64,000 nucleotides of DNA, taken from contig OZ245040.1 of the NCBI GenBank assembly GCA_965224195.1, positions 1,856,001-1,920,000 of the forward strand, in the 5' to 3' direction. This DNA is from Nitrosopumilus sp. GTDB lineage: Archaea; Thermoproteota; Nitrososphaeria; Nitrososphaerales; Nitrosopumilaceae. Below, one piece after another: positions 1 through 64,000 of the stretch. How positions within the stretch are numbered: position 1 is the first letter of the stretch; each line of letters starts with the position of its first letter. Under the pieces are notes generated by a model, which was given only the letters and a program-made list of their open reading frames with translations, was not told the DNA's origin and searched no databases. The position numbers and the translations under genes are program-made.

Positions 1-1734
1 GGAACTCAAGTTGCTGGCGTAATTGCAGCAGATGGTCAAATTATAGGCATTGCGCCAAAGGCAAAAATTTTAGCTTACAAGGTTTCTGAAGATGGAGAAG
101 GAGTTTCATCAGACTTAATCATTAGAGCAATTGAAAAAGCAATTGAAGATGAAGCAGACATTATCAATATTAGTTTAGGAGTAAACAAGACCAATTCAAA
201 AATCGACCGCGCAGTAAACTTGGCATTAGAAAAAGAAATTTTTGTTGTTACTGCAGCAGGTAATGATGGGCCAGGATTAAAAACAATAGGTAGCCCAGGA
301 AGAAATGTTGGATCCGTGACAGTAGGTGCAACATATAACAATCTAACTTCTAGCTTGGTTGCAACTTTAGAAATTGATGAAAAACCATATACAGTTATTC
401 CAATGGTTGGGTCCTCAAAATTAGATACAACGATTACAGGAAAAATAATTTTTGCAGGTTATGGAAAAATTGAAGATTTTGAAAAAATAGATGTGCAAAA
501 TGCAATAGCTATTGTTGAGAGAGGAAGTGATGTAGAAGGAGAATTGTTATATTTTTCAATTAAAGAAAAAAATGCTGCAAGTGCAGGGGCAAAAGCGTTA
601 ATTGTTTACAACGATAAACCAGGAATTTTTTTGGGGGAATTAATTCATGAATTTATAGAAACAGGTTACACGCCACAAATTCCCGTGGTTTCTATAGACA
701 GAGAAGAAGGACTTGAGATTATAGAGTCATTAAAACAAGACAGTGAAGGAATAATGCAGATATTTTATAATCCCGATTTTATAGCACATTTTAGTTCCAG
801 AGGACCTGTATCACCATTTTATATCAAACCAGAAATTGTAGCACCAGGGGCATACATCAATACAACTCAAAATAATGCAGGATACAGCTTTACCAGTGGA
901 ACAAGCTATGCAGCTCCTCATGTTAGTGGTGCAGCAGCGTTACTTTTACAAAAAAACCCAGAACTTCATCATCATGAGATTAAATCTATACTATTGACTA
1001 CAGTTGAACCTGTTTCAGATACCTATGGACAAGAATTTTCCATTCATGAAACAGGTGCTGGGAGATTAGACATAGGAAATGCATATGGTGCAAAACTGAT
1101 CATAGAGCCGCCAAACTTTGTTGCTATTGCATCATCAGATGACAAAATTGTCGAAAGGCAATTTCAACTAAAATCAATTGATGGAACATGGGATGGATTT
1201 GATATAACATTTGATGGACCTGAATTTATTAAATTTGGAGAGGAACTTTTGGATGGAAATATTTTAAAAATAAGAATGAACATATTAGAAGATAATTTTG
1301 GAGACCATGAAGGAACGATAATGATTAATCATGGGAGTACACAGTACAGAGTTCCATTTTTGTTACATTATACACAGGGTTCAGTTTCAGTAAACGAGAA
1401 GAATGAAAAACTATTCTTTGAGATTTATCATCCAGAAGAATGGAGTTTTGCAAAAATTTCAGTAATCAACAGCAAAGATGGAATTGTACATACAACAACT
1501 GCAACACCCGACAAAAAAGCATCAATTGAAATTTATGAAAATTCAGAGTATTGGATAGATGTCAAGATTAGAGTAAATGGAAACACATCAAATGCATTTA
1601 ATACAATAGAGATCAATTCACTTGAAGGAAATTATGATAGAATAGATATACCAGATATTCCAGAAAAACAAATTGGCATAATTGCTATATTTTTAATTGG
1701 AATTGGAATATTTGGATTATTGAAGAGAAGATAG
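1..1734 (+). CDS. S8 subtilisin-like serine peptidase with PA domain and C-terminal membrane anchor (5'-partial)
   Basis: Frame +1 is open from base 1 (GTQVAGVIAADG); AAGNDG and SGTSYAAPHVSG motifs; C-terminal TM followed by KRR. Confidence 0.93.
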   Translation, partial: GTQVAGVIAADGQIIGIAPKAKILAYKVSEDGEGVSSDLIIRAIEKAIEDEADIINISLGVNKTNSKIDRAVNLALEKEIFVVTAAGNDGPGLKTIGSPGRNVGSVTVGATYNNLTSSLVATLEIDEKPYTVIPMVGSSKLDTTITGKIIFAGYGKIEDFEKIDVQNAIAIVERGSDVEGELLYFSIKEKNAASAGAKALIVYNDKPGIFLGELIHEFIETGYTPQIPVVSIDREEGLEIIESLKQDSEGIMQIFYNPDFIAHFSSRGPVSPFYIKPEIVAPGAYINTTQNNAGYSFTSGTSYAAPHVSGAAALLLQKNPELHHHEIKSILLTTVEPVSDTYGQEFSIHETGAGRLDIGNAYGAKLIIEPPNFVAIASSDDKIVERQFQLKSIDGTWDGFDITFDGPEFIKFGEELLDGNILKIRMNILEDNFGDHEGTIMINHGSTQYRVPFLLHYTQGSVSVNEKNEKLFFEIYHPEEWSFAKISVINSKDGIVHTTTATPDKKASIEIYENSEYWIDVKIRVNGNTSNAFNTIEINSLEGNYDRIDIPDIPEKQIGIIAIFLIGIGIFGLLKRR

Positions 1735-1735
1735 G

Positions 1736-3340
1736 TTATTTTTGAAATTTAGGACCAGCATCAACAATTTCAGACGAAACACTTTCAAATTTTGCAAAGT
1801 TTTCAACAAACATTTGTGCTAATTTTTTTGCAGAAAGTTCATAGGAATCTTTGTCAACCCAAGTATTTTTTGGGTCTAAAATATCAGAAGGAACACCTTC
1901 GACTTCAGTAGGAATATCCAGATTGAACAAATCATCATGTCTGTATTTTACAATGTCTAGTGCTCCAGAAAGAGCAGCAGTTACCATTGCACGACTGTAT
2001 TTGATCTTTATTCTTTTTCCAACACCGTATGGACCACCAGACCATCCAGTATTGACTAGGTAAACTACGGTATTATGTTGATTAATTTTTTCTCCGAGAA
2101 GTTTTGCATAAACTGATGCAGTTCTAGGCATAAATGGGGCTCCAAAACACTGAGAAAATACAGATTTTGGTTCTTTAATTCCTCTTTCAGTTCCAGCCAA
2201 TTTACTAGTATATCCAGACATGAAATGATACATGGCACCTTCTTTTGTAAGTCTAGAAACAGGAGGTAAAACACCTAATGCATCTGCAGTCAAAAACACA
2301 ATAACTTTAGGATTACCTCCAACACTTGGAATTACTGCACCAGGGATGTAATCAAGCGGATAGCCAACACGAGTATTTTCAGTTAATGAGTTATCATCAT
2401 AGTCTGGAATATTATCATTTAGTACAACATTTTCTAAAAGAGCACCAGGTTTGATTGCATTCCAAATTTCAGGTTCTGCTTCTTGACTTAGGTTAATACA
2501 CTTTGCATAACATCCACCTTCAAAATTAAAAGTACCATTATCAGACCATCCATGCTCATCATCCCCAATTAATTTTCTATTAGGATCTGCTGAAAGAGTG
2601 GTCTTACCAGTTCCAGATAAACCAAAGAACAAAGCAGTATCACCTTGCTCTCCAATATTTGCAGAACAATGCATTGGGAAAATACCACGACCAGGTAAAA
2701 GAAAATTCATTACACCAAACATTGATTTTTTCATTTCACCAGCATATTCTGTTCCTCCAATCAAAACAATTTTTCTTGTCAAGTCTATTAGAATAAAGAC
2801 ATCAGTTCTAGTTCCGTCAATTTCAGGATCTGCAACAAAATCATTAATACATAAAATTGTAAATTCAGGTTCATGTTTTTTTAATTCATCATCAGTAGGT
2901 CGAATAAACAAATTACTTGAAAACATACTTTGCCAAACATGATCATTGATTACTCTAATTGGTAAACGAATTTCTGGATCAGATCCTACAAATCCATCAA
3001 AAACAAACAGTTCCTTATTATCAACATAGTCTTTCATTTTTTCAAAAAGTTTTCCAAATTTACCACTTGGGAATTGATGGTTGATTTTTCCCCAATCAAT
3101 TGTGTCATGAGTTTTATCATCATATACAATAAAACGGTCATCAGGAGATCTGCCGGTATATTTGCCAGTATCTACTGAAAGTGAGCCTGTAGAATTCACC
3201 ACTCCTTCCTTCCTTTCAACTGCCAATTTTACCATATCATCTACGCTAAGATTTCTGTGGACTTTGGATGGCTTGATTCCAAATTGAGTTAATTGTGACG
3301 AAAACTTTTCAGTTGCTGCAGTACCTAGTACGTGGGTCAG
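1736..3340 (-). CDS. pckA: Phosphoenolpyruvate carboxykinase (ATP)
   Basis: GLSGTGKTTLS P-loop, IGDDEHGW, NFEGGCYAK. The frame extends 35 codons above ATG 3235 to a CTG at 3340 preceded by GGAGG. Confidence 0.95.
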   Translation of the reverse strand: MTHVLGTAATEKFSSQLTQFGIKPSKVHRNLSVDDMVKLAVERKEGVVNSTGSLSVDTGKYTGRSPDDRFIVYDDKTHDTIDWGKINHQFPSGKFGKLFEKMKDYVDNKELFVFDGFVGSDPEIRLPIRVINDHVWQSMFSSNLFIRPTDDELKKHEPEFTILCINDFVADPEIDGTRTDVFILIDLTRKIVLIGGTEYAGEMKKSMFGVMNFLLPGRGIFPMHCSANIGEQGDTALFFGLSGTGKTTLSADPNRKLIGDDEHGWSDNGTFNFEGGCYAKCINLSQEAEPEIWNAIKPGALLENVVLNDNIPDYDDNSLTENTRVGYPLDYIPGAVIPSVGGNPKVIVFLTADALGVLPPVSRLTKEGAMYHFMSGYTSKLAGTERGIKEPKSVFSQCFGAPFMPRTASVYAKLLGEKINQHNTVVYLVNTGWSGGPYGVGKRIKIKYSRAMVTAALSGALDIVKYRHDDLFNLDIPTEVEGVPSDILDPKNTWVDKDSYELSAKKLAQMFVENFAKFESVSSEIVDAGPKFQK

Positions 3341-3488
3341 AGGATTATGCCTCCAGAAATATGATTATTAATCCCAGGCTGAGTCATGAGATATTCGATC
3401 CGACCTAAGTTTCCTTATTATCTTTTTCTTATAGAGAATTTTTTCTCATCTAGGAACGTATTTATTCCAAAATTCAAAACTCAATTTC

Positions 3489-3893
3489 ATGACGATTAAC
3501 AAAGAATTGCTTGCAAAGAGAAAAGAGGTCAAAGAAAACAAGCCAGACTTTGTAAGACCAGAAAGTTGGCGTTATGTTAGACTTCAAACTAATTGGAGAA
3601 AACCAAAAGGTATTGATCATCACCAAAGAAAACAAAAAAGCAGAGGCCGTCCAGGTCTTGTTAAAATTGGATATGGCGGACCTAAAGAGGCAAGAGGACT
3701 ACATCCTTCAGGATTTACAGATAACTTAGTTTTCAACTTGAACGATTTAGAGAAATTAGACCCAAAGAAAGATGGTGTCAGATTTGGCCACAGTGTTGGT
3801 ACTAAAAAAAGAAAAGAAATCATAGTTAAAGCAATTGAACAAAAATTCAAAATTTTTAACGCGAGAGTGAGTGCAAGTGGTAGTAAATCTTAG
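3489..3893 (+). CDS. rpl32e: 50S ribosomal protein L32e
   Basis: WRKPKGID and RGLHPSGF motifs. Confidence 0.97.
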   Translation: MTINKELLAKRKEVKENKPDFVRPESWRYVRLQTNWRKPKGIDHHQRKQKSRGRPGLVKIGYGGPKEARGLHPSGFTDNLVFNLNDLEKLDPKKDGVRFGHSVGTKKRKEIIVKAIEQKFKIFNARVSASGSKS

Positions 3894-4332
3894 AGCTAAA
3901 AAAAGACTTGCAGCCAGAATTACTGGTGTTGGAGTTCATAGAATTAGATTCGATACAGACCACTTAGACGATATTGCAGATGCAATTACAAGGGAAAATA
4001 TTAGAAGTCTTATCACTGCAAACACAATTAAAATTAAATCATTTACAGGTACATCAAAAGGAAGAGCACATGATAAGAAAGCTCAGAAAAATAAAAGAGG
4101 TACTACTCAAGGTTCTAAACAAGGAAGAAAAGGTGCAAGAGTAGGTAAGAAAGAAGTCTATGTAGCAAAAGTTAGAGCATTAAGACGATTATTAAAAATT
4201 GCAAAAGACAGAAAAGATTTGACTAATCCAGAATTCTGGGCTCTTTACAAGAAAGTAGGTGGAAATACAGTTAGAAACAAAGCTCACCTCAGAACTTTGA
4301 TGGTAGAGATTAAAGAAAAACGAAAAGATTAG
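3877..4332 (+). CDS. rpl19e: 50S ribosomal protein L19e
   Basis: NLRAKKRLAA...AITRENIRSLI...GRKGAR; follows rpl32e. Confidence 0.97.
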   Translation: MVVNLRAKKRLAARITGVGVHRIRFDTDHLDDIADAITRENIRSLITANTIKIKSFTGTSKGRAHDKKAQKNKRGTTQGSKQGRKGARVGKKEVYVAKVRALRRLLKIAKDRKDLTNPEFWALYKKVGGNTVRNKAHLRTLMVEIKEKRKD

Positions 4333-4628
4333 AATCTATAAAGTTTATTTTCTAATTCTACAATTTTGCCATTTTGAATTTCAATTCCTTCATCATTTAA
4401 CATCTTAGTTTTAACATGTTCTCCATACGCATAGCCACCAATTTTTCCAGTAGACATTACAACTCTGTGACAAGGAATAATCACAGGATAAGGATTTTTG
4501 TTCATTATCTTTCCAACTACACGTTGACCATTTTTTAATCTAACAGCTTTTGCTAATTCTCCATAAGTGGTAATTTGGCCTTTAGGAACTTCAAGTAATT
4601 TTTTATAAATTTTTTGTTGAAGATTCAT
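4329..4628 (-). CDS. ogt: Methylated-DNA-protein-cysteine methyltransferase (MGMT family)
   Basis: TTYGELA and IPCHRVV active-site motif. Confidence 0.9.
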   Translation of the reverse strand: MNLQQKIYKKLLEVPKGQITTYGELAKAVRLKNGQRVVGKIMNKNPYPVIIPCHRVVMSTGKIGGYAYGEHVKTKMLNDEGIEIQNGKIVELENKLYRF

Positions 4629-5401
4629 ATCTTGATGACCTCAAGATCTGTAGATTTCAAAAGTTCAAGTATTTTTTGTTTGTGAGATCCCAATCCACGC
4701 CAATCTAAAAGAGCAGTTTTTGCCATACTATTTTGAGTTAGAATATGAGAAAATAATTTTTCATCCAGATCACCCAATGCATGTTTAGGGATAACTGTAC
4801 CAAGAGCATATTTTCCATCCAGTAATTCATTTGTAAATTTTGAAGGATAATGAGTGCCACCAAAGCAAATTGCTACAGGGTGTTCCTTAATTGGTTGGCT
4901 CATTACTTTATGAACTAATTTTGCAACAGAATTACATAGAGACTCATCAGTCCATTGATTTTCAGTAGTGCCAATTTCTACAAATATGGATGGCTTTGTT
5001 AGTGCAGTAGGTCCATGATGAGTCGCCTCTATAGTAATTTGGAAATCTAAGAATTTCGATTCATTTTTCTTTAAAGTTTGAAGATATGCTTTTTGAAAAG
5101 CAGATTTTGGAACTGCTACTTGTCTATCATTTCCACCAAATTTTGCAGTTGAAAAATTTCCTGTACTATGACATGTTAAAGCTAAAACTCCAGATTCAGC
5201 TGCATGTTTTGAAAGAAAAATAAATCCATCATAATCATATTTTTCTTCTAACCAATCAGCAGAAATTGCAGGTGTTGGAATGATTAAAAGATCATAATAT
5301 TTTCCGCGAAAAACATCACCATTTTTTGTCATTTCTTTAGAAAGAAATTTTGCCATATTATGACCTGCAGGGTCATCTTGATACGCAACTAGTAATTCCA
5401 T
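4625..5401 (-). CDS. dtdA: Archaeal D-aminoacyl-tRNA deacylase
   Basis: LSKH, EATHHGPT, FVEIGT, GGTHY motifs; start placed at MELLVAY. Confidence 0.9.
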   Translation of the reverse strand: MELLVAYQDDPAGHNMAKFLSKEMTKNGDVFRGKYYDLLIIPTPAISADWLEEKYDYDGFIFLSKHAAESGVLALTCHSTGNFSTAKFGGNDRQVAVPKSAFQKAYLQTLKKNESKFLDFQITIEATHHGPTALTKPSIFVEIGTTENQWTDESLCNSVAKLVHKVMSQPIKEHPVAICFGGTHYPSKFTNELLDGKYALGTVIPKHALGDLDEKLFSHILTQNSMAKTALLDWRGLGSHKQKILELLKSTDLEVIKI

Positions 5402-5440
5402 GAGATAAGAGATATAAGGACACCTTATTAATTTCCAGCA

Positions 5441-5614
5441 ATGAATCCTAGGCAGACTTTGAAAAACATGGCCAATACTATGAAAATGGCCAAGAAGCCA
5501 GACAAAGATGAATATCAACAACATCTTAGACTCGTTTTGTTAGGAATAGCAGGAGTAGGAGCTATTGGTTTTACAATTCAGTTTGTCTTTTCTGTGATTA
5601 CATTTGGTAGATAA
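5441..5614 (+). CDS. secE: Protein translocase SecE/Sec61-gamma (57 aa, not in the ORF track)
   Basis: Manual translation MNPRQTLKNMANTMKMAKKPDKDEY...GIAGVGAIGFTI; directly upstream of spt5. Confidence 0.93.
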   Translation: MNPRQTLKNMANTMKMAKKPDKDEYQQHLRLVLLGIAGVGAIGFTIQFVFSVITFGR

Positions 5615-5616
5615 AA

Positions 5617-6075
5617 ATGTCTGAAGAAATAGAATCACACTTGTTTGCAATTAGAACCACTGGAGGGCAGGAAAAAGTGGTCATGAGATTATTAGAAGCT
5701 AAAGCCAATGCAAATCAAATTAACATTCAATCAGTATTTTGGGTAAGTGACTTGAAAGGATATGTGGTAATTGAAGCAGTCAATCCTAGTGACGCTTATC
5801 TTGCAGTAGAAGGAGTCAGACATATTCGAGGTCAATTAAGAGGAGAATTAGAATTCAAAGATATCGAGGGATATCTAATCAAAAAATCAACAGTATCACA
5901 ATTAACAGTAGATAATGTAGTAGAAATTACAGGTGGACCATTCAAGGGAATGAAGGCAACAATTACTAGAATTGATGTCGACAAAGAAGAAGCAACTGTA
6001 GTTTTGTTAGATGCATCATACCAATTACCAGTCACAGTAGACGCAAACTACCTAAAGCTGTCTAGTGAGGCTTAG
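5617..6075 (+). CDS. spt5: Transcription elongation factor Spt5
   Basis: NGN domain plus KOW (VEITGGPFKG); secE-spt5-rpl11 synteny. Confidence 0.96.
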   Translation: MSEEIESHLFAIRTTGGQEKVVMRLLEAKANANQINIQSVFWVSDLKGYVVIEAVNPSDAYLAVEGVRHIRGQLRGELEFKDIEGYLIKKSTVSQLTVDNVVEITGGPFKGMKATITRIDVDKEEATVVLLDASYQLPVTVDANYLKLSSEA

Positions 6076-6110
6076 GAAGGATTAAATTTTCAATTTGAGT
6101 TTGATTTAAC

Positions 6111-6590
6111 ATGGGAGAACAAAAAGTATCATCACTTGTAACAGGCGGAGGAGCATCAGCAGGTCCACCATTAGGTCCAGCCTTAGGTCCTCTAGGAGTT
6201 AACATCATGGAAGTCATTAAATCAATTAATGATAAAACTAAAGATTTTGAAGGAATGAAAGTTCCAGTTACCGTAATCGTTGATACTGATACAAAAAAAT
6301 ATGAAATTGAAATTGGAATCCCATCAGCTGCTGCTCTTATCATGAAAGAAGTAGGAATCACAAAAGGTTCAGGTGCATCAGGTACTGAATGGGCAGGAGA
6401 TGTTACAATGGATTCAATTGTCAAAGTAGCAAATACAAAACTTGAAAAATCTTATGCTTCTTCACTAAAATCAGTTGCAAAGACAATCATTGGAACATGT
6501 GTAGCATTAGGAGTAAAAGTGGAAGGTAAAACTCCTAAAGAAGTCACTGCCGAAATTAACGAAGGCAAGTGGGATGCAAAATTCCAATAA
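6111..6590 (+). CDS. rpl11: 50S ribosomal protein L11
   Basis: GGASAGPPLGPALGPLG motif. Confidence 0.97.
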   Translation: MGEQKVSSLVTGGGASAGPPLGPALGPLGVNIMEVIKSINDKTKDFEGMKVPVTVIVDTDTKKYEIEIGIPSAAALIMKEVGITKGSGASGTEWAGDVTMDSIVKVANTKLEKSYASSLKSVAKTIIGTCVALGVKVEGKTPKEVTAEINEGKWDAKFQ

Positions 6591-6660
6591 TTAAAAATAG
6601 ATTTTAAACTCTTTTGAATTTAGTCAATATCTTCAAGTTTAAAAATTTTCTAGTAAATTC

Positions 6661-6834
6661 ATGACAGATGATAGATATGAAACAATTTCAATTGAATCAA
6701 AAATTAGAGAGGGGGTTTTTCATAAAGTTGTCAAAGACTTGGAAAGCGGAAAAGCTGTTTCTTGTTCTTGTAAATGTTGGAGTAAAGGAAAAAAGCCTTG
6801 TGTAGGCATGAGAACCATTGGTTATGAAAGTTGA
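6661..6834 (+). CDS. Small Cys-containing protein (SWIM-finger-like, 57 aa)
   Basis: Manual translation MTDDRYETISIESK...SCSCKCWSKGKKPCVGM; fills the intergenic gap. Confidence 0.5.
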   Translation: MTDDRYETISIESKIREGVFHKVVKDLESGKAVSCSCKCWSKGKKPCVGMRTIGYES

Positions 6835-6985
6835 TTTAATTTGAGCCTTTTTTCAAATTCTAAACTCCTCAAATGACTTTTATCCCTATAGGAATTTTGT
6901 TCTTCGTGGGCTAGATGGGTACTACTTACCTGTCAAGTCCACATCTAAAAATAAAAAAATTTAGAATAATAAAATTTCCAACGTA

Positions 6986-7090
6986 CTAAAATAACCAACT
7001 AACAATTACAACCGCACCAATTGCAAATACAGCTACTATTCCACCAACTAATCCTACTTTTGCTACGTTGGGTAATCCTTCTAAATCCAT
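6986..7090 (-). CDS. Small single-TM protein (34 aa)
   Basis: MDLEGLPNVAKVGLVGGIVAVFAIGAVVIVSWLF, 11 nt downstream of the Lrp gene. Confidence 0.5.
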   Translation of the reverse strand: MDLEGLPNVAKVGLVGGIVAVFAIGAVVIVSWLF

Positions 7091-7101
7091 GATGTTCAAA
7101 A

Positions 7102-7557
7102 TTATTGAATAAGGTATACAGGATCTTTATCGGTTTTTTGTAATTCTACAAAGGTTTCAGTATTTTGAATACCCTCTATTTTTCCGATTTTTTCAATTAC
7201 TATAGTGTGCAAAGATTCAAGATTCTTTGCATAAACGTGAATCATAATATCAAATCTGCCAGTTACTTCTGAAATAGAGACAACTTCAGCAGTTTCCAAG
7301 AATTGTTTTTGAATTGAATCCTTGAATTTTGGATCTCGATTGATTCCAACAGTAGCCTTTACTCCAATTCCCAATAATGAATCATCAATCTCAATAGTGA
7401 ATTTTTTAATGAGTTTTTTCTTCAATAGTCTCTTAATTCTACTGTAAAGAACAGATGCATTGATTCCTAGTTTTTTTGATAAAGTAGGAACAGAAATTGA
7501 ACCATCATTGGTTAATTCATAAAGTAATTTCATATCTAATTCGTCAAATCTATGCAA
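7102..7557 (-). CDS. Lrp/AsnC family transcriptional regulator
   Basis: N-terminal HTH (DELDMKLL...SRIKRL) and RAM domain (VTGRFDI). Confidence 0.92.
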   Translation of the reverse strand: MHRFDELDMKLLYELTNDGSISVPTLSKKLGINASVLYSRIKRLLKKKLIKKFTIEIDDSLLGIGVKATVGINRDPKFKDSIQKQFLETAEVVSISEVTGRFDIMIHVYAKNLESLHTIVIEKIGKIEGIQNTETFVELQKTDKDPVYLIQ

Positions 7558-7724
7558 CGTGTTCGAAAAATATGGTTCTGATTTAATATATGTAGGGTTT
7601 CAGTATAATATCCATCTTAATTGTAATAATTTTAGTGAAAATATGTAATTTTTTAAAATAAATGAGGGGCAAAAAACTCAATCTCTAAACGATTTTAAGG
7701 AGGTTTTCTAGAAATTGTTTCGTA

Positions 7725-8387
7725 ATGATTACAGATGCACAGATTATGGAATTGCTTAAACAAGCAAGAGCCGCTACAAAGGAGCGTAAATTCAAAGAAT
7801 CTATAGAATTAATCATTACTTTCAAAGATATTGATGTAAAGAAAGGATTTGCAATTAACGAAGTTGTTCAACTTCCAAAAACTAGTTCTCCAGCAACTGT
7901 TTGTATTATAGCTACAGGAGAAATGAATCAAAAAGCTAAAGCCGCAAAAGCTGATACAGTTATTGGAACAGAAGAATTAGATAAATTTGGAGCTAACAAA
8001 AGAGAGTCTCGAAAATTCATTAACAAACATGATTTCTTTTTAGCAGATACAAAAGTAATGCCAACAGTTGGTAAAACTTTGGGTCAACTTTTAGGTCCAA
8101 GAGGAAAAATGCCAACACCAGTTCCTTTTGATGCATCCATTGAAGCATTTTTAGAAAGATTTAGATCTTGTATCAAAGTAAGAGCAAGAGCATCACTTTC
8201 AATTTCAGCTAAGATTGGAGATGTATCAATGGATGATACAGATTTAACAATTAATGCACATACGGTTCTATCTGCAATTGAAAAGAAATTACCAAACGGC
8301 GAGAAAAATATGAAAAAGATTTTAATTAAAACCACAATGGGCAAGCCAGTAAAACAAGCACAAGAGGTTAAGAAAAAATATGCATGA
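7725..8387 (+). CDS. rpl1: 50S ribosomal protein L1
   Basis: LGPRGKMP and KTTMGKP motifs. Confidence 0.97.
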   Translation: MITDAQIMELLKQARAATKERKFKESIELIITFKDIDVKKGFAINEVVQLPKTSSPATVCIIATGEMNQKAKAAKADTVIGTEELDKFGANKRESRKFINKHDFFLADTKVMPTVGKTLGQLLGPRGKMPTPVPFDASIEAFLERFRSCIKVRARASLSISAKIGDVSMDDTDLTINAHTVLSAIEKKLPNGEKNMKKILIKTTMGKPVKQAQEVKKKYA

Positions 8388-9246
8388 AAATAGAACTTCA
8401 TATCCTAAAGGGAAAACCCAAATGTATCAACAATTACAAGAACTTCCAAAAAAATACAAAGTTTTAGCTGTAATTAAAATGAGAAAAGTTCGTTCTACAC
8501 AAATTCTCCCATTAAGAAAAACTCTTGCAGGCGAAGTAGAATTTTTCAGCATCAAAGATAAACTTGCAAAAAAAGCATTTGAGAAACTTGATGTACCAGG
8601 AATCAAAGACATTGCAGACAAACTAACAGGACAATGCATGTTTTTGTTTACAGACATGTCACCATTCAAGCTAAACGTTCTTCTTGCTAAAAACAAAGTT
8701 ATGATGGCAGCAAGGGGCGGAGATCTTGCAAGTTTTGATATTGTAGTTCCTGCAAAAAACACAGGAATTGCACCAGGACCAATGCTTACAGAATTCAAAG
8801 AAGCAGGAATTCCAACTAAAATTGATCAAGGAACAATTTGGATTGCAAAGGATAATACTCCAGTGAAAAAAGGAGAAGCAATCAACGAAAAATTAGCATC
8901 CATTCTAGGTAAATTAGATATCAAACCAGTAGAAGCAGGAATTTCACTTGTTACAGCATTAGAAGCTGGAACGGTATATGCTGAGGAGGAGATGATAATT
9001 GATGTTGAGAAAATTAGAAATGCATTTACTCAACTACACCAAGAAGCAGTTACACTATCAATTGAAGCAGGATATATCACAGCAGATAATATTTCACAAA
9101 TCCTTAGCAAAGCTTCTCAATCTGCACGTTCTGTATCTGTTGAATCAGGATTTATGACTGATGAAACAAAAGAGCAAATTCTGCAAAAAGCAGATTCTCA
9201 AGCAAAATCAGTTGCTGGAAAAGCAAAAGACTACACTCCTGCTTAA
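8380..9246 (+). CDS. rpl10: 50S ribosomal protein L10 (P0)
   Basis: NTGIAPGP, GIPTKIDQGTIWI; follows rpl1. Confidence 0.96.
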   Translation: MHENRTSYPKGKTQMYQQLQELPKKYKVLAVIKMRKVRSTQILPLRKTLAGEVEFFSIKDKLAKKAFEKLDVPGIKDIADKLTGQCMFLFTDMSPFKLNVLLAKNKVMMAARGGDLASFDIVVPAKNTGIAPGPMLTEFKEAGIPTKIDQGTIWIAKDNTPVKKGEAINEKLASILGKLDIKPVEAGISLVTALEAGTVYAEEEMIIDVEKIRNAFTQLHQEAVTLSIEAGYITADNISQILSKASQSARSVSVESGFMTDETKEQILQKADSQAKSVAGKAKDYTPA

Positions 9247-9884
9247 GATTCTCTAACTTTAGGAAGATTCCAATTATACTTCATTGCAAGTAATCTGATT
9301 CCAGTTCCTGCAATTATTCCAATTACAGATGCAATCTGTACATCTACTCCAGATGAAAGTATTGCATAAAATACCACAATTCCAATTATACTGGCAATAG
9401 CATATACTTCTTTGACAAAAACTATTGGAATTTTTCGAACAAAGACATCTCGCAGTATTCCACCACCAATTGCTGTAATCATTCCTCCAAAGAGCATTGG
9501 AAGAAAATTCAAACCAATCACCTGATATGCAATTGATGCTCCCAATATTGAAAAGACTCCTAGTCCCACTGCATCAAATACTAACCAGACATTCATTTTA
9601 TTTTTAAGTCGTGTAAAAAAGAAAAACATCAAAACTCCGATAGATACAGTTAATCCAACATAGATAGGGTCAGAAAAAGCCGTAGGGAACCTACCAAATA
9701 TTACATCACGAGTTACCCCACCACCAATTCCCACTACAGTAGCTAAAACAATTATTCCAAAAATATCGGCCTTGTGTGCAATAGCTTTTGAAGCTCCAGT
9801 TACTGCAAAGGCAATTGTCCCCAAATAATCTAAAATGCTAATGAACCCATCTATTGGAAATGAAAAATCTACCATCCATTGCAA
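9243..9884 (-). CDS. Trimeric intracellular cation channel (TRIC/UPF0126) membrane protein
   Basis: Duplicated GGGxxRD motifs, DAVGLG, multiple TM helices. Confidence 0.88.
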   Translation of the reverse strand: MQWMVDFSFPIDGFISILDYLGTIAFAVTGASKAIAHKADIFGIIVLATVVGIGGGVTRDVIFGRFPTAFSDPIYVGLTVSIGVLMFFFFTRLKNKMNVWLVFDAVGLGVFSILGASIAYQVIGLNFLPMLFGGMITAIGGGILRDVFVRKIPIVFVKEVYAIASIIGIVVFYAILSSGVDVQIASVIGIIAGTGIRLLAMKYNWNLPKVRES

Positions 9885-9956
9885 ATGAAGAGCTATGGCT
9901 AATTAAGATTTGATAAAAATAAAGATCAAAAGTAAATTTGATTAAAATAAAGTTGC

Positions 9957-10250
9957 TTAGCCAAATAAGGAAGACAATCCTTCCATGGCTGCTTCTTCGT
10001 TTTTAGGTTCTTCTTTCTTCTTTTCTTCTTTTGCCGGGGCTGCTGCTGCCGGTGCTGCGGCTGCTGCAACTGCTACTGGGGCGGCTTTAACTGCCTCAAC
10101 GATGTTAACATTGGCTAAGGCTGCAACTAGTGATTTAACTTGGGCATCATTAACTTCAGCACCAGATGCTTTAACAACTGATGTAAGGTTTGCCTCGTTA
10201 ACTTCTTTGTCTAGTTTGTGAAGAAGTAAAGCAGCGTAAACATATTCCAT
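9957..10250 (-). CDS. rpl12: 50S ribosomal protein L12 (P1)
   Basis: [11 protein letters not shown], Ala-rich hinge, GLSSLFG end. Confidence 0.97.
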
Positions 10251-10308
10251 TATATCGAGATTTTCTTAGGGCATAATATAAAACTATGGAGAAGTTACGC
10301 CTAGAAAT

Positions 10309-10818
10309 TTAGTTTAGAATTTTTAGACTTCTACAAACAGCATACACTGTTCGTTTCAGAGTAGGATCACTCAAAGTATCCTTTCTGTGCTTTAAAACTC
10401 GTTTTGCCTCATCCCTTTCAGAGCCTTCTGGTAAAGACAAAACAGCATTAAAAAATTCAGGTAAAGATTCACGAATCCAATTATCTAGCATTCCATAAAT
10501 TTTTGGAGGAAGAATATCACATTTATCAACATCAAGATCTAAAACTTCAGCATAATTTTCATGTTCAACTCTATACACCAAAGCCAAAACAACATTATCT
10601 GGAGTTGGATGTTCAAGAATTTCTCTGGAACGTTCCCCAGTTTTTCCTTGAGCAATCTTGTTTTTCAATCCAATTGGATTTACAATTACTCCATTGACTC
10701 CTACCTTTCTTCCGTCAACGCCAGTAACTATACCAAAGATAAAGTCATTAAATTCACCATTTTTTTTAATTGAGAAAATTGGAGTTCCTTCTTTTAGAGT
10801 AGGTTTCTTACCAAACAT
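10309..10818 (-). CDS. Hypothetical protein
   Basis: 169-aa ORF with host-like composition; no recognised motif. Confidence 0.7.
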   Translation of the reverse strand: MFGKKPTLKEGTPIFSIKKNGEFNDFIFGIVTGVDGRKVGVNGVIVNPIGLKNKIAQGKTGERSREILEHPTPDNVVLALVYRVEHENYAEVLDLDVDKCDILPPKIYGMLDNWIRESLPEFFNAVLSLPEGSERDEAKRVLKHRKDTLSDPTLKRTVYAVCRSLKILN

Positions 10819-11008
10819 GAATAGATCACATCGTGTATTCTATTTATTCCTGCCCAATCGGACATAATTCCTGCAAATTATATCCATTATACAGTATGTA
10901 AACAAACAATAGCATAAAAAAATTTCTGAAGACCTTTTTCCAAAGTATTATGACTGTATCAATCTACGCACTCTTCTTAAAATAATACAATACAAACCAA
11001 AATCTAAA

Positions 11009-12452
11009 ATGATGGAGAAAAAATATTTCATTCTAATTCCTTTTCTACTTGCCACATTCATACACCTAGTTAACCCGGTTGGATTTCCAGACATATTCTT
11101 TAATGAGGGGATCTATATGCGAAGGGGAATGAATATGCTTGACACTGGAAATCCGCAAGAAAATTACCTGTATGACCACCCATACTTTGGACAGATAGTT
11201 CTTGCAGGAGTTTTACAGATAACAACTATTCTCCAAGTGACACATCAACTGATCCTGATTCACTTCAAAACCTGTATCTAATTCCAAGAATCTTTATGGG
11301 AATTGTTGTAATAGTTAGCACATTACTAATGTATCAGATTGCAAAAGTAAAGTTTGGAAACGATGTCGCATTACTATCATCTTCTCTGTTTGCGGTGATG
11401 CCATACACATGGATATTTGATAAAATATTACTTAATTCAATTTTGTTACCATTTTTACTTGCATCAATTTTACTTGCAATTTATTTTGCAAGACCACAAG
11501 GCAAGATGTGGCTTGCACCACTTTCAGGAATAATGTTAGGACTTGCAATATTTACCAAAGTTCCAGCATTTGTTTTCATTCCTCTTGTAATTTGGCTAAT
11601 TTTCCAAAAGGAAAAAAAGATCACACACATGCTAATTTGGATAGTTCCTGTGTTGTTGATTCCGTTGTTGTGGCCTGCAAACAGCATATTTTTGGATCAG
11701 TTTGATTTGTGGATTAAAGATGTATTGTGGCAAAGCCAACGAAGCAACAGCATTTTTGAAATTATTGGGTATTTTCTACTAATTGATCCAGTGTTATTTG
11801 TGATTGGTATGGCAGGGATAGTCTATGGTACAATTACAAAAAACAAGTTTGTCTTGTTTTGGTTTGTTCCATTCGTTTCATTTTTGTCACTAGTCGGATT
11901 CAAACAATATTTCCACTGGATTCCAGTAATTCCAATCATGTGTATTGCTGCAAGTATTTGGTTGCTTGATATGCCAAAGAAAGTAAAATACCTGCAATCA
12001 AAGACGTCCATTATGGAATAATAGGAATAATTCTGATATTTGGATTTTCAAGTACTCTTCTCATCATAACAAATGACGTATCACACAATCAGTTTGAAGC
12101 ATTATCATTTGTTTTAGAGAATCGTGATGCTCAAAGTACAATATTAGCAGGTCCTGTGTATTCATGGATTCTGTATGATGTATTTGGTGTAGATAATGTT
12201 CCATTAGATTATTCTTCAGTTTTGTTTTACCCTATAGAGACTGAAAAAATTACAGTTATTGCAGACCAACATTTTGTGATGGATCAAGATAGAGGTGAAC
12301 AAATCAGAAAAGTGTACAACAATACCCAGTCTATACAATACTTTGAAGGCAAAGTAAATGACCATAATAATTTGATTTATCCTTATACAGGCATGAAAAT
12401 GTATCAGGAAGGATTCTTGATTGATGTTAGAACTGGTGAATGGGATAAATAA
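11009..12452 (+). pseudogene. Membrane glycosyltransferase (GT-C/PMT-like), frameshifted into three pieces
   Basis: FFNEGIY...YDHPYFG and multi-TM GLAIFTK segments split across ORFs 11009-11281, 11296-12021 and 12156-12452. Confidence 0.8.
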
Positions 12453-12500
12453 CAACAGTAAAAAAATTCACCTTAAACATTTTAATCCAAACTAGGAAAA

Positions 12501-13079
12501 TTGATCCTATTGCAAGATGCAGAGATTTCGATAATTGTACCAACATACAACGAATTAAAGAACATTCGTGGAATTTTAGAACACATTCAAAAATCCATTA
12601 CCAGAAATCTCAAAGCTGAAACAATAGTAGTGGATGACAATTCGCCGGATTTAACAGCAAAGATAGCTGAAGACTATTTTCATTCAATTAAAGAAAAAAC
12701 CAATCATACGATTAACGTGATTAAAAGAAAGGCAAAGACAGGTCTGTCTTCTGCAATACTCAACGGAATTCAGCAGGCAACTGGCAACACCATTCTAGTT
12801 ATGGATTCAGATTTTTCCCATCCACCAAGTATAATTCCAAAAATGATTGAGACGCTAAAACAAACTAGTTGCGACATTGTAATTGCCTCAAGATACGTCA
12901 GAGGCGGATCCATTCAGGGCTGGCCACTTAAGCGAAAACTGATGAGCAAGATTGCAACATTCATTGCCAAGAGAGGGCTTGGGATTTCATCCAAAGATCC
13001 AATGTCAGGATTTTTCTTGTTTAAAAAAAATCATTTCAGGATTAAAGTTTGATGCAATTGGATACAAGATGTTATTAGA
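12501..13079 (+). pseudogene. GT2 dolichyl-phosphate mannose synthase-like gene, frameshifted at an A-run and truncated by an IS
   Basis: IVPTYNE, VDDNSPD, MDSDFSHPP, DPMSGFF; continues out of frame as GLKFDAIGYKMLLE up to the IS end. Confidence 0.85.
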
Positions 13080-14148
13080 AGATGAGTTGTGCAATTAGTC
13101 CAATTTGAGCATAATCTCAACATTTTCTAATCATAAGATCCAAAGCTAAGACTGAATTATTTTCAATTCATGTTTAATTGCACAAAACTGGCAAAAAAAC
13201 CAAAACAATTCCTGTCAATAGCAGGATTAACTGTTCCACAGTTTGATTCCCTATACAAAGAAATAAAGAAAAATTGCAAAACTGCAGAACAAAAGGGATT
13301 GTCCAAAAATAGAGAAAGAGACATTGGTGCAGGACACAAGTTTGACTTGTCCTTCAAAGACAGAATTCTAATGTTTTTCATGTACTACAGAATGTACACA
13401 ACATATGATATGCTAGGGATGATATTTGATTTGGACAAACTAAACGTAATGAGAAACATCAGATGTTTGGAGCCTGCAGTGAAGCAGTCCATTGTAATTC
13501 CTGCCAAAAAATATGCAGACTCAAAAAAGATTAACAGCATGCAGGAATTGCAGGAATTCTTTCTGGAATTAGTTGCAATCACTGATGGCACAGAACAGCC
13601 CATCCCAAGACCAAAAAACAAAAAGAAAAGAAAGGCACGCCATTCAGGCAAAAAGAAAAAGCATGCAGTACAAAATCAAGTCGCCATAAATCCTGATGGG
13701 ATAACAATCCACAAATCTGCACATTCGCCTGGCAGCCATCATGATTACGGAATTTACAAACCAAGGCATCCAACATTGTCTGAAGGGTTGCTGCAGTCTT
13801 ATGATCCTGGATGTTTGGGGATGGAAAAGGACTTTCCAGAACAGGCAAGTGTTTTGCCATGCAAGAAAAAGAAAGGAAAAAAATTGACTGTTGCTCAAAA
13901 GGAGTGGAACAGGATGCAGTCAAAAATTAGAATAAAAGTTGGACGTGTCATTGCACAAATCAGGCAATTTCGGATAAATCGCGATGTGTTTAGAAACAAA
14001 TTATGCAGATATGATGTGATAAGTGAAATTGTTTGCGGGACTGTCAGTTTCAAGATTAAATGGAAAGAAGAATTCATTGCAATTCCATAAAATTAAGAAT
14101 TAAATGACAGAAAAGTTAGATTTTTGCTTGTAATTGCGCAACTCATCT
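13080..14148 (+). mobile_element. IS5-superfamily (DDE_Tnp_4-type) insertion sequence
   Basis: 18-bp TIR AGATGAGTTGTGCAATTA / TAATTGCGCAACTCATCT (1 mismatch) around a transposase; no target duplication. Confidence 0.88.
13170..14090 (+). CDS. IS5-superfamily transposase, probably inactive
   Basis: HTH region plus DGTEQPIPRP and HSGKKKKH; the expected RIxVE catalytic Glu reads RIKVG. Confidence 0.85.
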   Translation: MFNCTKLAKKPKQFLSIAGLTVPQFDSLYKEIKKNCKTAEQKGLSKNRERDIGAGHKFDLSFKDRILMFFMYYRMYTTYDMLGMIFDLDKLNVMRNIRCLEPAVKQSIVIPAKKYADSKKINSMQELQEFFLELVAITDGTEQPIPRPKNKKKRKARHSGKKKKHAVQNQVAINPDGITIHKSAHSPGSHHDYGIYKPRHPTLSEGLLQSYDPGCLGMEKDFPEQASVLPCKKKKGKKLTVAQKEWNRMQSKIRIKVGRVIAQIRQFRINRDVFRNKLCRYDVISEIVCGTVSFKIKWKEEFIAIP

Positions 14149-14987
14149 CATCTATCATCACATTCAGAATACTTTTTCAATCCAGATTCTGATTCTAGCT
14201 CGTCTAAAGAAGGGAAATGTAAAATGCCTTGAGATTTGAGAATTTCTCCACATTTCCACAACATTAATTCAAATGCTCGTTTAGTTTTATGAAAATATAC
14301 TTGTTGATACATTTGATACCTTGCAAAGATCATTTGCTCGACTGATTCATATCCACCTTGAAGTACAACAAACTTCCCATTTACTGTAGCTAGTTGATCA
14401 ATGATTCTATGTAAATCAAATTTTCCATAAGATACTCCAGTGTAATAAGAGTCCCTCAAAAGATAATCTAGCCTATCTACATCTAATTGACCACTAATGA
14501 TATTGCTAAGATAAGTTTTTTCGGGATAAGGATCTCCTAAAATAAGATTGTTAATTATTTGTGGATCAATTCCTGCTTTAGTAATGATTTTAGAAAAATA
14601 ATGTTCCACTAGTGTAGTAGAATACAATTCATGTTTCTCATCAAGCAAACTTTCTAATGAATGGGAAAATGGCGTATGACCAATATCATGCAATAATGCA
14701 GCAATTCGTAGTGCTTGTCTATCTTTATTAGTTGCAGTAAATGTTTCTCCTAATTTTTTTGTATTTTTTTCCATAGAATCAAATGCCAATCCCGCTAGAT
14801 GCATAGCACCAAGTGTATGACCAAATCGTGAATGCTCTGAACCGTGATATACATAATGACCTAAACTTAGTTGTTTGATATTTCTCAGTCTTTGATATAC
14901 AGAAGAACTAATAATTTTTAATTCATATTCATTGGCAACAATAAATCCATGAGCTGGATCACGAAATTCTTTTACTTTGTCAGCCAT
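14148..14987 (-). pseudogene. HD-domain phosphohydrolase (dNTP triphosphohydrolase/SAMHD1-like), 3'-truncated by the IS
   Basis: QRLRNIKQL, HSRFGHTLG, LLHDIGH, DVDRLDYLLRD; the stop coincides with the IS end. Confidence 0.85.
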
Positions 14988-15114
14988 TTACAATTTTATT
15001 TTATCAGTAGGTATTTGATGTAGCATATCGATCAATTACTTTTACACTTTGATTCGATCAATTGATCTTATCACGCATACAATAATTATCTGATCGATAA
15101 GAAAGGAGAACAAT

Positions 15115-15735
15115 TCAATATTGTTTGATTAATTCTTTGTTTTCTTCAACATATGTACCCAATAATGCTTCTACTCCAGAAATATCTGGACGGTAATTAA
15201 CAATCACATCTAATTCAGGTTTTGCCAAATTCTTTACAATTATTTTTGCTTCTTTGTATCCTGTCATCCACGCATAGATGTCTGCTTGAGTTTTTGCCCT
15301 GTCAATAACGCCATTCATTTTAGTTTTACTTGATACCCAAGTAGTTTTTAATTCAATTAAAATATCATTTTCTACACCATCAATTTTTCCTGAAACAAAA
15401 TAATCAACACCTGCAAGATTAAATCTCTTAGGAGTAAGCCAAATTTCAGTATAGTCACTTTGACCATGGTAATATTGACCAAATTTTAAATTTAATTTTA
15501 ATTCCAATAAATTATCTAAATCTTTTACAGTCAATTCTCCAATTTTTGAATCAGGATCTAACTTGTCAAAAGCTTTTTCATAATGAGAAAAACTTGCAAT
15601 AGATGCAACCCAAATTTTATTATGTTTTGTGTGAGGAGTTCCATCTAAATTATAATTTGAATATGTATAATCTTCATTTTTTATTTTTTTTATTGTTTCA
15701 TTACAACAATCACAAGCAGGAGTCCAATCACTCAT
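15115..15735 (-). CDS. PD-(D/E)XK nuclease, Cas4/RecB-like
   Basis: GKIDG...IELKT...QADIY motif series. Confidence 0.75.
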   Translation of the reverse strand: MSDWTPACDCCNETIKKIKNEDYTYSNYNLDGTPHTKHNKIWVASIASFSHYEKAFDKLDPDSKIGELTVKDLDNLLELKLNLKFGQYYHGQSDYTEIWLTPKRFNLAGVDYFVSGKIDGVENDILIELKTTWVSSKTKMNGVIDRAKTQADIYAWMTGYKEAKIIVKNLAKPELDVIVNYRPDISGVEALLGTYVEENKELIKQY

Positions 15736-15818
15736 AGATTATAAAAATAATATTTAGTATTTAGATATGATCATAATAAAGAAATCACGTGTATTATTGA
15801 AGTTTTAATAATTGAATA

Positions 15819-16891
15819 TTATTTCACTCTACTGCCCATAAATTCAATATCATAATACTTGCTCTTTTTCTTTGGATTGAAACTGATTCCATACGTATTT
15901 GCAAGTATATCGTAAATGTCTTCTCTGAAACTTCTATATGCAATTTCTCCAGATTTTCGTCTTCTAACTCTGTCTCCAAATTTACGTCTAGATTTTGCAA
16001 GTTTTTCAATTTGTTCCATTGTAAGTTTCAAACTAAAATCAATAACTAAATTGTAACTCAATACTTGCTTGTTGTCCTTTAATGCATGACGAGTATGATT
16101 GATTATTTTTACACTTTCAGGTAGTTTTTCATTTATTTCATCTATGATGTTCATTATTTCAAATGATTTACCAACATATTCAGTAGGTGGAATTGTATAT
16201 GTGGAATATTTTATCATGAAATCATAAAATTCCCCTTTAGGTTTTTTGACAAGATCTTCGAAAATATCTAAATGATCCAAAACATATCTACGAAATTCAT
16301 CTTTATTTCCCAACTCTACCATTTTGTTTTCCAAATGTTCTAAAAATGCACCACCCACAAGTAACAATTATGTTTTTTGGGATTTTCTCTAATACCTTGA
16401 TTACGTCCATCATCTTTGGCAGTCATTACAAGAATTCCTATTACGTCTTTGCTCTGTCTTTTTCTGTAATCATCTAGTTGCCCAGTTAAAGTATACATTA
16501 TTTTTTCAGACATTTTTAAATCTGAATAATCTTTACATTCTGCAAAAATTTCAATATTAGGATCACGTGCTAAAACATCTATTCGGAATTTATCATTTGT
16601 ACTATCATTGAAAACAAATGGAACATCTCTATCTACATCAAATCCTGCAAATTTTAAAACATGTGCAGTTGTAGCTTCTAACCATTCTCCACTCTTTTTT
16701 TGATCACCAATATGAGTACCCTGTGAAGTTTCTGCTTCTGGAGGAGTTGTACCTTGTTTGTATTCTTCTTTAATTATTTGGGATGTATCTTCTAAAACTG
16801 AGATTTTAGATTCAATAATCGGAGTTCCACAGCCAGTACAAAAATTATCTTTTGAACTAGATTGTTTTCCACAACCTCCACAAAACCCCAT
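15819..16891 (-). pseudogene. Zinc-ribbon plus Mrr-like restriction endonuclease, frameshifted near 16355
   Basis: FCGGCG...FCTGCG; WLE...RIDVLA...AECKDY; the two ORFs join as NCYLW/GAFLEHL after a 1-nt indel. Confidence 0.75.
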
Positions 16892-17135
16892 ATTATTTTC
16901 ATAAGTTACTCGTAAATAAAACAGATCATTATAAAAGTAAAAAATAGCAAAATAATTCCAGTATTTCATTCATTAGGCATGAAATCATAGCAGTTTCGTG
17001 GGTAAATCAGCAGGATTACTTTCATCTGCCGTAATTCAAGGATTGTCTATTGGAGTATTGATGAGATTCAATATTGACATGTCTCATGGTATCTTGTAAT
17101 GTTTCAATAATGTAAATGATTTTTATAAAATAATT

Positions 17136-17843
17136 CTAAAGTATTAGGATTCCATTATTCACAAGAAATCTAATTGCTTCCTTAAACTCTTCATCATTGA
17201 TTTCTCCACTTGCATAAAATCCTGCAATTCCTCTAACCCATTGGGGAATTGGTACTGGATGTTGTTCTTCAGATTGTTGTGATGCAATCTCTGCTTGTTG
17301 TCTTGCATGTTCTTCATCTTCTAATTCTTGTGCAATTCTATCTGCTTCCTCTTCTGCTAATTCTTCTGCAAGTTGTGCTTCTTGTGCTAATCTATCTTCT
17401 TCTGCATATTGTGCAATTCTTGCTTGTCTTTCTATTTCGGCTTCTTCTGCTTCTGCTAATTCTTCTGCAAGTTTTTCTGCTTCATAATTTACTATAAATT
17501 CCTCTTCTGCAATTCTTGCTTGTTCTTCTTCTAATGCTTCTGCTTTATCTTGTAATCTTTGCTCTTCATCTATTTCTGCTTGCTCTTGTGCTAAAACACT
17601 ATCAATGTATTCCTGTGTTACACTAAATGGTGATTCTACAACATCATCATTAACTACAACTTTGATTATGTATTCATCAATTTCTAATACTCCTAATTGA
17701 ACTCGTTATGTTCCGTCTTCAATGCCATTGCTGGATGCAGAAATCTGATGAGTTGCATTATTGAGAAATACTCGGATAATTCCGCTTTGATCACTTGTGA
17801 TGTTGACATCAAATCTATCTATCTCAAATGAGGTTTCTGCCAT
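17136..17843 (-). pseudogene. Acidic coiled-coil surface protein remnant with Nitrosopumilus-type C-terminal IPxW domain
   Basis: Manual translation: E/A/Q-rich coil ending IPQWVRGIAGFYASGEINDEEFKEAIRFLVNNGILIL; in-frame TAA near 17707. Confidence 0.7.
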
Positions 17844-17965
17844 ACTGAGGACGAATCTTTATGTCATAGTTTTTTGTAGAATCAAAACTTTTGAGAACTT
17901 TGTAAATCTTCAACATGTAAGATAGTCACTAAATGAAAGATAAAGAGTGTATTTGTCAGCTTAAC

Positions 17966-18127
17966 CTATAATTCAAATTCTTGACGACATTTTTCACATT
18001 TTGCTCTTTCTTCCCCAGGGGAACCAAGAATGAAAATTTTACCAATTGTTTTACAGAGAGGACACATGCCAGTAGTTGCATTTTTTGGACCAGTACGAAT
18101 GATTTTTTGTGATTTTCTACGTCCCAT
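17966..18127 (-). CDS. Small Zn-ribbon protein, Elf1-like (53 aa)
   Basis: MGRRKSQK basic N-terminus, CPLC...CEKC. Confidence 0.65.
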   Translation of the reverse strand: MGRRKSQKIIRTGPKNATTGMCPLCKTIGKIFILGSPGEERAKCEKCRQEFEL

Positions 18128-18162
18128 GAAAAAACTTCTTGAATCGGTCTATTAAGTTTTAA

Positions 18163-18249
18163 TGGCGCGGGGAGAGGGATTCGAACCCACGAGTTCTTGC
18201 GAACATGAAATTAGCAATCTCACGCCCTACCAGGCTAGGCGACCCCCGC
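18163..18249 (-). tRNA. tRNA-Ser(GCT), CCA encoded
   Basis: GCGGGGG...CCCCGC acceptor stem, anticodon arm TGAGA-TTGCTAA-TTTCA, long variable arm, GGTTCGAATCC T-loop. Confidence 0.96.
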
Positions 18250-18281
18250 ATAATATGCCTAAAATGATTCTGTAAATAAAT

Positions 18282-19028
18282 TCATTCGTCCCCAAATTGG
18301 CTGTAATTATTCACAATCTCCTCAATTGGGAGTCGTTTTCCACCTACAATTTTTAGATCAACTTGTATTTTTTTGTCAGAGATGTTAAGAATATTGTAAG
18401 TGTTTTCAAAGAATCCACGAACTCTCTCAGATGTTGCAGTTCCAGCATTAACCACAGTTAGTCCTCCAAAATTCCATGCCCATGGCCTATGCTTGTGTCC
18501 ACATAATACTACATCAACTTTAGAATCCAAAACAGTTCTTAATACATCACCTGCATCAACTACAGTAAGTTGATCAGAACCAGTATCAGGAATCGCAATT
18601 AAATGGTGATGCATTGCAACAATCTTTACTTTGTCTTTGTATTTTCTCATAGTTCTTTCTAACCATAAATTTTGTCTGTATCCTACTTCACCTTCATTTC
18701 TATCAGGTCTTGCAGTTCCAACTGTAACTAACACAACATCATCGCTTAATTCATTTACAGTTTCAAAAGGAAAAAACTTTTTGAATAAAAGATAGCCAGT
18801 ATTTCGATAATCATGATTTCCACTTATAGTAATAATTTTTTTAGTGTTAAATTTTTTTAAAAGAGATTTACACTGTTCATATTCTTTCATTAGTCCTTCA
18901 TTAGTTAAATCACCAGTAATTATGATTACATCTGGATTTAGTTCATTTACTTCTTCTACTAGGATGTTAAATTTTTCTTGTAAAAATTGTGAACCTACAT
19001 GTAGATCAGAGATTTGGACAATCTGCAT
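18282..19028 (-). CDS. Calcineurin-like metallophosphoesterase
   Basis: SDLH, TGDLT, GNHD, HHH and GHKH motifs. Confidence 0.92.
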   Translation of the reverse strand: MQIVQISDLHVGSQFLQEKFNILVEEVNELNPDVIIITGDLTNEGLMKEYEQCKSLLKKFNTKKIITISGNHDYRNTGYLLFKKFFPFETVNELSDDVVLVTVGTARPDRNEGEVGYRQNLWLERTMRKYKDKVKIVAMHHHLIAIPDTGSDQLTVVDAGDVLRTVLDSKVDVVLCGHKHRPWAWNFGGLTVVNAGTATSERVRGFFENTYNILNISDKKIQVDLKIVGGKRLPIEEIVNNYSQFGDE

Positions 19029-19139
19029 TTGAATAATATTTACTGAATTGGGTATAAAATCGTCTCTATAGAAAATATTTAGAAAATATTTTAAATTCAA
19101 GGTAGAATTAAATAATAATCATCTCAAAATCTTGCAGTT

Positions 19140-20171
19140 TTGAGTAAAAAAGCAGCTGTGATGAAAGGTGACGGTATTGGGCCTGAAGTAGTAGATTCAA
19201 TGTTAAGAGTCTTAAAGGAATGTGACTTTCAATCAGAGTTAATTCTTTGTGAAGTAGGCTCAGAGCAATGGGAGAAAAACGGTAGAAAAGATGCATCATA
19301 CATTCCGGATGCAACAATGAAAATTTTAGAAGAATCAGACTGTTGTTTCAAGGGTCCAACAACTACAATTCCGGTTCCAGGTGCACCTAGAAGTGTTGCA
19401 GTTACGTTAAGACAAAAATTTGATCTTTATGCAAACATTAGACCAACTAAAACTTATGACAGATTAACTCCAAATAGAAAACTTGATTGTGTGTGTTTCA
19501 GAGAAGCAACCGAAGGTCTCTACACAGGTGTCGAGGCAAAAATTACAGATGATGCTGCAATAGCAATTAGAAAAATCACAAGGCATGGAAGTAGAAGATT
19601 AGTTGATTCTGCAGTGGATTGGGCAAATAAATTCAATATGAAAAAAATGGTAGCAATTACAAAAAGAAATATCTTAAAACAAACTGATGGAATATTTTGG
19701 GATGAAGCACAAAAAGCAGTTGAAGGAACTGGAATTGTATTATCTGAAATTTACATAGATAACATGGCACAACAGATGGTAATTGCAACTGAGCAGTTTA
19801 ACGGATCAGTGTTAGTTGGTACTAATTTATTCATGGATATTATTTCAGAACTTGCATCAGCTCTTGTAGGTTCAATTGGATTAATTTACTCTACAAATAT
19901 TGGAGACAAATATGCTATGTTTGAAGCAGCACATGGAAGTGCTCCACAATTTGCAGGACAAAATAAAGTAAATCCAACTGCAACTGTTCTTTCAGGAGCT
20001 TGGATGGCTGATTATCTAGGTGAAAGAGAAATCAGAGATGCAATATTTGATGCAACTGACAAAGTAATCAACGAAGGAAAAGCAGTAACATGGGATATTG
20101 GAGGTAGTGCAACAACAACACAGATGACTGATGCAATCATCACATATGCAAAAGAAAATTTAAGAAAATAA
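19140..20171 (+). CDS. Isocitrate/isopropylmalate dehydrogenase family protein
   Basis: GDGIGPEV, REATEG, NLFMDIISE, FEAAHGSAP. Confidence 0.93.
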   Translation: MSKKAAVMKGDGIGPEVVDSMLRVLKECDFQSELILCEVGSEQWEKNGRKDASYIPDATMKILEESDCCFKGPTTTIPVPGAPRSVAVTLRQKFDLYANIRPTKTYDRLTPNRKLDCVCFREATEGLYTGVEAKITDDAAIAIRKITRHGSRRLVDSAVDWANKFNMKKMVAITKRNILKQTDGIFWDEAQKAVEGTGIVLSEIYIDNMAQQMVIATEQFNGSVLVGTNLFMDIISELASALVGSIGLIYSTNIGDKYAMFEAAHGSAPQFAGQNKVNPTATVLSGAWMADYLGEREIRDAIFDATDKVINEGKAVTWDIGGSATTTQMTDAIITYAKENLRK

Positions 20172-20705
20172 TTAGATTCTTGTTTCTACCAAAATTAATT
20201 CTTCAAAAAATAGTTTCTTTTTTGCCATAATTCGTGTTTTCAAGCCTAATTTTTGAGCATAATCAATTAACTTTTGATAGTTTGACAATGATGATGTAAC
20301 AAAAATAAATTTACCATTTTCAGCCAGATTGCTTATTACAGAATCAAATATTTTTTTCGGGATTTTAAATCCTTCAGCGCCACCATCTGTTGCAATGTCA
20401 ATGATTTTTTCAGTTGCCAAGTAAGGTAAATTACATACAATGAAATCAAATTTTATTTTTAAGGCATCTGAACCATTACAACAAACTATATTTTTTGTTT
20501 TGTAAGTCTGATTTTTTAATACATCAAAATTGATATCAGTTCCAACTACAAAAGAAAAGTTTTCAGAAAGTAACTTTGTTAAATATCCAGAGCCGCTACC
20601 AACATCTAGAGCAAAACTTCCTGTTTCATTCTCAATATTATCAACTATGAAAAAAGTATCCTCAGAAGGAGAATATTCATCATTTTTCAAGGATTTGGTT
20701 TGCAA
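20172..20705 (-). CDS. HemK2/N6AMT1-like SAM methyltransferase
   Basis: YSPSEDT, LDVGSGSG, NLPY. Confidence 0.85.
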   Translation of the reverse strand: MQTKSLKNDEYSPSEDTFFIVDNIENETGSFALDVGSGSGYLTKLLSENFSFVVGTDINFDVLKNQTYKTKNIVCCNGSDALKIKFDFIVCNLPYLATEKIIDIATDGGAEGFKIPKKIFDSVISNLAENGKFIFVTSSLSNYQKLIDYAQKLGLKTRIMAKKKLFFEELILVETRI

Positions 20706-21387
20706 GATTAATTATTTCCTCTCCAGATATATCATCTACTCGTTTTTCCATATCACTTTCTTTATTGAATTGTTTTAAAATATTCTTTACCGTTTTTCTT
20801 CGATATGAAAATATTTTATTAATTGTTTGAATGAGTTCTTTAGATAAATCATTTTTTTTAATTATTTTTAGAACCACTGAATCAATTTTTGGAGGTGGAG
20901 AAAAATTATTTTTTCCTACTTTTATTATGGCTGTTATTTCAAATGCAGATGTAGCAATAATGCTTATTGCTTTTCTTTGCTTGGATGATGTTGCAAGTAA
21001 TTTGTCAGCAAATTCTTTTTGAACCATAATTACTCCATGTGAAAAGGAAGTCTGTGCCAACCATTCAACGGCATCCTTACTCCTAGAATATGGCAAATTA
21101 GAAACAAAAATTGTGAAAAGATCTTTTTTCTTCAAGCCATCCCCAGATTTTAAGACTAAATTGTTCAAATGTGAAAATTTTGATTTTGCATTTCTAATTA
21201 GTTCGTCATCCAAATCAACTGAAATCACCTTATCAGCTTTTTGACATAAAAGAGAAGTCAAGATTCCTTGACCAGTTCCAATTTCAAATACAATATCATT
21301 TTTAGTAATTTGAGCCTCAGAAACTATGGATTTTGCTATAGAATTTGATGTTAGGAAATGCTGGCCAAGACGTTTTCGTTTTATCAT
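20680..21387 (-). CDS. rsmA: 16S rRNA adenine dimethyltransferase KsgA/Dim1
   Basis: LGQHFL, EIGTGQG, SNLPY, FSPPPKIDS. Confidence 0.93.
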   Translation of the reverse strand: MIKRKRLGQHFLTSNSIAKSIVSEAQITKNDIVFEIGTGQGILTSLLCQKADKVISVDLDDELIRNAKSKFSHLNNLVLKSGDGLKKKDLFTIFVSNLPYSRSKDAVEWLAQTSFSHGVIMVQKEFADKLLATSSKQRKAISIIATSAFEITAIIKVGKNNFSPPPKIDSVVLKIIKKNDLSKELIQTINKIFSYRRKTVKNILKQFNKESDMEKRVDDISGEEIINLANQILEK

Positions 21388-21950
21388 CTCTTTACAAAGA
21401 GATTCATTCTGCTTTCGCCTGTAATTTCATCCAGGATTCGCTCTGAAATGTGTCTAATCGGCTCTTTAAACCCAACACGGTCTTGTAAATCCTGATAGCT
21501 TTCAAATTTTTGTTTTTCTCTTTCTTCTAACATAGTTTTCATGTATGTTTTTCCAATTCCTGGAATTAGTTCTAATGCATGAATTCTTGGTGTTAGTGGT
21601 TGTGCATTATTTAGATATGCAACAAATTTTTGTTCATTTGCAGTTACAATGGTTTCAACTACTGAATCTAATTCACTTTGAGCAGATGATGAAATTTTAG
21701 CATATTCCATTTTTCCCAAAACAGATAGAACTTTGGTTCGCCCTTCTTTTCCAATATAGATTTTTTCTCCAATCTCAAATGTAGAGTTTGGAATTCCAAG
21801 AACTTCTAGAAGAGTTAATCTATCTTCTCCGATAGCTGTAATAATAATTCCATCTCTACCTCTTACAGTAGATGATTTACCTCTAGAATTGAAATCTAAT
21901 ACATATGCATACTCCTCATACTTTCTAGCTGGGGGTTGTACCCGATACAA
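21384..21950 (-). CDS. DUF655 family putative nucleic-acid-binding protein
   Basis: EEYAYVLD, LELIPGIGK HhH motif; rpl21e-rpo4-DUF655-ksgA synteny. Confidence 0.9.
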   Translation of the reverse strand: MYRVQPPARKYEEYAYVLDFNSRGKSSTVRGRDGIIITAIGEDRLTLLEVLGIPNSTFEIGEKIYIGKEGRTKVLSVLGKMEYAKISSSAQSELDSVVETIVTANEQKFVAYLNNAQPLTPRIHALELIPGIGKTYMKTMLEEREKQKFESYQDLQDRVGFKEPIRHISERILDEITGESRMNLFVKR

Positions 21951-21970
21951 AATAGAATACTCCTAAGAAC

Positions 21971-22297
21971 TTACGAATGCTCCTTGATTATTTTAAGCAT
22001 TTTTTCTAGGGTTTCAGCAAGAATTAATTTTTTCCAACCAAATGTAAAAGAACGTAGTTCTGCTAAACTTGTAGGGCTAATGTTAACTATTTCAACAGAT
22101 TCATCTTCAGTTAATTCACAATATTTGATAAGTTGTTTTTTCATATCTTTTGCATCTTTTGATTCAGTTGATACAAATTTTGAAACATAATCATATGTCC
22201 AACGTTGAATTTGATCCATTTCTTCAACATCAACTTTACCTAAAATTTCTTTAACTTCTGCAAGAGAAATAGCTTGTTTCTTTTTTACTTCTTCCAT
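21971..22297 (-). CDS. rpo4: RNA polymerase subunit Rpo4 (F)
   Basis: ISLAEVKEIL...IVNISPTSLAELRS; synteny. Confidence 0.92.
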   Translation of the reverse strand: MEEVKKKQAISLAEVKEILGKVDVEEMDQIQRWTYDYVSKFVSTESKDAKDMKKQLIKYCELTEDESVEIVNISPTSLAELRSFTFGWKKLILAETLEKMLKIIKEHS

Positions 22298-22298
22298 A

Positions 22299-22598
22299 TC
22301 ATACACCGAATGGTTTAATGTGATCTAACCTAGTGATTAAGACTTTTGTTTTATCACCTAATTTTACATCAAGTGTGATAGCTCGTCTACCAACATTTGT
22401 AACTACACCTACTTTTCCGTGGTATCGTCTGTGTGGTAATCCTTTGTGCTGTCTTGGATCAATAATGACAAGTGCTTGTTGACCTTCTTTGTATTCACGT
22501 AACAAAAACGAGACTCCTCTAGGGGCTTTTTTTGTCATAATAGCTCTGGATTTGTGCTTAAATCCATGTGAACGACCAGATGATTTCTTAGTTGCCAT
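22299..22598 (-). CDS. rpl21e: 50S ribosomal protein L21e
   Basis: HKGLPHRRYHGKVG motif. Confidence 0.97.
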   Translation of the reverse strand: MATKKSSGRSHGFKHKSRAIMTKKAPRGVSFLLREYKEGQQALVIIDPRQHKGLPHRRYHGKVGVVTNVGRRAITLDVKLGDKTKVLITRLDHIKPFGV

Positions 22599-22653
22599 GA
22601 GTGTAAAACCTTCGAAAGCCCTATTTTAAGACTTAGTACATACTCGGTACAGT

Positions 22654-23709
22654 TTAGCCAATAAGATCGGTTCTGAGTTGGCCACATGCAGCTGAAATCT
22701 CAGTACCTTTTTCAATTCGAACAGTACAATTTACTCCTGCTCTGGATAAAATTTGTTCAAATTCTTTGACATTTTTTTCTGATGGACGCTTGAAATCACC
22801 AGCAGTTGGATTAATTGGAATTAAATTTACATGAGAACCATTTCCCTCTAAAAGATTAGCTAATTCTGTTGCAGTTTCAGATGAATCATTGATCCCTTCC
22901 ATAAGTGCATATTCAAAAGTCACACGACGTCCAGTTTTTTTAAAGTAATTTCTCCCGATTTCAATAATTTCCTCTACTGAATTAGGAGTTGCCGTAGGAA
23001 CCAATTTTTTTCTTAATTCATTATTTGGAGCATGTAAAGAAATTGCCAAACCTATCTGCAGATTTTCTTCGGCTAGTTTTTCAATTCCTGATTTAATTCC
23101 AATTGTAGAAATGGTAATGTGTCTCTGACCCAAACCAAATCCTCTATCATGTGTTAAAATTTTTACTGCTCGAATCATTTCATCATAATTTGCCATAGGC
23201 TCTCCCATACCCATAAAAACTAAATTCGTCACATGTTCTCCTCTTTGTTGTAATATTTCTGCAAAATGAATTACTTGGGATACAATATGTTCTGCATTTA
23301 GATTTGTTTCAAATCCCATTTGGCCTGTTGCACAAAATACACATCCCATTGCACAACCAATTTGAGTAGAAACACAAATGGTGGAACGTGGATGACCACC
23401 AATTTTAGTTGGATCATATTGCATCAAAACAGTTTCTACAGAATTATCATTTGTTAGATTTAACAATAATTTTGTCGTATCTCCATCATCACTTACAATA
23501 CGATGAGTTTCTTTTGCAGATCCAATTGTATAACCTGCTGTAGTCAAGTTCTCTCTTAGTTTTTTTGGAAGTTGCGGAATGTCATTAAGATCCTTTGGAA
23601 ATTTGTAATAAAGTGGAAGTAAAATTTGATCTGCTCGATATCTAGGATACCCCATATCTATCACTAGCTGTTCCATCTCTTCTGGAAATAATCGATAAAG
23701 ATCTGTCAT
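22654..23709 (-). CDS. rlmN: RlmN-type radical SAM RNA methyltransferase
   Basis: CVSTQIGCAMGCVFCATG, MGMGEP, AACGQL. Confidence 0.93.
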   Translation of the reverse strand: MTDLYRLFPEEMEQLVIDMGYPRYRADQILLPLYYKFPKDLNDIPQLPKKLRENLTTAGYTIGSAKETHRIVSDDGDTTKLLLNLTNDNSVETVLMQYDPTKIGGHPRSTICVSTQIGCAMGCVFCATGQMGFETNLNAEHIVSQVIHFAEILQQRGEHVTNLVFMGMGEPMANYDEMIRAVKILTHDRGFGLGQRHITISTIGIKSGIEKLAEENLQIGLAISLHAPNNELRKKLVPTATPNSVEEIIEIGRNYFKKTGRRVTFEYALMEGINDSSETATELANLLEGNGSHVNLIPINPTAGDFKRPSEKNVKEFEQILSRAGVNCTVRIEKGTEISAACGQLRTDLIG

Positions 23710-23799
23710 GATGTATTAACAGATTCAGGTAGGATATTTCATAATTTAATGATTCTACTTGTGTAAAATCAAAAATAATGAAAAGATGGAAAAGAGAGA

Positions 23800-24990
23800 T
23801 TACTCTTCTACCGGATCGAAATCATCAGATTCGATTTCTACTGTAGCCTCTACCTCAGGTGTTTCTACTGTAGCCTCTACCTCAGGTGTTTCTACTGTAG
23901 CCTCTACCTCAGGTGTTTCTACTGTAGCCTCTACCTCAGGTGTTTCTACTGTAGCCTCTACCTCAGACTTTTTTGCCTTTTTTGTAGTTGCTTTCTTGAC
24001 AGTTGTCTTTCTAGTCTTTTTCTCAGCTTCTTCAGGATCTACTACACCTGCTTCTGCTAAAGCAAAGATTACTTCTTCTTCAGGATGATGAGGACTATCC
24101 ACCATTCTGGCAATTCGTTTCTTGCCTGATTTCTTAAAGTAGATTCTGTAGGTACTAGTATGTGCAACTACATTTCCACCGATGGGTCTAGTAGGATCTC
24201 CAAAGAAGACATCAGGAGATGCCATAACTTGGTTGGTTGCAATTGCAGCACAGTTGTATGTTTCTGCAATTCTAGACAACAAATGGACAAAGTGATTTAG
24301 TTTTTGTTGTCTTACAGATAATGTTCCTCTTCCAAGATATTCAGCTCGGAATAGACCAACTGCAGAATCTGCAACAATTAGTTTAACATTGTTTTCTTCA
24401 ATTACCGGACCAGCTTCTTCTAAAATTAATATTTGATGTGAGCTATTGTATGCACGAGCTACTATGATATTGTCTAAAACTTTTTCAGGATCCATATCAT
24501 GTGCTTTAGCAATAGATATAATTCTCTCAGGTCTGAAAGTGTTTTCAGTGTCAATGTATAAGACAGAACCTTCAAGTCCACCTTCTTCTTTGCTTTTTTG
24601 AACCATCACAGACATAGTATGTGCAAATTGTGTTTTACCACAACCAAACTCTCCATAAACTTCAGTTAAAGCTTGAGTTTCAATACCACCATCAAAGAGA
24701 GTATCAAGACAATTAGTACCAGTTGTAATTCTACCAATACTTTGTCTATTTTTGTAAATTTCAGTTGCACTTGTAAAATGATTAGCAAGTAATCCACCAT
24801 CAACTAAATGTTGTCGGGCTTTATTGACAATTTTTTCAGCAGTATCCTTTTCCATTCCAGTAATAGATGCAATTTCAACAGGACCTCTGACGATGAGGTC
24901 CATGACGTTGTGGACACCTGCATCGGATAATTTTCTTGTAGTTACAGGACCTACGCCCTCTAAACTATCTAATCTTAAATCTTCCACCAT
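23800..24990 (-). CDS. radA: DNA repair and recombination protein RadA
   Basis: GEFGCGKTQ, YIDTENTFRPERI, GGNVVAH; acidic repeat tail. Confidence 0.97.
   Translation of the reverse strand: MVEDLRLDSLEGVGPVTTRKLSDAGVHNVMDLIVRGPVEIASITGMEKDTAEKIVNKARQHLVDGGLLANHFTSATEIYKNRQSIGRITTGTNCLDTLFDGGIETQALTEVYGEFGCGKTQFAHTMSVMVQKSKEEGGLEGSVLYIDTENTFRPERIISIAKAHDMDPEKVLDNIIVARAYNSSHQILILEEAGPVIEENNVKLIVADSAVGLFRAEYLGRGTLSVRQQKLNHFVHLLSRIAETYNCAAIATNQVMASPDVFFGDPTRPIGGNVVAHTSTYRIYFKKSGKKRIARMVDSPHHPEEEVIFALAEAGVVDPEEAEKKTRKTTVKKATTKKAKKSEVEATVETPEVEATVETPEVEATVETPEVEATVETPEVEATVEIESDDFDPVEE
23835..23966 (-). repeat. 27-bp coding tandem repeat (about 4.9 copies; EVEATVETP) in the RadA tail
   Basis: Exact repeats of TTTCTACTGTAGCCTCTACCTCAGGTG. 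Confidence 0.95.
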
Positions 24991-25020
24991 ACCGTATAGT
25001 ACGGTACCAGTACTTTATAA
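24991..25020 (-). promoter_or_regulatory. radA promoter: TATA box and palindrome ACCGTA-TAG-TACGGT
   Basis: TTATAAAG on the minus strand 23-30 nt above the ATG; inverted repeat at 24991-25005. Confidence 0.55.
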
Positions 25021-25034
25021 GGTTATTGTTTAAG

Positions 25035-25080
25035 GGTTCTGTAAAGTCTAGGGTTGCTCTGAAATTGTAAAAATCGGTTG
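25035..25080 (+). repeat. Left terminal inverted repeat (bipartite TGTAAA..GGTT)
   Basis: GGTTCTGTAAAGTCTAGGGTTGCTCTGAAATTGTAAAAATCGGTTG. Confidence 0.9.
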
Positions 25081-25094
25081 TTTTTGTCAAGAAA

Positions 25095-26090
25095 CTAATT
25101 TTTTCTTAGGTATTTGTCATAATGTCTACCAGCACCTAATCGTCTACATTCTCTACATTTTGCATGTCCATCTGTTGAATCAATTGCAAGATTTTCTGGA
25201 ATCATCTTATGATTCTTTTCACAGTATTTCCGAATTGGTAATTTAGGTCTTGGATGATATGGAATATCTATTGCCCATGTTCCATCATATTGTGGGATTT
25301 GATATGATGAATTTTTAAGAGATTGTAATACACGTTTATGTTCAGACATTGCTTTTCTCCTAATGTCTTCACAGATTTTGCAACGTCTTTGGGTACTACA
25401 TTTTATAAGATTATCTTCTGTGTACAGATGACCACCTACTTTACAACCTTTTATTGATTCTGTTTTTTGTTTTCTTGCTATTGAAATATTTTTAGAATGA
25501 GTTACTAATTTTAGATGGTCAGGATTACAACATAATTTATTATTACATGTATGGTGTACTATCTTATCATCCGGAATTCTTTCTACAAACAACTCGAACA
25601 TTATTCTATGAGGCGATTGGGTTATTCCATCTCGTACCATTCTTGAATATCCATTCCCATGAGTTGCACCCATCCACATCCAACATTCATCTTTACCACA
25701 AATTGCAATTTTTTTAAGAATATTAAGAACAGCATTATCCATTGGTTTTTGTGTATAGATTATTTGTCGAGTTGATTCCTGCTCATCATATTCTTTATTC
25801 TTTTCTTCATTGTTTCCTTGCAATCTACCATTTTGTCGTATTGTTGTTGGTTCAAGATGATCAGGATTCACACATGCTTTATTATGGCATGTATGGTGCA
25901 GAAGAGGTGGCACATTTCCTTTGATTATTATGTAGACTACTCTATGAGCTAAACTCTCTTTTCCAAGTTTACAGTTACCATATCCTTTTTTCGTTAAAGC
26001 ACCTTTCCAATACCAACATGTAGATGTTTTCTCTATCTTTTCAAAAATTTTTTTATGTTTTAGGTTGTTAATGTTGTATTGATGCATCAT
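25095..26090 (-). CDS. Double HNH endonuclease (phage homing type) with C-terminal Zn fingers
   Basis: Two CWxWxG..GY..HR..HHTCxNKxCxNPDHL units and two CxxxH..CxxC fingers. Confidence 0.88.
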   Translation of the reverse strand: MMHQYNINNLKHKKIFEKIEKTSTCWYWKGALTKKGYGNCKLGKESLAHRVVYIIIKGNVPPLLHHTCHNKACVNPDHLEPTTIRQNGRLQGNNEEKNKEYDEQESTRQIIYTQKPMDNAVLNILKKIAICGKDECWMWMGATHGNGYSRMVRDGITQSPHRIMFELFVERIPDDKIVHHTCNNKLCCNPDHLKLVTHSKNISIARKQKTESIKGCKVGGHLYTEDNLIKCSTQRRCKICEDIRRKAMSEHKRVLQSLKNSSYQIPQYDGTWAIDIPYHPRPKLPIRKYCEKNHKMIPENLAIDSTDGHAKCRECRRLGAGRHYDKYLRKN

Positions 26091-26126
26091 ATTCTTTCTT
26101 GAAAATCTGTAGAACAGAATCTAAAA

Positions 26127-26540
26127 TTAACTAAAAATTATTGCAATTGTGCCTATAATCATTCCAGCAATAATAGAAATCTTTGTCCATCTGATTGTTT
26201 CATTATGTCTTTGTTCAGACCTAATATCCAAGTAAATTGAGTTTGTGTATGGAACAAACTTTGGTTTTTGTGTAGGTTTTTTTTGATATTTTTCTTCATT
26301 TGTAACTACCTCTAAATGATTAGGATTAACACATGAATGATTTTTACATGAATGATGCAATGATGAGCCATTTCTAATTTTGCCCTTTATTAATTCATAG
26401 ATAAATCGATGGGCGAGGTGGTTCTTATCTAAAAAATTTAATTTACCATAACCTGTCTTTGTTTTGACTCCTTTCCAATACCAACATGTGTAGGTGATAT
26501 CTACCCATTTCATAATTCTTGTAGGAATGATCAATATCAA
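26127..26540 (-). CDS. HNH endonuclease with C-terminal hydrophobic segment
   Basis: CWYWKG..GYG..AHR..HHSCKNHSCVNPNHL. Confidence 0.82.
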   Translation of the reverse strand: MILIIPTRIMKWVDITYTCWYWKGVKTKTGYGKLNFLDKNHLAHRFIYELIKGKIRNGSSLHHSCKNHSCVNPNHLEVVTNEEKYQKKPTQKPKFVPYTNSIYLDIRSEQRHNETIRWTKISIIAGMIIGTIAIIFS

Positions 26541-26626
26541 TCAATATTCTCAAATGTATTTATTTTTTATAATCAAGGCTAGACAATTCAAAATAAACTA
26601 CCATACAAAGTACTCATGTCATAGAT

Positions 26627-27178
26627 TTATTTTGTTTTCATTATTTTTTTATTCTTTTTTAAACACCGTTTACACAAAGGAACCCCTTGTTTTTCTTTAA
26701 TATGAATAGGAAACATCAAAGGTAGTTTAAAAATTTCATCATAATAGTCCAAGGCAAGATGAAAGTCTTTTGAATCAATAACAAAAGCATTTTCCATCTT
26801 GTGGATAATTTTTTCATTTATTTCTTTTCTTAATTTTGTCAAATTTGTATCAATGACACCATTCCTAATACAATCAGAACATATCTGAATTCCTCCCTTC
26901 CAGTGTTCATTCAAATTTTTGGCTAACATTCTAAAAACAGACGTATCTACAATGCGTATTGATAATGTAATAACGAATACACATTTTAATCGTGAATTCC
27001 ATGCACTGTTTTTGTGGTATTCCTCAACTGCTTCGCTTGCCATTGCCATTGGAATTATGATAAATTTGTGAGGCATTATCATTTTGCCATCTTTAACATG
27101 ACCGCCAGCTTTTCTTATCCAATCATTTGGAGATGTAATTAGATAATCATCTGATTTTACATTGTGTTTTTGAGTCAT
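26627..27178 (-). CDS. Hypothetical protein
   Basis: 183-aa ORF with two CxxC pairs. Confidence 0.6.
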   Translation of the reverse strand: MTQKHNVKSDDYLITSPNDWIRKAGGHVKDGKMIMPHKFIIIPMAMASEAVEEYHKNSAWNSRLKCVFVITLSIRIVDTSVFRMLAKNLNEHWKGGIQICSDCIRNGVIDTNLTKLRKEINEKIIHKMENAFVIDSKDFHLALDYYDEIFKLPLMFPIHIKEKQGVPLCKRCLKKNKKIMKTK

Positions 27179-27204
27179 GATGATGATGAAGAAAAGTCCG
27201 TAAT

Positions 27205-27804
27205 CTAATTGGCATCATGAAGTAATTTCCAATCTAATTTCTCAGCATTAGTTGGAGATACACAAGCCAGTTTTCCATTTGTTCTTTCAACTAGAACGTG
27301 TTTGTTATCACTACACTCTATTTCCTGAGCAGTCATTTTATTTTCTATTTGTTGTTTTAATGAAAAATCTCCACATGATTGATCTAGTATTGATATAGTC
27401 TGCCAGTTACCCCCTATAACAGAACCACCAATGATTTCTACATAATCAGAATCATTCACAGGTATTTCTAAATGATAAAAACAGTTGGATTCAGCTTCTT
27501 TAATTTCACTCCAAGATTCATCTGTTTGTATTGCTTGCAAACTAAGTCCAAAGTCCAAATTTGTTAATCTAGGCATTTCTTTTGGAATTGATATTTTGAC
27601 TGTACCATTAATAGATTCATCTAGTGTAATACTTCCCAAATCTAGCTCTTTTGAATCCCAATTAAGAGAAATGTCAGTAATGTGGTCACTGAATGTTGTA
27701 ATAGTGTAACCGTCAATAATGAAGGTATTTTTGGTTTCTGCATTAACATCAATTATGAAAAATCCAGATATTACAAACAAGGAAAGAAAAAATATCTTTA
27801 ACAT
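27205..27804 (-). CDS. Secreted hypothetical protein with Nitrosopumilus-type C-terminal Cys motif
   Basis: Signal peptide; C-terminus SLKQQ..C..HVLVERTNGKLACV...AEKLDW. Confidence 0.75.
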   Translation of the reverse strand: MLKIFFLSLFVISGFFIIDVNAETKNTFIIDGYTITTFSDHITDISLNWDSKELDLGSITLDESINGTVKISIPKEMPRLTNLDFGLSLQAIQTDESWSEIKEAESNCFYHLEIPVNDSDYVEIIGGSVIGGNWQTISILDQSCGDFSLKQQIENKMTAQEIECSDNKHVLVERTNGKLACVSPTNAEKLDWKLLHDAN

Positions 27805-27860
27805 TATTAAATCTCGATTTAATTTTATTTAATATTTATTAAGAAAAAAAAGAAAAAAGG

Positions 27861-28943
27861 TTATGGGAAATCCCATGTGAGACCTGTGAAATTGTCTGTT
27901 ATCTTATCGTGTTTTACATAATAGGAGTAAGATCCAGTTTGAGCGACCATTATTCCCAATAGTTCTGAACCATCATCACTAAAGACTCCAGCACCACTAT
28001 CACCACCTTGTACACTCACATCAGTTCTTACTACGCCGATCAAGTATTTACTATCAGATGGAATATAGAGATGTACATAGTGATTAGTTACCTCTCCATT
28101 TTCAATACCTGATTGTGATAATGAGCTCTTTACTGATTTACCCGTAAATGTAGAACCAGTTGATGAAGCATCAGCCATTCCATATGTTTCTCCGTCTGGA
28201 ATATCACCAGAAAGAGAATCTACGAATGCACAGTCACAATAGACGTATGTACCTGGGCTATAAAGCTCTTCTACTAAATCACCTATACGAGAACCATTTT
28301 GAGGATGTTCGGCATCTGTACCTACAGCTAATGCTGCAAAGCAATGTCCAGCAGTAATGAATCCTGCATCGCCATCATATGTTGCAGCAAATCCAACGGA
28401 ACATGGAAAAGTTTTTCCAGGCATCCCGATTTCTACACCACTTTCTACATCATCACAGTTAGTTCTACTGCTACAAGAAGTAAATGATGCTTCCTCCATT
28501 GGAGATATAGTTACATCAATACTATTTCCAACAATAGAACGAATGATTTTTTGATATTTTTTAATATCTTTCTCGTTAAATTCAGTTGGATTGATTGTTA
28601 CTTCTAGAGCGTTGTCATCATAATCATAACCAAGACTAGTCCAAGGAAAATAGTTTTTTGCATCCTTATCTGTGCCTTGATAGTTTTCCATCAATACATC
28701 TAAAAGTATATCTTGTTGAACTGTTACCTCACGTTCTGCATCCGGATCATATTTTTCTTTAAGATCGGATTTAGAGGCGTTAGCTTTTTCGGATGTTTTC
28801 TCAAAACTAGCTTTCTGTTTCACGATATCTTTACCTATTTTGTCAGCTGTCTCTGCTTCTGCAAAATTCATACTACTAAATGGAAGAATCATTGCAGCTA
28901 TCAGAGAAGCAAACAAAATTGTTTTTAGATTTTTGTTATACAT
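27861..28943 (-). CDS. Secreted S1 (chymotrypsin/alpha-lytic-like) serine protease
   Basis: Signal peptide KTILFASLIAAMILPFS; CSVGF..ITAGHC, DCAFV and GGDSG triad motifs. Confidence 0.88.
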   Translation of the reverse strand: MYNKNLKTILFASLIAAMILPFSSMNFAEAETADKIGKDIVKQKASFEKTSEKANASKSDLKEKYDPDAEREVTVQQDILLDVLMENYQGTDKDAKNYFPWTSLGYDYDDNALEVTINPTEFNEKDIKKYQKIIRSIVGNSIDVTISPMEEASFTSCSSRTNCDDVESGVEIGMPGKTFPCSVGFAATYDGDAGFITAGHCFAALAVGTDAEHPQNGSRIGDLVEELYSPGTYVYCDCAFVDSLSGDIPDGETYGMADASSTGSTFTGKSVKSSLSQSGIENGEVTNHYVHLYIPSDSKYLIGVVRTDVSVQGGDSGAGVFSDDGSELLGIMVAQTGSYSYYVKHDKITDNFTGLTWDFP

Positions 28944-29193
28944 GTTATTAGCCAATATCATTTTTGATGTTAATATAAGGCTTATTCAAAGTATGAGAAC
29001 CGTACTTCAAGGTAGTAGGAGGCTCATGGAAAGTATGAAAGTCACAAATAGTTGCTATTCCATTATATTTCATGGCAGGCTAGAAAGGAAAATAAAGTGA
29101 ATATTCCCAACCGGACATTCATCACAAATACCCTCAAAATTTGAAATGATGTTCAAGTCATTTGATACCTGCTTTTAAAATGTAATTTTAAGA

Positions 29194-29799
29194 TCATAAT
29201 CGATTTTCTAATACGTTAACTAATCCACATACAGGGCATTTTTTGGTTCGAAGATCCAATTCATATATTGTGTCTTTCTTTACTTCACCTTGCGGTTTTA
29301 GTTCTGTTATTATTTTCATCTCATCTTTGATGATTAAGAATTCTACATTTCCCTTGCAGTTACCGCAATATGCAATACCCATCATAGCATCTGCTGTAGA
29401 TCGTTCACTGAATCTGTTGTTAAACCAATAGTGACATTCATGGCACTGCACTGTCACAATATTATTTTTTACTGCTCCGACTGTAGCCATTGTTTGTTTC
29501 TTGCAATGAAAACACATATGTGAAATTTCATCATTTACCTGTGGAAAATATTTTTCAATATTGCTAGATACTGGCGGTTCTCCACGTAATGGAATTTTTA
29601 GATCTATTGGCTTTATTTCATGACATACTTTACAAATCCAAACTTTCTGTCTTTGCGGATTTGTTTCATCACTACCGTACACCTTGACCACATCCACATC
29701 CTTTGGATATGTCACTTTTACTTCATCCCTGCTCCCTACCTTAACAAATCCTATGATCATTGCATTATGATTTTGTTTACAGTCTGGAATTTTTGTCAT
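29194..29799 (-). CDS. Multi-CxxC zinc-binding hypothetical protein
   Basis: Five CxxC pairs in 201 aa. Confidence 0.65.
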   Translation of the reverse strand: MTKIPDCKQNHNAMIIGFVKVGSRDEVKVTYPKDVDVVKVYGSDETNPQRQKVWICKVCHEIKPIDLKIPLRGEPPVSSNIEKYFPQVNDEISHMCFHCKKQTMATVGAVKNNIVTVQCHECHYWFNNRFSERSTADAMMGIAYCGNCKGNVEFLIIKDEMKIITELKPQGEVKKDTIYELDLRTKKCPVCGLVNVLENRL

Positions 29800-29815
29800 T
29801 TTGTTTCACATGCAT

Positions 29816-30112
29816 TTAATTAATTATATTTCCTATTACCTGTAACAAAAATCCAGTCAATAACATTATTGTACCTAATAACGCATTGTCATAATCGTTA
29901 AGTGTTTTTTCTATATTTTTTTCATATTGTCTGATATCCAAATCCCTGTCCAATCCTTTTTGTATTTGTTCATCATCTACTTTGATCAGTTGGTACTTGA
30001 TGTGTCCTATATCAAGATCTTTTTTTGTTTGAAAAAATGTAGTTACTAATACTAAAGCCCCACCCATATCCAACAAAAGACCAACAATTATTAAAATTGT
30101 AAAATCAGACAT
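29816..30112 (-). CDS. Two-TM hypothetical protein
   Basis: GLLLDMGGALVL and GTIMLLTGFLLQVIG helices. Confidence 0.6.
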   Translation of the reverse strand: MSDFTILIIVGLLLDMGGALVLVTTFFQTKKDLDIGHIKYQLIKVDDEQIQKGLDRDLDIRQYEKNIEKTLNDYDNALLGTIMLLTGFLLQVIGNIIN

Positions 30113-30131
30113 TTTTTATTTAAAATTATAA

Positions 30132-30395
30132 CTATACGTGATTTGCCGTTTTATCATTAATACTATTCAAATCTTTTAGATCATAAATCAATACATTGCC
30201 ATTAATCATAATCTTTCTTCCTTTCTTAAATTTAAAATAATCATATAGTTTGTCTTTTGACAAAATTCCGATCAATGGAATTATGTGAATAATACAATCA
30301 TCTTTATCTGCAATAAAAGATTCAAAAGATCCAGGAGTACGTTTCCATTGATCAATAAGTTCCAACTTTGTAAATGAAAGGTATTGAATCGTCAT
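30132..30395 (-). CDS. Hypothetical protein
   Basis: 87-aa ORF in a run of co-oriented small genes. Confidence 0.5.
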   Translation of the reverse strand: MTIQYLSFTKLELIDQWKRTPGSFESFIADKDDCIIHIIPLIGILSKDKLYDYFKFKKGRKIMINGNVLIYDLKDLNSINDKTANHV

Positions 30396-30661
30396 ATGTT
30401 TTAAAACCCCTTTCCATCAATACTTTTAATCATTTTATCCGTCCGATGGTAATTATTTAGATTCTAATTCCCAAATTCTATCATTCATTTTATCAATATC
30501 TTTTTTTAATTCTGATATGTCATCTCTTCTATTTTCATCTAATTGGTATAGTTCCACTATTTTTTCTTCAATTGTTTTACTCATATTTATTCCCATATTT
30601 TATTAGGTTCTGTCAACTTGTTAGCACATAGGTACAGATCTTCTTCGTGTAAACAGTCGGC

Positions 30662-30832
30662 TTATTTGACTTTGTGGGGTCTAATTACTAGCTTATTTCG
30701 TTCTACAACTGATTCTAATTCTTCCCCACCATGCCAATGTAATTCTTCAATCTGTTCTTTTGGCAAAGTCACTACATATTTTGTATATTCAACATTTCCA
30801 ACTTTTCTATTGAATCTCTTTTGTAGTTTCAA
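30662..30832 (-). CDS. AbrB/MazE-type DNA-binding protein (56 aa, not in the ORF track)
   Basis: MKLQKRFNRKVGNVEYTKYVVTLPKEQIEELHWHGGEELESVVERNKLVIRP. Confidence 0.8.
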   Translation of the reverse strand: MKLQKRFNRKVGNVEYTKYVVTLPKEQIEELHWHGGEELESVVERNKLVIRPHKVK

Positions 30833-30864
30833 CTACTTTTTGATGATTCTAACTAGTATAAAAC

Positions 30865-30900
30865 TTAGGCACCTAAATACTTATATTGTTAGGTGCCTAA
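30865..30900. promoter_or_regulatory. Paired TTAGG(CA/TG)CCTAA operators flanking the TATA-like core of the divergent abrB/transposase promoter
   Basis: TTAGGCACCTAA at 30865-30876 and TTAGGTGCCTAA at 30889-30900; third copy at 33326-33337. Confidence 0.7.
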
Positions 30901-30908
30901 TAGACCAC

Positions 30909-32034
30909 ATGGAATGTAATAGAATAGATGCCGGAAAGAAAATATTTGAAAATCCAAACGTTCAGATTCTAAGATTAGATGATCACCATTACACAGTAAA
31001 ATCTCAAACTACAAATCGCAAGTATGATGTGATAAAAACTGAATCAGGATTTGTTTGTACTTGTCCTGATCATACATTTAGAAAGATTTGTTGCAAGCAT
31101 ATTCATGGTGTAGAATTTTCAATTAAATTCAGAGCAGAAGTTAGAGAAAGAAACAAAGTAATCATTGAGCAGATTGATTGTAACAACTGTCCAAAGTGTA
31201 AATCTCAAAATATTGTAAAACATGGAATTAGAAAAAACAAGTCAGGGAATCTTCAAAGATATTCATGCAAAGATTGTAGCAAATGGTTTGTCTTTAATTT
31301 AGGATTTAAAAATATGAGAAATAACCCTAAGGCAATTACATCTGCAATGCAGTTATACTTTACAGGAGAATCATTAAGAAATGTTCAACAATTCTTACGA
31401 CTCCAAGGTGTACAAGTTTCACACCAAACTGTTTACAAGTGGATTAAAAAATACACTAAACTTATGGAATCATATCTGGATAAGATTACTCCGCAAGTGG
31501 GTGACACTTGGAGAGCAGATGAGGTTTACACCAAGGTTAAAGGAAATATGAAATATCTATTTGCATTAATTGATGATGAGACAAGATTTTTGATTGCAAA
31601 GGAAGTAGCAGATAGAAAAGAAGGTCATGATGCATCAGGTTTATTCAAGCAAGCAAAAGAGAAAGCAGGTAAAATTCCAAAGGTAATGATTACTGACGGT
31701 TTACAGTCGTATAGCGAGGCTCACAAAAAGGAATTTTGGACTTAGTAAAAATCCAAGATCAATCCATGTTAGACACATTCACCTAAAGGGAGACATGAAC
31801 AATAACAAGATGGAGCGTTGGAATGGCTCTTTCAGAGATAGAGAAAAGGTCACTAGGGGATTGAAGAAAGCAGATTCCCCATTAATTTCAGGTTATCAGA
31901 TATTTTTCAATTATGTTCGTCCTCATTCTGCCTTATATGGAAAGACTCCTTCTGAGATGTGTGGAATTGAGATCAAGGGTGAAAATAAATGGTTGACGTT
32001 GATACAAAATTCGGTGAAAGAAAATGGAATATGA
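30909..32034 (+). pseudogene. IS6-like DDE transposase with SWIM and Zn-ribbon N-terminus, frameshifted near 31742
   Basis: CTCPDH..CCKH, CPKC..YSCKDC, WRADEVY, ITDGL, NNKMER; split into two ORFs by a 1-nt indel. Confidence 0.9.
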
Positions 32035-32542
32035 ATTAGGTATACTGGGGTTAATCATAGGTCTCTGTGGACTAGCAGTTACATTATACCTCACTCATTA
32101 CATACAAGACTCTGATAAAAAAAGAAGAGAAAAAGAGGAAGGGTTTTACAAAATGGAAACAGAATCAAATTTTGCGGAAATAAAAACAATTTTTCGTAAT
32201 GTTATAACAATTGCAAATGGTTCTGGAGGTGGAGTTTGGGATGATGAAGAAAAAGAAGAAATAACTTATTCACTTAATGAATATTTTTCAAATAATTACA
32301 ATAAAATACGTTATCTAGAAGATGATACCAAGCGTTCTTTGAAAAGATGGAAAAGCTTAGATGCTTCAAAACAAAATCAAATTAAAGATGTTTTAAATAA
32401 CTTGAATTGGTTAATTCAAACATATTTTCCTGAAGGAATATCCATGTCTGAACATCAAAGAAGATGGATAGCACATCATAATGACCTTCATGACAAACAA
32501 AAGAACGTTCGTTCCATATTGAATTCAATAAAAATATCTTAG
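32024..32542 (+). CDS. Cargo protein: N-terminal TM plus helical domain
   Basis: 172-aa ORF overlapping the transposase stop. Confidence 0.7.
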   Translation: MEYELGILGLIIGLCGLAVTLYLTHYIQDSDKKRREKEEGFYKMETESNFAEIKTIFRNVITIANGSGGGVWDDEEKEEITYSLNEYFSNNYNKIRYLEDDTKRSLKRWKSLDASKQNQIKDVLNNLNWLIQTYFPEGISMSEHQRRWIAHHNDLHDKQKNVRSILNSIKIS

Positions 32543-33321
32543 ATGATATTTACGGATTTACAAGTTTCTAATACAAAACGTGCCCAGTTTTCCTGATTCA
32601 AACTACGTCTTATTGAAAATTCAGCATGGTTACCGAGAGTTACAGGTACTTTATCTTCATCAATTTCATCCACTATTCCATTACATTTTCTAATTCTCAT
32701 TTTAGGAGACCAATAGGTTGCTATTGGATAATGCGCTTTAAAGAATGGATGATTTGTTATACATGTGCCTGTTTGAGAATACGTAATATCATCTAAATCT
32801 TCTAACTTGTCATCTACGAACTCAAAGTTTGGTTTTGCTACATCATTTGCAACATCATAAGATTTGATTTTCATTACCAATTCCAACATTTTTGGTTTGC
32901 TTATTGTAATTTTTTTGAAACTTGGTTTTTCGTTTTCTTTCATTTCTGATTCATCAGATTCTTTATGAATTGCAAATGACAGTAATCTACTTACATGTGA
33001 TCTATATGCACCTCTACCGCCAACAATCAAACAATTTTTTGAAGGAGATATTAGAAATTCATAATTCTCAGTTCGAAATAAATTTCTTTCTTTAGGTGTA
33101 TTTTTGTCAATCACATCTTGGTATTGATATGTAAAAATTCCTCTTAGTGAGTTTTTTATTTTTTTGATTTTCAATATTGTTGCAGTTAAACGCACTTGTT
33201 CCAACTTGTTGATCTTATTTTTCTTTCTGTATGACATTTCAAGACCTTCTGGAAGCATTTGGGAAATTTCACCTAATCCTAAAGGATATTCATATCCAAA
33301 AACTTGAATTGATCCAACCAT
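32539..33321 (-). CDS. Hypothetical cargo protein preceded by the element's operator
   Basis: 260-aa ORF; TTAGGTGCCTAA lies just above the start. Confidence 0.75.
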   Translation of the reverse strand: MVGSIQVFGYEYPLGLGEISQMLPEGLEMSYRKKNKINKLEQVRLTATILKIKKIKNSLRGIFTYQYQDVIDKNTPKERNLFRTENYEFLISPSKNCLIVGGRGAYRSHVSRLLSFAIHKESDESEMKENEKPSFKKITISKPKMLELVMKIKSYDVANDVAKPNFEFVDDKLEDLDDITYSQTGTCITNHPFFKAHYPIATYWSPKMRIRKCNGIVDEIDEDKVPVTLGNHAEFSIRRSLNQENWARFVLETCKSVNII

Positions 33322-33394
33322 AAAATTAGGTGCCTAATCCACTATATAAGACGATCCTACTTAAAGCGACATAATCCTACTTTAGATACTCAAT

Positions 33395-33685
33395 ATGAAA
33401 ACAACTGAACCAAAGAACAAATTAAAATTATGCCCCCCACTTTCTTTTTTTATTATGCAACAAAAATATCTGCGAATTATTATTTTGATGTTGGTTGGAG
33501 TAGGAATATCTTTTACAATTAATGCGATTTACACATCTTATCTAATGCATTCCATAGATCCACCAATATCTCAGGAACAGATATCCATTGCGATAATTGG
33601 TCTTATACTTAGTATTGCATGGCATTCCCCATTCTTTATTATTGCATATTTGTTATACCGAAAATATAAAAAAACAAAAAATTAA
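33395..33685 (+). CDS. Two-TM hypothetical protein
   Basis: Hydrophobic helices; the true start may be the internal Met (MQQKY). Confidence 0.55.
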   Translation: MKTTEPKNKLKLCPPLSFFIMQQKYLRIIILMLVGVGISFTINAIYTSYLMHSIDPPISQEQISIAIIGLILSIAWHSPFFIIAYLLYRKYKKTKN

Positions 33686-33691
33686 AAAATT

Positions 33692-33886
33692 ATGACTAAT
33701 TTAATATGGTATCTTTTACCTTTCTTTTTTGGGTTTGTGGGTCATGTCATGCTATCAAACTCTCTTGTACATGATGATAAAAAAACTGTAATGATTAGTT
33801 TCAGAATTGCAATAATCATAACTTGTGTTTATTCTGCGTTATTTGTTGTATACCTTATTAAATTTGGTATACTAAATGATGATTAA
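33692..33886 (+). CDS. Small two-TM protein
   Basis: WYLLPFFFGFVG, 64 aa. Confidence 0.55.
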   Translation: MTNLIWYLLPFFFGFVGHVMLSNSLVHDDKKTVMISFRIAIIITCVYSALFVVYLIKFGILNDD

Positions 33887-34007
33887 GAAATAATCATGCA
33901 CGAATTACAAGAACTATCAAAATGAAGATATTGGTATTCAAGTTCAAATGAGCCGATAATTTACACGAAAAAGATCTGTACCTATGTGCTAACAAGTTGA
34001 CAGAACC

Positions 34008-34193
34008 CATTTCACTGTTAACTACTACAAATAATGCTTTGATTGCAATTCGTAATTCATTTACAAACCACTTTAATTCCATAGGTAGTTTTGCGTCATC
34101 AGAAATTTTCGTCAGACGTTCATACCAATCATCATTTAATATTTCATCAAAACCTTGAATACTTTTAATGAAATCATCATCATAGTGTGTCAT
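34008..34193 (-). pseudogene. Small gene running into the nested element's right TIR
   Basis: The ORF reads ...VNSEM and then the TIR-derived GSVNLLAHRY. Confidence 0.55.
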
Positions 34194-34336
34194 TTTTTAT
34201 CTTTCACCCATCTCTCGATTGCTTTTTCAACTAACTCAGACACGTCAATATCTTCTTTGATAGCTTCTATCTTTGCTTTTTTCCATACATCAGGTCTTAC
34301 TTTGATCGATGTTGTAGTTCTTTCTACTTTCACCAT
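34190..34336 (-). CDS. Ribbon-helix-helix DNA-binding protein (48 aa, not in the ORF track)
   Basis: MVKVERTTTSIKVRPDVWKKAKIEAIKEDIDVSELVEKAIERWV; divergent from transposase 2. Confidence 0.8.
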   Translation of the reverse strand: MVKVERTTTSIKVRPDVWKKAKIEAIKEDIDVSELVEKAIERWVKDKK

Positions 34337-34395
34337 ATAATACCATACTACTCATAGTATATAATATTTTTCAAGAGTGTTTATGTAATAGTATT

Positions 34396-35524
34396 ATGTA
34401 CTACTACTAGTATAAATCCAAGACAAGAAAAAGGCAAACAAATAGCACTAAAATCAGATTTGATTAGAGTTTCAGACTATCATTATCATGTACATTCCCA
34501 GACTACCAATAGAGATTATGACGTTATCAGAGTAAATGAAAAATGGACGTGCACCTGTCCTGACCACAAGTATCGAAACAGAATTTGCTGTAAGCACATT
34601 CATGCAATAGAATTTTCAATCAAAATTAGAGAGGAGGTACGAGAAAGAAATAAGGTTACAATCGAACCTGTGACCATTGATTCTTGTCGCTTCTGTCATG
34701 GCAAGAACATTGTAAAAAATGGTGTTCGTAAAAACAAGCATACAGCAATTCAAAGATTCTCATGTTCAGATTGCCACAGAACATTCTCAATGAATCTAGG
34801 CTTTGAGAAGATGAAACACAATCCTAAAGGAATCACTACTGCCATGCAGTTGTATTTCTCAGGTGAATCATTAAGAAACGTGGCTAGATCCCTCAAACTT
34901 CTAGGCATGGATGTATCACACCAAACTATCTACAACTGGATTGAAAAATATACCAAACTCATGAATCAATACTTAGACAAGATAGTTCCCCAAGTAGGTG
35001 ATGCGTGGCGAGCTGACGAGATTTATGTAAAAATTCGTGGTGAATTAAAATATGTATTTGCAATGATGGATGATGAAACCAGATTCTGGATTGCTCAAGA
35101 AGTTGGTGACAGAAAAGAAGGACATAACGCAGGAGGGTTACTACAAAAGGCAAAACAAGTTACACAAACAAAACCTAAAGTGTTCATCACAGATGGTCTA
35201 GGATCATATCATGAAGCATACAAGAAAGAATTTTGGACATTGAAAAGACGTAACAGAACATTACACATCAGACATATTCACTTGCAAGATGACATGAACA
35301 ATAACAAGATGGAACGACTCAATGGAGAAATTAGAGATAGGGAAAAAGTAATGAGAGGAATAAAGAAAAAAGATTCAGTTACACTAACTGGTTATCAGTT
35401 GTTTCACAATTACATTCGACCACACAGTGCATTAGGTGGATTGACACCTAGTGAAAAATGTGGTATGGAGATTCAAGGAGACAATAAATGGATTACATTA
35501 ATTCAGAATGCTAGTAAGAAATGA
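34396..35524 (+). CDS. IS6-like DDE transposase with SWIM and Zn-ribbon N-terminus (start uncertain)
   Basis: CTCPDH..CCKH, CRFC..FSCSDC, WRADEIY, ITDGL, NNKMERLN. The body is intact; ATG 34396 is 1 nt out of frame and the first in-frame start is TTG 34460. Confidence 0.9.
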
Positions 35525-35803
35525 TTATTGATTATCTTGACAATGAACAAAGAACAGGATTTTTCTATCTCTCATTGGATTAATTACAACTTCTACTCTT
35601 CCATCAATGATAAACAACATGTGTCCTGCACTTTTTTGAACATGTGTACATTCAACAAATGCAGGATGTTTTTCAGGATGTTCAAATTCAACAATGTCTG
35701 TTTTGAATTTGGTTAGAAGATCTACGGAAGGATCAGAAACATACTCAATATTTACAAAATATTGTGACCACGTAGGTGTTTTACATGTCCAAAAACGAGT
35801 CAA
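35525..35803 (-). CDS. Hypothetical protein
   Basis: 92-aa ORF convergent on the transposase. Confidence 0.5.
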   Translation of the reverse strand: MTRFWTCKTPTWSQYFVNIEYVSDPSVDLLTKFKTDIVEFEHPEKHPAFVECTHVQKSAGHMLFIIDGRVEVVINPMRDRKILFFVHCQDNQ

Positions 35804-36057
35804 TATGTAACAAAAACTACTGAGGGATTAAATATCTACTTCTTGATCTTCCGTATGCGTCTCAAATTTCTTAGATGATTCTTGTGCTATTTTGAAATGA
35901 CGTTCTTCCCAATGTCTTTTCTCGGATTCCATGTTATAATGTAACATAATACATGTTATAAATTTTCGAAGTTTTACAACAATCACACACGATTATTAAG
36001 AAATTTACATAATCTTAATAATATTTGATATTTGGACGGTACCACTCAAATCTCCAT

Positions 36058-36105
36058 CAACTGACTTTTTACGCCTATTTTATCAACCGTAGGCTTTACA
36101 GAACC
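36058..36105 (-). repeat. Internal right-end TIR copy R1
   Basis: rc GGTTCTGTAAAGCCTACGGTTGATAAAATAGGCGTAAAAAGTCAGTTG. Confidence 0.85.
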
Positions 36106-36969
36106 TGATGAACACATTGATGAATTCAGAACACACATGAAAGATCACATGAAGGACCGCATGATGGACAAAGCCCATGATAAACCACATATGGATTATG
36201 ATAGACTATGTGCATTAGCAGATTCTGAACGTGCAGCAGAAATTGATGATTCAGAAAAACTTGACAGACTTTCTAAATGGTGTGATATGAGCGCTGAAGA
36301 AAGAGAAGACTATAAGATGAAACATCATGATGCCATGAAAGACAAAGCTCATGACAAAATGTCTGATGCAGCAAAAGACAAAATGAAAATGAAATTATCT
36401 GACAAATCTGACCGTATCAAGGCAATGATCATGGACAAACATGACATTTCTGATGAGCGTAGAGAAGAAATCAAGATGAAATACATTGAGAAACATGGTG
36501 ATCTGACTGACGAGAAAAAGTCTGAACTCAAAATGAAATTCAAAGATCATATGAAAAATATGAGAATGAATATCTCTGATGAGCGAAAATCTTCAATTCA
36601 TGATAGACTAGCTGAGATGAAAGCCTTCAAGGCAGAACTCCGCGATAGAGCATCTGAAATGACTGACGAGGAAAAACAGGAACTTGGAGCAGAATTCATT
36701 GAAAAGGCAAAAGACATGCAATTAGCATGGATTTCCCCACGCACACAAATGACTGCCGGCATTGATGCTGGAGATGTAGAATGTAGAGAAGGATTTAGCC
36801 TGGTAATGAAAGCATCAAACGGTGTTGCAATGTGCCTTAAAGCAGATACAGCACTTAAGTAATGAATTTGATTTCCTTCATAGATTCCTTTGTGCATGTT
36901 GCAATGTGCCTTAAAGCAGATACAGCACTTAAGATGATAGATAGAGGACTAGTAGTTCCTGCTAACTAA
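36106..36969 (+). pseudogene. M/K/D/H-rich helical protein fragment, 5'-truncated by R1 and interrupted near its 3' end
   Basis: The frame runs from the TIR; the C-terminal motif CREGFSLVMKASNGVAMCLKADTALK-MIDRGLVVPAN is split by a duplication/insert. Confidence 0.75.
36823..36933 (+). repeat. Repeat-spacer-repeat: 37-bp exact duplication around a 37-bp insert (CRISPR-like single spacer)
   Basis: TGTTGCAATGTGCCTTAAAGCAGATACAGCACTTAAG at 36823-36859 and 36897-36933. Confidence 0.9.
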
Positions 36970-37223
36970 TTTTTTTCTTTTTTATTTTAATTGAAGCCCT
37001 TCTGGCCCATGCCCTACTTGATCCTTTATCTGGCCCATGATTATAGAGGTGATACTATGACTATACCTGACTATTCTCTAGAGGATTTGTCCGACATTTC
37101 CCCCTTTGAAAATTACACTAGTGCGATCAGATATGTTGTAAATTATCCTGGTATTTTATATTCAGAAATAAAATAAAAATTTGAATTGATTTAGTAAAAT
37201 TATCTGAGAAATTAATTTTTACG

Positions 37224-39376
37224 TTAACCATTAATGAATTCATTGAGTCTAGTTTGACTTTCATCATCTTCAATATAGAAAGATTCATTTCTATTTTTTA
37301 CAATTTTTTGTTTTTTTAACCATGATGAAATAGTTGAAGCACGTCTTCTTGCTGTACTTGCTGATAAATTTGTACTATATTCTAAAAATTTAGTAATGTC
37401 ATTAGTGGTAAATTGGGTTTTAGAGTCTGATTTTAGATAAAGAAAAAATGCTTTGACAACAGGAAGTTCTTTAATTAAAGTATCAATTATGTCATTACGA
37501 TCCCCATCTGAATACGTCCCTATCTTATCTACAAGTTTAGTAGAGACATAGTAATTGTTAGATTTTTCAATTAACCCCAACATTTCTGCTGCATCTAAAT
37601 AATACATTGCCATTCTAGGACGTACACTCATTATTTTTGCTAATTTTTTAGCAGTTATTTTTTCAGATTTACAATAAAATGGAATATCCAGTACTTTATC
37701 AAAATTATTGGCGTCTGGAACAGATTTTGTATCTAAATAAAATGTATTATCCTTATTTGATGAATTTTTTAGTAATAATGAAAGATTTTGCTTATCTTTC
37801 CATTCTTGATTATTTGATGAATTTTTTAATTTTTTAGTAATATGTTCCGTTAATGCAATTATTTCTGGATTATATTCTGAAAACGTTAATGATTTTTGGT
37901 TTGTAGTACTAGTGATATTTTGAATATTATTTTGACGTATCAATGGTAATGAGCTTTTATTAAACGAACACATTGTCCAATCTAATTCACGTTCAATTTT
38001 TCTTTTAGCAGCACCCAATGTATGTAATATGTCCGAATAAGATTCATTTTCAATATCAAATAATTTAGCTGCCTTGATCGTTTCTGTAGTATCTAAAAGA
38101 AATTTAGGTATTGAAATAAAAGAAGTACTAAATTTAGTCAAAATATCTAAGGATTTTTCCAATTCAGAGTCTTCTTTTTTATGAAGTAAATCCAAATAGG
38201 TACTTTCGGCAAAAGCTAACATAAAGCTATTTTGAACAGATTTTTTCATTTTTTCTTGATTTTTTGATAATTCTAAAAATACTGAGTCTACCATTTTTAA
38301 TATTGGATTTAATACATCTAGACTTTCTTGCATGTCTTTTTGATATCTACGTTCGTAAATTTTACCTAGTGCTTTGAATATCTCATAGGACACTTTTGAT
38401 GAATAATCAGGCTCCTTAATGCCATTAAGCCTAACAATTATTTCTTCTGCAGATTGTTGAGAAGTGTCTGAAAGTATGTTCTTTGGTAAAAAATCATCTA
38501 ACTGTTTAGAACTTAATGAATTATTTCTTTGTTTTAAAATTTGCCGAAGTTTTTTTTTAAAGCATTGTTGGGGTTTGTAGAAATTGTTAAAGTTGAATTT
38601 CTCCCTTCAGGTTTTTTCAACGAAAGTTCATAGAAATTTTCCCATAGATAATCACCTTCATTTAATTCAAGTACTACGTTAGAGTTTGCACATATAATTC
38701 CTAGACTTCTTGCTGCAGATTGAACTTTTATGTTGTCTGTCACTAAAGATGTTTTTTCATCAATACATGTTACTACAAGTCTTGATTCATAAGAAGATAA
38801 TTTTTTAATTCGTCTAAGATAATAGTCTATTTTTGTGGAACTTTCAACATCATTATATGTAGAAGATATGAATACTTGTTTTTCATCGTTTAGAAAACTT
38901 TCTAATTTTTCATTATCTTGATCATATGCAAATTGTTTTAATTCAGAATAATCATGATCTGTCAACATTATTTTAGAATGATTGAAAATTCGTTGTAATC
39001 CCTCAATCTGTACCATTTCAAAAATATCTTTGAAACTTTTTTCATCAACAACAAATGTGTCTGAAATAGGTTCAGGCTTAACGTCGTGTGTTTTATTTAG
39101 AAAATCAAGTAACAATGAACGGAATTCCATTCCTAGTTTAGTTAAGTGATAAAATGCATAAGAACCATTTTCAGGATCTGTAATTTCACCTTTAACTATG
39201 CAGTATTTTTGTAATTTTTCTAATTGTTTTTGTAAACTGTCATTTGAAAGATTTGTTTCAGTTTGTAATTTTTTGAAAGATGCCCTTTCATTTTGTTCCA
39301 ACGTCTCAATGATTAGGATGCTAGATCGTTCACTGACAGTATTAATTGCAGCTAAATTTAGGAGTGGATTTTCCAT
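37224..39376 (-). CDS. wHTH-PIN-like protein joined by a -1 shift at an A9 run to a restriction-associated winged-helix domain (two ORFs as sequenced)
   Basis: ORF 38534-39376 has an HTH plus FVVD..LVTDN; the frame of 37224-38393 is open back to the A9 run; YYLDAAEMLGL and STARRRASTISSW motifs. Confidence 0.65.
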
Positions 39377-39456
39377 ATTATGCTATAATTTGATCGGGAT
39401 ATAAGAGTTCTGCATAACCAGAGTTTTTAAATAGTCAAACCCTGATTATACTAAGC

Positions 39457-39924
39457 GTGAGAAACAACATTTCCATTTACAGTGATACTCTGATTGACCA
39501 TTTAAGGCGTGGCACTTTGGAAACTTTTCTAGAGGAATGTAAGCAAGAGAGTACACGATTGTACATACCATTTGGAGTTCGCAAAGAAGTTGAAGAAGAT
39601 TTGGACAATGTGGTTGAAACTGAATTGTGGCATAATTTGTTAAAACAAGGATTATCTCAAGGGGTGATTGTAAAATCAAGGCATAAGTATGATTTTGAAC
39701 GCCCTTACAAAATTTTGTTTAGTAGATTGAATTCAATCAATCCTGAATTGAATTCTGTCCAAAGACATATTGTTACACTGTCACTTCAAATTGGAATCAA
39801 TGTTAATACCAACAATAAACAAATCATTCGAACAATTAATGAAATCAAAACTACTGCACATTTACAAAAATATGCTACACGATTAATATCAAAAGCAAAA
39901 TCAGATTCTATCAAGAATTATTAA
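39457..39924 (+). CDS. PIN-like domain protein
   Basis: IYSDTLI, LYIPFGVRKEV, VNTNNK pattern. Confidence 0.55.
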   Translation: MRNNISIYSDTLIDHLRRGTLETFLEECKQESTRLYIPFGVRKEVEEDLDNVVETELWHNLLKQGLSQGVIVKSRHKYDFERPYKILFSRLNSINPELNSVQRHIVTLSLQIGINVNTNNKQIIRTINEIKTTAHLQKYATRLISKAKSDSIKNY

Positions 39925-39981
39925 TTTTTAGTTGTCTAAACTATTCTTAGATGTTGTGGGATCCCTTTACATGATTAATAA

Positions 39982-40542
39982 GTGACGAATATGCCTAAGA
40001 ACAGAATAAGAATTGTCAATCTAGAAGGAAAATGTCTAAAGTGTAAATCTACTTTTGCTACAACAATGCCTAAAGAAAATTTTATTGAAGGAACAGGGAT
40101 GATCACTTTTTGTAAAAAATGTGATAAAAAAATTGATTATAATGTTGCAAGTTATGATGAACAATTTTTAGAAGAATTGATAGGCCAGCCTTGTAAAATT
40201 TGTAATTATCCAATTTCAGACATACACCATATTATTCCTAAAAAATTTGGAGGTACAGATGAAATAAAAAATTTAGTAAATTTATGCCCAAATCATCACA
40301 GAGTATTTCATCTCCTTGTTTCAATGGAAAGAAAACAAAGAAAATTAAAAAATAAGTATTCTAATAATTTTAAATTGAATCAACAAGCCAGAATTGTTTT
40401 AGAAATTATGCAAAACGATAGAAAAATGTTTGATTATTTTCTTTCTGTAAAACCAATACTGGAAGATAACTCTGTGTTTATGACAGATGCAGAACTTTTC
40501 AGACATGTTAAAAAATTACTTAAAAAAAATAAAGAATTGTAA
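39982..40542 (+). CDS. HNH endonuclease with N-terminal Zn ribbon
   Basis: CKIC..DIHHIIPKKFGGTDEIKNLVNLCPNHHRVFH. Confidence 0.88.
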   Translation: MTNMPKNRIRIVNLEGKCLKCKSTFATTMPKENFIEGTGMITFCKKCDKKIDYNVASYDEQFLEELIGQPCKICNYPISDIHHIIPKKFGGTDEIKNLVNLCPNHHRVFHLLVSMERKQRKLKNKYSNNFKLNQQARIVLEIMQNDRKMFDYFLSVKPILEDNSVFMTDAELFRHVKKLLKKNKEL

Positions 40543-40715
40543 TTACAAATTATATACTAATTCAATTAATAAGCACAAGATGGTAGTTACAAATTAGTAT
40601 GAATTTTGAAGCATGACAATTATCTAACTTTTACTATTTCTTTTAAGATTTTTCCATCTTGTCTGTTTTTTTAAAAATTACGATCAAAAATTAATCAAAA
40701 GTTATCACAAATTCT

Positions 40716-41180
40716 CTATTTTTTTATTCTAGGTAATTGATTTAGATTTGATTCCATTTCTTTGTATTTTTTTGGATAATTTGCTTGCAGTTCTTCTATG
40801 ATTTTTGCTGCTGCGGCATTTGAGCTGCTTTCCCCATAATAATTATCTAAAGTTACAATTAATTTTGAATTAAAGATATGTCCTAAATCTTTAAAGAATT
40901 CCTCTTTACTTATCGATATGGTATTGGCTAGAAAATTTCGCTCAAGTAATCGAATTAATCTAAACAATATACTGATTCCTCTATTGTGACCGAAATAAGC
41001 TCCATCTACAAACGAATGTGCTTGTAAATATCCTTGCATGAGTTTCAAAATGTTAGATAATTTTTTGAATGTTTTTTCAACAGTTTCCTCAACCTGGCCA
41101 TTACGACGCATATTAGTTACTAACGTTGTCAATGTGATTTTGGTTCCTTTAGTCTCATCTACATATCCGAAAAAAATCCT
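40716..41180 (-). pseudogene. 3' fragment of a larger gene of unknown family
   Basis: The frame is open upstream of the TTG into the truncated phosphoesterase gene; no credible start. Confidence 0.45.
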
Positions 41181-41617
41181 GTTTTTGAAAAATCTAACAT
41201 TTTTTGAATAGAATTTGATTTTTTAATACGTTGTTGCTTGAAGAAATCATTTGAAAATCCTGCATGAGTACATAACCATTTGTCATCAATGAAATAATGC
41301 ATTAATAACTTATTCCAGTCAATAGAATACTTTTTGATTGCATTGTGTTTGTCTGTTCTATACCCTGCACATTTGAGGTTTGGATTGTTTGTCATGTAAC
41401 TTAGATCATGATTACCAATCAGATGTATTCTATTTTCTTGTTTTAGTGATTTTACGAGCCATTTTACAGTGTTTATCATATCTTGTACTGTATCATCAAA
41501 GTCATCAAAATAATCTCCTAAAAATATTATTTTATCTGGATTCTCTTTTTTTATTATTTTCTCTGCTGTAAGGTAATCATTGTGGATATCTGGGATGATA
41601 ATTGTCTTGATCTCCAT
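41159..41617 (-). pseudogene. Calcineurin-like metallophosphoesterase, C-terminally truncated
   Basis: PDIHN, LGDYFD, GNHD and THAG present; final GH motif absent. Confidence 0.75.
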
Positions 41618-41638
41618 TCTAATTATTACAACATATCA

Positions 41639-42015
41639 TTATTTTATAATCTCTAAAATCTTTTCACTCCATTGTTTGGCTACTTTGTCTTTGAAATTAA
41701 AATTTAAAAAAGAACCTGAAATGTCCATACTCGAAGTTTTGTCATCTAATGCCGATATTCTCAAAAGATAATTCAAAGATTCTGCAAATAACAACATTGG
41801 ACGCTTATTTTTACCAAACATTGAAGACAACGATGCTGAGTGTGCCAAAAATAACAGTCGATGAGTTGTAAGGTATAGCAATCCATTTCCCATGATTCCT
41901 TTTTGATTAATCGCAAAATGACTACCTGTGTAACTGTGAATGTCTTTACTTCTGCTTGGGTCTCTAATACAATCTGTTCATTTTTTGCTAGAATTACTCC
42001 TCCCGGCATTGTCAT
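41639..42015 (-). pseudogene. PH/GRAM-like domain protein, frameshifted
   Basis: GVILAKNEQIV and GLLYLTTHRLLF lie in two overlapping frames. Confidence 0.6.
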
Positions 42016-42050
42016 ATTCTAATCCCGAAATCTCTTTTTTTCATAATAAT

Positions 42051-42082
42051 ATAGTATACTAATAGTATACTAATAGTATACT
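42051..42082. repeat. Three tandem 11-bp units, each with the palindrome AGTATACT (putative operator)
   Basis: ATAGTATACTA x3 between divergent genes. Confidence 0.75.
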
Positions 42083-42123
42083 TTTTGATATATACATTTA
42101 GTATACCGAGAATTATTTTATGC

Positions 42124-42264
42124 GTGAAAGACGTTGAATTTGTTACCAAAGTCTCAAATATGGGTGACAAAAAGATCATAATCATTCCAAAACATTATCA
42201 TGAACTGCTAAAGAAAAGTAATCTTGTAGACACTGAAATTAATGTCATTTTAGAAAATCTTTAG
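42124..42264 (+). CDS. Small AbrB-like protein (46 aa)
   Basis: MKDVEFVTKVSNMGDKKIIIIPKHYHELLKK...EINVILE. Confidence 0.6.
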   Translation: MKDVEFVTKVSNMGDKKIIIIPKHYHELLKKSNLVDTEINVILENL

Positions 42265-42615
42265 ATTCAAAATTTGTTAGAACAAAATATTGGTGAATAT
42301 TTAAAGATGAATTTATTAAAACATTCCAAATGATTAATTGACTTATATTAGTAAATTCTAAATTATTTTATGATTCAATATATTGTAGTGGGTCTTGTAG
42401 GATTGGGATTGCTTATCTTGTATCTGGTGATTAATTCTGGTATAAATCAGGCAGTTAATCCATAATCATAACAACCAAAAATTTACAATTTTAAAGCAGA
42501 TTAATTGTTCTGAATAAATTAAGATATTCAAATAAAGTTTAATTTTTTGTTGACTAGTACAATAAAATCAGCGATCAAAAAATGATTATAGTGATATTAA
42601 CACAAAGAAGTAGAT

Positions 42616-44058
42616 TTGTCTTCCAATACATTATCATCAAATCCAAAATTATTCTTTGAAAAAGGTTCCATCCGTATTGAAGATAGTAAACTAATCCGAA
42701 TCCCAAATACAAAATACGATGATAGGACCAAATCTCTCAGATCTTATGGTTTGAATTATCAAGAAATTATCGAATATCTGAAAAAAAGTGATTTGGATTT
42801 TATTGATAACGTGCCTGATTTCATACCATCTCAGGTATTTCAAATGAAAAATTTAGAACTAAGGGATTATCAACTACAAGCCATACAAAATTGGGAAAAA
42901 TCATCCATGAGAGGTTGTGTTATTTTACCTACGGGTGCTGGAAAAACTGCAATAGGAATTAAAGCAATTGAGAAAGTAAATGCGTCTACATTGATAGTAG
43001 TTCCAACAATTGATTTAATGGAACAGTGGACAAACAACATTACCAAATATCTCTCAACCGATAGTCAAAATCCTCAAGGTATTTCTGTTGGAAAATTAGG
43101 AGGAGGAGAAGATAACCTTCAGGCAATCACGGTAACAACATATGATTCTGCATATCTTCGTGCATCAACCATAGGAAATCAATTCAAATTAATAATTTTT
43201 GATGAAGTGCATCATCTGCCCGCATCTGGATACCGTTCAATTGCAGAACAATTCATTTCACCATACAGATTAGGTCTCACTGCGACAATAGAGCGAGAAG
43301 ATGAATTACATGAATTAATTCCATATCTTACTGGAGGAGTTGTGTTTCGTCTGGGGTCTCAAGAACTCTCAGACCAAAAACATTTGGCAGAATATAGCAT
43401 AGATAGAATTCAAGTAAACCTTACTCCAGAAGAACAAGAAGAATATGAGACTAATCACACAAAATTCTTGACAAATCTAAGACAGTTAGGGTTCAAGGTT
43501 CCATCAATGTACAATCTCAAACGATTAATCATGATGTCAAACAAAAACAAGATTGCAAGGGAAGCAATGCTTGCAAGAAACAAAGCAAATGAGATTGCAC
43601 TAAACAGTCAATCAAAGATAGATGAATTACAAAAAATCCTACAACAAAATAAAAATACAAAGACGATAATCTTTACACAGAATAACAAAATGGTCTATGA
43701 ACTTTCAAATAGATTTCTTATTCCATATATCACTTACAAGACAATAAAGGAAGAAAGACGAGATGTTTTGGAGGGATTCAAGTCTGGCAGATACAATGCA
43801 GTTGTCACCTCCAGAGTACTAGATGAGGGAGTAGACGTTCCTGATGCAGAATTAGGCATAATTATGAGTGGAACCGGTAGTGGACGAGAATTTATACAGA
43901 GGCTTGGCCGGATTCTAAGGCCAAAACAAGATGGCAGAAAGGCAAGGCTAATTGAACTGGTTTCAAAACACACACGAGAAACAAACACCAGTGCAAAAAG
44001 AATAACGGCACTGAACAAAAATTCTACGAATCAAGATTCATCATCCTATGGAGTGTAA
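42616..44058 (+). CDS. xpb: XPB-like SF2 DNA helicase
   Basis: LRDYQ, LPTGAGKT, DEVHH, GLTATIERED (RED motif), EGVDVP, QRLGRILR. Confidence 0.9.
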   Translation: MSSNTLSSNPKLFFEKGSIRIEDSKLIRIPNTKYDDRTKSLRSYGLNYQEIIEYLKKSDLDFIDNVPDFIPSQVFQMKNLELRDYQLQAIQNWEKSSMRGCVILPTGAGKTAIGIKAIEKVNASTLIVVPTIDLMEQWTNNITKYLSTDSQNPQGISVGKLGGGEDNLQAITVTTYDSAYLRASTIGNQFKLIIFDEVHHLPASGYRSIAEQFISPYRLGLTATIEREDELHELIPYLTGGVVFRLGSQELSDQKHLAEYSIDRIQVNLTPEEQEEYETNHTKFLTNLRQLGFKVPSMYNLKRLIMMSNKNKIAREAMLARNKANEIALNSQSKIDELQKILQQNKNTKTIIFTQNNKMVYELSNRFLIPYITYKTIKEERRDVLEGFKSGRYNAVVTSRVLDEGVDVPDAELGIIMSGTGSGREFIQRLGRILRPKQDGRKARLIELVSKHTRETNTSAKRITALNKNSTNQDSSSYGV

Positions 44059-44103
44059 TGTGTTGTCTGACAAAATAACAAAAATAATTGGGAGTCCGTT
44101 CTA

Positions 44104-45756
44104 ATGCTTTCATCTGAATTATTACGTACCAAAATTAGTAGAGGTAAGATAACACCATTATTTTGTACTGCGAACTTTGGTAATGGTACTGATTACGAAC
44201 TTGCAAACAAACTCATTGTATTTTTTACAAATACACAAAAAGATAGACAATGTAAAGTGGAACTGTTACAAAAGATCAGATTACTTGAATCCGAATATGA
44301 TTACAAGTTAGTACGTGGGTTTTTTGCATTGTTAGAGAGGCGTTCTATTTTTGGACGATTAAACACATCATCATCTATTGCAACTCCCATACTCATAAGA
44401 CAGAAATTGTTTGAGGAATCCTCAAAGCAGGGTTTGGCTTTGTCTGATTCCCAGAGACAAGACATCATACAGAGAATCGCAGATCAGATGCATATTTCAT
44501 CAGAAAATGTTGAAACTATCATGTGGAGTGATAAAGATGAGAATTTGATATTGACACAATTTGACACCATCAATCCCAAAGATCTAATTTTATGGTATAA
44601 TCTTTCATTATTCCAAACACTTCTTTTCAAATGCACTAGATTGGAATTTTATGTAAAAGGTGGGTTGTATTGGAAACAAGTTCTGCGAAATGTTAAGAGA
44701 TATGGTCTTATGTATAATTTGGAATATTATTCAAAGGATATTTCAGATGAAGAAAAAGAAGATTCCATCAAATGTACTCTAGAAGGCCCTTTCAGTCTCT
44801 TCAAAATGACTGATAGATATGGTACATCAATGGCCAAATTATTACCCTCGATTGTAGGCACGCCCATCTGGAAAATCAATGGTTCTATAGTGAAAAAAAC
44901 AGATGATGGTCAAAAAATCTATTCATTTGAATTATCAAATGAAAGTACTAAAGAATTTCTTCGCTCAACAATAGAGTCTCCGTACCAAAATGAGAATGAT
45001 TACGTTTATGACAGTTCTACAGAAGCCACATTTGCAAAGAGATTCCAGCAACACTTTGATCAGAGTGACAAATTTGGTTGGAAAATTTCTAGAGAACCTG
45101 ACCCATTGATTGCAGATGGCAAAGCCATGATTCCTGATTTTCTTTTTGAAAGATTTGGACGTAAAGTGTATTTTGAAATTGTGGGATTTTGGACAAAAGA
45201 ATATCTTGAGAGAAAAGCTGCTAAGTTAAAAGTGCTATTTGATGATGATAACAAAAATGTTGATTTGTTGGTAGCAGTAAATTCTGAATTGGCATGTTCA
45301 CAGATTGAAACAATTTCTAAAGATAAGATTTTTACTTTTCAAAAAGATGTTTCAATCAAGCCTATTTTAGAACATTTAAAAAAAATTGATGCTGAAATAA
45401 TTGAAGAAAAGATTCACACCAAAATAAAACTTGATGAAAAAAATCTAGATTTAATTTCTATAAAACAAGTTGCTCTTGAAAATTCTCTTCCAGAGGCAGC
45501 AACATTAAAGATTCTTTTGGCGGATTATCCAGATGAGTATGTTATAGCAGGAAAATATTTGGTTTCAAATAAGAAAATCAATGTAATAGAGAAAAATATT
45601 GGTGGAATTTCAAAGTTTGTAGAGGTTTGTAAGATATTGACATCACAAAAAATCCCCGATTCATGTCATGCTGATTTACTATCAAAAATGGACTATGACG
45701 TAGTTTGGGAGAATTTGGATCCTAATCACGCCAAAATATCAAAACGTGCAGCATAA
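44104..45756 (+). CDS. bax1: Bax1/DUF790 endonuclease
   Basis: MLSSELL, GPFSLF..TDRYG, YDSSTE, IPDF, EIVGFWTKEYL; directly downstream of xpb. Confidence 0.88.
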   Translation: MLSSELLRTKISRGKITPLFCTANFGNGTDYELANKLIVFFTNTQKDRQCKVELLQKIRLLESEYDYKLVRGFFALLERRSIFGRLNTSSSIATPILIRQKLFEESSKQGLALSDSQRQDIIQRIADQMHISSENVETIMWSDKDENLILTQFDTINPKDLILWYNLSLFQTLLFKCTRLEFYVKGGLYWKQVLRNVKRYGLMYNLEYYSKDISDEEKEDSIKCTLEGPFSLFKMTDRYGTSMAKLLPSIVGTPIWKINGSIVKKTDDGQKIYSFELSNESTKEFLRSTIESPYQNENDYVYDSSTEATFAKRFQQHFDQSDKFGWKISREPDPLIADGKAMIPDFLFERFGRKVYFEIVGFWTKEYLERKAAKLKVLFDDDNKNVDLLVAVNSELACSQIETISKDKIFTFQKDVSIKPILEHLKKIDAEIIEEKIHTKIKLDEKNLDLISIKQVALENSLPEAATLKILLADYPDEYVIAGKYLVSNKKINVIEKNIGGISKFVEVCKILTSQKIPDSCHADLLSKMDYDVVWENLDPNHAKISKRAA

Positions 45757-45787
45757 CTAATTATTGTATGATTGGAGGATTGAAAAA

Positions 45788-45834
45788 TAATCGAAAATTT
45801 ACAGTATAAAAGCAACTCTGGACTTTACAGAATT
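45788..45834 (-). repeat. Degenerate internal right-end TIR copy (terminal GG replaced by AA)
   Basis: rc AATTCTGTAAAGTCCAGAGTTGCTTTTATACTGTAAATTTTCGATT aligns with the left TIR. Confidence 0.75.
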
Positions 45835-45960
45835 GAACAACATCATGTATTAAGAACATGGGCAAGGAAAAATAATGCTCATTTTCACATACGAATTTGT
45901 AATGTTTGATTTGAGTCTAACATAATACTCGATCTAAAATTCTGTGAGGAAATGAAGTAA

Positions 45961-46927
45961 ATGTCTAGAAAAACAAAAAGTAGTTTGTAGTTATTGTAAA
46001 AAATTATTTGATAAACCAATAAGACGTATTAAAAAATGTAAAAACCATTTCTGTTTAGATGAATGTCGACTAAAATTTGAGCGTAAAGGACAACCGTATA
46101 ATAACGTTATTTGTAATTATTGTAGAAAATCTTTTCATAGAAAACCGTCATGGATTAAAAAAACAAAAAAACACTTTTGTTCAGAAATATGCAAATACAA
46201 AGGGCAGGTTAAACTTGCAAGTAAAAAATGTAAAAAATGTAAAGAATTTTTTACAGACATTCCATCTAAAATGAAAAAACGTGAGTTCTGTTCGGATTAT
46301 TGTAAATCACATTTTGAACTATTACATGGTCCATGTACTGTTTGTAAAAGAAAAGAATCCAATAAATGGCTTAAACATCCTCTTAAAAAAAATAAAACGG
46401 TTTGTACAACATGTTATCATAGAATAAAAAGTAATGCGGGCAGAAAAGGTAAATGTACAAAATGTAAAAAAACAAAATCATATCAATTCAATTATGTTGA
46501 AGGAAAACAATATTGTAAGAAATGTTATAATGAAATTTATAATACTTTAAATCAAAAAGTAAAATTAAGAGCATCACAAAAATACAATCTAAAATATTAT
46601 GATAGAACAGCTCATTATTTTCCAAATTTGACTTCGAGTCAAATGTCTTGGTTAGATAAAAGTTGGTCAAGTAACATAAAATTACAAGATGATATGAGAT
46701 GTAAGATTTGCAAAGGTTTTCCGAATTTTAGTCATCATATAATCGAAAAAGAAAAATACAAACTTTTTAGATTTTTTTCCAACAATGGAATTACATTATG
46801 TCAAATTTGCCATCATCACGTTCATGTAATTAACATGCGCATACAATTGAATTGGAATGAGATCGAGAAACAAATTAATCTAATCCAAAGGATTTTCCCA
46901 TCTTTTCATTACTTGTATTTACCTTAG
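45961..46927 (+). pseudogene. Multi-zinc-finger HNH endonuclease, frameshifted just after its start
   Basis: The frame of 46271-46927 is open back to about 45980 with repeated CxxC..FCxxxC fingers; C-terminal CKIC..HHI..NGITLCQICHHHVH. Confidence 0.75.
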
Positions 46928-46983
46928 ATTGAGATAAGATCATTGAAAAATCAGATGATTTTTGACAGTCTAATTATTCATAA

Positions 46984-47029
46984 GCAACCGAATTTTACAG
47001 AAAAAAGTAACCGTAGAGTTTACAGAACC
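46984..47029 (-). repeat. Internal right-end TIR copy R2
   Basis: rc GGTTCTGTAAACTCTACGGTTACTTTTTTCTGTAAAATTCGGTTGC; followed by TGTTTGAG. Confidence 0.88.
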
Positions 47030-47088
47030 TGTTTGAGGGTACTGTTATCCCTGACGGGGGTTGTTCCTAGTATTACCTAGCGGTTGAT

Positions 47089-47367
47089 TTATCTTAATTT
47101 GTTATTCAAATATTCGATTGCTTTTTGTGTGTCGTGATCTAATTCGATTAAAGCTAAGATTGCTTCATTTTCAGTAGAATCTGTTTTAGTCATGACAAAA
47201 GCAACATCCTCTTGCGATGGGATTAATTCAATTGAATCCGAATAAGGCTCTTCATAACCGCCATCTTTATTTGTCCATCCACTTTCAGATGGATTTTGAA
47301 TCATAATTGAAACTAAAATAATAACTGCAATTACACCAATAATGATTGGGATTATTTTTTTATTCAT
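47089..47367 (-). CDS. Membrane-anchored protein with NAC-type UBA-like domain
   Basis: N-terminal TM; EDVAFVMTKTDSTENEAILALIELDHDTQKAIEYL. Confidence 0.65.
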   Translation of the reverse strand: MNKKIIPIIIGVIAVIILVSIMIQNPSESGWTNKDGGYEEPYSDSIELIPSQEDVAFVMTKTDSTENEAILALIELDHDTQKAIEYLNNKLR

Positions 47368-47500
47368 GATTAGAAAAAAATGACATTGTTTAGTAAATGT
47401 TCAAATGGTCTATTTAGTAGATTAATGATTACAACAGGGATTAATAGTGCAAAAGTATTTGTAGGATTTTTTGAATTCAAAACAATTCTTTTCAATATAA

Positions 47501-47746
47501 TTATTTATTATTTTGTTTTAATTTAGGAATTATTACTTTTCTGAAATAGTGAACTGAGAGAATTATTCCAATTGTTATGATTAGTATTGGATAAAATGTT
47601 TTAAAAAATACAAAATAGGTGTCAAGTGGACCGTTATTGATAGTGACAGTCCAAAACATTCCTCCAAGATCAGATCTTATTATTAGCAAAAGTGGAATTG
47701 TAAAAAATACTACCAATGCAATTAATATTTTTTTGAATAGTTTCAT
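47501..47746 (-). CDS. Two-TM hypothetical protein
   Basis: 81-aa hydrophobic ORF. Confidence 0.55.
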   Translation of the reverse strand: MKLFKKILIALVVFFTIPLLLIIRSDLGGMFWTVTINNGPLDTYFVFFKTFYPILIITIGIILSVHYFRKVIIPKLKQNNK

Positions 47747-47760
47747 AATAAAAAAAGAGA

Positions 47761-48291
47761 TTAGGAGATTAATAAGCCTCCATTAATCCAACCTAATTGA
47801 ACACCAGTGTTGTTACCATATTCATTATCTAGGATAATGATGGTCCACAAACCAGGACCGAAATTAGAACATGATGTACTGTCAGTGCCCGTAGAAGATA
47901 ATTTCTCTGTATGGCATGCTCGACCTAAACCAGGATCTATTCCAGGCCACCAGCTAGTAAGAATATAGTGTTTCTCAGTTGTTCTATCATGATTAAATGT
48001 TACACAGTCAGACCAAGGAAATGCTCTCTCTGAGAATGTACTTGGATAACTAAATGTGGAGCTTATTGTTGCTGCACCACTGATCCAAGACTTGAAGTTA
48101 GTTACTACAGAGCCTGATACATTTTGGTTTGTACTACAATCAGTTTCAGATTGTGTGTGAGTAGTTGTTAAATTAACATCTACCGTACTATATGACATTA
48201 TAGTTGGACCATTAAATGAACTGTGAGAGTCTAAGGTTGGGATAGTTTCTACAACTTCATCGTCATATGTTGCCTCTAATTCATCAGCATA
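47761..48291 (-). pseudogene. Secreted-type protein, 5'-truncated by IS1595
   Basis: Ser/Thr/Cys-rich coding sequence extends toward the IS boundary with no signal peptide or start. Confidence 0.55.
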
Positions 48292-49196
48292 AACTAATTC
48301 TGTCTAATTATTGGACAAAAGAATCAACTTAATTGAGTTATCCAAAATAGTTTCAACTAAATCAACATCGTTAGAATTTCTGTGTAAAAGATTCAACAGT
48401 ACAAATTCTGTATGTTGTCCCAAGTGTGATTCTGAAAAACATTATCTGATGAGTAGGGGAAATCTGAGATGTGGTAAATGCAAGACAAACTACAAGCCAT
48501 TTTCAAACACACAATTTGACAAAATCAATATCGATTATTCAAAATGGTTGGTTCTAATCAAACTCTTTGAACTTGGAATTAGTGCAAGACGTGCAGCAAG
48601 AGAAGTTGGCATCAGTTATCCTACTGCATTGCATTCTTTTGATGTAATGAGATTTTCAATCTTGGAGGAACAATCCAAAACAGATGATATTCTAAAGGGT
48701 CAAATTGAGGCTGATGAGGCATATTTTGGAGGAAAAAGGAAGGGAAATCGTGGTAGAGGCGCAAAAAACAAAACTATCGTTTTTGGAATTTTGGAGAGGA
48801 ATGGAAAGGTTCACGTTGAGATTGTAAAGATTGTAAAGGCAAAAACTTTGCTTACAAGTACCATCAAGAAAGTAAAGAAAGAAGGCATCGTGTACACTGA
48901 CAAGTGGAGAGGATATGATTCTCTAATTTTCAACGGATACAAACATCTCTCAGTTGATCACAGCAAGATGTTTGGTAAAGGTGATGTGTACATAAACGGC
49001 ATTGAGGGATTTTGGAGTTTTGCAAAAGAGAACATGGCAAAGCATCATGGAGTAAGTCCAGGAAAGTTTCTGTTATACATTAAAGAGATGGAATGGAGAT
49101 ACAACAACAGAGATGAGGATACTTTCTCATTATTGCTAGATTATATGTTGGGGGTAAATAATTGATAATCACCTCAGTTATTATCAGAATGTAGTT
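48292..49196 (+). mobile_element. IS1595-family insertion sequence (ends approximate)
   Basis: Imperfect IR AACTA-ATTCTG / CAGAATGTAGTT around the transposase; both neighbours are truncated. Confidence 0.7.
48311..49165 (+). CDS. IS1595-family (ISXO2-like) transposase
   Basis: CPKC..CGKC, EADEAYFGG, YTDKWRGY, INGIEGFWS, EWRYN. Confidence 0.92.
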   Translation: MDKRINLIELSKIVSTKSTSLEFLCKRFNSTNSVCCPKCDSEKHYLMSRGNLRCGKCKTNYKPFSNTQFDKINIDYSKWLVLIKLFELGISARRAAREVGISYPTALHSFDVMRFSILEEQSKTDDILKGQIEADEAYFGGKRKGNRGRGAKNKTIVFGILERNGKVHVEIVKIVKAKTLLTSTIKKVKKEGIVYTDKWRGYDSLIFNGYKHLSVDHSKMFGKGDVYINGIEGFWSFAKENMAKHHGVSPGKFLLYIKEMEWRYNNRDEDTFSLLLDYMLGVNN

Positions 49197-50420
49197 GAAC
49201 CTGACAATCTATCCACATGGTCTCCTCTAGAAGTACATAAGTCTAGTTATGGCAGGAATTATTTTAAAACAACAACAAATATTCTTTCACCTGGTGAATA
49301 TACTGCAATAATCTTCAATGAAAATACTGAAATCAAGAAGAATTTTACCATATTAGATTCTAAATGCTGTAGGCCACTTTCTGTTAGTGTTGAAAGACCA
49401 AGTGCATATTTGCCAGGAGAAGAATTTCAAATTTTTGTACAATCAACCCCAAATACCGAACTTGTTTTTAATTTAATTGATCCTGATGGGAAAATTTCTA
49501 AAACTAGAGATATAATGACAAATCAAATAGGTGAAATTGATTGGCAATATTTTACCCTCTCAAGAATTGCTACACCTGGAATATGGACATTTGAAGTAAC
49601 CGATGGGAATCATTTTGATTCTGTTCCACTAATTGTTACTCCAACACCTGATGACTTAATCAAAAAATCATCAACTGAAACAGAAATACAAACATCATAT
49701 GATGATATTCTGACAAATAAAGAACCAACACAGAGCATTCTTCTTACATCATCTCTTGAACCCTTTATTGATGATGGCAGAGAAAGACAAATTGCCACGT
49801 TACACCGTGGTGGACCCCCTCAATTCCAATATTTGCAAATTATGGATTCTTACAAAGCAGGATTTGATGTCAATGACAAAGGAATTGTCATATATACTGA
49901 AACTCCTCATGAGAATTATTCTTTAAATCATAAACGAGGATTTTATCTTGAAGATTGGTTGCCAGACAAAATTCCAGACGGTCAAAAATTATTGTATGCA
50001 ATAACGGGTTGTGATACTGAGAAAATAAATGAAAGCATCTATGAATCTTATTATGCAGGATATACTTTTGTTCCCAGTTATTTTGTATTGAATGAAAATG
50101 TCACCCAGTATGATTTGTATTATGGAGAAGGATTTACTATTCATATAACATATGATGATTTACAAGATGAAATCGAGAACATTATTGAAGAATCAAAAGA
50201 AAGATTTGCTGAAACATATAAAGGATATGGAGGATATCATGAAATGATGCGAGATGGAAAATCAGTACTTGTATTTGATGGTGGACATCATTATGATCAT
50301 GAACATGCACGTATATTTTGGATTTTTGATGATAAATTTAGCATATCTGTGCATTCCTATTACTACACACTTGATGAGTTAATTCCAATCTTTGAGAGCA
50401 TAATGAATGAAGCTGTTTAG
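49197..50420 (+). pseudogene. Extracellular Ig/MG2-like protein, 5'-truncated by IS1595
   Basis: The frame is open for 71 codons upstream of TTG 49410 to the IS end; LIDPDGK..PGIWTFEV. Confidence 0.65.
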
Positions 50421-50440
50421 AAAACTAATATTGATTATCA

Positions 50441-50487
50441 GTAACCGATCTTTACAGAAAAAAAGCAACCCTAGAGTTTACAGAACC
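50441..50487 (-). repeat. Right terminal inverted repeat R3
   Basis: rc GGTTCTGTAAACTCTAGGGTTGCTTTTTTTCTGTAAAGATCGGTTAC, followed by the TSD TGTTTAAG. Confidence 0.92.
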
Positions 50488-50533
50488 TGTTTAAGAAATT
50501 GATCGTGAAATAATAAAAATATTCTAAAATAGA

Positions 50534-50716
50534 CTAACGTCTCTTTCTTCTTTGTCCAGGTTTGTTTTGACCAGGGTATCTACCTAGAACAAATCGTTTA
50601 TTGTAGTTACTTTTGTTACCAACACTAGAACTAGTACCTACAATCTTTCTGCCTTCAACTTTAGGGGTTTGTCCTCGTACTTTACCTGCTTTGGTAAGTG
50701 AACCGTGTGTTGCCAT
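50534..50716 (-). CDS. rps30e: 30S ribosomal protein S30e
   Basis: HGSLTKAGKVRGQTPKV. Confidence 0.96.
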   Translation of the reverse strand: MATHGSLTKAGKVRGQTPKVEGRKIVGTSSSVGNKSNYNKRFVLGRYPGQNKPGQRRKRR

Positions 50717-50756
50717 GATTAGAATGAAGAATTAGTGAATTTATGTATTTGGATGA

Positions 50757-52490
50757 CTACCAGTACTTGGCCTTTACAGTCTCTATGACTTTTTCATGTT
50801 CCTTACTCTTTCTACGTGCATATTTCTCCATGGCGCCAAGTGGAATACCTCCAAGAGATCTTGCAAGTGCATTAAAGGCATATCTTTGTGGGCCTTTTGA
50901 ACCAGTCTTTGTCATGAATTTTTGAATACCATATTTGAAATTGTGTTGCCATGTCTTGTAAAGAACACCCAATTGTGCAGGAGTCATTTCACTTCCAATG
51001 TTAAAGAACTGTGATTGTTCTAGTAATCCAATTGGAACAAATGTAAGTGCAGTAGCAGTAAACATTGAATCAGGTTGTTCATGTTCTAATTCACTGATTA
51101 ATTGAATAGTTTCCCATGAATCTTCAGGGGTTTCGTCATTATCAAGACCCATAATCAAAGTAAATGCTGGAATCCAATAGTTTTCATTCATTGTCTTTAC
51201 ACCTTCTTTTACAACCCAATGCCATTCAGACGGATCATATGGAGCAAGTTTCCTATCAGCATATTTACTAATTAATCTAAGACTTCCAGTTTCAAGTCCT
51301 GCTTGGACACCAATCATGTTATCAGGACCAGCTTTCATGATTTTTGAAAGATTTGGAAGTAGTTTTTCATCAGCTATTGCACCTGCCAACGTTCCATGTG
51401 TTGGATTTGTATGTTCAACTCCTGTAGACATGATTGCAGTGAATAATTCTTCTAATGCTTCTCTATTTGGCTCCATTCCTTTTGCAGTTCTAGGATCCAT
51501 CCCATAAACGAAAATATCATCACTGTGAATCCATGCAGATTTAGAACCACCTTTCTTTATGTTAACTTCAATTTCTTGTTTCACTTTTTCTGGTGAATAA
51601 TATCTTAAAGATCTTAATGTAACATCACAGAATTTACATCCTCTACCACAACCACGCATTACTTCAACCATTCCATGCATACTAGGCTCTACAATGTTAG
51701 GAATATCTTCTAAATCAGGCCTATCCCAGAAATTTACAAATCTTCCGTGAATTTTTTTTCCTTCTCTTTCAAATTCTTTAATGTTAACTTTAAAGTCACT
51801 TCTCTTACGGAATGGATCCATATTTTCAAAATCGCCATTAATCAAATAGTTAAAAAAGCGACCTGCATGTCCATCAATTTCAGGTGCAATGCCACCAAGT
51901 TCTCCTTCTAAAATTGCATAAATTCCAAACTCTTCAATTTTTGCTGGATCATAGTTGTATTGCCATGTTCCAGAAGCACCAGAAATTACTTTTGCCTTAC
52001 TTCCAGTTCTTGCTTTTGCAGCTTTAATTCTATGATGTAATTCTGCATTGTAAAATTCATCATATGATGTTTGTTTTCGTCCATAAGTAAATGTCATAGT
52101 AACTGGACCCATTCCAAGTGGATCCATTTCATAAGTTCCAATAACTTCAGTTTCAGGACCAATGAATTTTTCAATGTGATTTGGATGAGCAACAACTACA
52201 TCTTTTCGTGCAAAGCCATCACGTAACAAACCAGCTTCTAATTTTCTCAATCCATATGGAGCATATTTTGCTGCACCATCAATATCAGGTGACCAATTAC
52301 AAATAAAATCAAACAGAACTTTTGGAGTTACCTGATTTCCAAGAATTTTATACCAAAAACTCTTCTTATCTCTATTAGGATCTATTGCTGGAGCACATCC
52401 GAAAAATGTTGCAAGAGATAATCCCCTATAAGGAGACATCAAAGTTCTATCAGCGGTTAAAACTATTTTTGGAGTACCCATACCCTTCAC
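50757..52490 (-). CDS. B12-binding-type radical SAM protein
   Basis: RGCGRGCKFC, APYGLRKLEA, GLETGS. Confidence 0.88.
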   Translation of the reverse strand: MKGMGTPKIVLTADRTLMSPYRGLSLATFFGCAPAIDPNRDKKSFWYKILGNQVTPKVLFDFICNWSPDIDGAAKYAPYGLRKLEAGLLRDGFARKDVVVAHPNHIEKFIGPETEVIGTYEMDPLGMGPVTMTFTYGRKQTSYDEFYNAELHHRIKAAKARTGSKAKVISGASGTWQYNYDPAKIEEFGIYAILEGELGGIAPEIDGHAGRFFNYLINGDFENMDPFRKRSDFKVNIKEFEREGKKIHGRFVNFWDRPDLEDIPNIVEPSMHGMVEVMRGCGRGCKFCDVTLRSLRYYSPEKVKQEIEVNIKKGGSKSAWIHSDDIFVYGMDPRTAKGMEPNREALEELFTAIMSTGVEHTNPTHGTLAGAIADEKLLPNLSKIMKAGPDNMIGVQAGLETGSLRLISKYADRKLAPYDPSEWHWVVKEGVKTMNENYWIPAFTLIMGLDNDETPEDSWETIQLISELEHEQPDSMFTATALTFVPIGLLEQSQFFNIGSEMTPAQLGVLYKTWQHNFKYGIQKFMTKTGSKGPQRYAFNALARSLGGIPLGAMEKYARRKSKEHEKVIETVKAKYW

Positions 52491-52532
52491 GGAAATAATT
52501 TTGTGATTTATTTTAAACCTTGCTAGTCAAAC

Positions 52533-53345
52533 TCAGTAATTTTCTAAAATTCCAGCCTTATTTCTATGTAAATGACCAAATTCCTTATTTGTAGATAAAT
52601 GATCCCCATCAAATACAGTTCCATCTCTACATGCAAGATCCTCACCCACACAACAACTGCCACATATTCCAACACCGCATTTCATCATTCTCTCAAGACT
52701 AGCTTGAACAAAGATTTGTTTTGCATGAGCGGCTTGAACGGTTTTGTACATCATAATTTCAGGACCACATACATACACAGCATCATAATGAGTTTCGCTA
52801 ACTAATTTTTCAACTAAATTAGTTACAAATCCTTTTTCACCATAACTACCATCATCAGTCGAAACAATAACTTGATGAGAATTATTTTTTAATAATTCAT
52901 TAGATAAATTTTCAAAAAATACCTCATCTTTTGATTTTGCTCCCATTAGTACAGTAACATCATCAGTAGGTTTTACAAAAGTAAGTAATCGCATCATTGG
53001 AACAAGACCAGTTCCACCTCCAACTAACAAAAGTTTTCCTTTTTTGACGTCAAATGAATTTCCATATGGACCTCGGATTCCAATTTGTCCTCCTACTGGA
53101 ACATTGAACAAACCAGTAGATGAAGGGCCATGTTTTCGTACAGTAAATGCTGCTTTTCCAGGTTCTTTTGAAATCATTACACTCATTGGTAATTCATTTA
53201 CACCAGGAATCCAAACCATAGCAAATTGCCCCGGAAGAACAGTTGGCATTACATCATCTGAAAAAACTAGGGTTCTAACAGTTGGTGTTTCATCAATTAC
53301 TTTTTCAATTGTAACAATTGTGGGATGATTAAGATTTCTTTGCAA
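52533..53345 (-). CDS. pyrK: Dihydroorotate dehydrogenase electron transfer subunit
   Basis: RGPYGN, GGGTG, CGPE, MKCGVGICGSC. Confidence 0.93.
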   Translation of the reverse strand: MQRNLNHPTIVTIEKVIDETPTVRTLVFSDDVMPTVLPGQFAMVWIPGVNELPMSVMISKEPGKAAFTVRKHGPSSTGLFNVPVGGQIGIRGPYGNSFDVKKGKLLLVGGGTGLVPMMRLLTFVKPTDDVTVLMGAKSKDEVFFENLSNELLKNNSHQVIVSTDDGSYGEKGFVTNLVEKLVSETHYDAVYVCGPEIMMYKTVQAAHAKQIFVQASLERMMKCGVGICGSCCVGEDLACRDGTVFDGDHLSTNKEFGHLHRNKAGILENY

Positions 53346-54240
53346 GACCCACCATCTCCTTTATTGTAGAATAATTTTTTCTCTTCATATAATCTAAAAT
53401 TCCTTTGTTAATATCATCAAAAACTCCAACCCAATTATCTCCAATTGCACTTCCAAGTTGAACAGCAGATGCTCCTGCCAAGAAAAATTCAACAGCATCT
53501 TCCCAAGTAGATATTCCCCCACATCCAATTATTGGTATATTATATTTTGAAGAAATTTCATAAACACATCTTAATGCAATTGGTTTAATCGGAGTTCCAG
53601 ATAATCCTCCAAATTTATTACTAAGTATAGGCCGCTGAGTTTCAACGTCAATGGCTATTGCTCTAACGGTGTTAATTGCAGTAATAGCATCAATTCCAGA
53701 ATCTATGACAGTACTAACAGTATTGAGATAATTACTAGTCCCCAATCCAACTTTAGCAATTACAGGAACGTTTGTAGTATTTTTTATAGTAGATACAATT
53801 GCTTTAACCAATCCAGGATCATCACCAACCTCCAAACCAACTTTGGCAACGTGAGGACAGGATAAATTCAACTCATATGCCTTGACTTTACAATTTTTGA
53901 ATTCTTTAATCATCATTTCAAAATCTTCAGGTACAGAACCTACCAAACTTACAACTATTGGAACATCTTGATTTGGTTCAATCATTTTTGCAAAATTTGA
54001 TGCGCCAGGATTTGAGAGACCTACAGCATTTATCCATCCGCCACCCTTTACACTAAAGATTGTAGGATTTGGGTATCCTTCCCATGGTGCAGTGCTTAGA
54101 GATTTAGTTACAACTGCACCTGCACCTGATGCATAAAGTCGATTAAACACATCTAATGATATGCCTAAAATTCCAGACGCCAACATTACAGGTTTATCTA
54201 ATTGAATTTGACCCATGTAAGTTGCAATACTAGGTTCCAC
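53329..54240 (-). CDS. pyrD: Dihydroorotate dehydrogenase 1B catalytic subunit
   Basis: NAVGLSNPG, ELNLSCPH, GGLSG. Confidence 0.94.
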   Translation of the reverse strand: MEPSIATYMGQIQLDKPVMLASGILGISLDVFNRLYASGAGAVVTKSLSTAPWEGYPNPTIFSVKGGGWINAVGLSNPGASNFAKMIEPNQDVPIVVSLVGSVPEDFEMMIKEFKNCKVKAYELNLSCPHVAKVGLEVGDDPGLVKAIVSTIKNTTNVPVIAKVGLGTSNYLNTVSTVIDSGIDAITAINTVRAIAIDVETQRPILSNKFGGLSGTPIKPIALRCVYEISSKYNIPIIGCGGISTWEDAVEFFLAGASAVQLGSAIGDNWVGVFDDINKGILDYMKRKNYSTIKEMVGLAKKS

Positions 54241-54325
54241 TTTGATTAATGAGTCAAGTTTCGAATATAACAGTTGATTCTTGATTCTGGTACCTTTTTT
54301 AAAGGTCATTTAGAATCAACTAGTC

Positions 54326-55831
54326 ATGTATTCTGTAGTTTTAACAGAGTTAGGAATCTCAGTTTTCAATGATGGAAAACTAGACAAAGCATTTTCATTC
54401 TCAAATCCTGTAAAAGAGTACCTATTAGTCAAAAATAAAGAATCAAAATTAAATGAACTTGTAAATTATTTAGCATCAACTCAAAGAGGATTTTCTGTTA
54501 GTGATGAATCATTACTTGCAATTCTAAAAAAATATTCAATTGATTGTCACTTAATGGAAGAATCTGAATTAGATGAAATTCAAACAAACAAACCACAGAT
54601 TATTGTAGATTCAGGTTTTGCATCAAATCTACAAGATACACTTGGAAAATTAAGAGAATTTGCACTGGAATTATCATCATCAAAAGTTACCGAAGTTTCA
54701 GAAAGTCCAGATCTTCACATCATTCAAGCAATTAATTCTCTAGATGAAATTGATAAAATTGCAAATGGACTAAGTTCAAGGCTAAGAGAATGGTATGGAT
54801 TGCATTTTCCAGAACTAGATAATATTATTGACAGCATTAATGGATATGCACAAATTGTAATGGCAGGAAAAAGAGAATCATTAACTAAACAAATTTTTGA
54901 AGAAGCTGGTTTTCCAGAATCAAAAGTAGAGATGTTGTCATTAATTTCATCAAAAAGTAGAGGTGGAGATATTTCAGACATTAATTTATCAATAGTTCAA
55001 TCAATTGCAAAACAAGTTTTAGATTTTCACGAGTTACGTAAGAAACTTGAAGAACATGTTGAAGCAGAAATGCAAAATATTGCACCAAATACTTCAGCAA
55101 TTCTGGGTACTGCAGTAGGTGCAAGGATTTTAGGAAGAGCTGGAAGTCTCAAAAAAATGGCATCTCTTCCTGCTAGTACAATACAAGTTCTAGGAGCTGA
55201 AAAAGCATTATTCAGATCATTGAAGACAGGTTCACAACCGCCTAAACACGGATTATTATTCCAACATGCAATGGTTCATGCTGCTCCAAGATGGCAAAGA
55301 GGGAAAATTGCTCGTGCAGTAGCTGCCAAGGCAGTAATCGCTGCAAGAGTGGATGTTTACGGTAAGGGATTAAATCAAACTTTACTTGATAAACTCAACA
55401 TCAGAGTTGATGAAATTGGCAAAAAATATGAAAATCCTACTGAAAAAGACATGAGACCATCTCCATCATTTAGAAGAGAAGGCGGCTTTAGAGATAATCC
55501 AAGAAGAGGTGGAGGCCGAAACAGAGGTGGAGACCAAAGAAGAGAAGGCGGCTTTAGAGATAATCCAAGAAGAGATAGTGGAGATAGAAGAGAAGGCGGC
55601 TTTAGAGATAATCCAAGAAGAGATAGTGGAGATAGAAGAGAAGGCGGCTTTAGAGATAATCCAAGAAGAGATAGTGGAGATAGAAGAGAAGGCGGCTTTA
55701 GAGATAATCCAAGAAGAGATAGTGGAGATAGAAGAGAAGGCGGCTTTAGAGATAATCCAAGAAGAGATAGTGGAAGAAATGATGAAAGAACAGATTCAAA
55801 CAAAAAGAGAAAGAAGTTTGGAAGAAGATAA
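54326..55831 (+). CDS. nop5: Box C/D sRNP protein Nop5 (Nop56/58)
   Basis: REWYGLHFPEL, STIQVLGAEKALF, PPKHG; R/G/D repeat tail. Confidence 0.95.
   Translation: MYSVVLTELGISVFNDGKLDKAFSFSNPVKEYLLVKNKESKLNELVNYLASTQRGFSVSDESLLAILKKYSIDCHLMEESELDEIQTNKPQIIVDSGFASNLQDTLGKLREFALELSSSKVTEVSESPDLHIIQAINSLDEIDKIANGLSSRLREWYGLHFPELDNIIDSINGYAQIVMAGKRESLTKQIFEEAGFPESKVEMLSLISSKSRGGDISDINLSIVQSIAKQVLDFHELRKKLEEHVEAEMQNIAPNTSAILGTAVGARILGRAGSLKKMASLPASTIQVLGAEKALFRSLKTGSQPPKHGLLFQHAMVHAAPRWQRGKIARAVAAKAVIAARVDVYGKGLNQTLLDKLNIRVDEIGKKYENPTEKDMRPSPSFRREGGFRDNPRRGGGRNRGGDQRREGGFRDNPRRDSGDRREGGFRDNPRRDSGDRREGGFRDNPRRDSGDRREGGFRDNPRRDSGDRREGGFRDNPRRDSGRNDERTDSNKKRKKFGRR
55472..55774 (+). repeat. 48-bp coding tandem repeat (RREGGFRDNPRRDSGD; about 5 tandem copies plus 1 partial detached copy)
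   Basis: Exact units at 55538, 55586, 55634, 55682 and 55730. Confidence 0.95.
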
Positions 55832-56492
55832 TCAGTCATTTTTTTGGATAAAATCAGAAGGACAAGAAAAATTAGCTACAGAAAATATGGTTCCTGGAAA
55901 TCAGGTTTACAAAGAAAAATTAATCATTAAAAGAGGAATTGAATACAGATTATGGGATCCGTTTAGAAGTAAACTAGCAGCATCCATTGTGAATGGTTTA
56001 GATTACTTTCCTTTTGAAAATAAAAGTCAAATTTTGTATTTAGGGGCATCTACTGGAACCACAGTTAGTCACATCTCAGATATTGTAGGTCCTAGCGGGA
56101 TTGTTTTTGCAGTAGAACATGCAAGTAGAGTGGCAAGGGATTTTTTGGATAGAGTTGCAGCATATAGAAAAAATATTATGCCAATTCTACAAGATGCAAG
56201 AAAGCCAAAAGAATATTTTTCAGTATTTGGAAAAGTTGATGTTATGTATGTAGATATTGCACAACCAGATCAAACACAAATTGCAATTGATAATTGCGAA
56301 ATGTTTCTAAAAAAAGGAGGTTATTTCTTTCTAGTTATCAAAACTAGAAGTATTGATGTAACAAAAGCTCCAAAAAGAATTGTTGAAGAAGAAATAGAAA
56401 AATTGAAACCAAGATTTGATGTTTTACAAACTATTGACCTACATCCATATGATAAAGATCATGCAATGGTAATTTCAAAATTCAAAAATTAG
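55818..56492 (+). CDS. flpA: Fibrillarin-like rRNA/tRNA 2'-O-methyltransferase
   Basis: YRLWDPFRSKLAA, YLGASTGTTVSH, DIAQPDQ; TTG start chosen. Confidence 0.95.
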   Translation: MEEDNQSFFWIKSEGQEKLATENMVPGNQVYKEKLIIKRGIEYRLWDPFRSKLAASIVNGLDYFPFENKSQILYLGASTGTTVSHISDIVGPSGIVFAVEHASRVARDFLDRVAAYRKNIMPILQDARKPKEYFSVFGKVDVMYVDIAQPDQTQIAIDNCEMFLKKGGYFFLVIKTRSIDVTKAPKRIVEEEIEKLKPRFDVLQTIDLHPYDKDHAMVISKFKN

Positions 56493-57109
56493 TTATTTTC
56501 AATAATTCTCTGAACTGGTTTCCAACTTTTACGCACGAATTTTGGCATCTCATGGTTTTTTTTGTAATATTTTGTTACAAATTTTACAGTTACAGAATCA
56601 GACGGATACCCACTACCTAAATTATGATCTTTTCTTAATTTTATAATTGCTCTATCCCTACTTACTTTAGCAAGAATAGATGCAGCAGACACTACAACAA
56701 ATCTACTATCAGCACGATGATATGATTTAATTTTATGATTATCAGATAGTTTAGAAATTTCTTTTCCAAACCTAGTAGGATTTACATCGCATGAATCAAC
56801 ATAGGATACATCTGGATTTAATTTTGAAACAACTTTTGCCATGTACTTTACCTCTAAACCATTTAGACAGTGCTTCTTTACACTAGCATCAATTGATCTA
56901 GGAGAAATTTTTGCAATATAGTAATCATCTACAATTTCGATAATTTTTTTGTAGAGATATTCTCGTAACTTAGGAGTGAGTTTTTTTGAATCTTTTACAC
57001 CTAATTTGCTTAATTTTTTTATATTTTTTTTATCTATAGATATTCCAGCTATCACCAAGGGCCCCAACATAGGACCACGTCCAGCATCATCTATACCACA
57101 AATTTGCAC
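56489..57109 (-). CDS. rnhB: Ribonuclease HII
   Basis: GIDDAGRGPMLGP, DSKKL, SAASILAKV, GSGYPSD. Confidence 0.95.
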   Translation of the reverse strand: MQICGIDDAGRGPMLGPLVIAGISIDKKNIKKLSKLGVKDSKKLTPKLREYLYKKIIEIVDDYYIAKISPRSIDASVKKHCLNGLEVKYMAKVVSKLNPDVSYVDSCDVNPTRFGKEISKLSDNHKIKSYHRADSRFVVVSAASILAKVSRDRAIIKLRKDHNLGSGYPSDSVTVKFVTKYYKKNHEMPKFVRKSWKPVQRIIENN

Positions 57110-57169
57110 GAATTGTTTCTTAAAGCACAAGTATTAAACCGTTATACGTTTAGAAAAATTGAAAAACAA

Positions 57170-58318
57170 TTGGAATTTCCAGACGAAACTTTTCAAGAAA
57201 TAATTGAAGGGAAAACAAAACTGCTAGTCCCAAAAAAATCAATTATCGATAAAGTACCTCCAATGAAACCAGCATTTTTCAATCCAAAAGCAAAATTAAA
57301 TAGAGATTTTTCAATAATTGCATATTCTGCTTTTCTTAACAAATTTCAAGGTCCAAAAATTTTCTTAGAAGGGCTTTCAGGATTAGGAGCTAGAGGATTA
57401 CGAGTTGGAAATGAATTAGACATTGAAAAGATTGTAATTAATGATCTTAATCCCTCTGCACTCAAAATGGCAGAATATTCTGCAAATCTAAATGACGTAA
57501 AAAATATTGAATTTTCTGAAAAAGAAGTATGTAGATTTTTTAGCAATTATTCAAAAAAAGGAGAAAGAGGCTCAATTGTAGATATTGATCCTTTTGGATC
57601 ACCTGCAGCATTTTTTGACTGTGGGATTAGAGCAACCATGCATGGAGGCATACTATCAATCGCAGCCACAGATCTTCAAGTACTAAATGGCCTCTTTCAA
57701 TCTGCATGTAAAAGAAAGTATGGAGGAATTCCAGTTAGAACTGAATACGGAAATGAAATTGCAATTAGATTGGTTTTAGGATCTCTTAGAGCAGTTGCAG
57801 CAAGACTAGGTGTAACTGTTATTCCCATGTTTATTGAAAGTGAAATGCACTACTATAGAATATATGTCAAAGTTTTCAATAGACCAGATCAAAAAGAGAA
57901 TCTAGGATACATTTTACATTGTAAAAATTGTGGGGATAGAAAAATTTCATTAGAGCAAAAACAGGTATGTGAATTGTGTGAATCGAAAATTAGTTTGGCA
58001 GGACCATTATGGATAGATAAAATTTTTGATAAAGAATTTGTTCAAGATATGATAATAGAGAATACTAAATTAGAAACAGACAAAAATTGTGAAAAAATTC
58101 TTTGTAAATGTTTGTCTGAATCAGAAATGTCAGGAACATATTATACAATAGATGAAGTTGCATCAATAATGAAATCATCACCACCAAAACTAGAAAAAGC
58201 AATTTCAAGTTTAATTGAAAATAATTTTTTAGCTAGTGTCACAGTGTTTAATCCAACAGGGTTTAGAACTAATGCAAATATTAAAGAAATAATTAAAATT
58301 TTTGAAACTATCCAATAA
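57170..58318 (+). CDS. trm1: tRNA (guanine26-N2)-dimethyltransferase
   Basis: FFNP..NRD, DIDPFGSP, GPLW. Confidence 0.93.
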   Translation: MEFPDETFQEIIEGKTKLLVPKKSIIDKVPPMKPAFFNPKAKLNRDFSIIAYSAFLNKFQGPKIFLEGLSGLGARGLRVGNELDIEKIVINDLNPSALKMAEYSANLNDVKNIEFSEKEVCRFFSNYSKKGERGSIVDIDPFGSPAAFFDCGIRATMHGGILSIAATDLQVLNGLFQSACKRKYGGIPVRTEYGNEIAIRLVLGSLRAVAARLGVTVIPMFIESEMHYYRIYVKVFNRPDQKENLGYILHCKNCGDRKISLEQKQVCELCESKISLAGPLWIDKIFDKEFVQDMIIENTKLETDKNCEKILCKCLSESEMSGTYYTIDEVASIMKSSPPKLEKAISSLIENNFLASVTVFNPTGFRTNANIKEIIKIFETIQ

Positions 58319-58901
58319 AACCTAAACAAACAAGATATAATTCACTACTTTGTTTTCTACTTGCATCAGGTTTTGTAAGATTTATTCTAACAAATTTTTT
58401 CTTTATGTAATCTCTAAATTCCATTGAAAATTCACCATCAAAAATTTTGAATACCGCATTTCCTTTGTGTGCTAAAACTTTATCCATAATTTTTGTGCAA
58501 TCATAATTTAATGATATTTGCTTTGCATGATCAACAGTCCAATTTCCACTTACTTGAGGAGAAAGATCACAAATTACAGCATTAACTTTACGCCCAAAAT
58601 AAGATAATACTTGATCTACAACATGTTCATCTTCAATATTTTCTCTAATTATATGAGCCCCAGGAATCTCTTCAACGTATGACAAATCTATACCCATTAC
58701 TTTTCCTTGATTTCCAACTAATTTTATCGCCATTTGAGTCCAACCTCCAGGTGCGCAACCAAGATCTAAAACATTGAAACCAGGCCCTATGAGACGATAT
58801 GACTTGTTTAATTCTTGTAGTTTGAATGCAGCCCTACTTCGAAAACCTTGTTCATGAGCTAACCTACGATAATGATCTTTTCGTGCATCTGCTAGTTTCA
58901 T
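58308..58901 (-). CDS. rlmE: 23S rRNA 2'-O-methyltransferase RlmE/FtsJ
   Basis: RSRAAFKL, DLGCAPGGW, KPDASRKQSSE. Confidence 0.94.
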   Translation of the reverse strand: MKLADARKDHYRRLAHEQGFRSRAAFKLQELNKSYRLIGPGFNVLDLGCAPGGWTQMAIKLVGNQGKVMGIDLSYVEEIPGAHIIRENIEDEHVVDQVLSYFGRKVNAVICDLSPQVSGNWTVDHAKQISLNYDCTKIMDKVLAHKGNAVFKIFDGEFSMEFRDYIKKKFVRINLTKPDASRKQSSELYLVCLGFIG

Positions 58902-59812
58902 TTAGCCTTCACAGGTTTTTTCAATTCAGCAATTACCCAATCCTCAATGAATTGGCAATTAGTAGGACTAATTTCCCCCTCAAGTGAACATTTCTGCTCA
59001 ACAGGACAAACTAAACATGGTGCATTTTCAATAGATTGTGTACTAATTGGGGTTTTCTTTAAAATTAATTTGTATGTCCAACGATTGTTCTCAAGAAGTT
59101 TTTCTCTAGTAATTGTACCCATTCTTTCAAGTTTTAATGCTAATCTAGAACCAACTTGATTAGTAAGTTTAAGTTTTTTCCATAATTCACTTTGGAACAT
59201 TCCATCAGACTCTTTCTCAGCTAAAATATCACAAACTTTGTTAGTCAGTCTTTCCATGTCAACTTTTTCGATTTGGAAATTTTCAATTTCTTCATCTGAG
59301 AGTTGTTCTTCTAATTCTTCTTCAAGTGTTAATTCGGCAATTCTTTTTTCTTCTTCTAATTCTTTTTTGGTTAATTTCTTTACTTTAACTGGTTTTTCTT
59401 CTACTTTCTTTGCAGGTTTTGCAGCAGCTTTCTTTGCAGGTTTTGCAGCAGCTTTCTTTGCAGGTTTTGCAGCAGCTTTCTTTGCAGGTTTTGCAGCAGC
59501 TTTCTTTGCAGGTTTTGCAGCAGCTTTCTTTGCAGGTTTTGCAGCAGCTTTCTTTGCAGGTTTTGCAGCAGCTTTCTTTGCAGGTTTTGCAGCAGCTTTC
59601 TTTGTAGTTTTCTTTGCAGGTTTTGCAACAGCTTTCTTTGTAGTTTTCTTTGCAGGTTTTGCAGCAGCTTTCTTTATAACTTTCTTAGTAGCTTTCTTTG
59701 CTGTTTTCTTTACAGATTTTGTATCTAAAATTTTCTTTTTCTTTTTTAATGCGTCAAGATCTGCCTTAATTTTTTCTGCTTCTTCAATTAGAGTATCTTT
59801 TTTCTTTGCCAT
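58898..59812 (-). CDS. TFE-beta/RPC34-like winged-helix Fe-S protein with histone-H1-like N-terminal extension
   Basis: QSELWKKL wHTH; PCLVCPVEQKC..ISPTNC..DW Cys cluster; KKAAAKPA repeats. Confidence 0.8.
   Translation of the reverse strand: MAKKKDTLIEEAEKIKADLDALKKKKKILDTKSVKKTAKKATKKVIKKAAAKPAKKTTKKAVAKPAKKTTKKAAAKPAKKAAAKPAKKAAAKPAKKAAAKPAKKAAAKPAKKAAAKPAKKAAAKPAKKAAAKPAKKVEEKPVKVKKLTKKELEEEKRIAELTLEEELEEQLSDEEIENFQIEKVDMERLTNKVCDILAEKESDGMFQSELWKKLKLTNQVGSRLALKLERMGTITREKLLENNRWTYKLILKKTPISTQSIENAPCLVCPVEQKCSLEGEISPTNCQFIEDWVIAELKKPVKAK
59405..59674 (-). repeat. 24-bp coding tandem repeat (KKAAAKPA, about 10 units)
   Basis: CTTTCTTTGCAGGTTTTGCAGCAG repeated 8 times contiguously, plus 2 units separated by KKTT. 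Confidence 0.95.
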
Positions 59813-59866
59813 TAAATCACCTTATTTTTTAAATCCAATTTCTTATCTATCAACTCGATTTCATTC

Positions 59867-60364
59867 CTATTTAACAGTAAATGTTCCTTTTGTAGAGATA
59901 TTCTTTAGTTGTTTTGAGACCATTTCTGTGACTATATCATAAGAACCTGATGTATTAATTATCTTAGAAAAGTCTTCCCCAACAGGGATAATGTTACTGT
60001 CAGATTCAAAACACTGTTCAAAGAATCTACCTTGTGTTATTGCATCACTTTTTCCAGATAGATAAATTGTAATGTAAAGATCCCCACAACTAAATGAAGA
60101 ATCGCCAACTTTTACTTGAATTTCAATAGGTTCTGTAGTAGAATATTGTTTAGATAATCCAACAATTTCAATAGGAGAGTTATTGGAAGTATCTGTATCT
60201 TCAATAGGAGAACTATGAGAAGTGCCTACTTCAGAATTAGACATTGGCCACATGTTTAACTCTCTATCAGGTTTCTGAAGAACATCAGACAATACTGCTG
60301 AACCGATTATAATTGAGAGAATTACAGGTAAAATGAACACAATAAAAACTCGCTTGCTAGCCAT
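59867..60364 (-). CDS. Membrane-anchored hypothetical protein
   Basis: N-terminal TM; CGDLYITIY. Confidence 0.7.
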   Translation of the reverse strand: MASKRVFIVFILPVILSIIIGSAVLSDVLQKPDRELNMWPMSNSEVGTSHSSPIEDTDTSNNSPIEIVGLSKQYSTTEPIEIQVKVGDSSFSCGDLYITIYLSGKSDAITQGRFFEQCFESDSNIIPVGEDFSKIINTSGSYDIVTEMVSKQLKNISTKGTFTVK

Positions 60365-60468
60365 TTTGTTTTAAAATCTATAATTCCCTTATATCTATTT
60401 AGCAAAATTCGAAAAGTTAAGATCATTTTGACGAATGAGTTAAATCGTAGCCAACTAAATATCGCTAG

Positions 60469-62562
60469 ATGCGACTTAGAAAATTCAGAGCTAGAGCATA
60501 TCGTTGCATACATGATTCTGGAGAAATAACAGTTGGAGATTTGGCAGCGTTTGTTGGAAGAAATGAGAGTGGAAAAACTACAATTCTTCAAGCCTTAACG
60601 TTGTTGAATAGAGATGAACAAGTTTCAGAATTAGATCTTTGTGATGAAATGAATGAAGAATTAAAAGAAGAAATGCGATTAGCAGAAGGAGAATTTGATT
60701 TAAACCAAAATGAAATAAGCATTATTAAAGAAAAATTTCCAGGACTGCCTGAAATTAAAAAAATTAAATTATTTAGAACAAATCAAAATCCAAGAGTTCA
60801 GTATGAGTTTGAAGATATTGAACTTAGTGATGATAGTAATAAAGGACTTAATTCATGGGAGAATTTCTCAAGACAAATATTTGGATTTTTAGATACTATT
60901 CCCAATCATCTAAGAATACAAGTAGATACAAAATTCTTCGAGGAACAAGTTCCCAAAAACCAAGAAACTTTTGATAGTGGAATGGCAGAATTTAGTAATC
61001 AATTTCATGTAATTGCCATACAAGAACCTAAAGTAATTGAAGAGTGGGAAAAAATCTATAAAAGTCCTGAAAACCAATTTTCTAATCTTCTAAGTGGTGA
61101 AAGTGAAAAATCTGCTTTGCAGAATTTTATTGCAGCAGAATTACATCCAAGATTTGTATATTTTTCAGATTATAAAAAAATCTATGGGAATATTAATCTC
61201 AATGAATATCTGAGAGAAGAAAGAGGAGAACGTCAAGATTCTATTGAATTTGTAGAAGAATTTGACAAGGCCGAAACCGTAAGAAATCTTTTCTATCTTG
61301 CAGAGTTAGATATTAAAGAATTAGATGAAGTAAAAGAAAGTCCATCAAAATACATCAAGCTTCTCAATGCAGCAAGTAACAGATTAACTAAAAAATTAAA
61401 TCCAGCATGGAAAGGTGATCCTATACATGTTGATTTAAGATATAATCCTGGAAATATTATGAGTGTAGTTATTTCTGATGTTCATAAAGATGGAACAATT
61501 ACAAATACAGGATTGTTAAACAGAAGGGCAGAAGGTTTCAAATGGACATTCTCATTCATTGTAAACTTTGCAGCTGAAACACAAAGAGCAGAATTAAAAG
61601 AAGCAATACTACTTTTAGATGAGCCTGCAAGAAATCTTCACCCAACACAGCAGATGGGAATTTCAGATTTGTTAAAAAATTTAGCAGGTTCAAACCAAGT
61701 ACTGTATGCAACACATTCACCATTTATGATATTTGATTATACACCTGGTAACTTACTCGTAGTTGAATTAGATAAGAGAAAACACCTTAGTAGAATATTT
61801 TATGATTATTGGAATGCTGATGATAAAACACTAACACCAATTTTGTATGGACTTTGTAGAGGGCAAGTTGAATCGATAGTAGACAGGGAAATAGGAACAA
61901 ACTCCAGACCAATAATTATCGTAGAGACAATGTCAGATTCCATGTATCTTAATGCATTTGATAAATTTTTGCAAGATCCAAATATTTCAATGAATCCTCT
62001 CAATGTAATTGCGGCATATAACAAAAATTCAGTTTTACCATTAGCGATATTTTACAGAAATCACGGGTATAGGACATTTGTTTTACTAGATAATTCTGAA
62101 GAATCTAAGCAAATCGCAGCCCAATTAGTTTCAAATGAATTTTCATCAATACAGACTATCTTTTTTGAACGAGAAGGGAAAAAATTAGAATCAATAGAAG
62201 ACTATATTGCACTAGAAGATTATCTGTATCCAGTAAATCAAACGTATGAAATCAAGCTCAGACAAGAAGGCTTTTTAAACCTTACACCTCAAGATGTAAT
62301 ATCTAAAGAAGGTAAAGGTATTTTAGAAAAATTAAGAAAAATATGGCAAGAACACAATGAGGATGATTGGGAAGAATTCAACAATGAAGAAATTACTAGA
62401 TATATTTGTGAGAAAATTACCTTAGATGAGACAGATTTCCTATCAGATAAAACAAAAGATCAGTTTAGATCATTATACAGACTAATTGCTGAACGGATCA
62501 GACAATATCAAAATGCAGTTACAAAATCAGACTTGAATAAATTCCAGAAGGCCAAGGCTTAA
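60469..62562 (+). CDS. OLD-family-like ABC ATPase/TOPRIM protein
   Basis: GRNESGKT, LLDEP..LHP, THSPF, then IIVE..SD TOPRIM-like region. Confidence 0.85.
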   Translation: MRLRKFRARAYRCIHDSGEITVGDLAAFVGRNESGKTTILQALTLLNRDEQVSELDLCDEMNEELKEEMRLAEGEFDLNQNEISIIKEKFPGLPEIKKIKLFRTNQNPRVQYEFEDIELSDDSNKGLNSWENFSRQIFGFLDTIPNHLRIQVDTKFFEEQVPKNQETFDSGMAEFSNQFHVIAIQEPKVIEEWEKIYKSPENQFSNLLSGESEKSALQNFIAAELHPRFVYFSDYKKIYGNINLNEYLREERGERQDSIEFVEEFDKAETVRNLFYLAELDIKELDEVKESPSKYIKLLNAASNRLTKKLNPAWKGDPIHVDLRYNPGNIMSVVISDVHKDGTITNTGLLNRRAEGFKWTFSFIVNFAAETQRAELKEAILLLDEPARNLHPTQQMGISDLLKNLAGSNQVLYATHSPFMIFDYTPGNLLVVELDKRKHLSRIFYDYWNADDKTLTPILYGLCRGQVESIVDREIGTNSRPIIIVETMSDSMYLNAFDKFLQDPNISMNPLNVIAAYNKNSVLPLAIFYRNHGYRTFVLLDNSEESKQIAAQLVSNEFSSIQTIFFEREGKKLESIEDYIALEDYLYPVNQTYEIKLRQEGFLNLTPQDVISKEGKGILEKLRKIWQEHNEDDWEEFNNEEITRYICEKITLDETDFLSDKTKDQFRSLYRLIAERIRQYQNAVTKSDLNKFQKAKA

Positions 62563-62645
62563 GATTTAAGAAGTTTACTCATGAAAAACACTAAACTAAG
62601 AAATAGAAAAGTAGGAAAAATTCTTTAAGGTTTAAGTGAGAGATA

Positions 62646-64000
62646 ATGAGTTTGAAGTACATGAACAGATCCTCGACTAGAGGAATTTTCCTTTCAGTTG
62701 CATTGTTATTTTCATTTGTACTAATTATATTTCCATCAAATGTTTATGGTGAGGAAATTTCAGTTACAAGTTTTGCATTAGAAGAAACATCTCTATTAGA
62801 ACTAACAAATGATTCAACAAAAGATGTCAACACACTAAGAATTTGGCTAGGGAACGATTTTAATTTTAAATCCTTCAAAACTGAAAAAGGATGGGTTGGA
62901 GAAAAGAATTCCCAAGGAGTTATTATTTTCACATCATCTCAATCCATCAAACCAGGAGAATCTGTAAAATTTGGAGTGAAAACGGACAAAGTAAATTCAG
63001 GAATTAATTGGAAAGTATTAGACAGTAAGGACACACAAGTTGGCACTGGAATGTCAATTGCAAAAGAGATTCCACTAACAATTAAAAATCCAGACAGTGA
63101 TCGAAGTTTAAAAAAGACGGGAAAAAGTATGACTATAGAATCCATATTTAGAATAGTTCCAGAAAAACCAAATGTTGGTTCTACAATCAGAGTAACAGGA
63201 GATAATTTTGGTTCGTTACAAGAATTTGATTTTTACATAGATACTAAAAAAATAGGTACTTTTGAGACAGATAATGACGGATACTTTATCACTACGATGA
63301 AAATTCCAGATAATCAAAAAGCTGATAGAGTAGAATTTATCGTAAAGGACAAAAAAGGAGAAGAACGAAAGATTAGCCTTAGAATAGGAGAGAATGACGA
63401 TAGAATTGCAGATTCAATAAATATTCCTCTTACAATTAAAGGAATTCCAAACATAGTCCATAGAGGAGACTTTTTAGAAATTTTTGGGACAGGACAACCA
63501 AATAGTGCAATAACAGCTGAGATAAAAACACCTGATGATGAAGTAATCAATTCCAGAACAGCAGAAATAGATAGTAAGGGAGATTGGAAATTAGATGAAC
63601 CAGTAATCATACCACTAGATACACCATTTGGAAAATATAGTGCAACAATTACAGATGGACGAGACAACAAATTAGTCTCTTGGACGATTGAGTCTGATAA
63701 AAAAATCATCTTAATTCCAACATCATTAAAGTTTGAAAAAGGCGAAATTATGAAATTTAATGGTACTGCATTACCAAATATTCCAATTGAAGTAACATTA
63801 GAAGACCCATTAGGAAAAGAAATTGTTTCAGATATAATACAAGTGGACGGATCAGGAAATGTAGAATTTGAATTTATAACTACACAAAATACAGTTGAAG
63901 GAACATATACACTAATTGCCACTCAGAATAAGGATAAAGAGTTTATTTATGCTGGTATTGGACAGTTACCATCAATTCCAGTCAACTTAGAATTTGACAA
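62646..64000 (+). CDS. Large secreted Ig-like surface protein (3'-partial)
   Basis: Signal peptide (GIFLSVALLFSFVLIIFPSNVYG); frame appears open to the window end; the antisense ORFs in the track mirror it. Confidence 0.8.
   Translation, partial: MSLKYMNRSSTRGIFLSVALLFSFVLIIFPSNVYGEEISVTSFALEETSLLELTNDSTKDVNTLRIWLGNDFNFKSFKTEKGWVGEKNSQGVIIFTSSQSIKPGESVKFGVKTDKVNSGINWKVLDSKDTQVGTGMSIAKEIPLTIKNPDSDRSLKKTGKSMTIESIFRIVPEKPNVGSTIRVTGDNFGSLQEFDFYIDTKKIGTFETDNDGYFITTMKIPDNQKADRVEFIVKDKKGEERKISLRIGENDDRIADSINIPLTIKGIPNIVHRGDFLEIFGTGQPNSAITAEIKTPDDEVINSRTAEIDSKGDWKLDEPVIIPLDTPFGKYSATITDGRDNKLVSWTIESDKKIILIPTSLKFEKGEIMKFNGTALPNIPIEVTLEDPLGKEIVSDIIQVDGSGNVEFEFITTQNTVEGTYTLIATQNKDKEFIYAGIGQLPSIPVNLEFD

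What the first reader, a model, noticed from the sequence alone, without database searches (positions are those of the whole stretch)
25027..50495. 25.45-kb IS6-type giant transposon that moved as one unit
Seen: the whole accessory block is bounded by inverted ends GGTTCTGTAAA(G/C)TCTAGGGTTGCT (23/24 identical, each with a second internal TGTAAA..CGGTT site). An exact TGTTTAAG lies on both sides, and removing the block rejoins the radA promoter to the rps30e 3' region. Known: GG-N2-CTGT ends and 8-bp TSDs are typical of the IS6 family (IS26, IS257, IS1216), whose members are normally about 0.8-kb single-gene ISs that move cargo as flanking IS pairs. Inference: here bare TIRs sit about 5.9 kb (left) and 15 kb (right) from the nearest IS6 transposase gene and enclose about 30 cargo genes. 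This looks like a unit-transposon class built on SWIM-finger IS6 transposases in ammonia-oxidising archaea, which I do not know to be described.
Basis: partly seen in the sequence, partly recalled or inferred. Interest (0 to 1): 0.88.

Follow-up and report, generated by a model that had tools for sequence, protein, structure and literature searches.

The report
Transposon hotspot island beside radA
A 25-kb block of accessory genes in an ammonia-oxidising archaeon has transposon-style ends and sits at one exact 8-base spot next to radA that many related species have filled with different IS6-like transposons, so it looks like an island built up at a hotspot rather than one giant jumping unit.

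Summary
Inverted ends at 25035-25058 and 50464-50487 match 23/24. TGTTTAAG lies on both sides. Relatives join radA directly to rps30e through a single copy of that 8-mer.

The block is a mosaic, not a simple unit transposon:
- It holds six right-type ends but only two or three left-type ends.
- It contains a nested 3.4-kb element, a truncated 2.1-kb IS copy with a 99.4% twin elsewhere in the genome, and an IS1595.
- An internal 8-mer, TGTTTGAG (47030-47037), divides it into two tandem elements.

The same 8-bp position is filled in about 24 of about 114 classifiable congeneric species. Ten species besides the window carry other IS6-type elements there (46 bp to 7.9 kb) with perfect 8-bp duplications, distinct ends and different cargo, including a type I restriction-modification system and a GmrSD-type nuclease. 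An XPB-Bax1 unit occupies this site in G000 and three relatives and a different locus in two others.

So the outer duplication does not show that 25 kb moved at once. Assembly in place is favoured (about 0.6) over a single en-bloc move (about 0.25). The notable result is a site-selective, cargo-carrying family of IS6-like transposons with a SWIM zinc finger.

The parts
25027..25034 (.). Left copy of the 8-bp target duplication, TGTTTAAG
   Evidence: Single copy at the empty sites of relatives.
25035..25079 (+). Outer left inverted end ('type A': GGTTCTGTAAAG..., with a second TGTAAAAATCGGTT site)
25095..30395 (-). Cargo segment 1. Two HNH_3 homing-endonuclease-like genes, a weak trypsin-like peptidase, zinc-ribbon proteins and unknowns, all on the minus strand.
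30606..34007 (+). Nested 3.4-kb 'type B' element. It has 69-nt inverted ends 90% alike (GGTTCTGTCAAC...), a broken IS6 transposase (about 30909-31745 plus 31795-32034) and 3 ORFs. It has no matching 8-mers on its flanks (TTTTATTA versus CATTTCAC).
34008..36105 (+). Left-truncated 2098-bp IS copy: cut partner ORF, 48-aa RHH-like ORF, transposase, 92-aa ORF, right end. It is 99.4% identical to G000:C1:1426912-1429009, where the partner ORF runs on and a left end lies 433 bp further.
34460..35524 (+). Uninterrupted SWIM, zinc-ribbon and IS6 DDE transposase (354 aa from TTG; the true start is uncertain)
36082..36105 (-). Internal right-type end, GGTTCTGTAAAGCCTACGGTTGAT
36106..37131 (+). 5'-truncated duplicate (99% falling to 89%) of a gene at G000:C1:44702-45657. 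It starts exactly outside the end at 36105.
37224..42470 (.). Cargo segment: DUF7226 protein, winged-helix protein, HNH nuclease, metallophosphoesterase and unknowns
42471..42497 (-). Inner half of another right-type end, with its tip missing
   Evidence: An intact end stands at the same place in G069.
42498..45834 (+). XPB helicase (42616-44058) and Bax1 nuclease (44104-45756) unit. It closes with a degenerate right end at 45798-45834 whose tip is AATTCTG.
45835..47029 (+). 1.2-kb unit (218-aa ORF) closing with right end 47006-47029. It is absent from the G015 version.
47030..47037 (.). Internal 8-mer TGTTTGAG, matching the outer duplication at 7 of 8 positions. Read as the shared duplication between two tandem elements.
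47038..50487 (+). Second tandem element. Its left-type end is GGTACTGTTATCC (compare the G142 right end, GGTTCTGTTATC). It holds small ORFs, an IS1595 transposase (48311-49165) and a 336-aa ORF, and closes with the outer right end.
50443..50487 (-). Outer right inverted end
50488..50495 (.). Right copy of the duplication, TGTTTAAG

Best explanation
The block is an island built up in place at a transposon hotspot.

Shown from sequence:
- A family of IS6-like DDE transposons inserts at one 8-bp target, TGTTT(A/T)AG. The target lies in the 82-nt spacer between the radA core promoter and the 3' end of rps30e. Insertion duplicates the 8 bp.
- The transposase has an N-terminal SWIM finger and a zinc ribbon.
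- The ends read GGTTCTGT-AA and carry a second subterminal TGTAAA..CGGTT site.
- In this genome at least two such elements lie in tandem, 25035-47029 and 47038-50487, sharing a middle copy of the 8-mer.

Inferred:
- The first element grew by nesting (30606-34007, and the IS1595).
- It also grew by adding units that each consist of a segment plus one right-type end. Each unit was added exactly at the outer tip of a resident right end: 34007|34008..36105, 36105|36106.., ..42497|42498..45834, 45834|45835..47029.
- The mechanism would be end-targeted joining like the targeted conservative or translocatable-unit route of IS26, or deletions spreading outward from an end.
- The outermost ends and their duplication are relics of ordinary insertions. 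They could still mobilise the whole block, but that has not been shown.
For: 1. Real insertion. Ends match 23/24, the duplication is 8/8, and relatives have single-copy empty sites.

2. Hotspot.
- By my hand comparison of the coordinates, 59 species show the exact overlap expected for one 8-mer.
- About 24, including G000, carry at least 1 kb there. I fetched 22 of them. G153 is coordinates only.
- Ten species besides the window have IS6-type ends with a perfect 8/8 duplication at the identical position. Nine are intact elements: G083 46 bp, G166 2179, G116 2646, G054 2767, G069 3270, G088 4182, G014 4775, G159 7056, G073 7875. In the tenth, G164, the two ends are separated by a rearrangement.
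- At least 12 different left-end sequences occur at that junction.
- Among the closest relatives (93-97% flank identity), G108, G046, G075 and G131 are empty. G015, G017 and G164 are filled, each with a different end.

3. The transposase family travels with these elements. Copies or remnants 43-95% identical occur in the site inserts of 14 of 24 loci searched.

4. Mosaic structure. Extra ends are listed. The 2098-bp IS copy with a 99.4% twin and a cut accessory ORF is. The host-gene fragment that begins exactly at 36106 is.

5. Tandem reuse of the target.
- The window reads R47029|TGTTTGAG|GGTACTGTT.
- G166 reads element|TGTTTTGA|solo left end.
- G015 keeps R|TGTTTAGGTAC|TGTTTAAG, a remnant of the same junction.

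6. Growth in place. G015 and G154 have the XPB-Bax1 unit with its end directly at the right junction (85-91% identity). The window has 45835-50487 added beyond it.

7. The pattern 'right end | unit ... right end' recurs in G069 and G158.
Against: - The outermost pair is the best-matched pair of ends in the block (23/24, against 21/24 for 25035 with 47029 and about 13/24 for 47038 with 50487). Its 8-mers are identical while the internal one differs. A single move of an already tandem composite would give exactly this.
- Independence of the insertions rests on differing end sequences and on flank identities, not on a genome tree. Exchange of islands between strains by recombination in the flanks cannot be excluded.
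- The end-targeted joining mechanism is inferred from junction anatomy only. Serial tandem insertion followed by deletions would leave similar arrays.
- No determinant of the target choice was identified.
- The orientation bias is modest. Ten of 12 genomes with a full-length transposase at the site, G000 included, share the window's orientation.
Confidence: 0.6

Rival explanations
1. A giant unit transposon. The whole 25,453 bp, already assembled elsewhere, transposed in one step using ends 25035 and 50487, and that step made the TGTTTAAG duplication.
For: - The outer ends are the most similar pair (23/24), with a perfect 8/8 duplication.
- The internal 8-mer TGTTTGAG equals the empty-site allele of G019. 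This fits a composite formed at the same site in another strain and then moved.
- An uninterrupted transposase lies inside.
- Elements up to 7.9 kb with ends, duplication and cargo exist.
Against: - No second copy or partial copy of the composite was found in 151 species or in the metagenome scan.
- The target is reused so often that flanking identical 8-mers are expected without an en-bloc move.
- G015 and G154 hold the XPB-Bax1 unit at the same junction. G015 also holds a remnant of the 47029/47038 junction, so that part was probably already at this locus.
- The G015 remnant is derived most simply from an ancestral middle TGTTTAAG, by one 2-bp deletion.
Confidence: 0.25
2. The island, however first made, entered this genome by homologous recombination in radA and rps30e with DNA from another strain. 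The local ends and duplication would then record events in a donor lineage, not in this one.
For: - Flanks are 85-97% identical across species, so recombination substrates exist.
- Occupied and empty states are mixed among the closest relatives.
- The XPB-Bax1 identities (85-91%) roughly track the flank identities.
Against: It does not explain why at least 12 different end types all sit at the same 8 bp with their own perfect duplications. No recombination breakpoints were looked for.
Confidence: 0.1
3. Assembly artefact or chance repeats.
For: None found.
Against: - 0 of 100 shuffles reach the observed matches.
- Contigs of independent runs bridge the right junction and the internal junctions.
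- The left-junction words are complete in two runs.
- Homologous structures occur in other genomes.
Confidence: 0.01

Closest known systems
IS6/IS26 family insertion sequences (IS26, IS257, IS1216)
   Same: DDE transposase that matches the IS6 models. Ends begin GG with cTGTt and caaa-type motifs, as in the consensus described by Varani et al. 2021 (PMC7986276, passages read). 8-bp duplication. Arrays in which units abut an existing end recall targeted conservative and translocatable-unit integration of IS26 (same paper).
   Different: - The autonomous forms here are 2.6-4.2 kb with 3-4 ORFs, not about 0.8 kb with one.
- The transposase has N-terminal SWIM and zinc-ribbon domains.
- The ends are about 45 nt with a second subterminal site.
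- Cargo lies inside one pair of inverted ends, not between directly repeated IS copies.
- There is strong preference for one chromosomal site.
[quoted passage not shown]
ISDsp3, the only IS6-family 'transporter IS' noted by Varani et al. 2021
   Same: An IS6-type element that carries a passenger gene inside its ends (PMC7986276).
   Different: ISDsp3 has one hypothetical passenger in one copy. Here the elements carry up to about 27 non-transposase ORFs and form a recurrent class.
Tn7-like transposons at attTn7
   Same: Repeated insertion at one conserved, harmless intergenic position beside an essential gene. Varied defence-type cargo. Tandem arrays at the site.
   Different: No TnsABCD-type genes are present. 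The enzyme is a single IS6-type transposase, the duplication is 8 bp, and the orientation bias is only 10 of 12. The comparison with Tn7 biology is from my own knowledge, plus the abstract of PMC8649781 seen in the listing.
Thaumarchaeal casposons
   Same: Terminal inverted repeats, target duplications, site preference and tandem integration in the same group of organisms (Krupovic et al. 2019, PMC6563490, legend passage read).
   Different: Casposons use a Cas1 integrase and encode PolB. Neither was seen here.
IS911 and IS30 targeting of sequences that resemble their own ends
   Same: A possible precedent for a DDE transposase choosing a fixed site. I saw this only as titles in the reference list of PMC7986276.
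   Different: The resemblance of the target (GGTTATTGTTTAAG) to an end tip needs an indel and was not shown to be better than chance.

Membership tests
IS6 family (ISfinder sense) | DDE transposase that matches the family models | tested here: met
   NCBIfam NF033587 at 127.7 bits against a cut-off of 125, which is borderline. Pfam DDE_Tnp_IS240 at 67 bits against 27, covering 2-137 of 139 positions.
IS6 family (ISfinder sense) | Short inverted ends that begin GG, with cTGTt and caaa motifs | tested here: met
   GGTTCTGTAAAG/C at both outer ends and at the internal ends. Consensus as described in PMC7986276.
IS6 family (ISfinder sense) | 8-bp target duplication | tested here: met
   Perfect 8/8 in G000 and ten other species at this site, and in two other elements of G000 (99841-100619 and 421593-423943).
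IS6 family (ISfinder sense) | Small (about 0.7-0.9 kb) element with a single ORF | tested here: not met
   Complete autonomous relatives are 2646-4182 bp with 3-4 ORFs. The transposase is 354 aa or longer, with extra N-terminal domains.
IS6 family (ISfinder sense) | Replicative cointegrate formation, resolved by host recombination | not testable with these tools
   Only indirect signs were seen: missing duplications at several copies, and a truncated gene that abuts an end.
IS26-type pseudo-compound transposon | Cargo flanked by two complete IS copies in direct orientation | tested here: not met
   The two transposase genes lie together in the middle (30909-35524). The boundaries are bare ends.
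Unit (non-composite) transposon / transporter IS | One pair of inverted ends enclosing transposase plus cargo, flanked by one duplication | tested here: met
   The block itself, and G088, G073 and G159.
Unit (non-composite) transposon / transporter IS | The whole unit has moved as one piece (same unit at two sites, or an excised form) | tested here: inconclusive
   No second copy in 151 species or in the metagenome scan. Contig data cannot show excision.
Site-specific transposon (Tn7-like behaviour) | Independent insertions at one identical target position | tested here: met
   Eleven species with perfect duplications at the same 8 bp, with at least 12 different left ends.
Site-specific transposon (Tn7-like behaviour) | A dedicated target-selecting protein or a recognised target motif | tested here: inconclusive
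   No Tns-like genes were found. No motif is shared with five other IS6 sites in G000. One other site, G154a, resembles the flank at 13 of 19 positions.

The most novel reading that the evidence does not exclude
A clade of archaeal IS6-like transposases with a SWIM finger and zinc ribbon has evolved Tn7-like targeting of a safe site just upstream of the radA core promoter. Its elements also capture cargo by adding one-ended units at resident ends. Together these build defence and repair islands of up to 25 kb that the outermost ends can still move as one piece. This would be the first cargo-carrying, site-selective DDE transposon system described in archaea.
Probability: 0.35. Interest if true: 0.85.

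Novelty: new variant of a known kind. Interest (0 to 1): 0.7.

Why it matters
- Krupovic et al. 2019 (PMC6563490, passages read) state that transposons carrying passenger genes had not been detected in archaea, thaumarchaea included. They also state that thaumarchaeal IS-like elements have 1-2 genes.
- The IS6 review (PMC7986276) lists a single family member with one passenger gene. The passages I read on targeting describe no chromosomal target preference beyond integration next to another IS copy.
- Here one intergenic 8-mer is occupied in about a fifth of classifiable species of an abundant genus of marine ammonia oxidisers. The IS6-type elements there carry restriction-modification, nuclease and XPB-Bax1 genes.
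- This gives a tractable system for three questions: how a simple DDE transposase can choose a site, how variable islands form in streamlined archaeal genomes, and possibly a site-directed insertion tool for archaea that are hard to manipulate.

Tried and rejected
1. Partner ends at other loci. For 5 type-A ends outside the hotspot (G157, G154a, G086, G069:C19, G007) I searched 20 kb inward for a partner end with a matching 8-mer. 0 of 5 had one. Well-formed units were therefore documented mainly at the radA site.

2. Metagenome scans. The exact left junction (32 nt) gave 0 hits. The exact 24-nt end gave 2 contigs, and both match the two G069 loci. No intermediate states were obtained.

3. G009. 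A right end and a left end 84 kb apart are both flanked by CGCTAGAA. I tested whether they belong to directly repeated copies, which would mark an unresolved cointegrate. They do not; only one inverted 1.1-kb match was found. A junction-mediated replicon fusion remains a guess.

4. Target motif.
- The idea that the target mimics an end tip, or lies at a fixed distance from a TATA box, was not borne out by five other IS6 sites in G000.
- G154a resembles the flank at 13 of 19 positions.
- I rejected this as unproven, not as false.

5. Strict orientation specificity. My first count of 11 of 12 was wrong. On rechecking locus orientations it is 10 of 12 genomes with a full-length transposase, G000 included. 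G069 and G113 are opposite, and the G014 remnant is also opposite.

6. PADLOC found no complete known defence system in the block. It gave only helicase-level similarity of the XPB protein to PbeA, plus homing-endonuclease and HNH hits.

7. Base composition. The block is at 0.28-0.35 G+C and the flanks at about 0.34-0.35, so there is no clear foreign signature.

8. Read laying. All runs were contigs, so they cannot show excision or strand. Contigs break at the repeated parts (34008-37000, 40745-41193, 49127-49145), and that is not evidence of anything.

9. Literature. Searches found no description of this hotspot, of SWIM-IS6 elements, or of IS6-type cargo transposons in thaumarchaea. I read only passages of PMC7986276, PMC6807381 and PMC6563490. 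Supplementary tables of PMC6563490 (lists of ISs and integrated elements per genome) were closed and might list some of these elements.

10. Not done:
- a genome tree to count independent insertions
- a transposase phylogeny against ISfinder
- structure prediction
- the large protein searches

The classification of sites was made by hand from coordinates. About 37 of 151 genomes were unclassifiable because the flanks lay on different contigs, one flank was missing, or gene order was diverged.

Full report

Yes.
- The left end 25035-25058 (GGTTCTGTAAAGTCTAGGGTTGCT) and the right end 50464-50487 are inverted copies that differ at one base. Complementarity continues to 45 nt (82%) and includes a second TGTAAA..CGGTT site.
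- TGTTTAAG flanks both ends.
- The 24-mer with up to 3 mismatches occurs four times in the window and in none of 100 shuffles. The whole 2.07-Mb genome has only these four copies.
- The flanking genes are radA (Pfam Rad51, 295 bits) and rps30e (Pfam Ribosomal_S30).
- The genome encodes archaeal AmoA, so the host is an ammonia-oxidising archaeon.
- Contigs of independent short-read runs bridge 42835-49127 and 49145-51100 and beyond without a difference. All sampled words of the left junction are present in two runs.

**2. Empty sites**

- The left flank was found in 36 of 41 genomes searched, G000 included, and the right flank in 33 of 41.
- In many genomes the two matches overlap by exactly eight bases.
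- Read directly, G005 has ...TTATAAGGTTAT-TGTTTAAG-AAAATGATCG..., G019 has a single TGTTTGAG and G012 a single TGTTTTAG.

**3. What is inside?**

The block is not a pair of ends around a uniform cargo. Further ends of the same family lie inside it:
- Right-type ends at 36082-36105, 42471-42497 (inner half only), 45798-45834 (tip mutated to AATTCTG) and 47006-47029.
- A 'type B' pair at 30606 and 34007, with 69-nt arms 90% alike.
- A left-type end at 47038 (GGTACTGTTATCC). It resembles the right end of the G142 element, GGTTCTGTTATC.

The components are:
- The type B pair encloses a broken IS6 transposase and three ORFs and has no matching flanking 8-mers.
- Immediately after it, 34008-36105 is 99.4% identical over 2098 bp to G000:C1:1426912-1429009. 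At that second copy an accessory ORF that is cut at 34008 in the window continues, and a left end lies 433 bp further. The window copy is therefore a left-truncated IS.
- Exactly outside its right end, 36106-37131 is a 5'-truncated duplicate (99% falling to 89%) of a gene at C1:44702-45657.
- 48311-49165 is an IS1595 transposase.
- The remaining cargo comprises two HNH_3 homing-endonuclease-like genes, a weak trypsin-like peptidase, DUF7226, a winged-helix protein, an HNH nuclease, a metallophosphoesterase and XPB helicase plus Bax1 nuclease.
- The uninterrupted transposase (34460-35524) carries SWIM (20.9 bits against a cut-off of 19.6), an IS1/IS1595-type zinc-binding domain and the IS6 DDE domain. 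Homologues start about 17 codons upstream of the TTG.

**4. The site is a hotspot**

This is the main result.
- Type-A ends occur in 12 of 151 species of the genus. Several of them lie at this same junction: G015, G076, G088 and G154.
- I searched both flanks in all 151 species. The left flank was found in 142 and the right in 132.
- Comparing coordinates by hand, 59 species show the exact single-8-mer overlap and 17 more are empty-like (gap of 60 bp or less).
- Four carry 46-121-bp remnants.
- About 24, including G000, carry at least 1 kb.
- About ten have the flanks inverted or far apart. The rest are unclassifiable.

I fetched 22 of the occupied sites plus three of the four small remnants. 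Ten species besides the window have IS6-type ends with a perfect 8/8 duplication at the identical position. The G073 size comes from the coordinates.

| Species | Element size | Duplication |
|---|---|---|
| G083 | 46 bp (two fused ends) | TGTTTTAG |
| G166 | 2179 bp | TGTTTTGA |
| G116 | 2646 bp | TGTTTTAG |
| G054 | 2767 bp | TGTTTGAC |
| G069 | 3270 bp | TGTTTTAG |
| G088 | 4182 bp | TGTTTTAG |
| G014 | 4775 bp | TGTTTAAG |
| G159 | 7056 bp | TGTTTTAG |
| G073 | 7875 bp | TGTTTTAG |
| G164 | ends now 869 kb apart | TGTTTAAA |

- At least 12 different left-end sequences occupy the junction.
- Among the closest relatives (93-97% flank identity), G108, G046, G075 and G131 are empty. G015, G017 and G164 are filled, each with a different end.
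- Transposases or remnants 43-95% identical to the window's occur in the inserts of 14 of 24 site loci searched.
- Ten of 12 genomes with a full-length copy at the site, G000 included, share the window's orientation.
- Cargo elsewhere includes type I restriction-modification HsdS and HsdM genes and a proteasome-like gene (G073), and a GmrSD-HNH nuclease and an IS5-type transposase (G159).

**5. Did the 25 kb move as one unit?**

The evidence leans against this, without excluding it.

Evidence for growth in place:
- R47029 is followed by TGTTTGAG (7 of 8 of the duplication) and then by a left-type end. The block therefore reads as two tandem elements that share a middle copy of the target.
- G166 shows the same kind of reuse unambiguously: an element with TGTTTTGA on both sides, next to a solo left end that G089 and G048 also carry.
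- G015 and G154 have only the XPB-Bax1 unit (91% and 85% identical to 42.5-45.8 kb) with its right end directly at the right junction. G017 has the unit inside its insert.
- G015 keeps R|TGTTTAGGTAC|TGTTTAAG, a remnant of the window's 47029/47038 junction. It is derived most simply from a middle TGTTTAAG. This part of the island was therefore probably at this locus before 45835-47029 was added.
- The XPB-Bax1 unit also occurs at another locus in G069 and G158, each time preceded or followed by further right-type ends.
- Four junctions in the window have the form 'right end | new segment ... right end'. That is the anatomy expected from joining at a resident end, as described for IS26 translocatable units (PMC7986276), or from deletions spreading outward from an end.

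Evidence for an en-bloc move:
- The outer ends are the best-matched pair.
- The outer 8-mers are identical while the inner one differs.

No second copy of the composite was found.

**6. How it most likely works**

- Shown: ends, duplications, empty sites, recurrent use of one position, tandem reuse, nested and truncated copies.
- Inferred: the SWIM-IS6 transposase makes staggered 8-bp cuts at a preferred site immediately upstream of the radA TATA/BRE region. Insertion there is tolerated because it spares both genes. Later events add to or delete from resident ends.
- The determinant of site choice is unknown. A resemblance of the target to an end tip, and a TATA-distance rule, were examined and not established.

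**7. Comparison with known systems**

- The family models, the end motif and the 8-bp duplication of IS6 are met. The small single-gene format is not, and cointegrate chemistry cannot be tested here.
- It is not an IS26-type pseudo-compound transposon, because no directly repeated IS copies flank the cargo.
- It behaves like a transporter IS or unit transposon, and in its site use like Tn7, but without Tns-type genes.
- Varani et al. 2021 list one IS6 member with one passenger gene.
- Harmer & Hall 2019 question whether archaeal and long-transposase elements belong in the family.
- Krupovic et al. 2019 state that passenger-carrying transposons had not been detected in archaea.
- My five literature searches found no description of this hotspot. 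Supplementary tables were closed.

**8. Verdict**

- The block is best read as the largest known instance of a hotspot island made by site-selective IS6-like transposons. This is a new variant of a known kind.
- Limits: the site classification was done by hand. No phylogeny was built to count events.

Noticed in passing
G009:C1:1759780-1759803 and 1844135-1844158 (loci L052, L060, L087, L088): A right-type end and a left-type end face an 84-kb stretch, and both are flanked on that side by the same 8-mer, CGCTAGAA. This is the pattern expected if abutted ends fused a replicon into the chromosome. The DNA behind the two ends is not a direct repeat.
   Followed up: partly
G164:C1:953533 and 1822642 (loci L094, L095): In a close relative the radA-side junction (TGTTTAAA|GGTTCTGTCAAATT...) and the rps30e-side junction (...CTACAGAACC|TGTTTAAA) are both intact but lie 869 kb apart in the same orientation. 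A large rearrangement has split an element at this site.
   Followed up: partly
G083:C52, locus L085: A 46-bp mini-element made only of two fused inverted ends, with a perfect TGTTTTAG duplication at the hotspot. It is a natural minimal substrate.
   Followed up: no
window 42498-45834; G069:C19 (L047, L097), G158 (L057), G154, G015, G017: The XPB helicase and Bax1 nuclease pair, usually regarded as a repair module, behaves here as mobile cargo. It ends in an IS6-type end and is found at the radA site in G000 and three other species, and at other loci in two.
   Followed up: partly
window 47030-47050; G069:C19 (L047); G007 (L053); G142 (L077): A second end type, G(G)TAC(A)CTGTTC.., lies 7-8 bp from a type-A right end at three different loci, and forms the left end of the G142 element. 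Back-to-back right/left junctions may be a recurrent and possibly active structure.
   Followed up: partly
window 36106-37131 and 40627-41193: Near-identical partial duplicates of chromosomal genes. 36106-36859 is 99% identical to G000:C1:44904-45657 and 36311-36859 to C1:1019407-1019955. 40627-41193 is 94% identical to C1:286806-287364.
   Followed up: partly
G000:C1:421593-423943 and 99841-100619: Two other IS6-type elements of the genome have perfect 8-bp duplications. One is 2351 bp (AATAATTA) with about 1.25 kb beside the transposase gene. The other is a 779-bp deletion derivative (GATTGATA). The genome has 28 matches to this transposase.
   Followed up: partly
window 34190-34336 and 33894-34193; G000:C1:1428700-1429500: A 48-aa RHH-like ORF (weak Omega_Repress hit) and a partner ORF of about 120 aa lie antisense upstream of the transposase in the 2.5-kb IS. 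A conserved 91-aa antisense ORF follows the transposase in G088, G159 and G014. These may be accessory or addiction genes of the IS.
   Followed up: partly
window 23800-23966 versus G017, G021, G012, G009: The 3' end or downstream region of radA matches two or three overlapping places in several relatives. This suggests a short tandem repeat there.
   Followed up: no
window 42046-42089: A 27-nt palindrome (TAGTATACTA repeats) just left of the XPB-Bax1 unit. Contigs of one run end on both sides of it.
   Followed up: no

What the first reader, a model, noticed from the sequence alone, without database searches (positions are those of the whole stretch)
36823..36933. CRISPR-like 37/37/37 repeat-spacer-repeat inside a protein-coding gene
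Seen: 37 bp of coding sequence (TGTTGCAATGTGCCTTAAAGCAGATACAGCACTTAAG) is exactly duplicated around an unrelated 37-bp insert (TAATGAATTTGATTTCCTTCATAGATTCCTTTGTGCA). The insert introduces a stop, and the native tail MIDRGLVVPAN resumes after the second copy. Known: Cas1-Cas2 integration duplicates a repeat-length target around a spacer-length fragment, off-target 'neo-CRISPR' events occur experimentally, and several archaeal CRISPR repeats begin GTTGCAAT. Inference: this may be a natural fossil of ectopic spacer acquisition. The duplication is far too long for an IS6 TSD.
Basis: partly seen in the sequence, partly recalled or inferred. Interest (0 to 1): 0.75.

Follow-up and report, generated by a model that had tools for sequence, protein, structure and literature searches.

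The report
Stray CRISPR spacer inside a gene
A CRISPR memory-writing enzyme appears to have pasted a spacer into an ordinary gene instead of the CRISPR array, and this archaeal genome carries about three dozen such misplaced insertions, a natural record of how often this immune system damages its own host.

Summary
An exact 37-nt direct repeat (window 36823-36859 and 36897-36933) flanks a 37-nt insert whose first codon is a stop.

- The host appears to be a Nitrosopumilus, judged from the record titles of relatives. It has three Cas1-Cas2 modules and three arrays with 36-, 30- and 37-nt repeats and 35-37-nt spacers.
- Two paralogs in the same genome and 14 congeners carry the 37-mer once, followed directly by the native tail. 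These are empty sites.
- The insert is a 36/37 copy of a conserved host gene 1.66 Mb away, and homology stops at the insert ends.

The event is not unique. A genome-wide scan found 38 isolated repeat-insert-repeat units:
- Their periods peak at 70-76 nt, duplications are mostly 36-38 nt and inserts 34-38 nt.
- The inserts have the GC content of array spacers (41% against 33.5% for the genome).
- About 7 of 38 inserts are self-derived, against 0 of 288 array spacers.
- One end of many targets resembles the repeat 3' end (ATTGAA[AG]C).

Sampled congeners with type I-G systems also carry such units. Two of three sampled genomes without CRISPR Cas1 carry none.

The best explanation is natural off-array (neo-CRISPR-type) integration by Cas1-Cas2. 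The unit is not a functional array. No PAM was found, and the responsible module (I-G or I-B-like) is unresolved.

The parts
36823..36859 (+). First copy of the duplicated target (37 nt; 36 nt, 36824-36859, under the alternative parse). It is the original 3' part of the coding sequence (...GVAMCLKADTALK).
   Evidence: Searches show the exact repeat. The same 37-mer occurs once in each of two paralogs at C1:44904-44940(-) and C1:1019919-1019955(+).
36860..36896 (+). Inserted spacer-length fragment (37 nt; 38 nt including the T at 36897 under the alternative parse). Its first codon, TAA, ends the ORF.
   Evidence: It is unique in the window. It matches C1:234868-234905 (minus strand) at 36/37, or 37/38, inside a DUF7482 gene, and homology ends exactly at the insert ends.
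36897..36933 (+). Second copy of the duplicated target, 100% identical to the first.
36137..36862 (+). Truncated gene copy (241 aa, rich in His, Asp and Lys, no Pfam family). It is one of three near-identical paralogs, and the insertion removes its last 11 residues.
   Evidence: ORF; no Pfam hit; paralogs 99.2-99.5% identical; conserved in Nitrosopumilus records.
36934..36969 (+). Orphaned native C-terminal tail (MIDRGLVVPAN plus stop), now out of reach behind the stop codon in the insert.
   Evidence: In both paralogs this tail follows the single 37-mer directly.
34008..36105 (+). Context: a copy of an IS about 2.1 kb long (transposase 34460-35524, DDE_Tnp_IS240 plus SWIM). It abuts the start of the gene copy and is not the cause of the 37-nt duplication.
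   Evidence: Other copies lie at C1:1426912-1429009 and C1:1548503-1549566.

Best explanation
The unit is a fossil of off-array spacer integration by one of the host's own Cas1-Cas2 integrases. The candidates are the type I-G Cas4/Cas1-Cas2 module (36-nt repeats) and the I-B-like Cas1-Cas2-Cas4 module (37-nt repeats).

The proposed sequence of events is as follows. A prespacer of 37-38 nt was cut from the host's own DUF7482 gene. The integrase docked on a half-site in the coding sequence that looks like the 3' end of a CRISPR repeat (ATTGCAAC against ATTGAA[AG]C). It made its two staggered strand transfers 36-37 bp apart, as it would across a real repeat, and gap repair duplicated the stretch between them. 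The result is repeat-spacer-repeat with a stop codon, which removes the last 11 residues of one of three paralogous genes.

What is shown: the geometry, the empty sites, the donor, the presence of matching arrays and adaptation genes, and the existence of about 37 further units of the same geometry in this genome and more in congeners. What is inferred: catalysis by Cas1-Cas2, which module acted, and the order of the two strand transfers.

The unit is probably inert as an immune locus. It has no leader, its repeat lacks the hairpin of the I-G repeat (the I-B-like repeat was folded only in part), and its spacer matches the host.
For: 1. Geometry. The duplication is 37 (or 36) nt and the insert 37 (or 38) nt. 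The genome's arrays have a 36-nt repeat x90 with spacers mostly 36-37 nt, and a 37-nt repeat x132 with spacers mostly 35-36 nt (37 nt in 20 of 131). All repeats within these two arrays are identical.

2. Machinery. There are 3 Cas1 hits, each next to an array. Neighbours are Cas4g/Cas1g, Cas2, Csb2, Cas3g and Cas7g; Cas7/Csh2, Cas5b, Cas3, Cas6b, Cas1, Cas2 and Cas4; and Cas4, Cas1b and Cas2.

3. Empty sites. Two paralogs in the genome and 16 loci in 14 of 40 congeners searched have the 37-mer once, joined to the tail. No locus found carries the insert.

4. Donor. The insert matches C1:234868-234905 at 36/37. The flanks are unrelated, with microhomology of at most 1 nt.

5. The event belongs to a class. 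Of 55 isolated repeat pairs with periods 40-140, 35 have periods 70-76. This gives 38 curated units, 31 of them with a 34-39-nt duplication and a 33-41-nt insert, plus two with a 30-nt duplication that matches the 30-nt array.

6. Composition. Insert GC is 40.9%, against 40.4-42.3% for array spacers and 33.5% for random genomic 36-mers (P = 2e-6).

7. Self-derivation. 7 of 38 inserts have a full-length donor in the genome, against 0 of 288 array spacers (Fisher P = 2e-7). This fits the idea that off-array spacers are not expressed and so are not purged.

8. Target motif. A de novo motif TTGCA[AG]C sits with its C at the end of the duplication (offset 0 to -2) in 11 of 38 units, including this one. 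Junction positions -7 T, -4 C and -1 C/G are biased in G000, and the same biases appear in 18 units from three congeners.

9. A second unit (C1:1363425) has an empty-site paralog.

10. Congeners. G118 (I-G, 36-nt repeat) has 9 isolated pairs at periods 71-74 in 400 kb (one of them looks tandem). G123 has 3 in 800 kb and G055 has 1-2 in 400 kb. Cas1-free G002 has 0, and G012, which has only a casposase-like Cas1, has 0 credible units.

11. Reads. A 64-nt unitig of run X19 (depth 452, against 391 for a single-copy neighbour) covers 36830-36893 without a difference, so it crosses the repeat-to-insert junction.
Against: - No PAM could be shown. The six donor loci share no flank motif, and TTN, the PAM of the Geobacter I-U/I-G system (PMC6547450, passages seen), fits only 1 of 6 donors and not this one.
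- Nothing beside the target resembles any of the three leaders. This rests on my reading, not on a formal test.
- Whole-length similarity of the targets to the repeats is weak. For the I-G repeat the observed mean is 14.0 against a control mean of 13.3 identities (P = 0.015). For the 37-nt repeat it is not significant (P = 0.27). The terminal 8-mer test is significant but modest (mean 4.84 against 4.40, P = 0.002).
- The insert differs from its donor at one base, so the source may have been a close relative's DNA, or one copy may have mutated since.
X19 may also be the sample the genome was assembled from. No listed contig spans the whole unit.
- G007, with no Cas1 found, still shows 2-3 doubtful units.
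- The AG preference just outside the junction in G000 (8 of 76 ends read C|AG) was not reproduced in congeners.
Confidence: 0.88

Rival explanations
1. Templated insertion during break repair or replication. A polymerase copied 37 nt from a distant locus by template switching and then re-copied 37 nt of the target (microhomology-mediated repair), with no role for Cas1-Cas2.
For: The insert is a copy of another place in the same chromosome. One base (T) is shared at the insert/second-copy junction.
Against: Microhomology is at most 1 nt at one junction and none at the other. This model does not predict that the duplication and insert lengths equal the CRISPR repeat and spacer lengths. It does not predict a sharp period peak at 70-76 over 35 units, nor that 31 of 38 inserts have no donor in the genome. 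It does not predict spacer-like GC in the inserts, a repeat-end-like motif at the junction, or the absence of such units in two sampled genomes without CRISPR Cas1.
Confidence: 0.05
2. Assembly or sequencing artefact, such as a chimeric read or a mis-join among the three near-identical paralogs.
For: The gene is present in three 99% identical copies, which can confuse assemblers. No listed contig of four public runs spans the whole unit, and contigs of runs X18 and X20 show the form without the 74 nt. The two paralogs would produce that form anyway.
Against: A unitig of run X19 crosses the first junction at single-copy depth. A mis-join among paralogs cannot create a precise 37-nt copy of a gene 1.66 Mb away between two exact copies of the target. 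Another 37 units with the same geometry lie in single-copy DNA, and similar units occur in three other assemblies.
Confidence: 0.03
3. Footprint of another mobile element or integrase, for example a casposase, an IS or a site-specific recombinase that left a long target duplication and a short remnant.
For: An IS lies 700 nt upstream. Casposons with Cas1-family integrases are known in this genus (PMC8464041, listing and start of abstract only), and several congeners have Cas1 frames of about 410-425 aa that may be casposases (this is my reading of their lengths).
Against: All three Cas1 genes of this genome sit beside arrays together with Cas2. The inserts are all different, show no obvious terminal inverted repeats (not formally tested) and are not repeated. 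From recall, not from any call, IS6 and casposon target duplications are 8 bp and about 14-15 bp. G012, with only a casposase-like Cas1, shows no unit in 400 kb.
Confidence: 0.03

Closest known systems
Off-target ('neo-CRISPR') spacer integration by Cas1-Cas2, described by Nivala, Shipman and Church, Nat Microbiol 2018. That paper is not held here. I know it only through citing papers: bioRxiv 10.1101/148544, PMC6698737 and PMC7054753 (passages seen).
   Same: A spacer-length fragment is inserted outside a CRISPR array, with duplication of a repeat-length stretch of the target. The result is a new repeat-spacer-repeat unit, at sites that share features with repeats.
   Different: According to the citing papers, that work used E. 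coli type I-E with overproduced Cas1-Cas2 and gave only 'circumstantial evidence' for two other species. Here the events are natural and in an archaeon with type I-G and I-B systems. There are dozens per genome, many inside genes, about a fifth are self-derived, empty sites are preserved in paralogs, and they recur in several congeners. None has grown beyond one spacer.
In vitro off-target integration by Pyrococcus furiosus Cas1-Cas2 (PMC6698737, passages seen)
   Same: An archaeal integrase places spacers into non-CRISPR DNA at sites that share sequence features with the repeat. The repeat sequence and spacing set where the two transfers occur.
   Different: That was a plasmid assay with purified proteins. 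Here the products are fixed in chromosomes, and the duplication length varies from 34 to 39 nt, which suggests a loose ruler when only one half-site is present.
Ectopic spacer acquisition within arrays (Streptococcus thermophilus CRISPR1/3, PMC7999890; listing and start of abstract only)
   Same: The integrase uses a site other than the leader-proximal repeat.
   Different: Those events fall at genuine repeats inside an array. Here the targets are ordinary coding or intergenic DNA with no array.
Type I-U/I-G Cas4/Cas1 fusion adaptation module of Geobacter sulfurreducens (PMC6547450, abstract and passages seen)
   Same: This genome encodes a Cas4g/Cas1g fusion (714.7 bits against NF049935) next to Cas2 and a 36-nt-repeat array.
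   Different: The Geobacter module selects a TTN PAM with high fidelity. Only 1 of 6 donor loci here has TTN. The passages I saw from that paper do not mention off-array integration.

Membership tests
Off-array (neo-CRISPR-type) Cas1-Cas2 spacer integration | Target duplication equal to the CRISPR repeat length of the same genome | tested here: met
   The duplication is 37 nt (or 36). The arrays have 37-nt and 36-nt repeats.
Off-array (neo-CRISPR-type) Cas1-Cas2 spacer integration | Insert of spacer length | tested here: met
   The insert is 37 nt (or 38). Array spacers are 32-48 nt with modes of 35-37.
Off-array (neo-CRISPR-type) Cas1-Cas2 spacer integration | Host encodes Cas1 and Cas2 | tested here: met
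   There are three Cas1 genes, each with a Cas2 and a Cas4 or Cas4 domain. Arrays with 90, 69 and 132 repeats, identical but for one terminal copy of the 30-nt array, suggest the modules are or recently were active.
Off-array (neo-CRISPR-type) Cas1-Cas2 spacer integration | A precise empty site exists (one copy of the target, no insert, no other change) | tested here: met
   Two paralogs and 16 loci in 14 congeners.
Off-array (neo-CRISPR-type) Cas1-Cas2 spacer integration | Insert derives from a protospacer elsewhere, with homology ending at the insert ends | tested here: met
   C1:234868-234905, 36/37, with unrelated flanks.
Off-array (neo-CRISPR-type) Cas1-Cas2 spacer integration | PAM next to the protospacer | tested here: inconclusive
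   The PAMs of these systems are unknown. The six donors share no flank motif, and TTN is absent here.
Off-array (neo-CRISPR-type) Cas1-Cas2 spacer integration | Target resembles the repeat or the leader-repeat junction | tested here: inconclusive
   One end is 7/8 identical to the repeat 3' end, and the class shows a junction motif. No leader-like flank is present, and whole-repeat similarity is weak.
Off-array (neo-CRISPR-type) Cas1-Cas2 spacer integration | Catalysis by Cas1-Cas2 shown directly | not testable with these tools
   This needs an integration assay or genetics.
Functional CRISPR array | Repeats with the sequence or hairpin that the host's Cas6 or Cas5/6 recognises, a leader, and more than one spacer | tested here: not met
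   The duplicated 37-mer does not fold better than shuffled sequence (z -0.8 and +0.3), whereas the I-G repeat forms a 7-bp stem. There is a single spacer and no leader. No ectopic unit in the genome has a third repeat.
IS or transposon insertion with target-site duplication | An element with terminal inverted repeats or a transposase, present in several copies, with a short duplication | tested here: not met
   The insert is 37 nt, unique apart from its donor gene, and non-coding. The neighbouring IS ends 718 nt upstream. TSD lengths of IS6 are from recall.
Microhomology-mediated templated insertion | Microhomology at both template switches; lengths not tied to CRISPR geometry | tested here: not met
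   Shared bases at the junctions are 0 and 1 nt. The lengths of the whole class match the arrays.

The most novel reading that the evidence does not exclude
In Nitrosopumilus, CRISPR adaptation, most likely by the type I-G Cas4/Cas1-Cas2 module, is an ongoing endogenous mutagen. It writes spacers all over the chromosome (about 1 per 55 kb here, denser in a sampled 400 kb of one congener), breaks genes, and favours DNA near the arrays. Because off-array spacers are not expressed, they keep an unselected record of what the integrase captures, including roughly one fifth self DNA. The near-absence of decayed units suggests rapid turnover, possibly by recombination between the two repeat copies, which would restore the gene exactly. 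Such units would also be the raw material from which new arrays could arise.
Probability: 0.6. Interest if true: 0.9.

Novelty: new member of a known kind. Interest (0 to 1): 0.8.

Why it matters
Off-array integration by Cas1-Cas2 is known from overexpression experiments and test-tube assays. According to the papers I could read, evidence that it happens in nature is thin.

This genome offers a natural example with every element preserved: the unit, its empty site and its donor. It also offers a set of about 38 units here and more in relatives. That makes several open questions directly testable from sequence:
- How specific is an archaeal type I-G or I-B integrase in vivo, and which half-site does it read?
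- How much genome damage does adaptation cause? Several units here split or truncate genes.
- How often is self DNA captured before autoimmunity removes it from arrays? Here the count is about 7 of 38 off-array against 0 of 288 in arrays.
- Can new arrays be born this way?

The finding also matters for annotation. These units create frameshifts and stops that look like sequencing errors or pseudogenes, and some CRISPR finders may report them as mini-arrays.

Tried and rejected
PAM. I compared both flanks of the six credible donor loci and found no shared motif. TTN (from PMC6547450) fits only the donor of the unit at C1:886994, and only under a 36+36 parse.

Viral source of the other inserts. 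Three 24-nt cores of GC-rich ectopic inserts gave 0 exact matches in viral contigs. This is weak, because only exact matches count.

Leader similarity. By eye, the flanks of the target on either strand do not resemble the ends of the three leaders. There was no formal test.

Whole-repeat similarity. It was not significant for the 37-nt and 30-nt repeats and weak for the 36-nt repeat.

Empty sites in congeners for other units:
- The region C1:910900-913300 (three units) has no match in 40 congeners.
- At C1:739057 the alignments to congeners stop at the unit, but the locus differs by about 290 nt, so it is not a clean test.
- C1:1325900-1327100 gave only weak partial matches.
- Only C1:1363425 gave a clean empty site, and that was in a paralog.

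Island hypothesis for the cluster at 882-924 kb. No Phage_integrase match lies near it and its GC is ordinary at 32-38%. The cluster remains unexplained.

Reads. Contigs of runs X18 and X20 show the form without the 74 nt. The two paralogs would produce this form anyway, so it says nothing about polymorphism. X18 has no cover over 36838-36854, and I draw nothing from that hole.

Rows dropped. Of 51 candidate pairs, I dropped 6 as tandem (insert shares a 10-mer with the repeat) and 6 as outside the filter of period 66-80 and duplication 28-48. This included C1:1326359, with a 54-nt duplication and period 89, which may still be a real unit. A further one (C1:1073464, a collagen-like repeat) was dropped. 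Five of the 38 kept units have odd lengths and are doubtful: 690217, 798295, 813401, 923061 and 1619794.

Literature. Four searches listed no paper that describes many natural off-array spacer insertions in an archaeal genome. I saw only listings, abstract starts and the cited passages. Nivala et al. 2018 is not held and supplements are closed. Their natural examples and any similar catalogue could therefore overlap with this finding without my knowing.

Full report
OBSERVATION

The 37-mer TGTTGCAATGTGCCTTAAAGCAGATACAGCACTTAAG stands at window 36823-36859 and again, without a difference, at 36897-36933. The 37 nt between the copies are unrelated to it. The bases just outside the two copies differ, so the exact duplication is 37 nt.

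The ORF 36137-36862 (241 aa) ends at the TAA that opens the insert. The codons for MIDRGLVVPAN plus a stop follow the second copy. The insert occurs once in the window, and 0 of 100 shuffles gave a match.

THE GENOME

The window is C1:1856001-1920000 of a 2.07-Mb genome in two contigs, with GC 33.6%. The public records that hold the closest relatives of the target protein are all titled Nitrosopumilus, Nitrosopumilaceae or Thaumarchaeota/Nitrososphaerota (22 of 22 loci). I therefore take the organism to be a Nitrosopumilus.

EMPTY SITES

The same 37-mer occurs at two further places in the genome, C1:44904-44940 (minus strand) and C1:1019919-1019955. These lie in paralogs that are 99.2-99.5% identical to the window's gene copy. 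In both, the single 37-mer is followed directly by the ATGATAGATAGAGG... tail.

I searched 40 congeners and relatives with window 36500-37100. In 14 genomes (16 loci) the part before the insert and the part after it align to adjoining places that overlap by about the length of the 37-mer. They therefore carry one copy and no insert. No locus with the insert was found outside the window. The 74 nt are thus an insertion plus duplication in this one gene copy.

DONOR

The insert matches C1:234868-234905 on the minus strand at 36 of 37 positions, or 37 of 38 if the next T is counted. The flanks of that place are unrelated to the flanks of the insert.

The place lies inside a 487-aa ORF with a DUF7482 domain. 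The same stretch is found at 81-92% identity in 11 congeners, away from the target gene. The source is therefore a conserved host gene, or a close relative's copy of it, which would explain the single mismatch. Because the donor match runs one base further, the unit can also be read as a 36-nt duplication with a 38-nt insert.

CRISPR-CAS IN THE SAME GENOME

Three Cas1 genes were found, each beside a large array.

| Array | Coordinates on C1 | Repeat | Spacer lengths | Neighbouring cas genes |
|---|---|---|---|---|
| A1 | 707205-713740 | 90 identical 36-nt repeats | mostly 36-37 nt (38 nt in 12 of 89) | type I-G set: Cas4g/Cas1g fusion (714.7 bits), Cas2, Csb2, Cas3g, Cas7g |
| A2 | 941990-946529 | 69 30-nt repeats | 36-37 nt | Cas4, Cas1b, Cas2 |
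| A3 | 1457181-1466783 | 132 identical 37-nt repeats | mostly 35-36 nt (37 nt in 20 of 131) | Cas7/Csh2, Cas5b, Cas3, Cas6b, Cas1, Cas2, Cas4 |

To orient the arrays I placed the leader next to the adaptation genes and the degenerate repeat at the far end. This is my reading. On that orientation the repeats end in ATTGAAGC (A1), ATTGAAAT (A2) and ATTGAAAC (A3). The minus strand of the duplicated 37-mer ends in ATTGCAAC followed by A. That is 7 of 8 identical to A3's end and 6 of 8 to A1's.

The lengths in the finding therefore fit the host's own arrays. The 37+37 parse fits A3 and the 36+38 parse fits A1.

NOT A LONE EVENT

I scanned contig C1 for pairs of near-identical stretches (at least 26 of 28 matching) at every spacing from 40 to 140 nt. 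The three arrays were left out. I kept pairs with at least 20 nt between the copies and no other pair within 400 nt.

Of the 55 pairs kept, 35 have periods of 70-76, and the other 94 periods share 20 pairs. After refining the boundaries and dropping tandem and out-of-range cases (listed under Tried and rejected), 38 units remain:
- 31 have a duplication of 34-39 nt and an insert of 33-41 nt. Of these, 23 have exact repeats and 8 have one mismatch.
- Two have a 30-nt duplication with inserts of 36 and 39 nt, which fits array A2.
- Five have odd lengths and are doubtful.

Each unit duplicates a different sequence and each insert is different. A table of thresholds shows few decayed units. At period 73, 12 places reach 24 of 36 matches and 11 of them reach 33 of 36. 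The units are therefore young, or are lost quickly.

THE INSERTS BEHAVE LIKE SPACERS

Mean insert GC is 40.9%. The three arrays' spacers have 40.4-42.3%, and random genomic 36-mers have 33.5% (P = 2e-6).

Seven of the 38 inserts have a full-length or nearly full-length match elsewhere in the genome, and homology ends at the insert ends. One of the seven, 690217, is doubtful. None of the 288 array spacers has such a match outside the arrays (Fisher P = 2e-7). This is expected if self-derived spacers in arrays are removed by autoimmunity while off-array ones are silent.

THE TARGETS

A de novo motif search on the 31 reconstructed empty sites with 34-40-nt duplications gave TTGCA[AG]CAG. In 11 of 38 units the best match places its C at the last base of the duplication, or one or two bases inside it. 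Seven of these sit exactly at the last base. I estimate about 2 would be expected if the position were random.

I then read all 76 ends outward. Position -7 is T in 37, -4 is C in 26, -1 is C or G in 47, +1 is A in 29 and +2 is G in 27. All of these are off the background.

In 18 units from three congeners (36 ends), the inner biases recur: -7 T in 18, -4 C in 12, and -1 C or G in 23. The outer AG does not recur.

The picture is a half-site that resembles the 3' end of the repeats at one junction. The other junction is set by distance, loosely, at 34-39 nt.

Where the units lie:
- The targets are somewhat GC-richer than the genome (39.6%).
- 20 of 38 lie within 100 kb of an array, a zone that covers 30% of the genome (P = 0.003).
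- 8 of 38 lie in C1:882-924 kb, where 0.8 would be expected.
- Part of that stretch has no match in 40 congeners.

EFFECT ON GENES

By a simple stop-to-stop measure, 23 of 38 units lie in open frames of at least 100 aa. Of these, 11 have periods divisible by three, and several others split or truncate the frame. An example is the 414-aa frame at C1:739057, which now reads as 327 plus 120 aa.

The unit in the window removes 11 residues from one of three paralogs. That copy also has an IS inserted just before its start.

A SECOND VERIFIED UNIT

For the unit at C1:1363425, a paralog at C1:923803-924392 aligns to the two sides with a 38-nt overlap and no insert.

CONGENERS

52 of 121 genomes of the genus have a Cas1-family match, including G000. 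Some of these have frames of about 410-425 aa, which I take to be casposases. I sampled stretches of six genomes with the same scan.

| Genome | CRISPR status | DNA sampled | Units found |
|---|---|---|---|
| G118 | I-G array with a 36-nt repeat | 400 kb | 9 isolated pairs at periods 71-74 (one looks tandem; 8 analysed) and 6 at 64-67 with duplications of about 30 nt |
| G123 | 36-nt and 30-nt arrays | 800 kb | 3 at periods 72-74, two of them within 25 kb of the I-G locus |
| G055 | I-G | 400 kb | 1-2 |
| G002 | no Cas1, GC 52% | 400 kb | none at periods 60-80 |
| G012 | only a casposase-like Cas1 | 400 kb | one pair, in a collagen-like repeat |
| G007 | no Cas1 found | 400 kb | 2-3 doubtful pairs |

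G000 scanned in the same way in five 400-kb blocks gave 2, 6, 10, 8 and 8 pairs at periods 70-76.

The sample is small and the genomes are related. It does show that the phenomenon is not a quirk of one assembly. It also shows that a genome whose only array in the sampled stretch, and only full-length Cas1, belong to a 36-nt I-G system still has units with 35-38-nt duplications.

READS

Logan contigs of four public runs were laid on window 36600-37100. In run X19 a 64-nt unitig covers 36830-36893 with no difference. That is 30 letters of the first copy and 34 of the insert. Its depth is 452, against 391 for a neighbouring single-copy contig and about 1400-1700 for the three-copy gene.

This supports the first junction at about one copy per genome. 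The joined form seen in X18 and X20 is what the paralogs give.

WHAT IT IS

The simplest account of all this is off-array integration by the host's Cas1-Cas2. A prespacer was inserted by two staggered strand transfers one repeat-length apart, and the stretch between them was filled in and so duplicated.

It is not a working CRISPR locus. There is one spacer and no leader. The duplicated stretch does not fold better than shuffled sequence, while the I-G repeat has a 7-bp stem. No ectopic unit in the genome has acquired a third repeat.

Which module acted is open. The position of the motif favours the 36+38 reading and so the I-G module, because with the 36-nt parse the C of ATTGCAAC is the last base, as in seven other units. 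The I-G congeners point the same way. The 7/8 match to A3's repeat end and the exact 37+37 reading favour the I-B-like module.

RIVALS

Template-switch repair, an assembly error, or another element's footprint each explain one feature. None explains the match to the arrays' geometry, the period peak, the spacer-like composition, the junction motif and the link with CRISPR-bearing genomes taken together.

KNOWN OR NEW

Off-target integration that creates new repeat-spacer-repeat units was reported for E. coli with overproduced Cas1-Cas2. According to a citing preprint, there was also circumstantial evidence in two other species. I could not read that paper or any supplements.

Off-target integration at repeat-like sites was also shown in vitro for Pyrococcus furiosus. 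Four literature searches listed nothing on dozens of natural off-array insertions in an archaeal genome. I therefore file the unit as a new, natural member of a known kind of event. I rate its interest high because of the scale, the preserved empty sites and donors, and what the set allows one to measure.

LIMITS
- No PAM was found.
- No whole-unit read support was obtained.
- Catalysis is inferred, not shown.
- The curated count depends on my filters.
- Congeners were sampled only in part, and ended further fetching.

Noticed in passing
window 34008-36105: A copy of an IS about 2.1 kb long. Its 354-aa transposase (34460-35524) has a DDE_Tnp_IS240 domain and a SWIM zinc finger. A 99.4% identical copy lies at C1:1426912-1429009 and a partial one at C1:1548503-1549566. 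In the window it ends exactly where homology to the paralogous gene copy begins (36106), so this gene copy has an IS at its 5' side as well as the spacer near its 3' end.
   Followed up: partly
G000 C1:1626220-1626330 (locus L048 420-530): Two degenerate copies of a repeat like the I-G repeat (CTTCAATGGGACCGTAAC...) lie 74 nt apart, far from any cas gene. About 100 nt upstream is a fragment like the 30-nt repeat. They look like remnants of old arrays.
   Followed up: partly
G000 C1:882000-924000: 8 of the 38 ectopic units lie in this 42-kb stretch, where 0.8 would be expected. C1:910900-913300 within it has no DNA match in 40 congeners. No Phage_integrase match is nearby. The gene content was not examined.
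   Followed up: partly
G000 C1:1363663-1363900 (L047 664-901) and 7 other places: An element of about 240 nt is present in 8 copies at 98-99% identity in this genome, and in many copies at 70-82% identity in several congeners (G015, G017, G055). It may be a MITE or an IS end.
   Followed up: no
congener G118 C1:1250001-1650000 (loci L090-L109): Besides the units with 35-38-nt duplications there are 6 units with periods 64-67. Duplications are about 30 nt in four, and two refine to 21-24 nt; inserts are about 34-36 nt in the clean ones. Yet apart from the I-G Cas4/1, only a short Cas1 fragment was found in that genome. These may be traces of a lost 30-nt-repeat system.
   Followed up: partly
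window 23835-23966; 55538-55774; 59404-59708: Perfect or near-perfect tandem repeats of 27 nt (4.9 copies, 100%), 48 nt (4.9 copies, 100%) and 24 nt (11.3 copies, 88%). All have periods divisible by three, so they probably lie within coding sequence.
   Followed up: no
G000 C1:1326359: A pair with a 54-nt duplication and a 35-nt insert (period 89) lies 170 nt from a regular unit (C1:1326527). It may be an integration with a misplaced second strand transfer. It was excluded from the count.
   Followed up: no
G000 contig C2 (7434 nt): A small second contig, GC 31%, with ORFs of 633 aa and at least 480 aa running off its end. No array spacer or ectopic insert matched it. It was not identified.
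   Followed up: no
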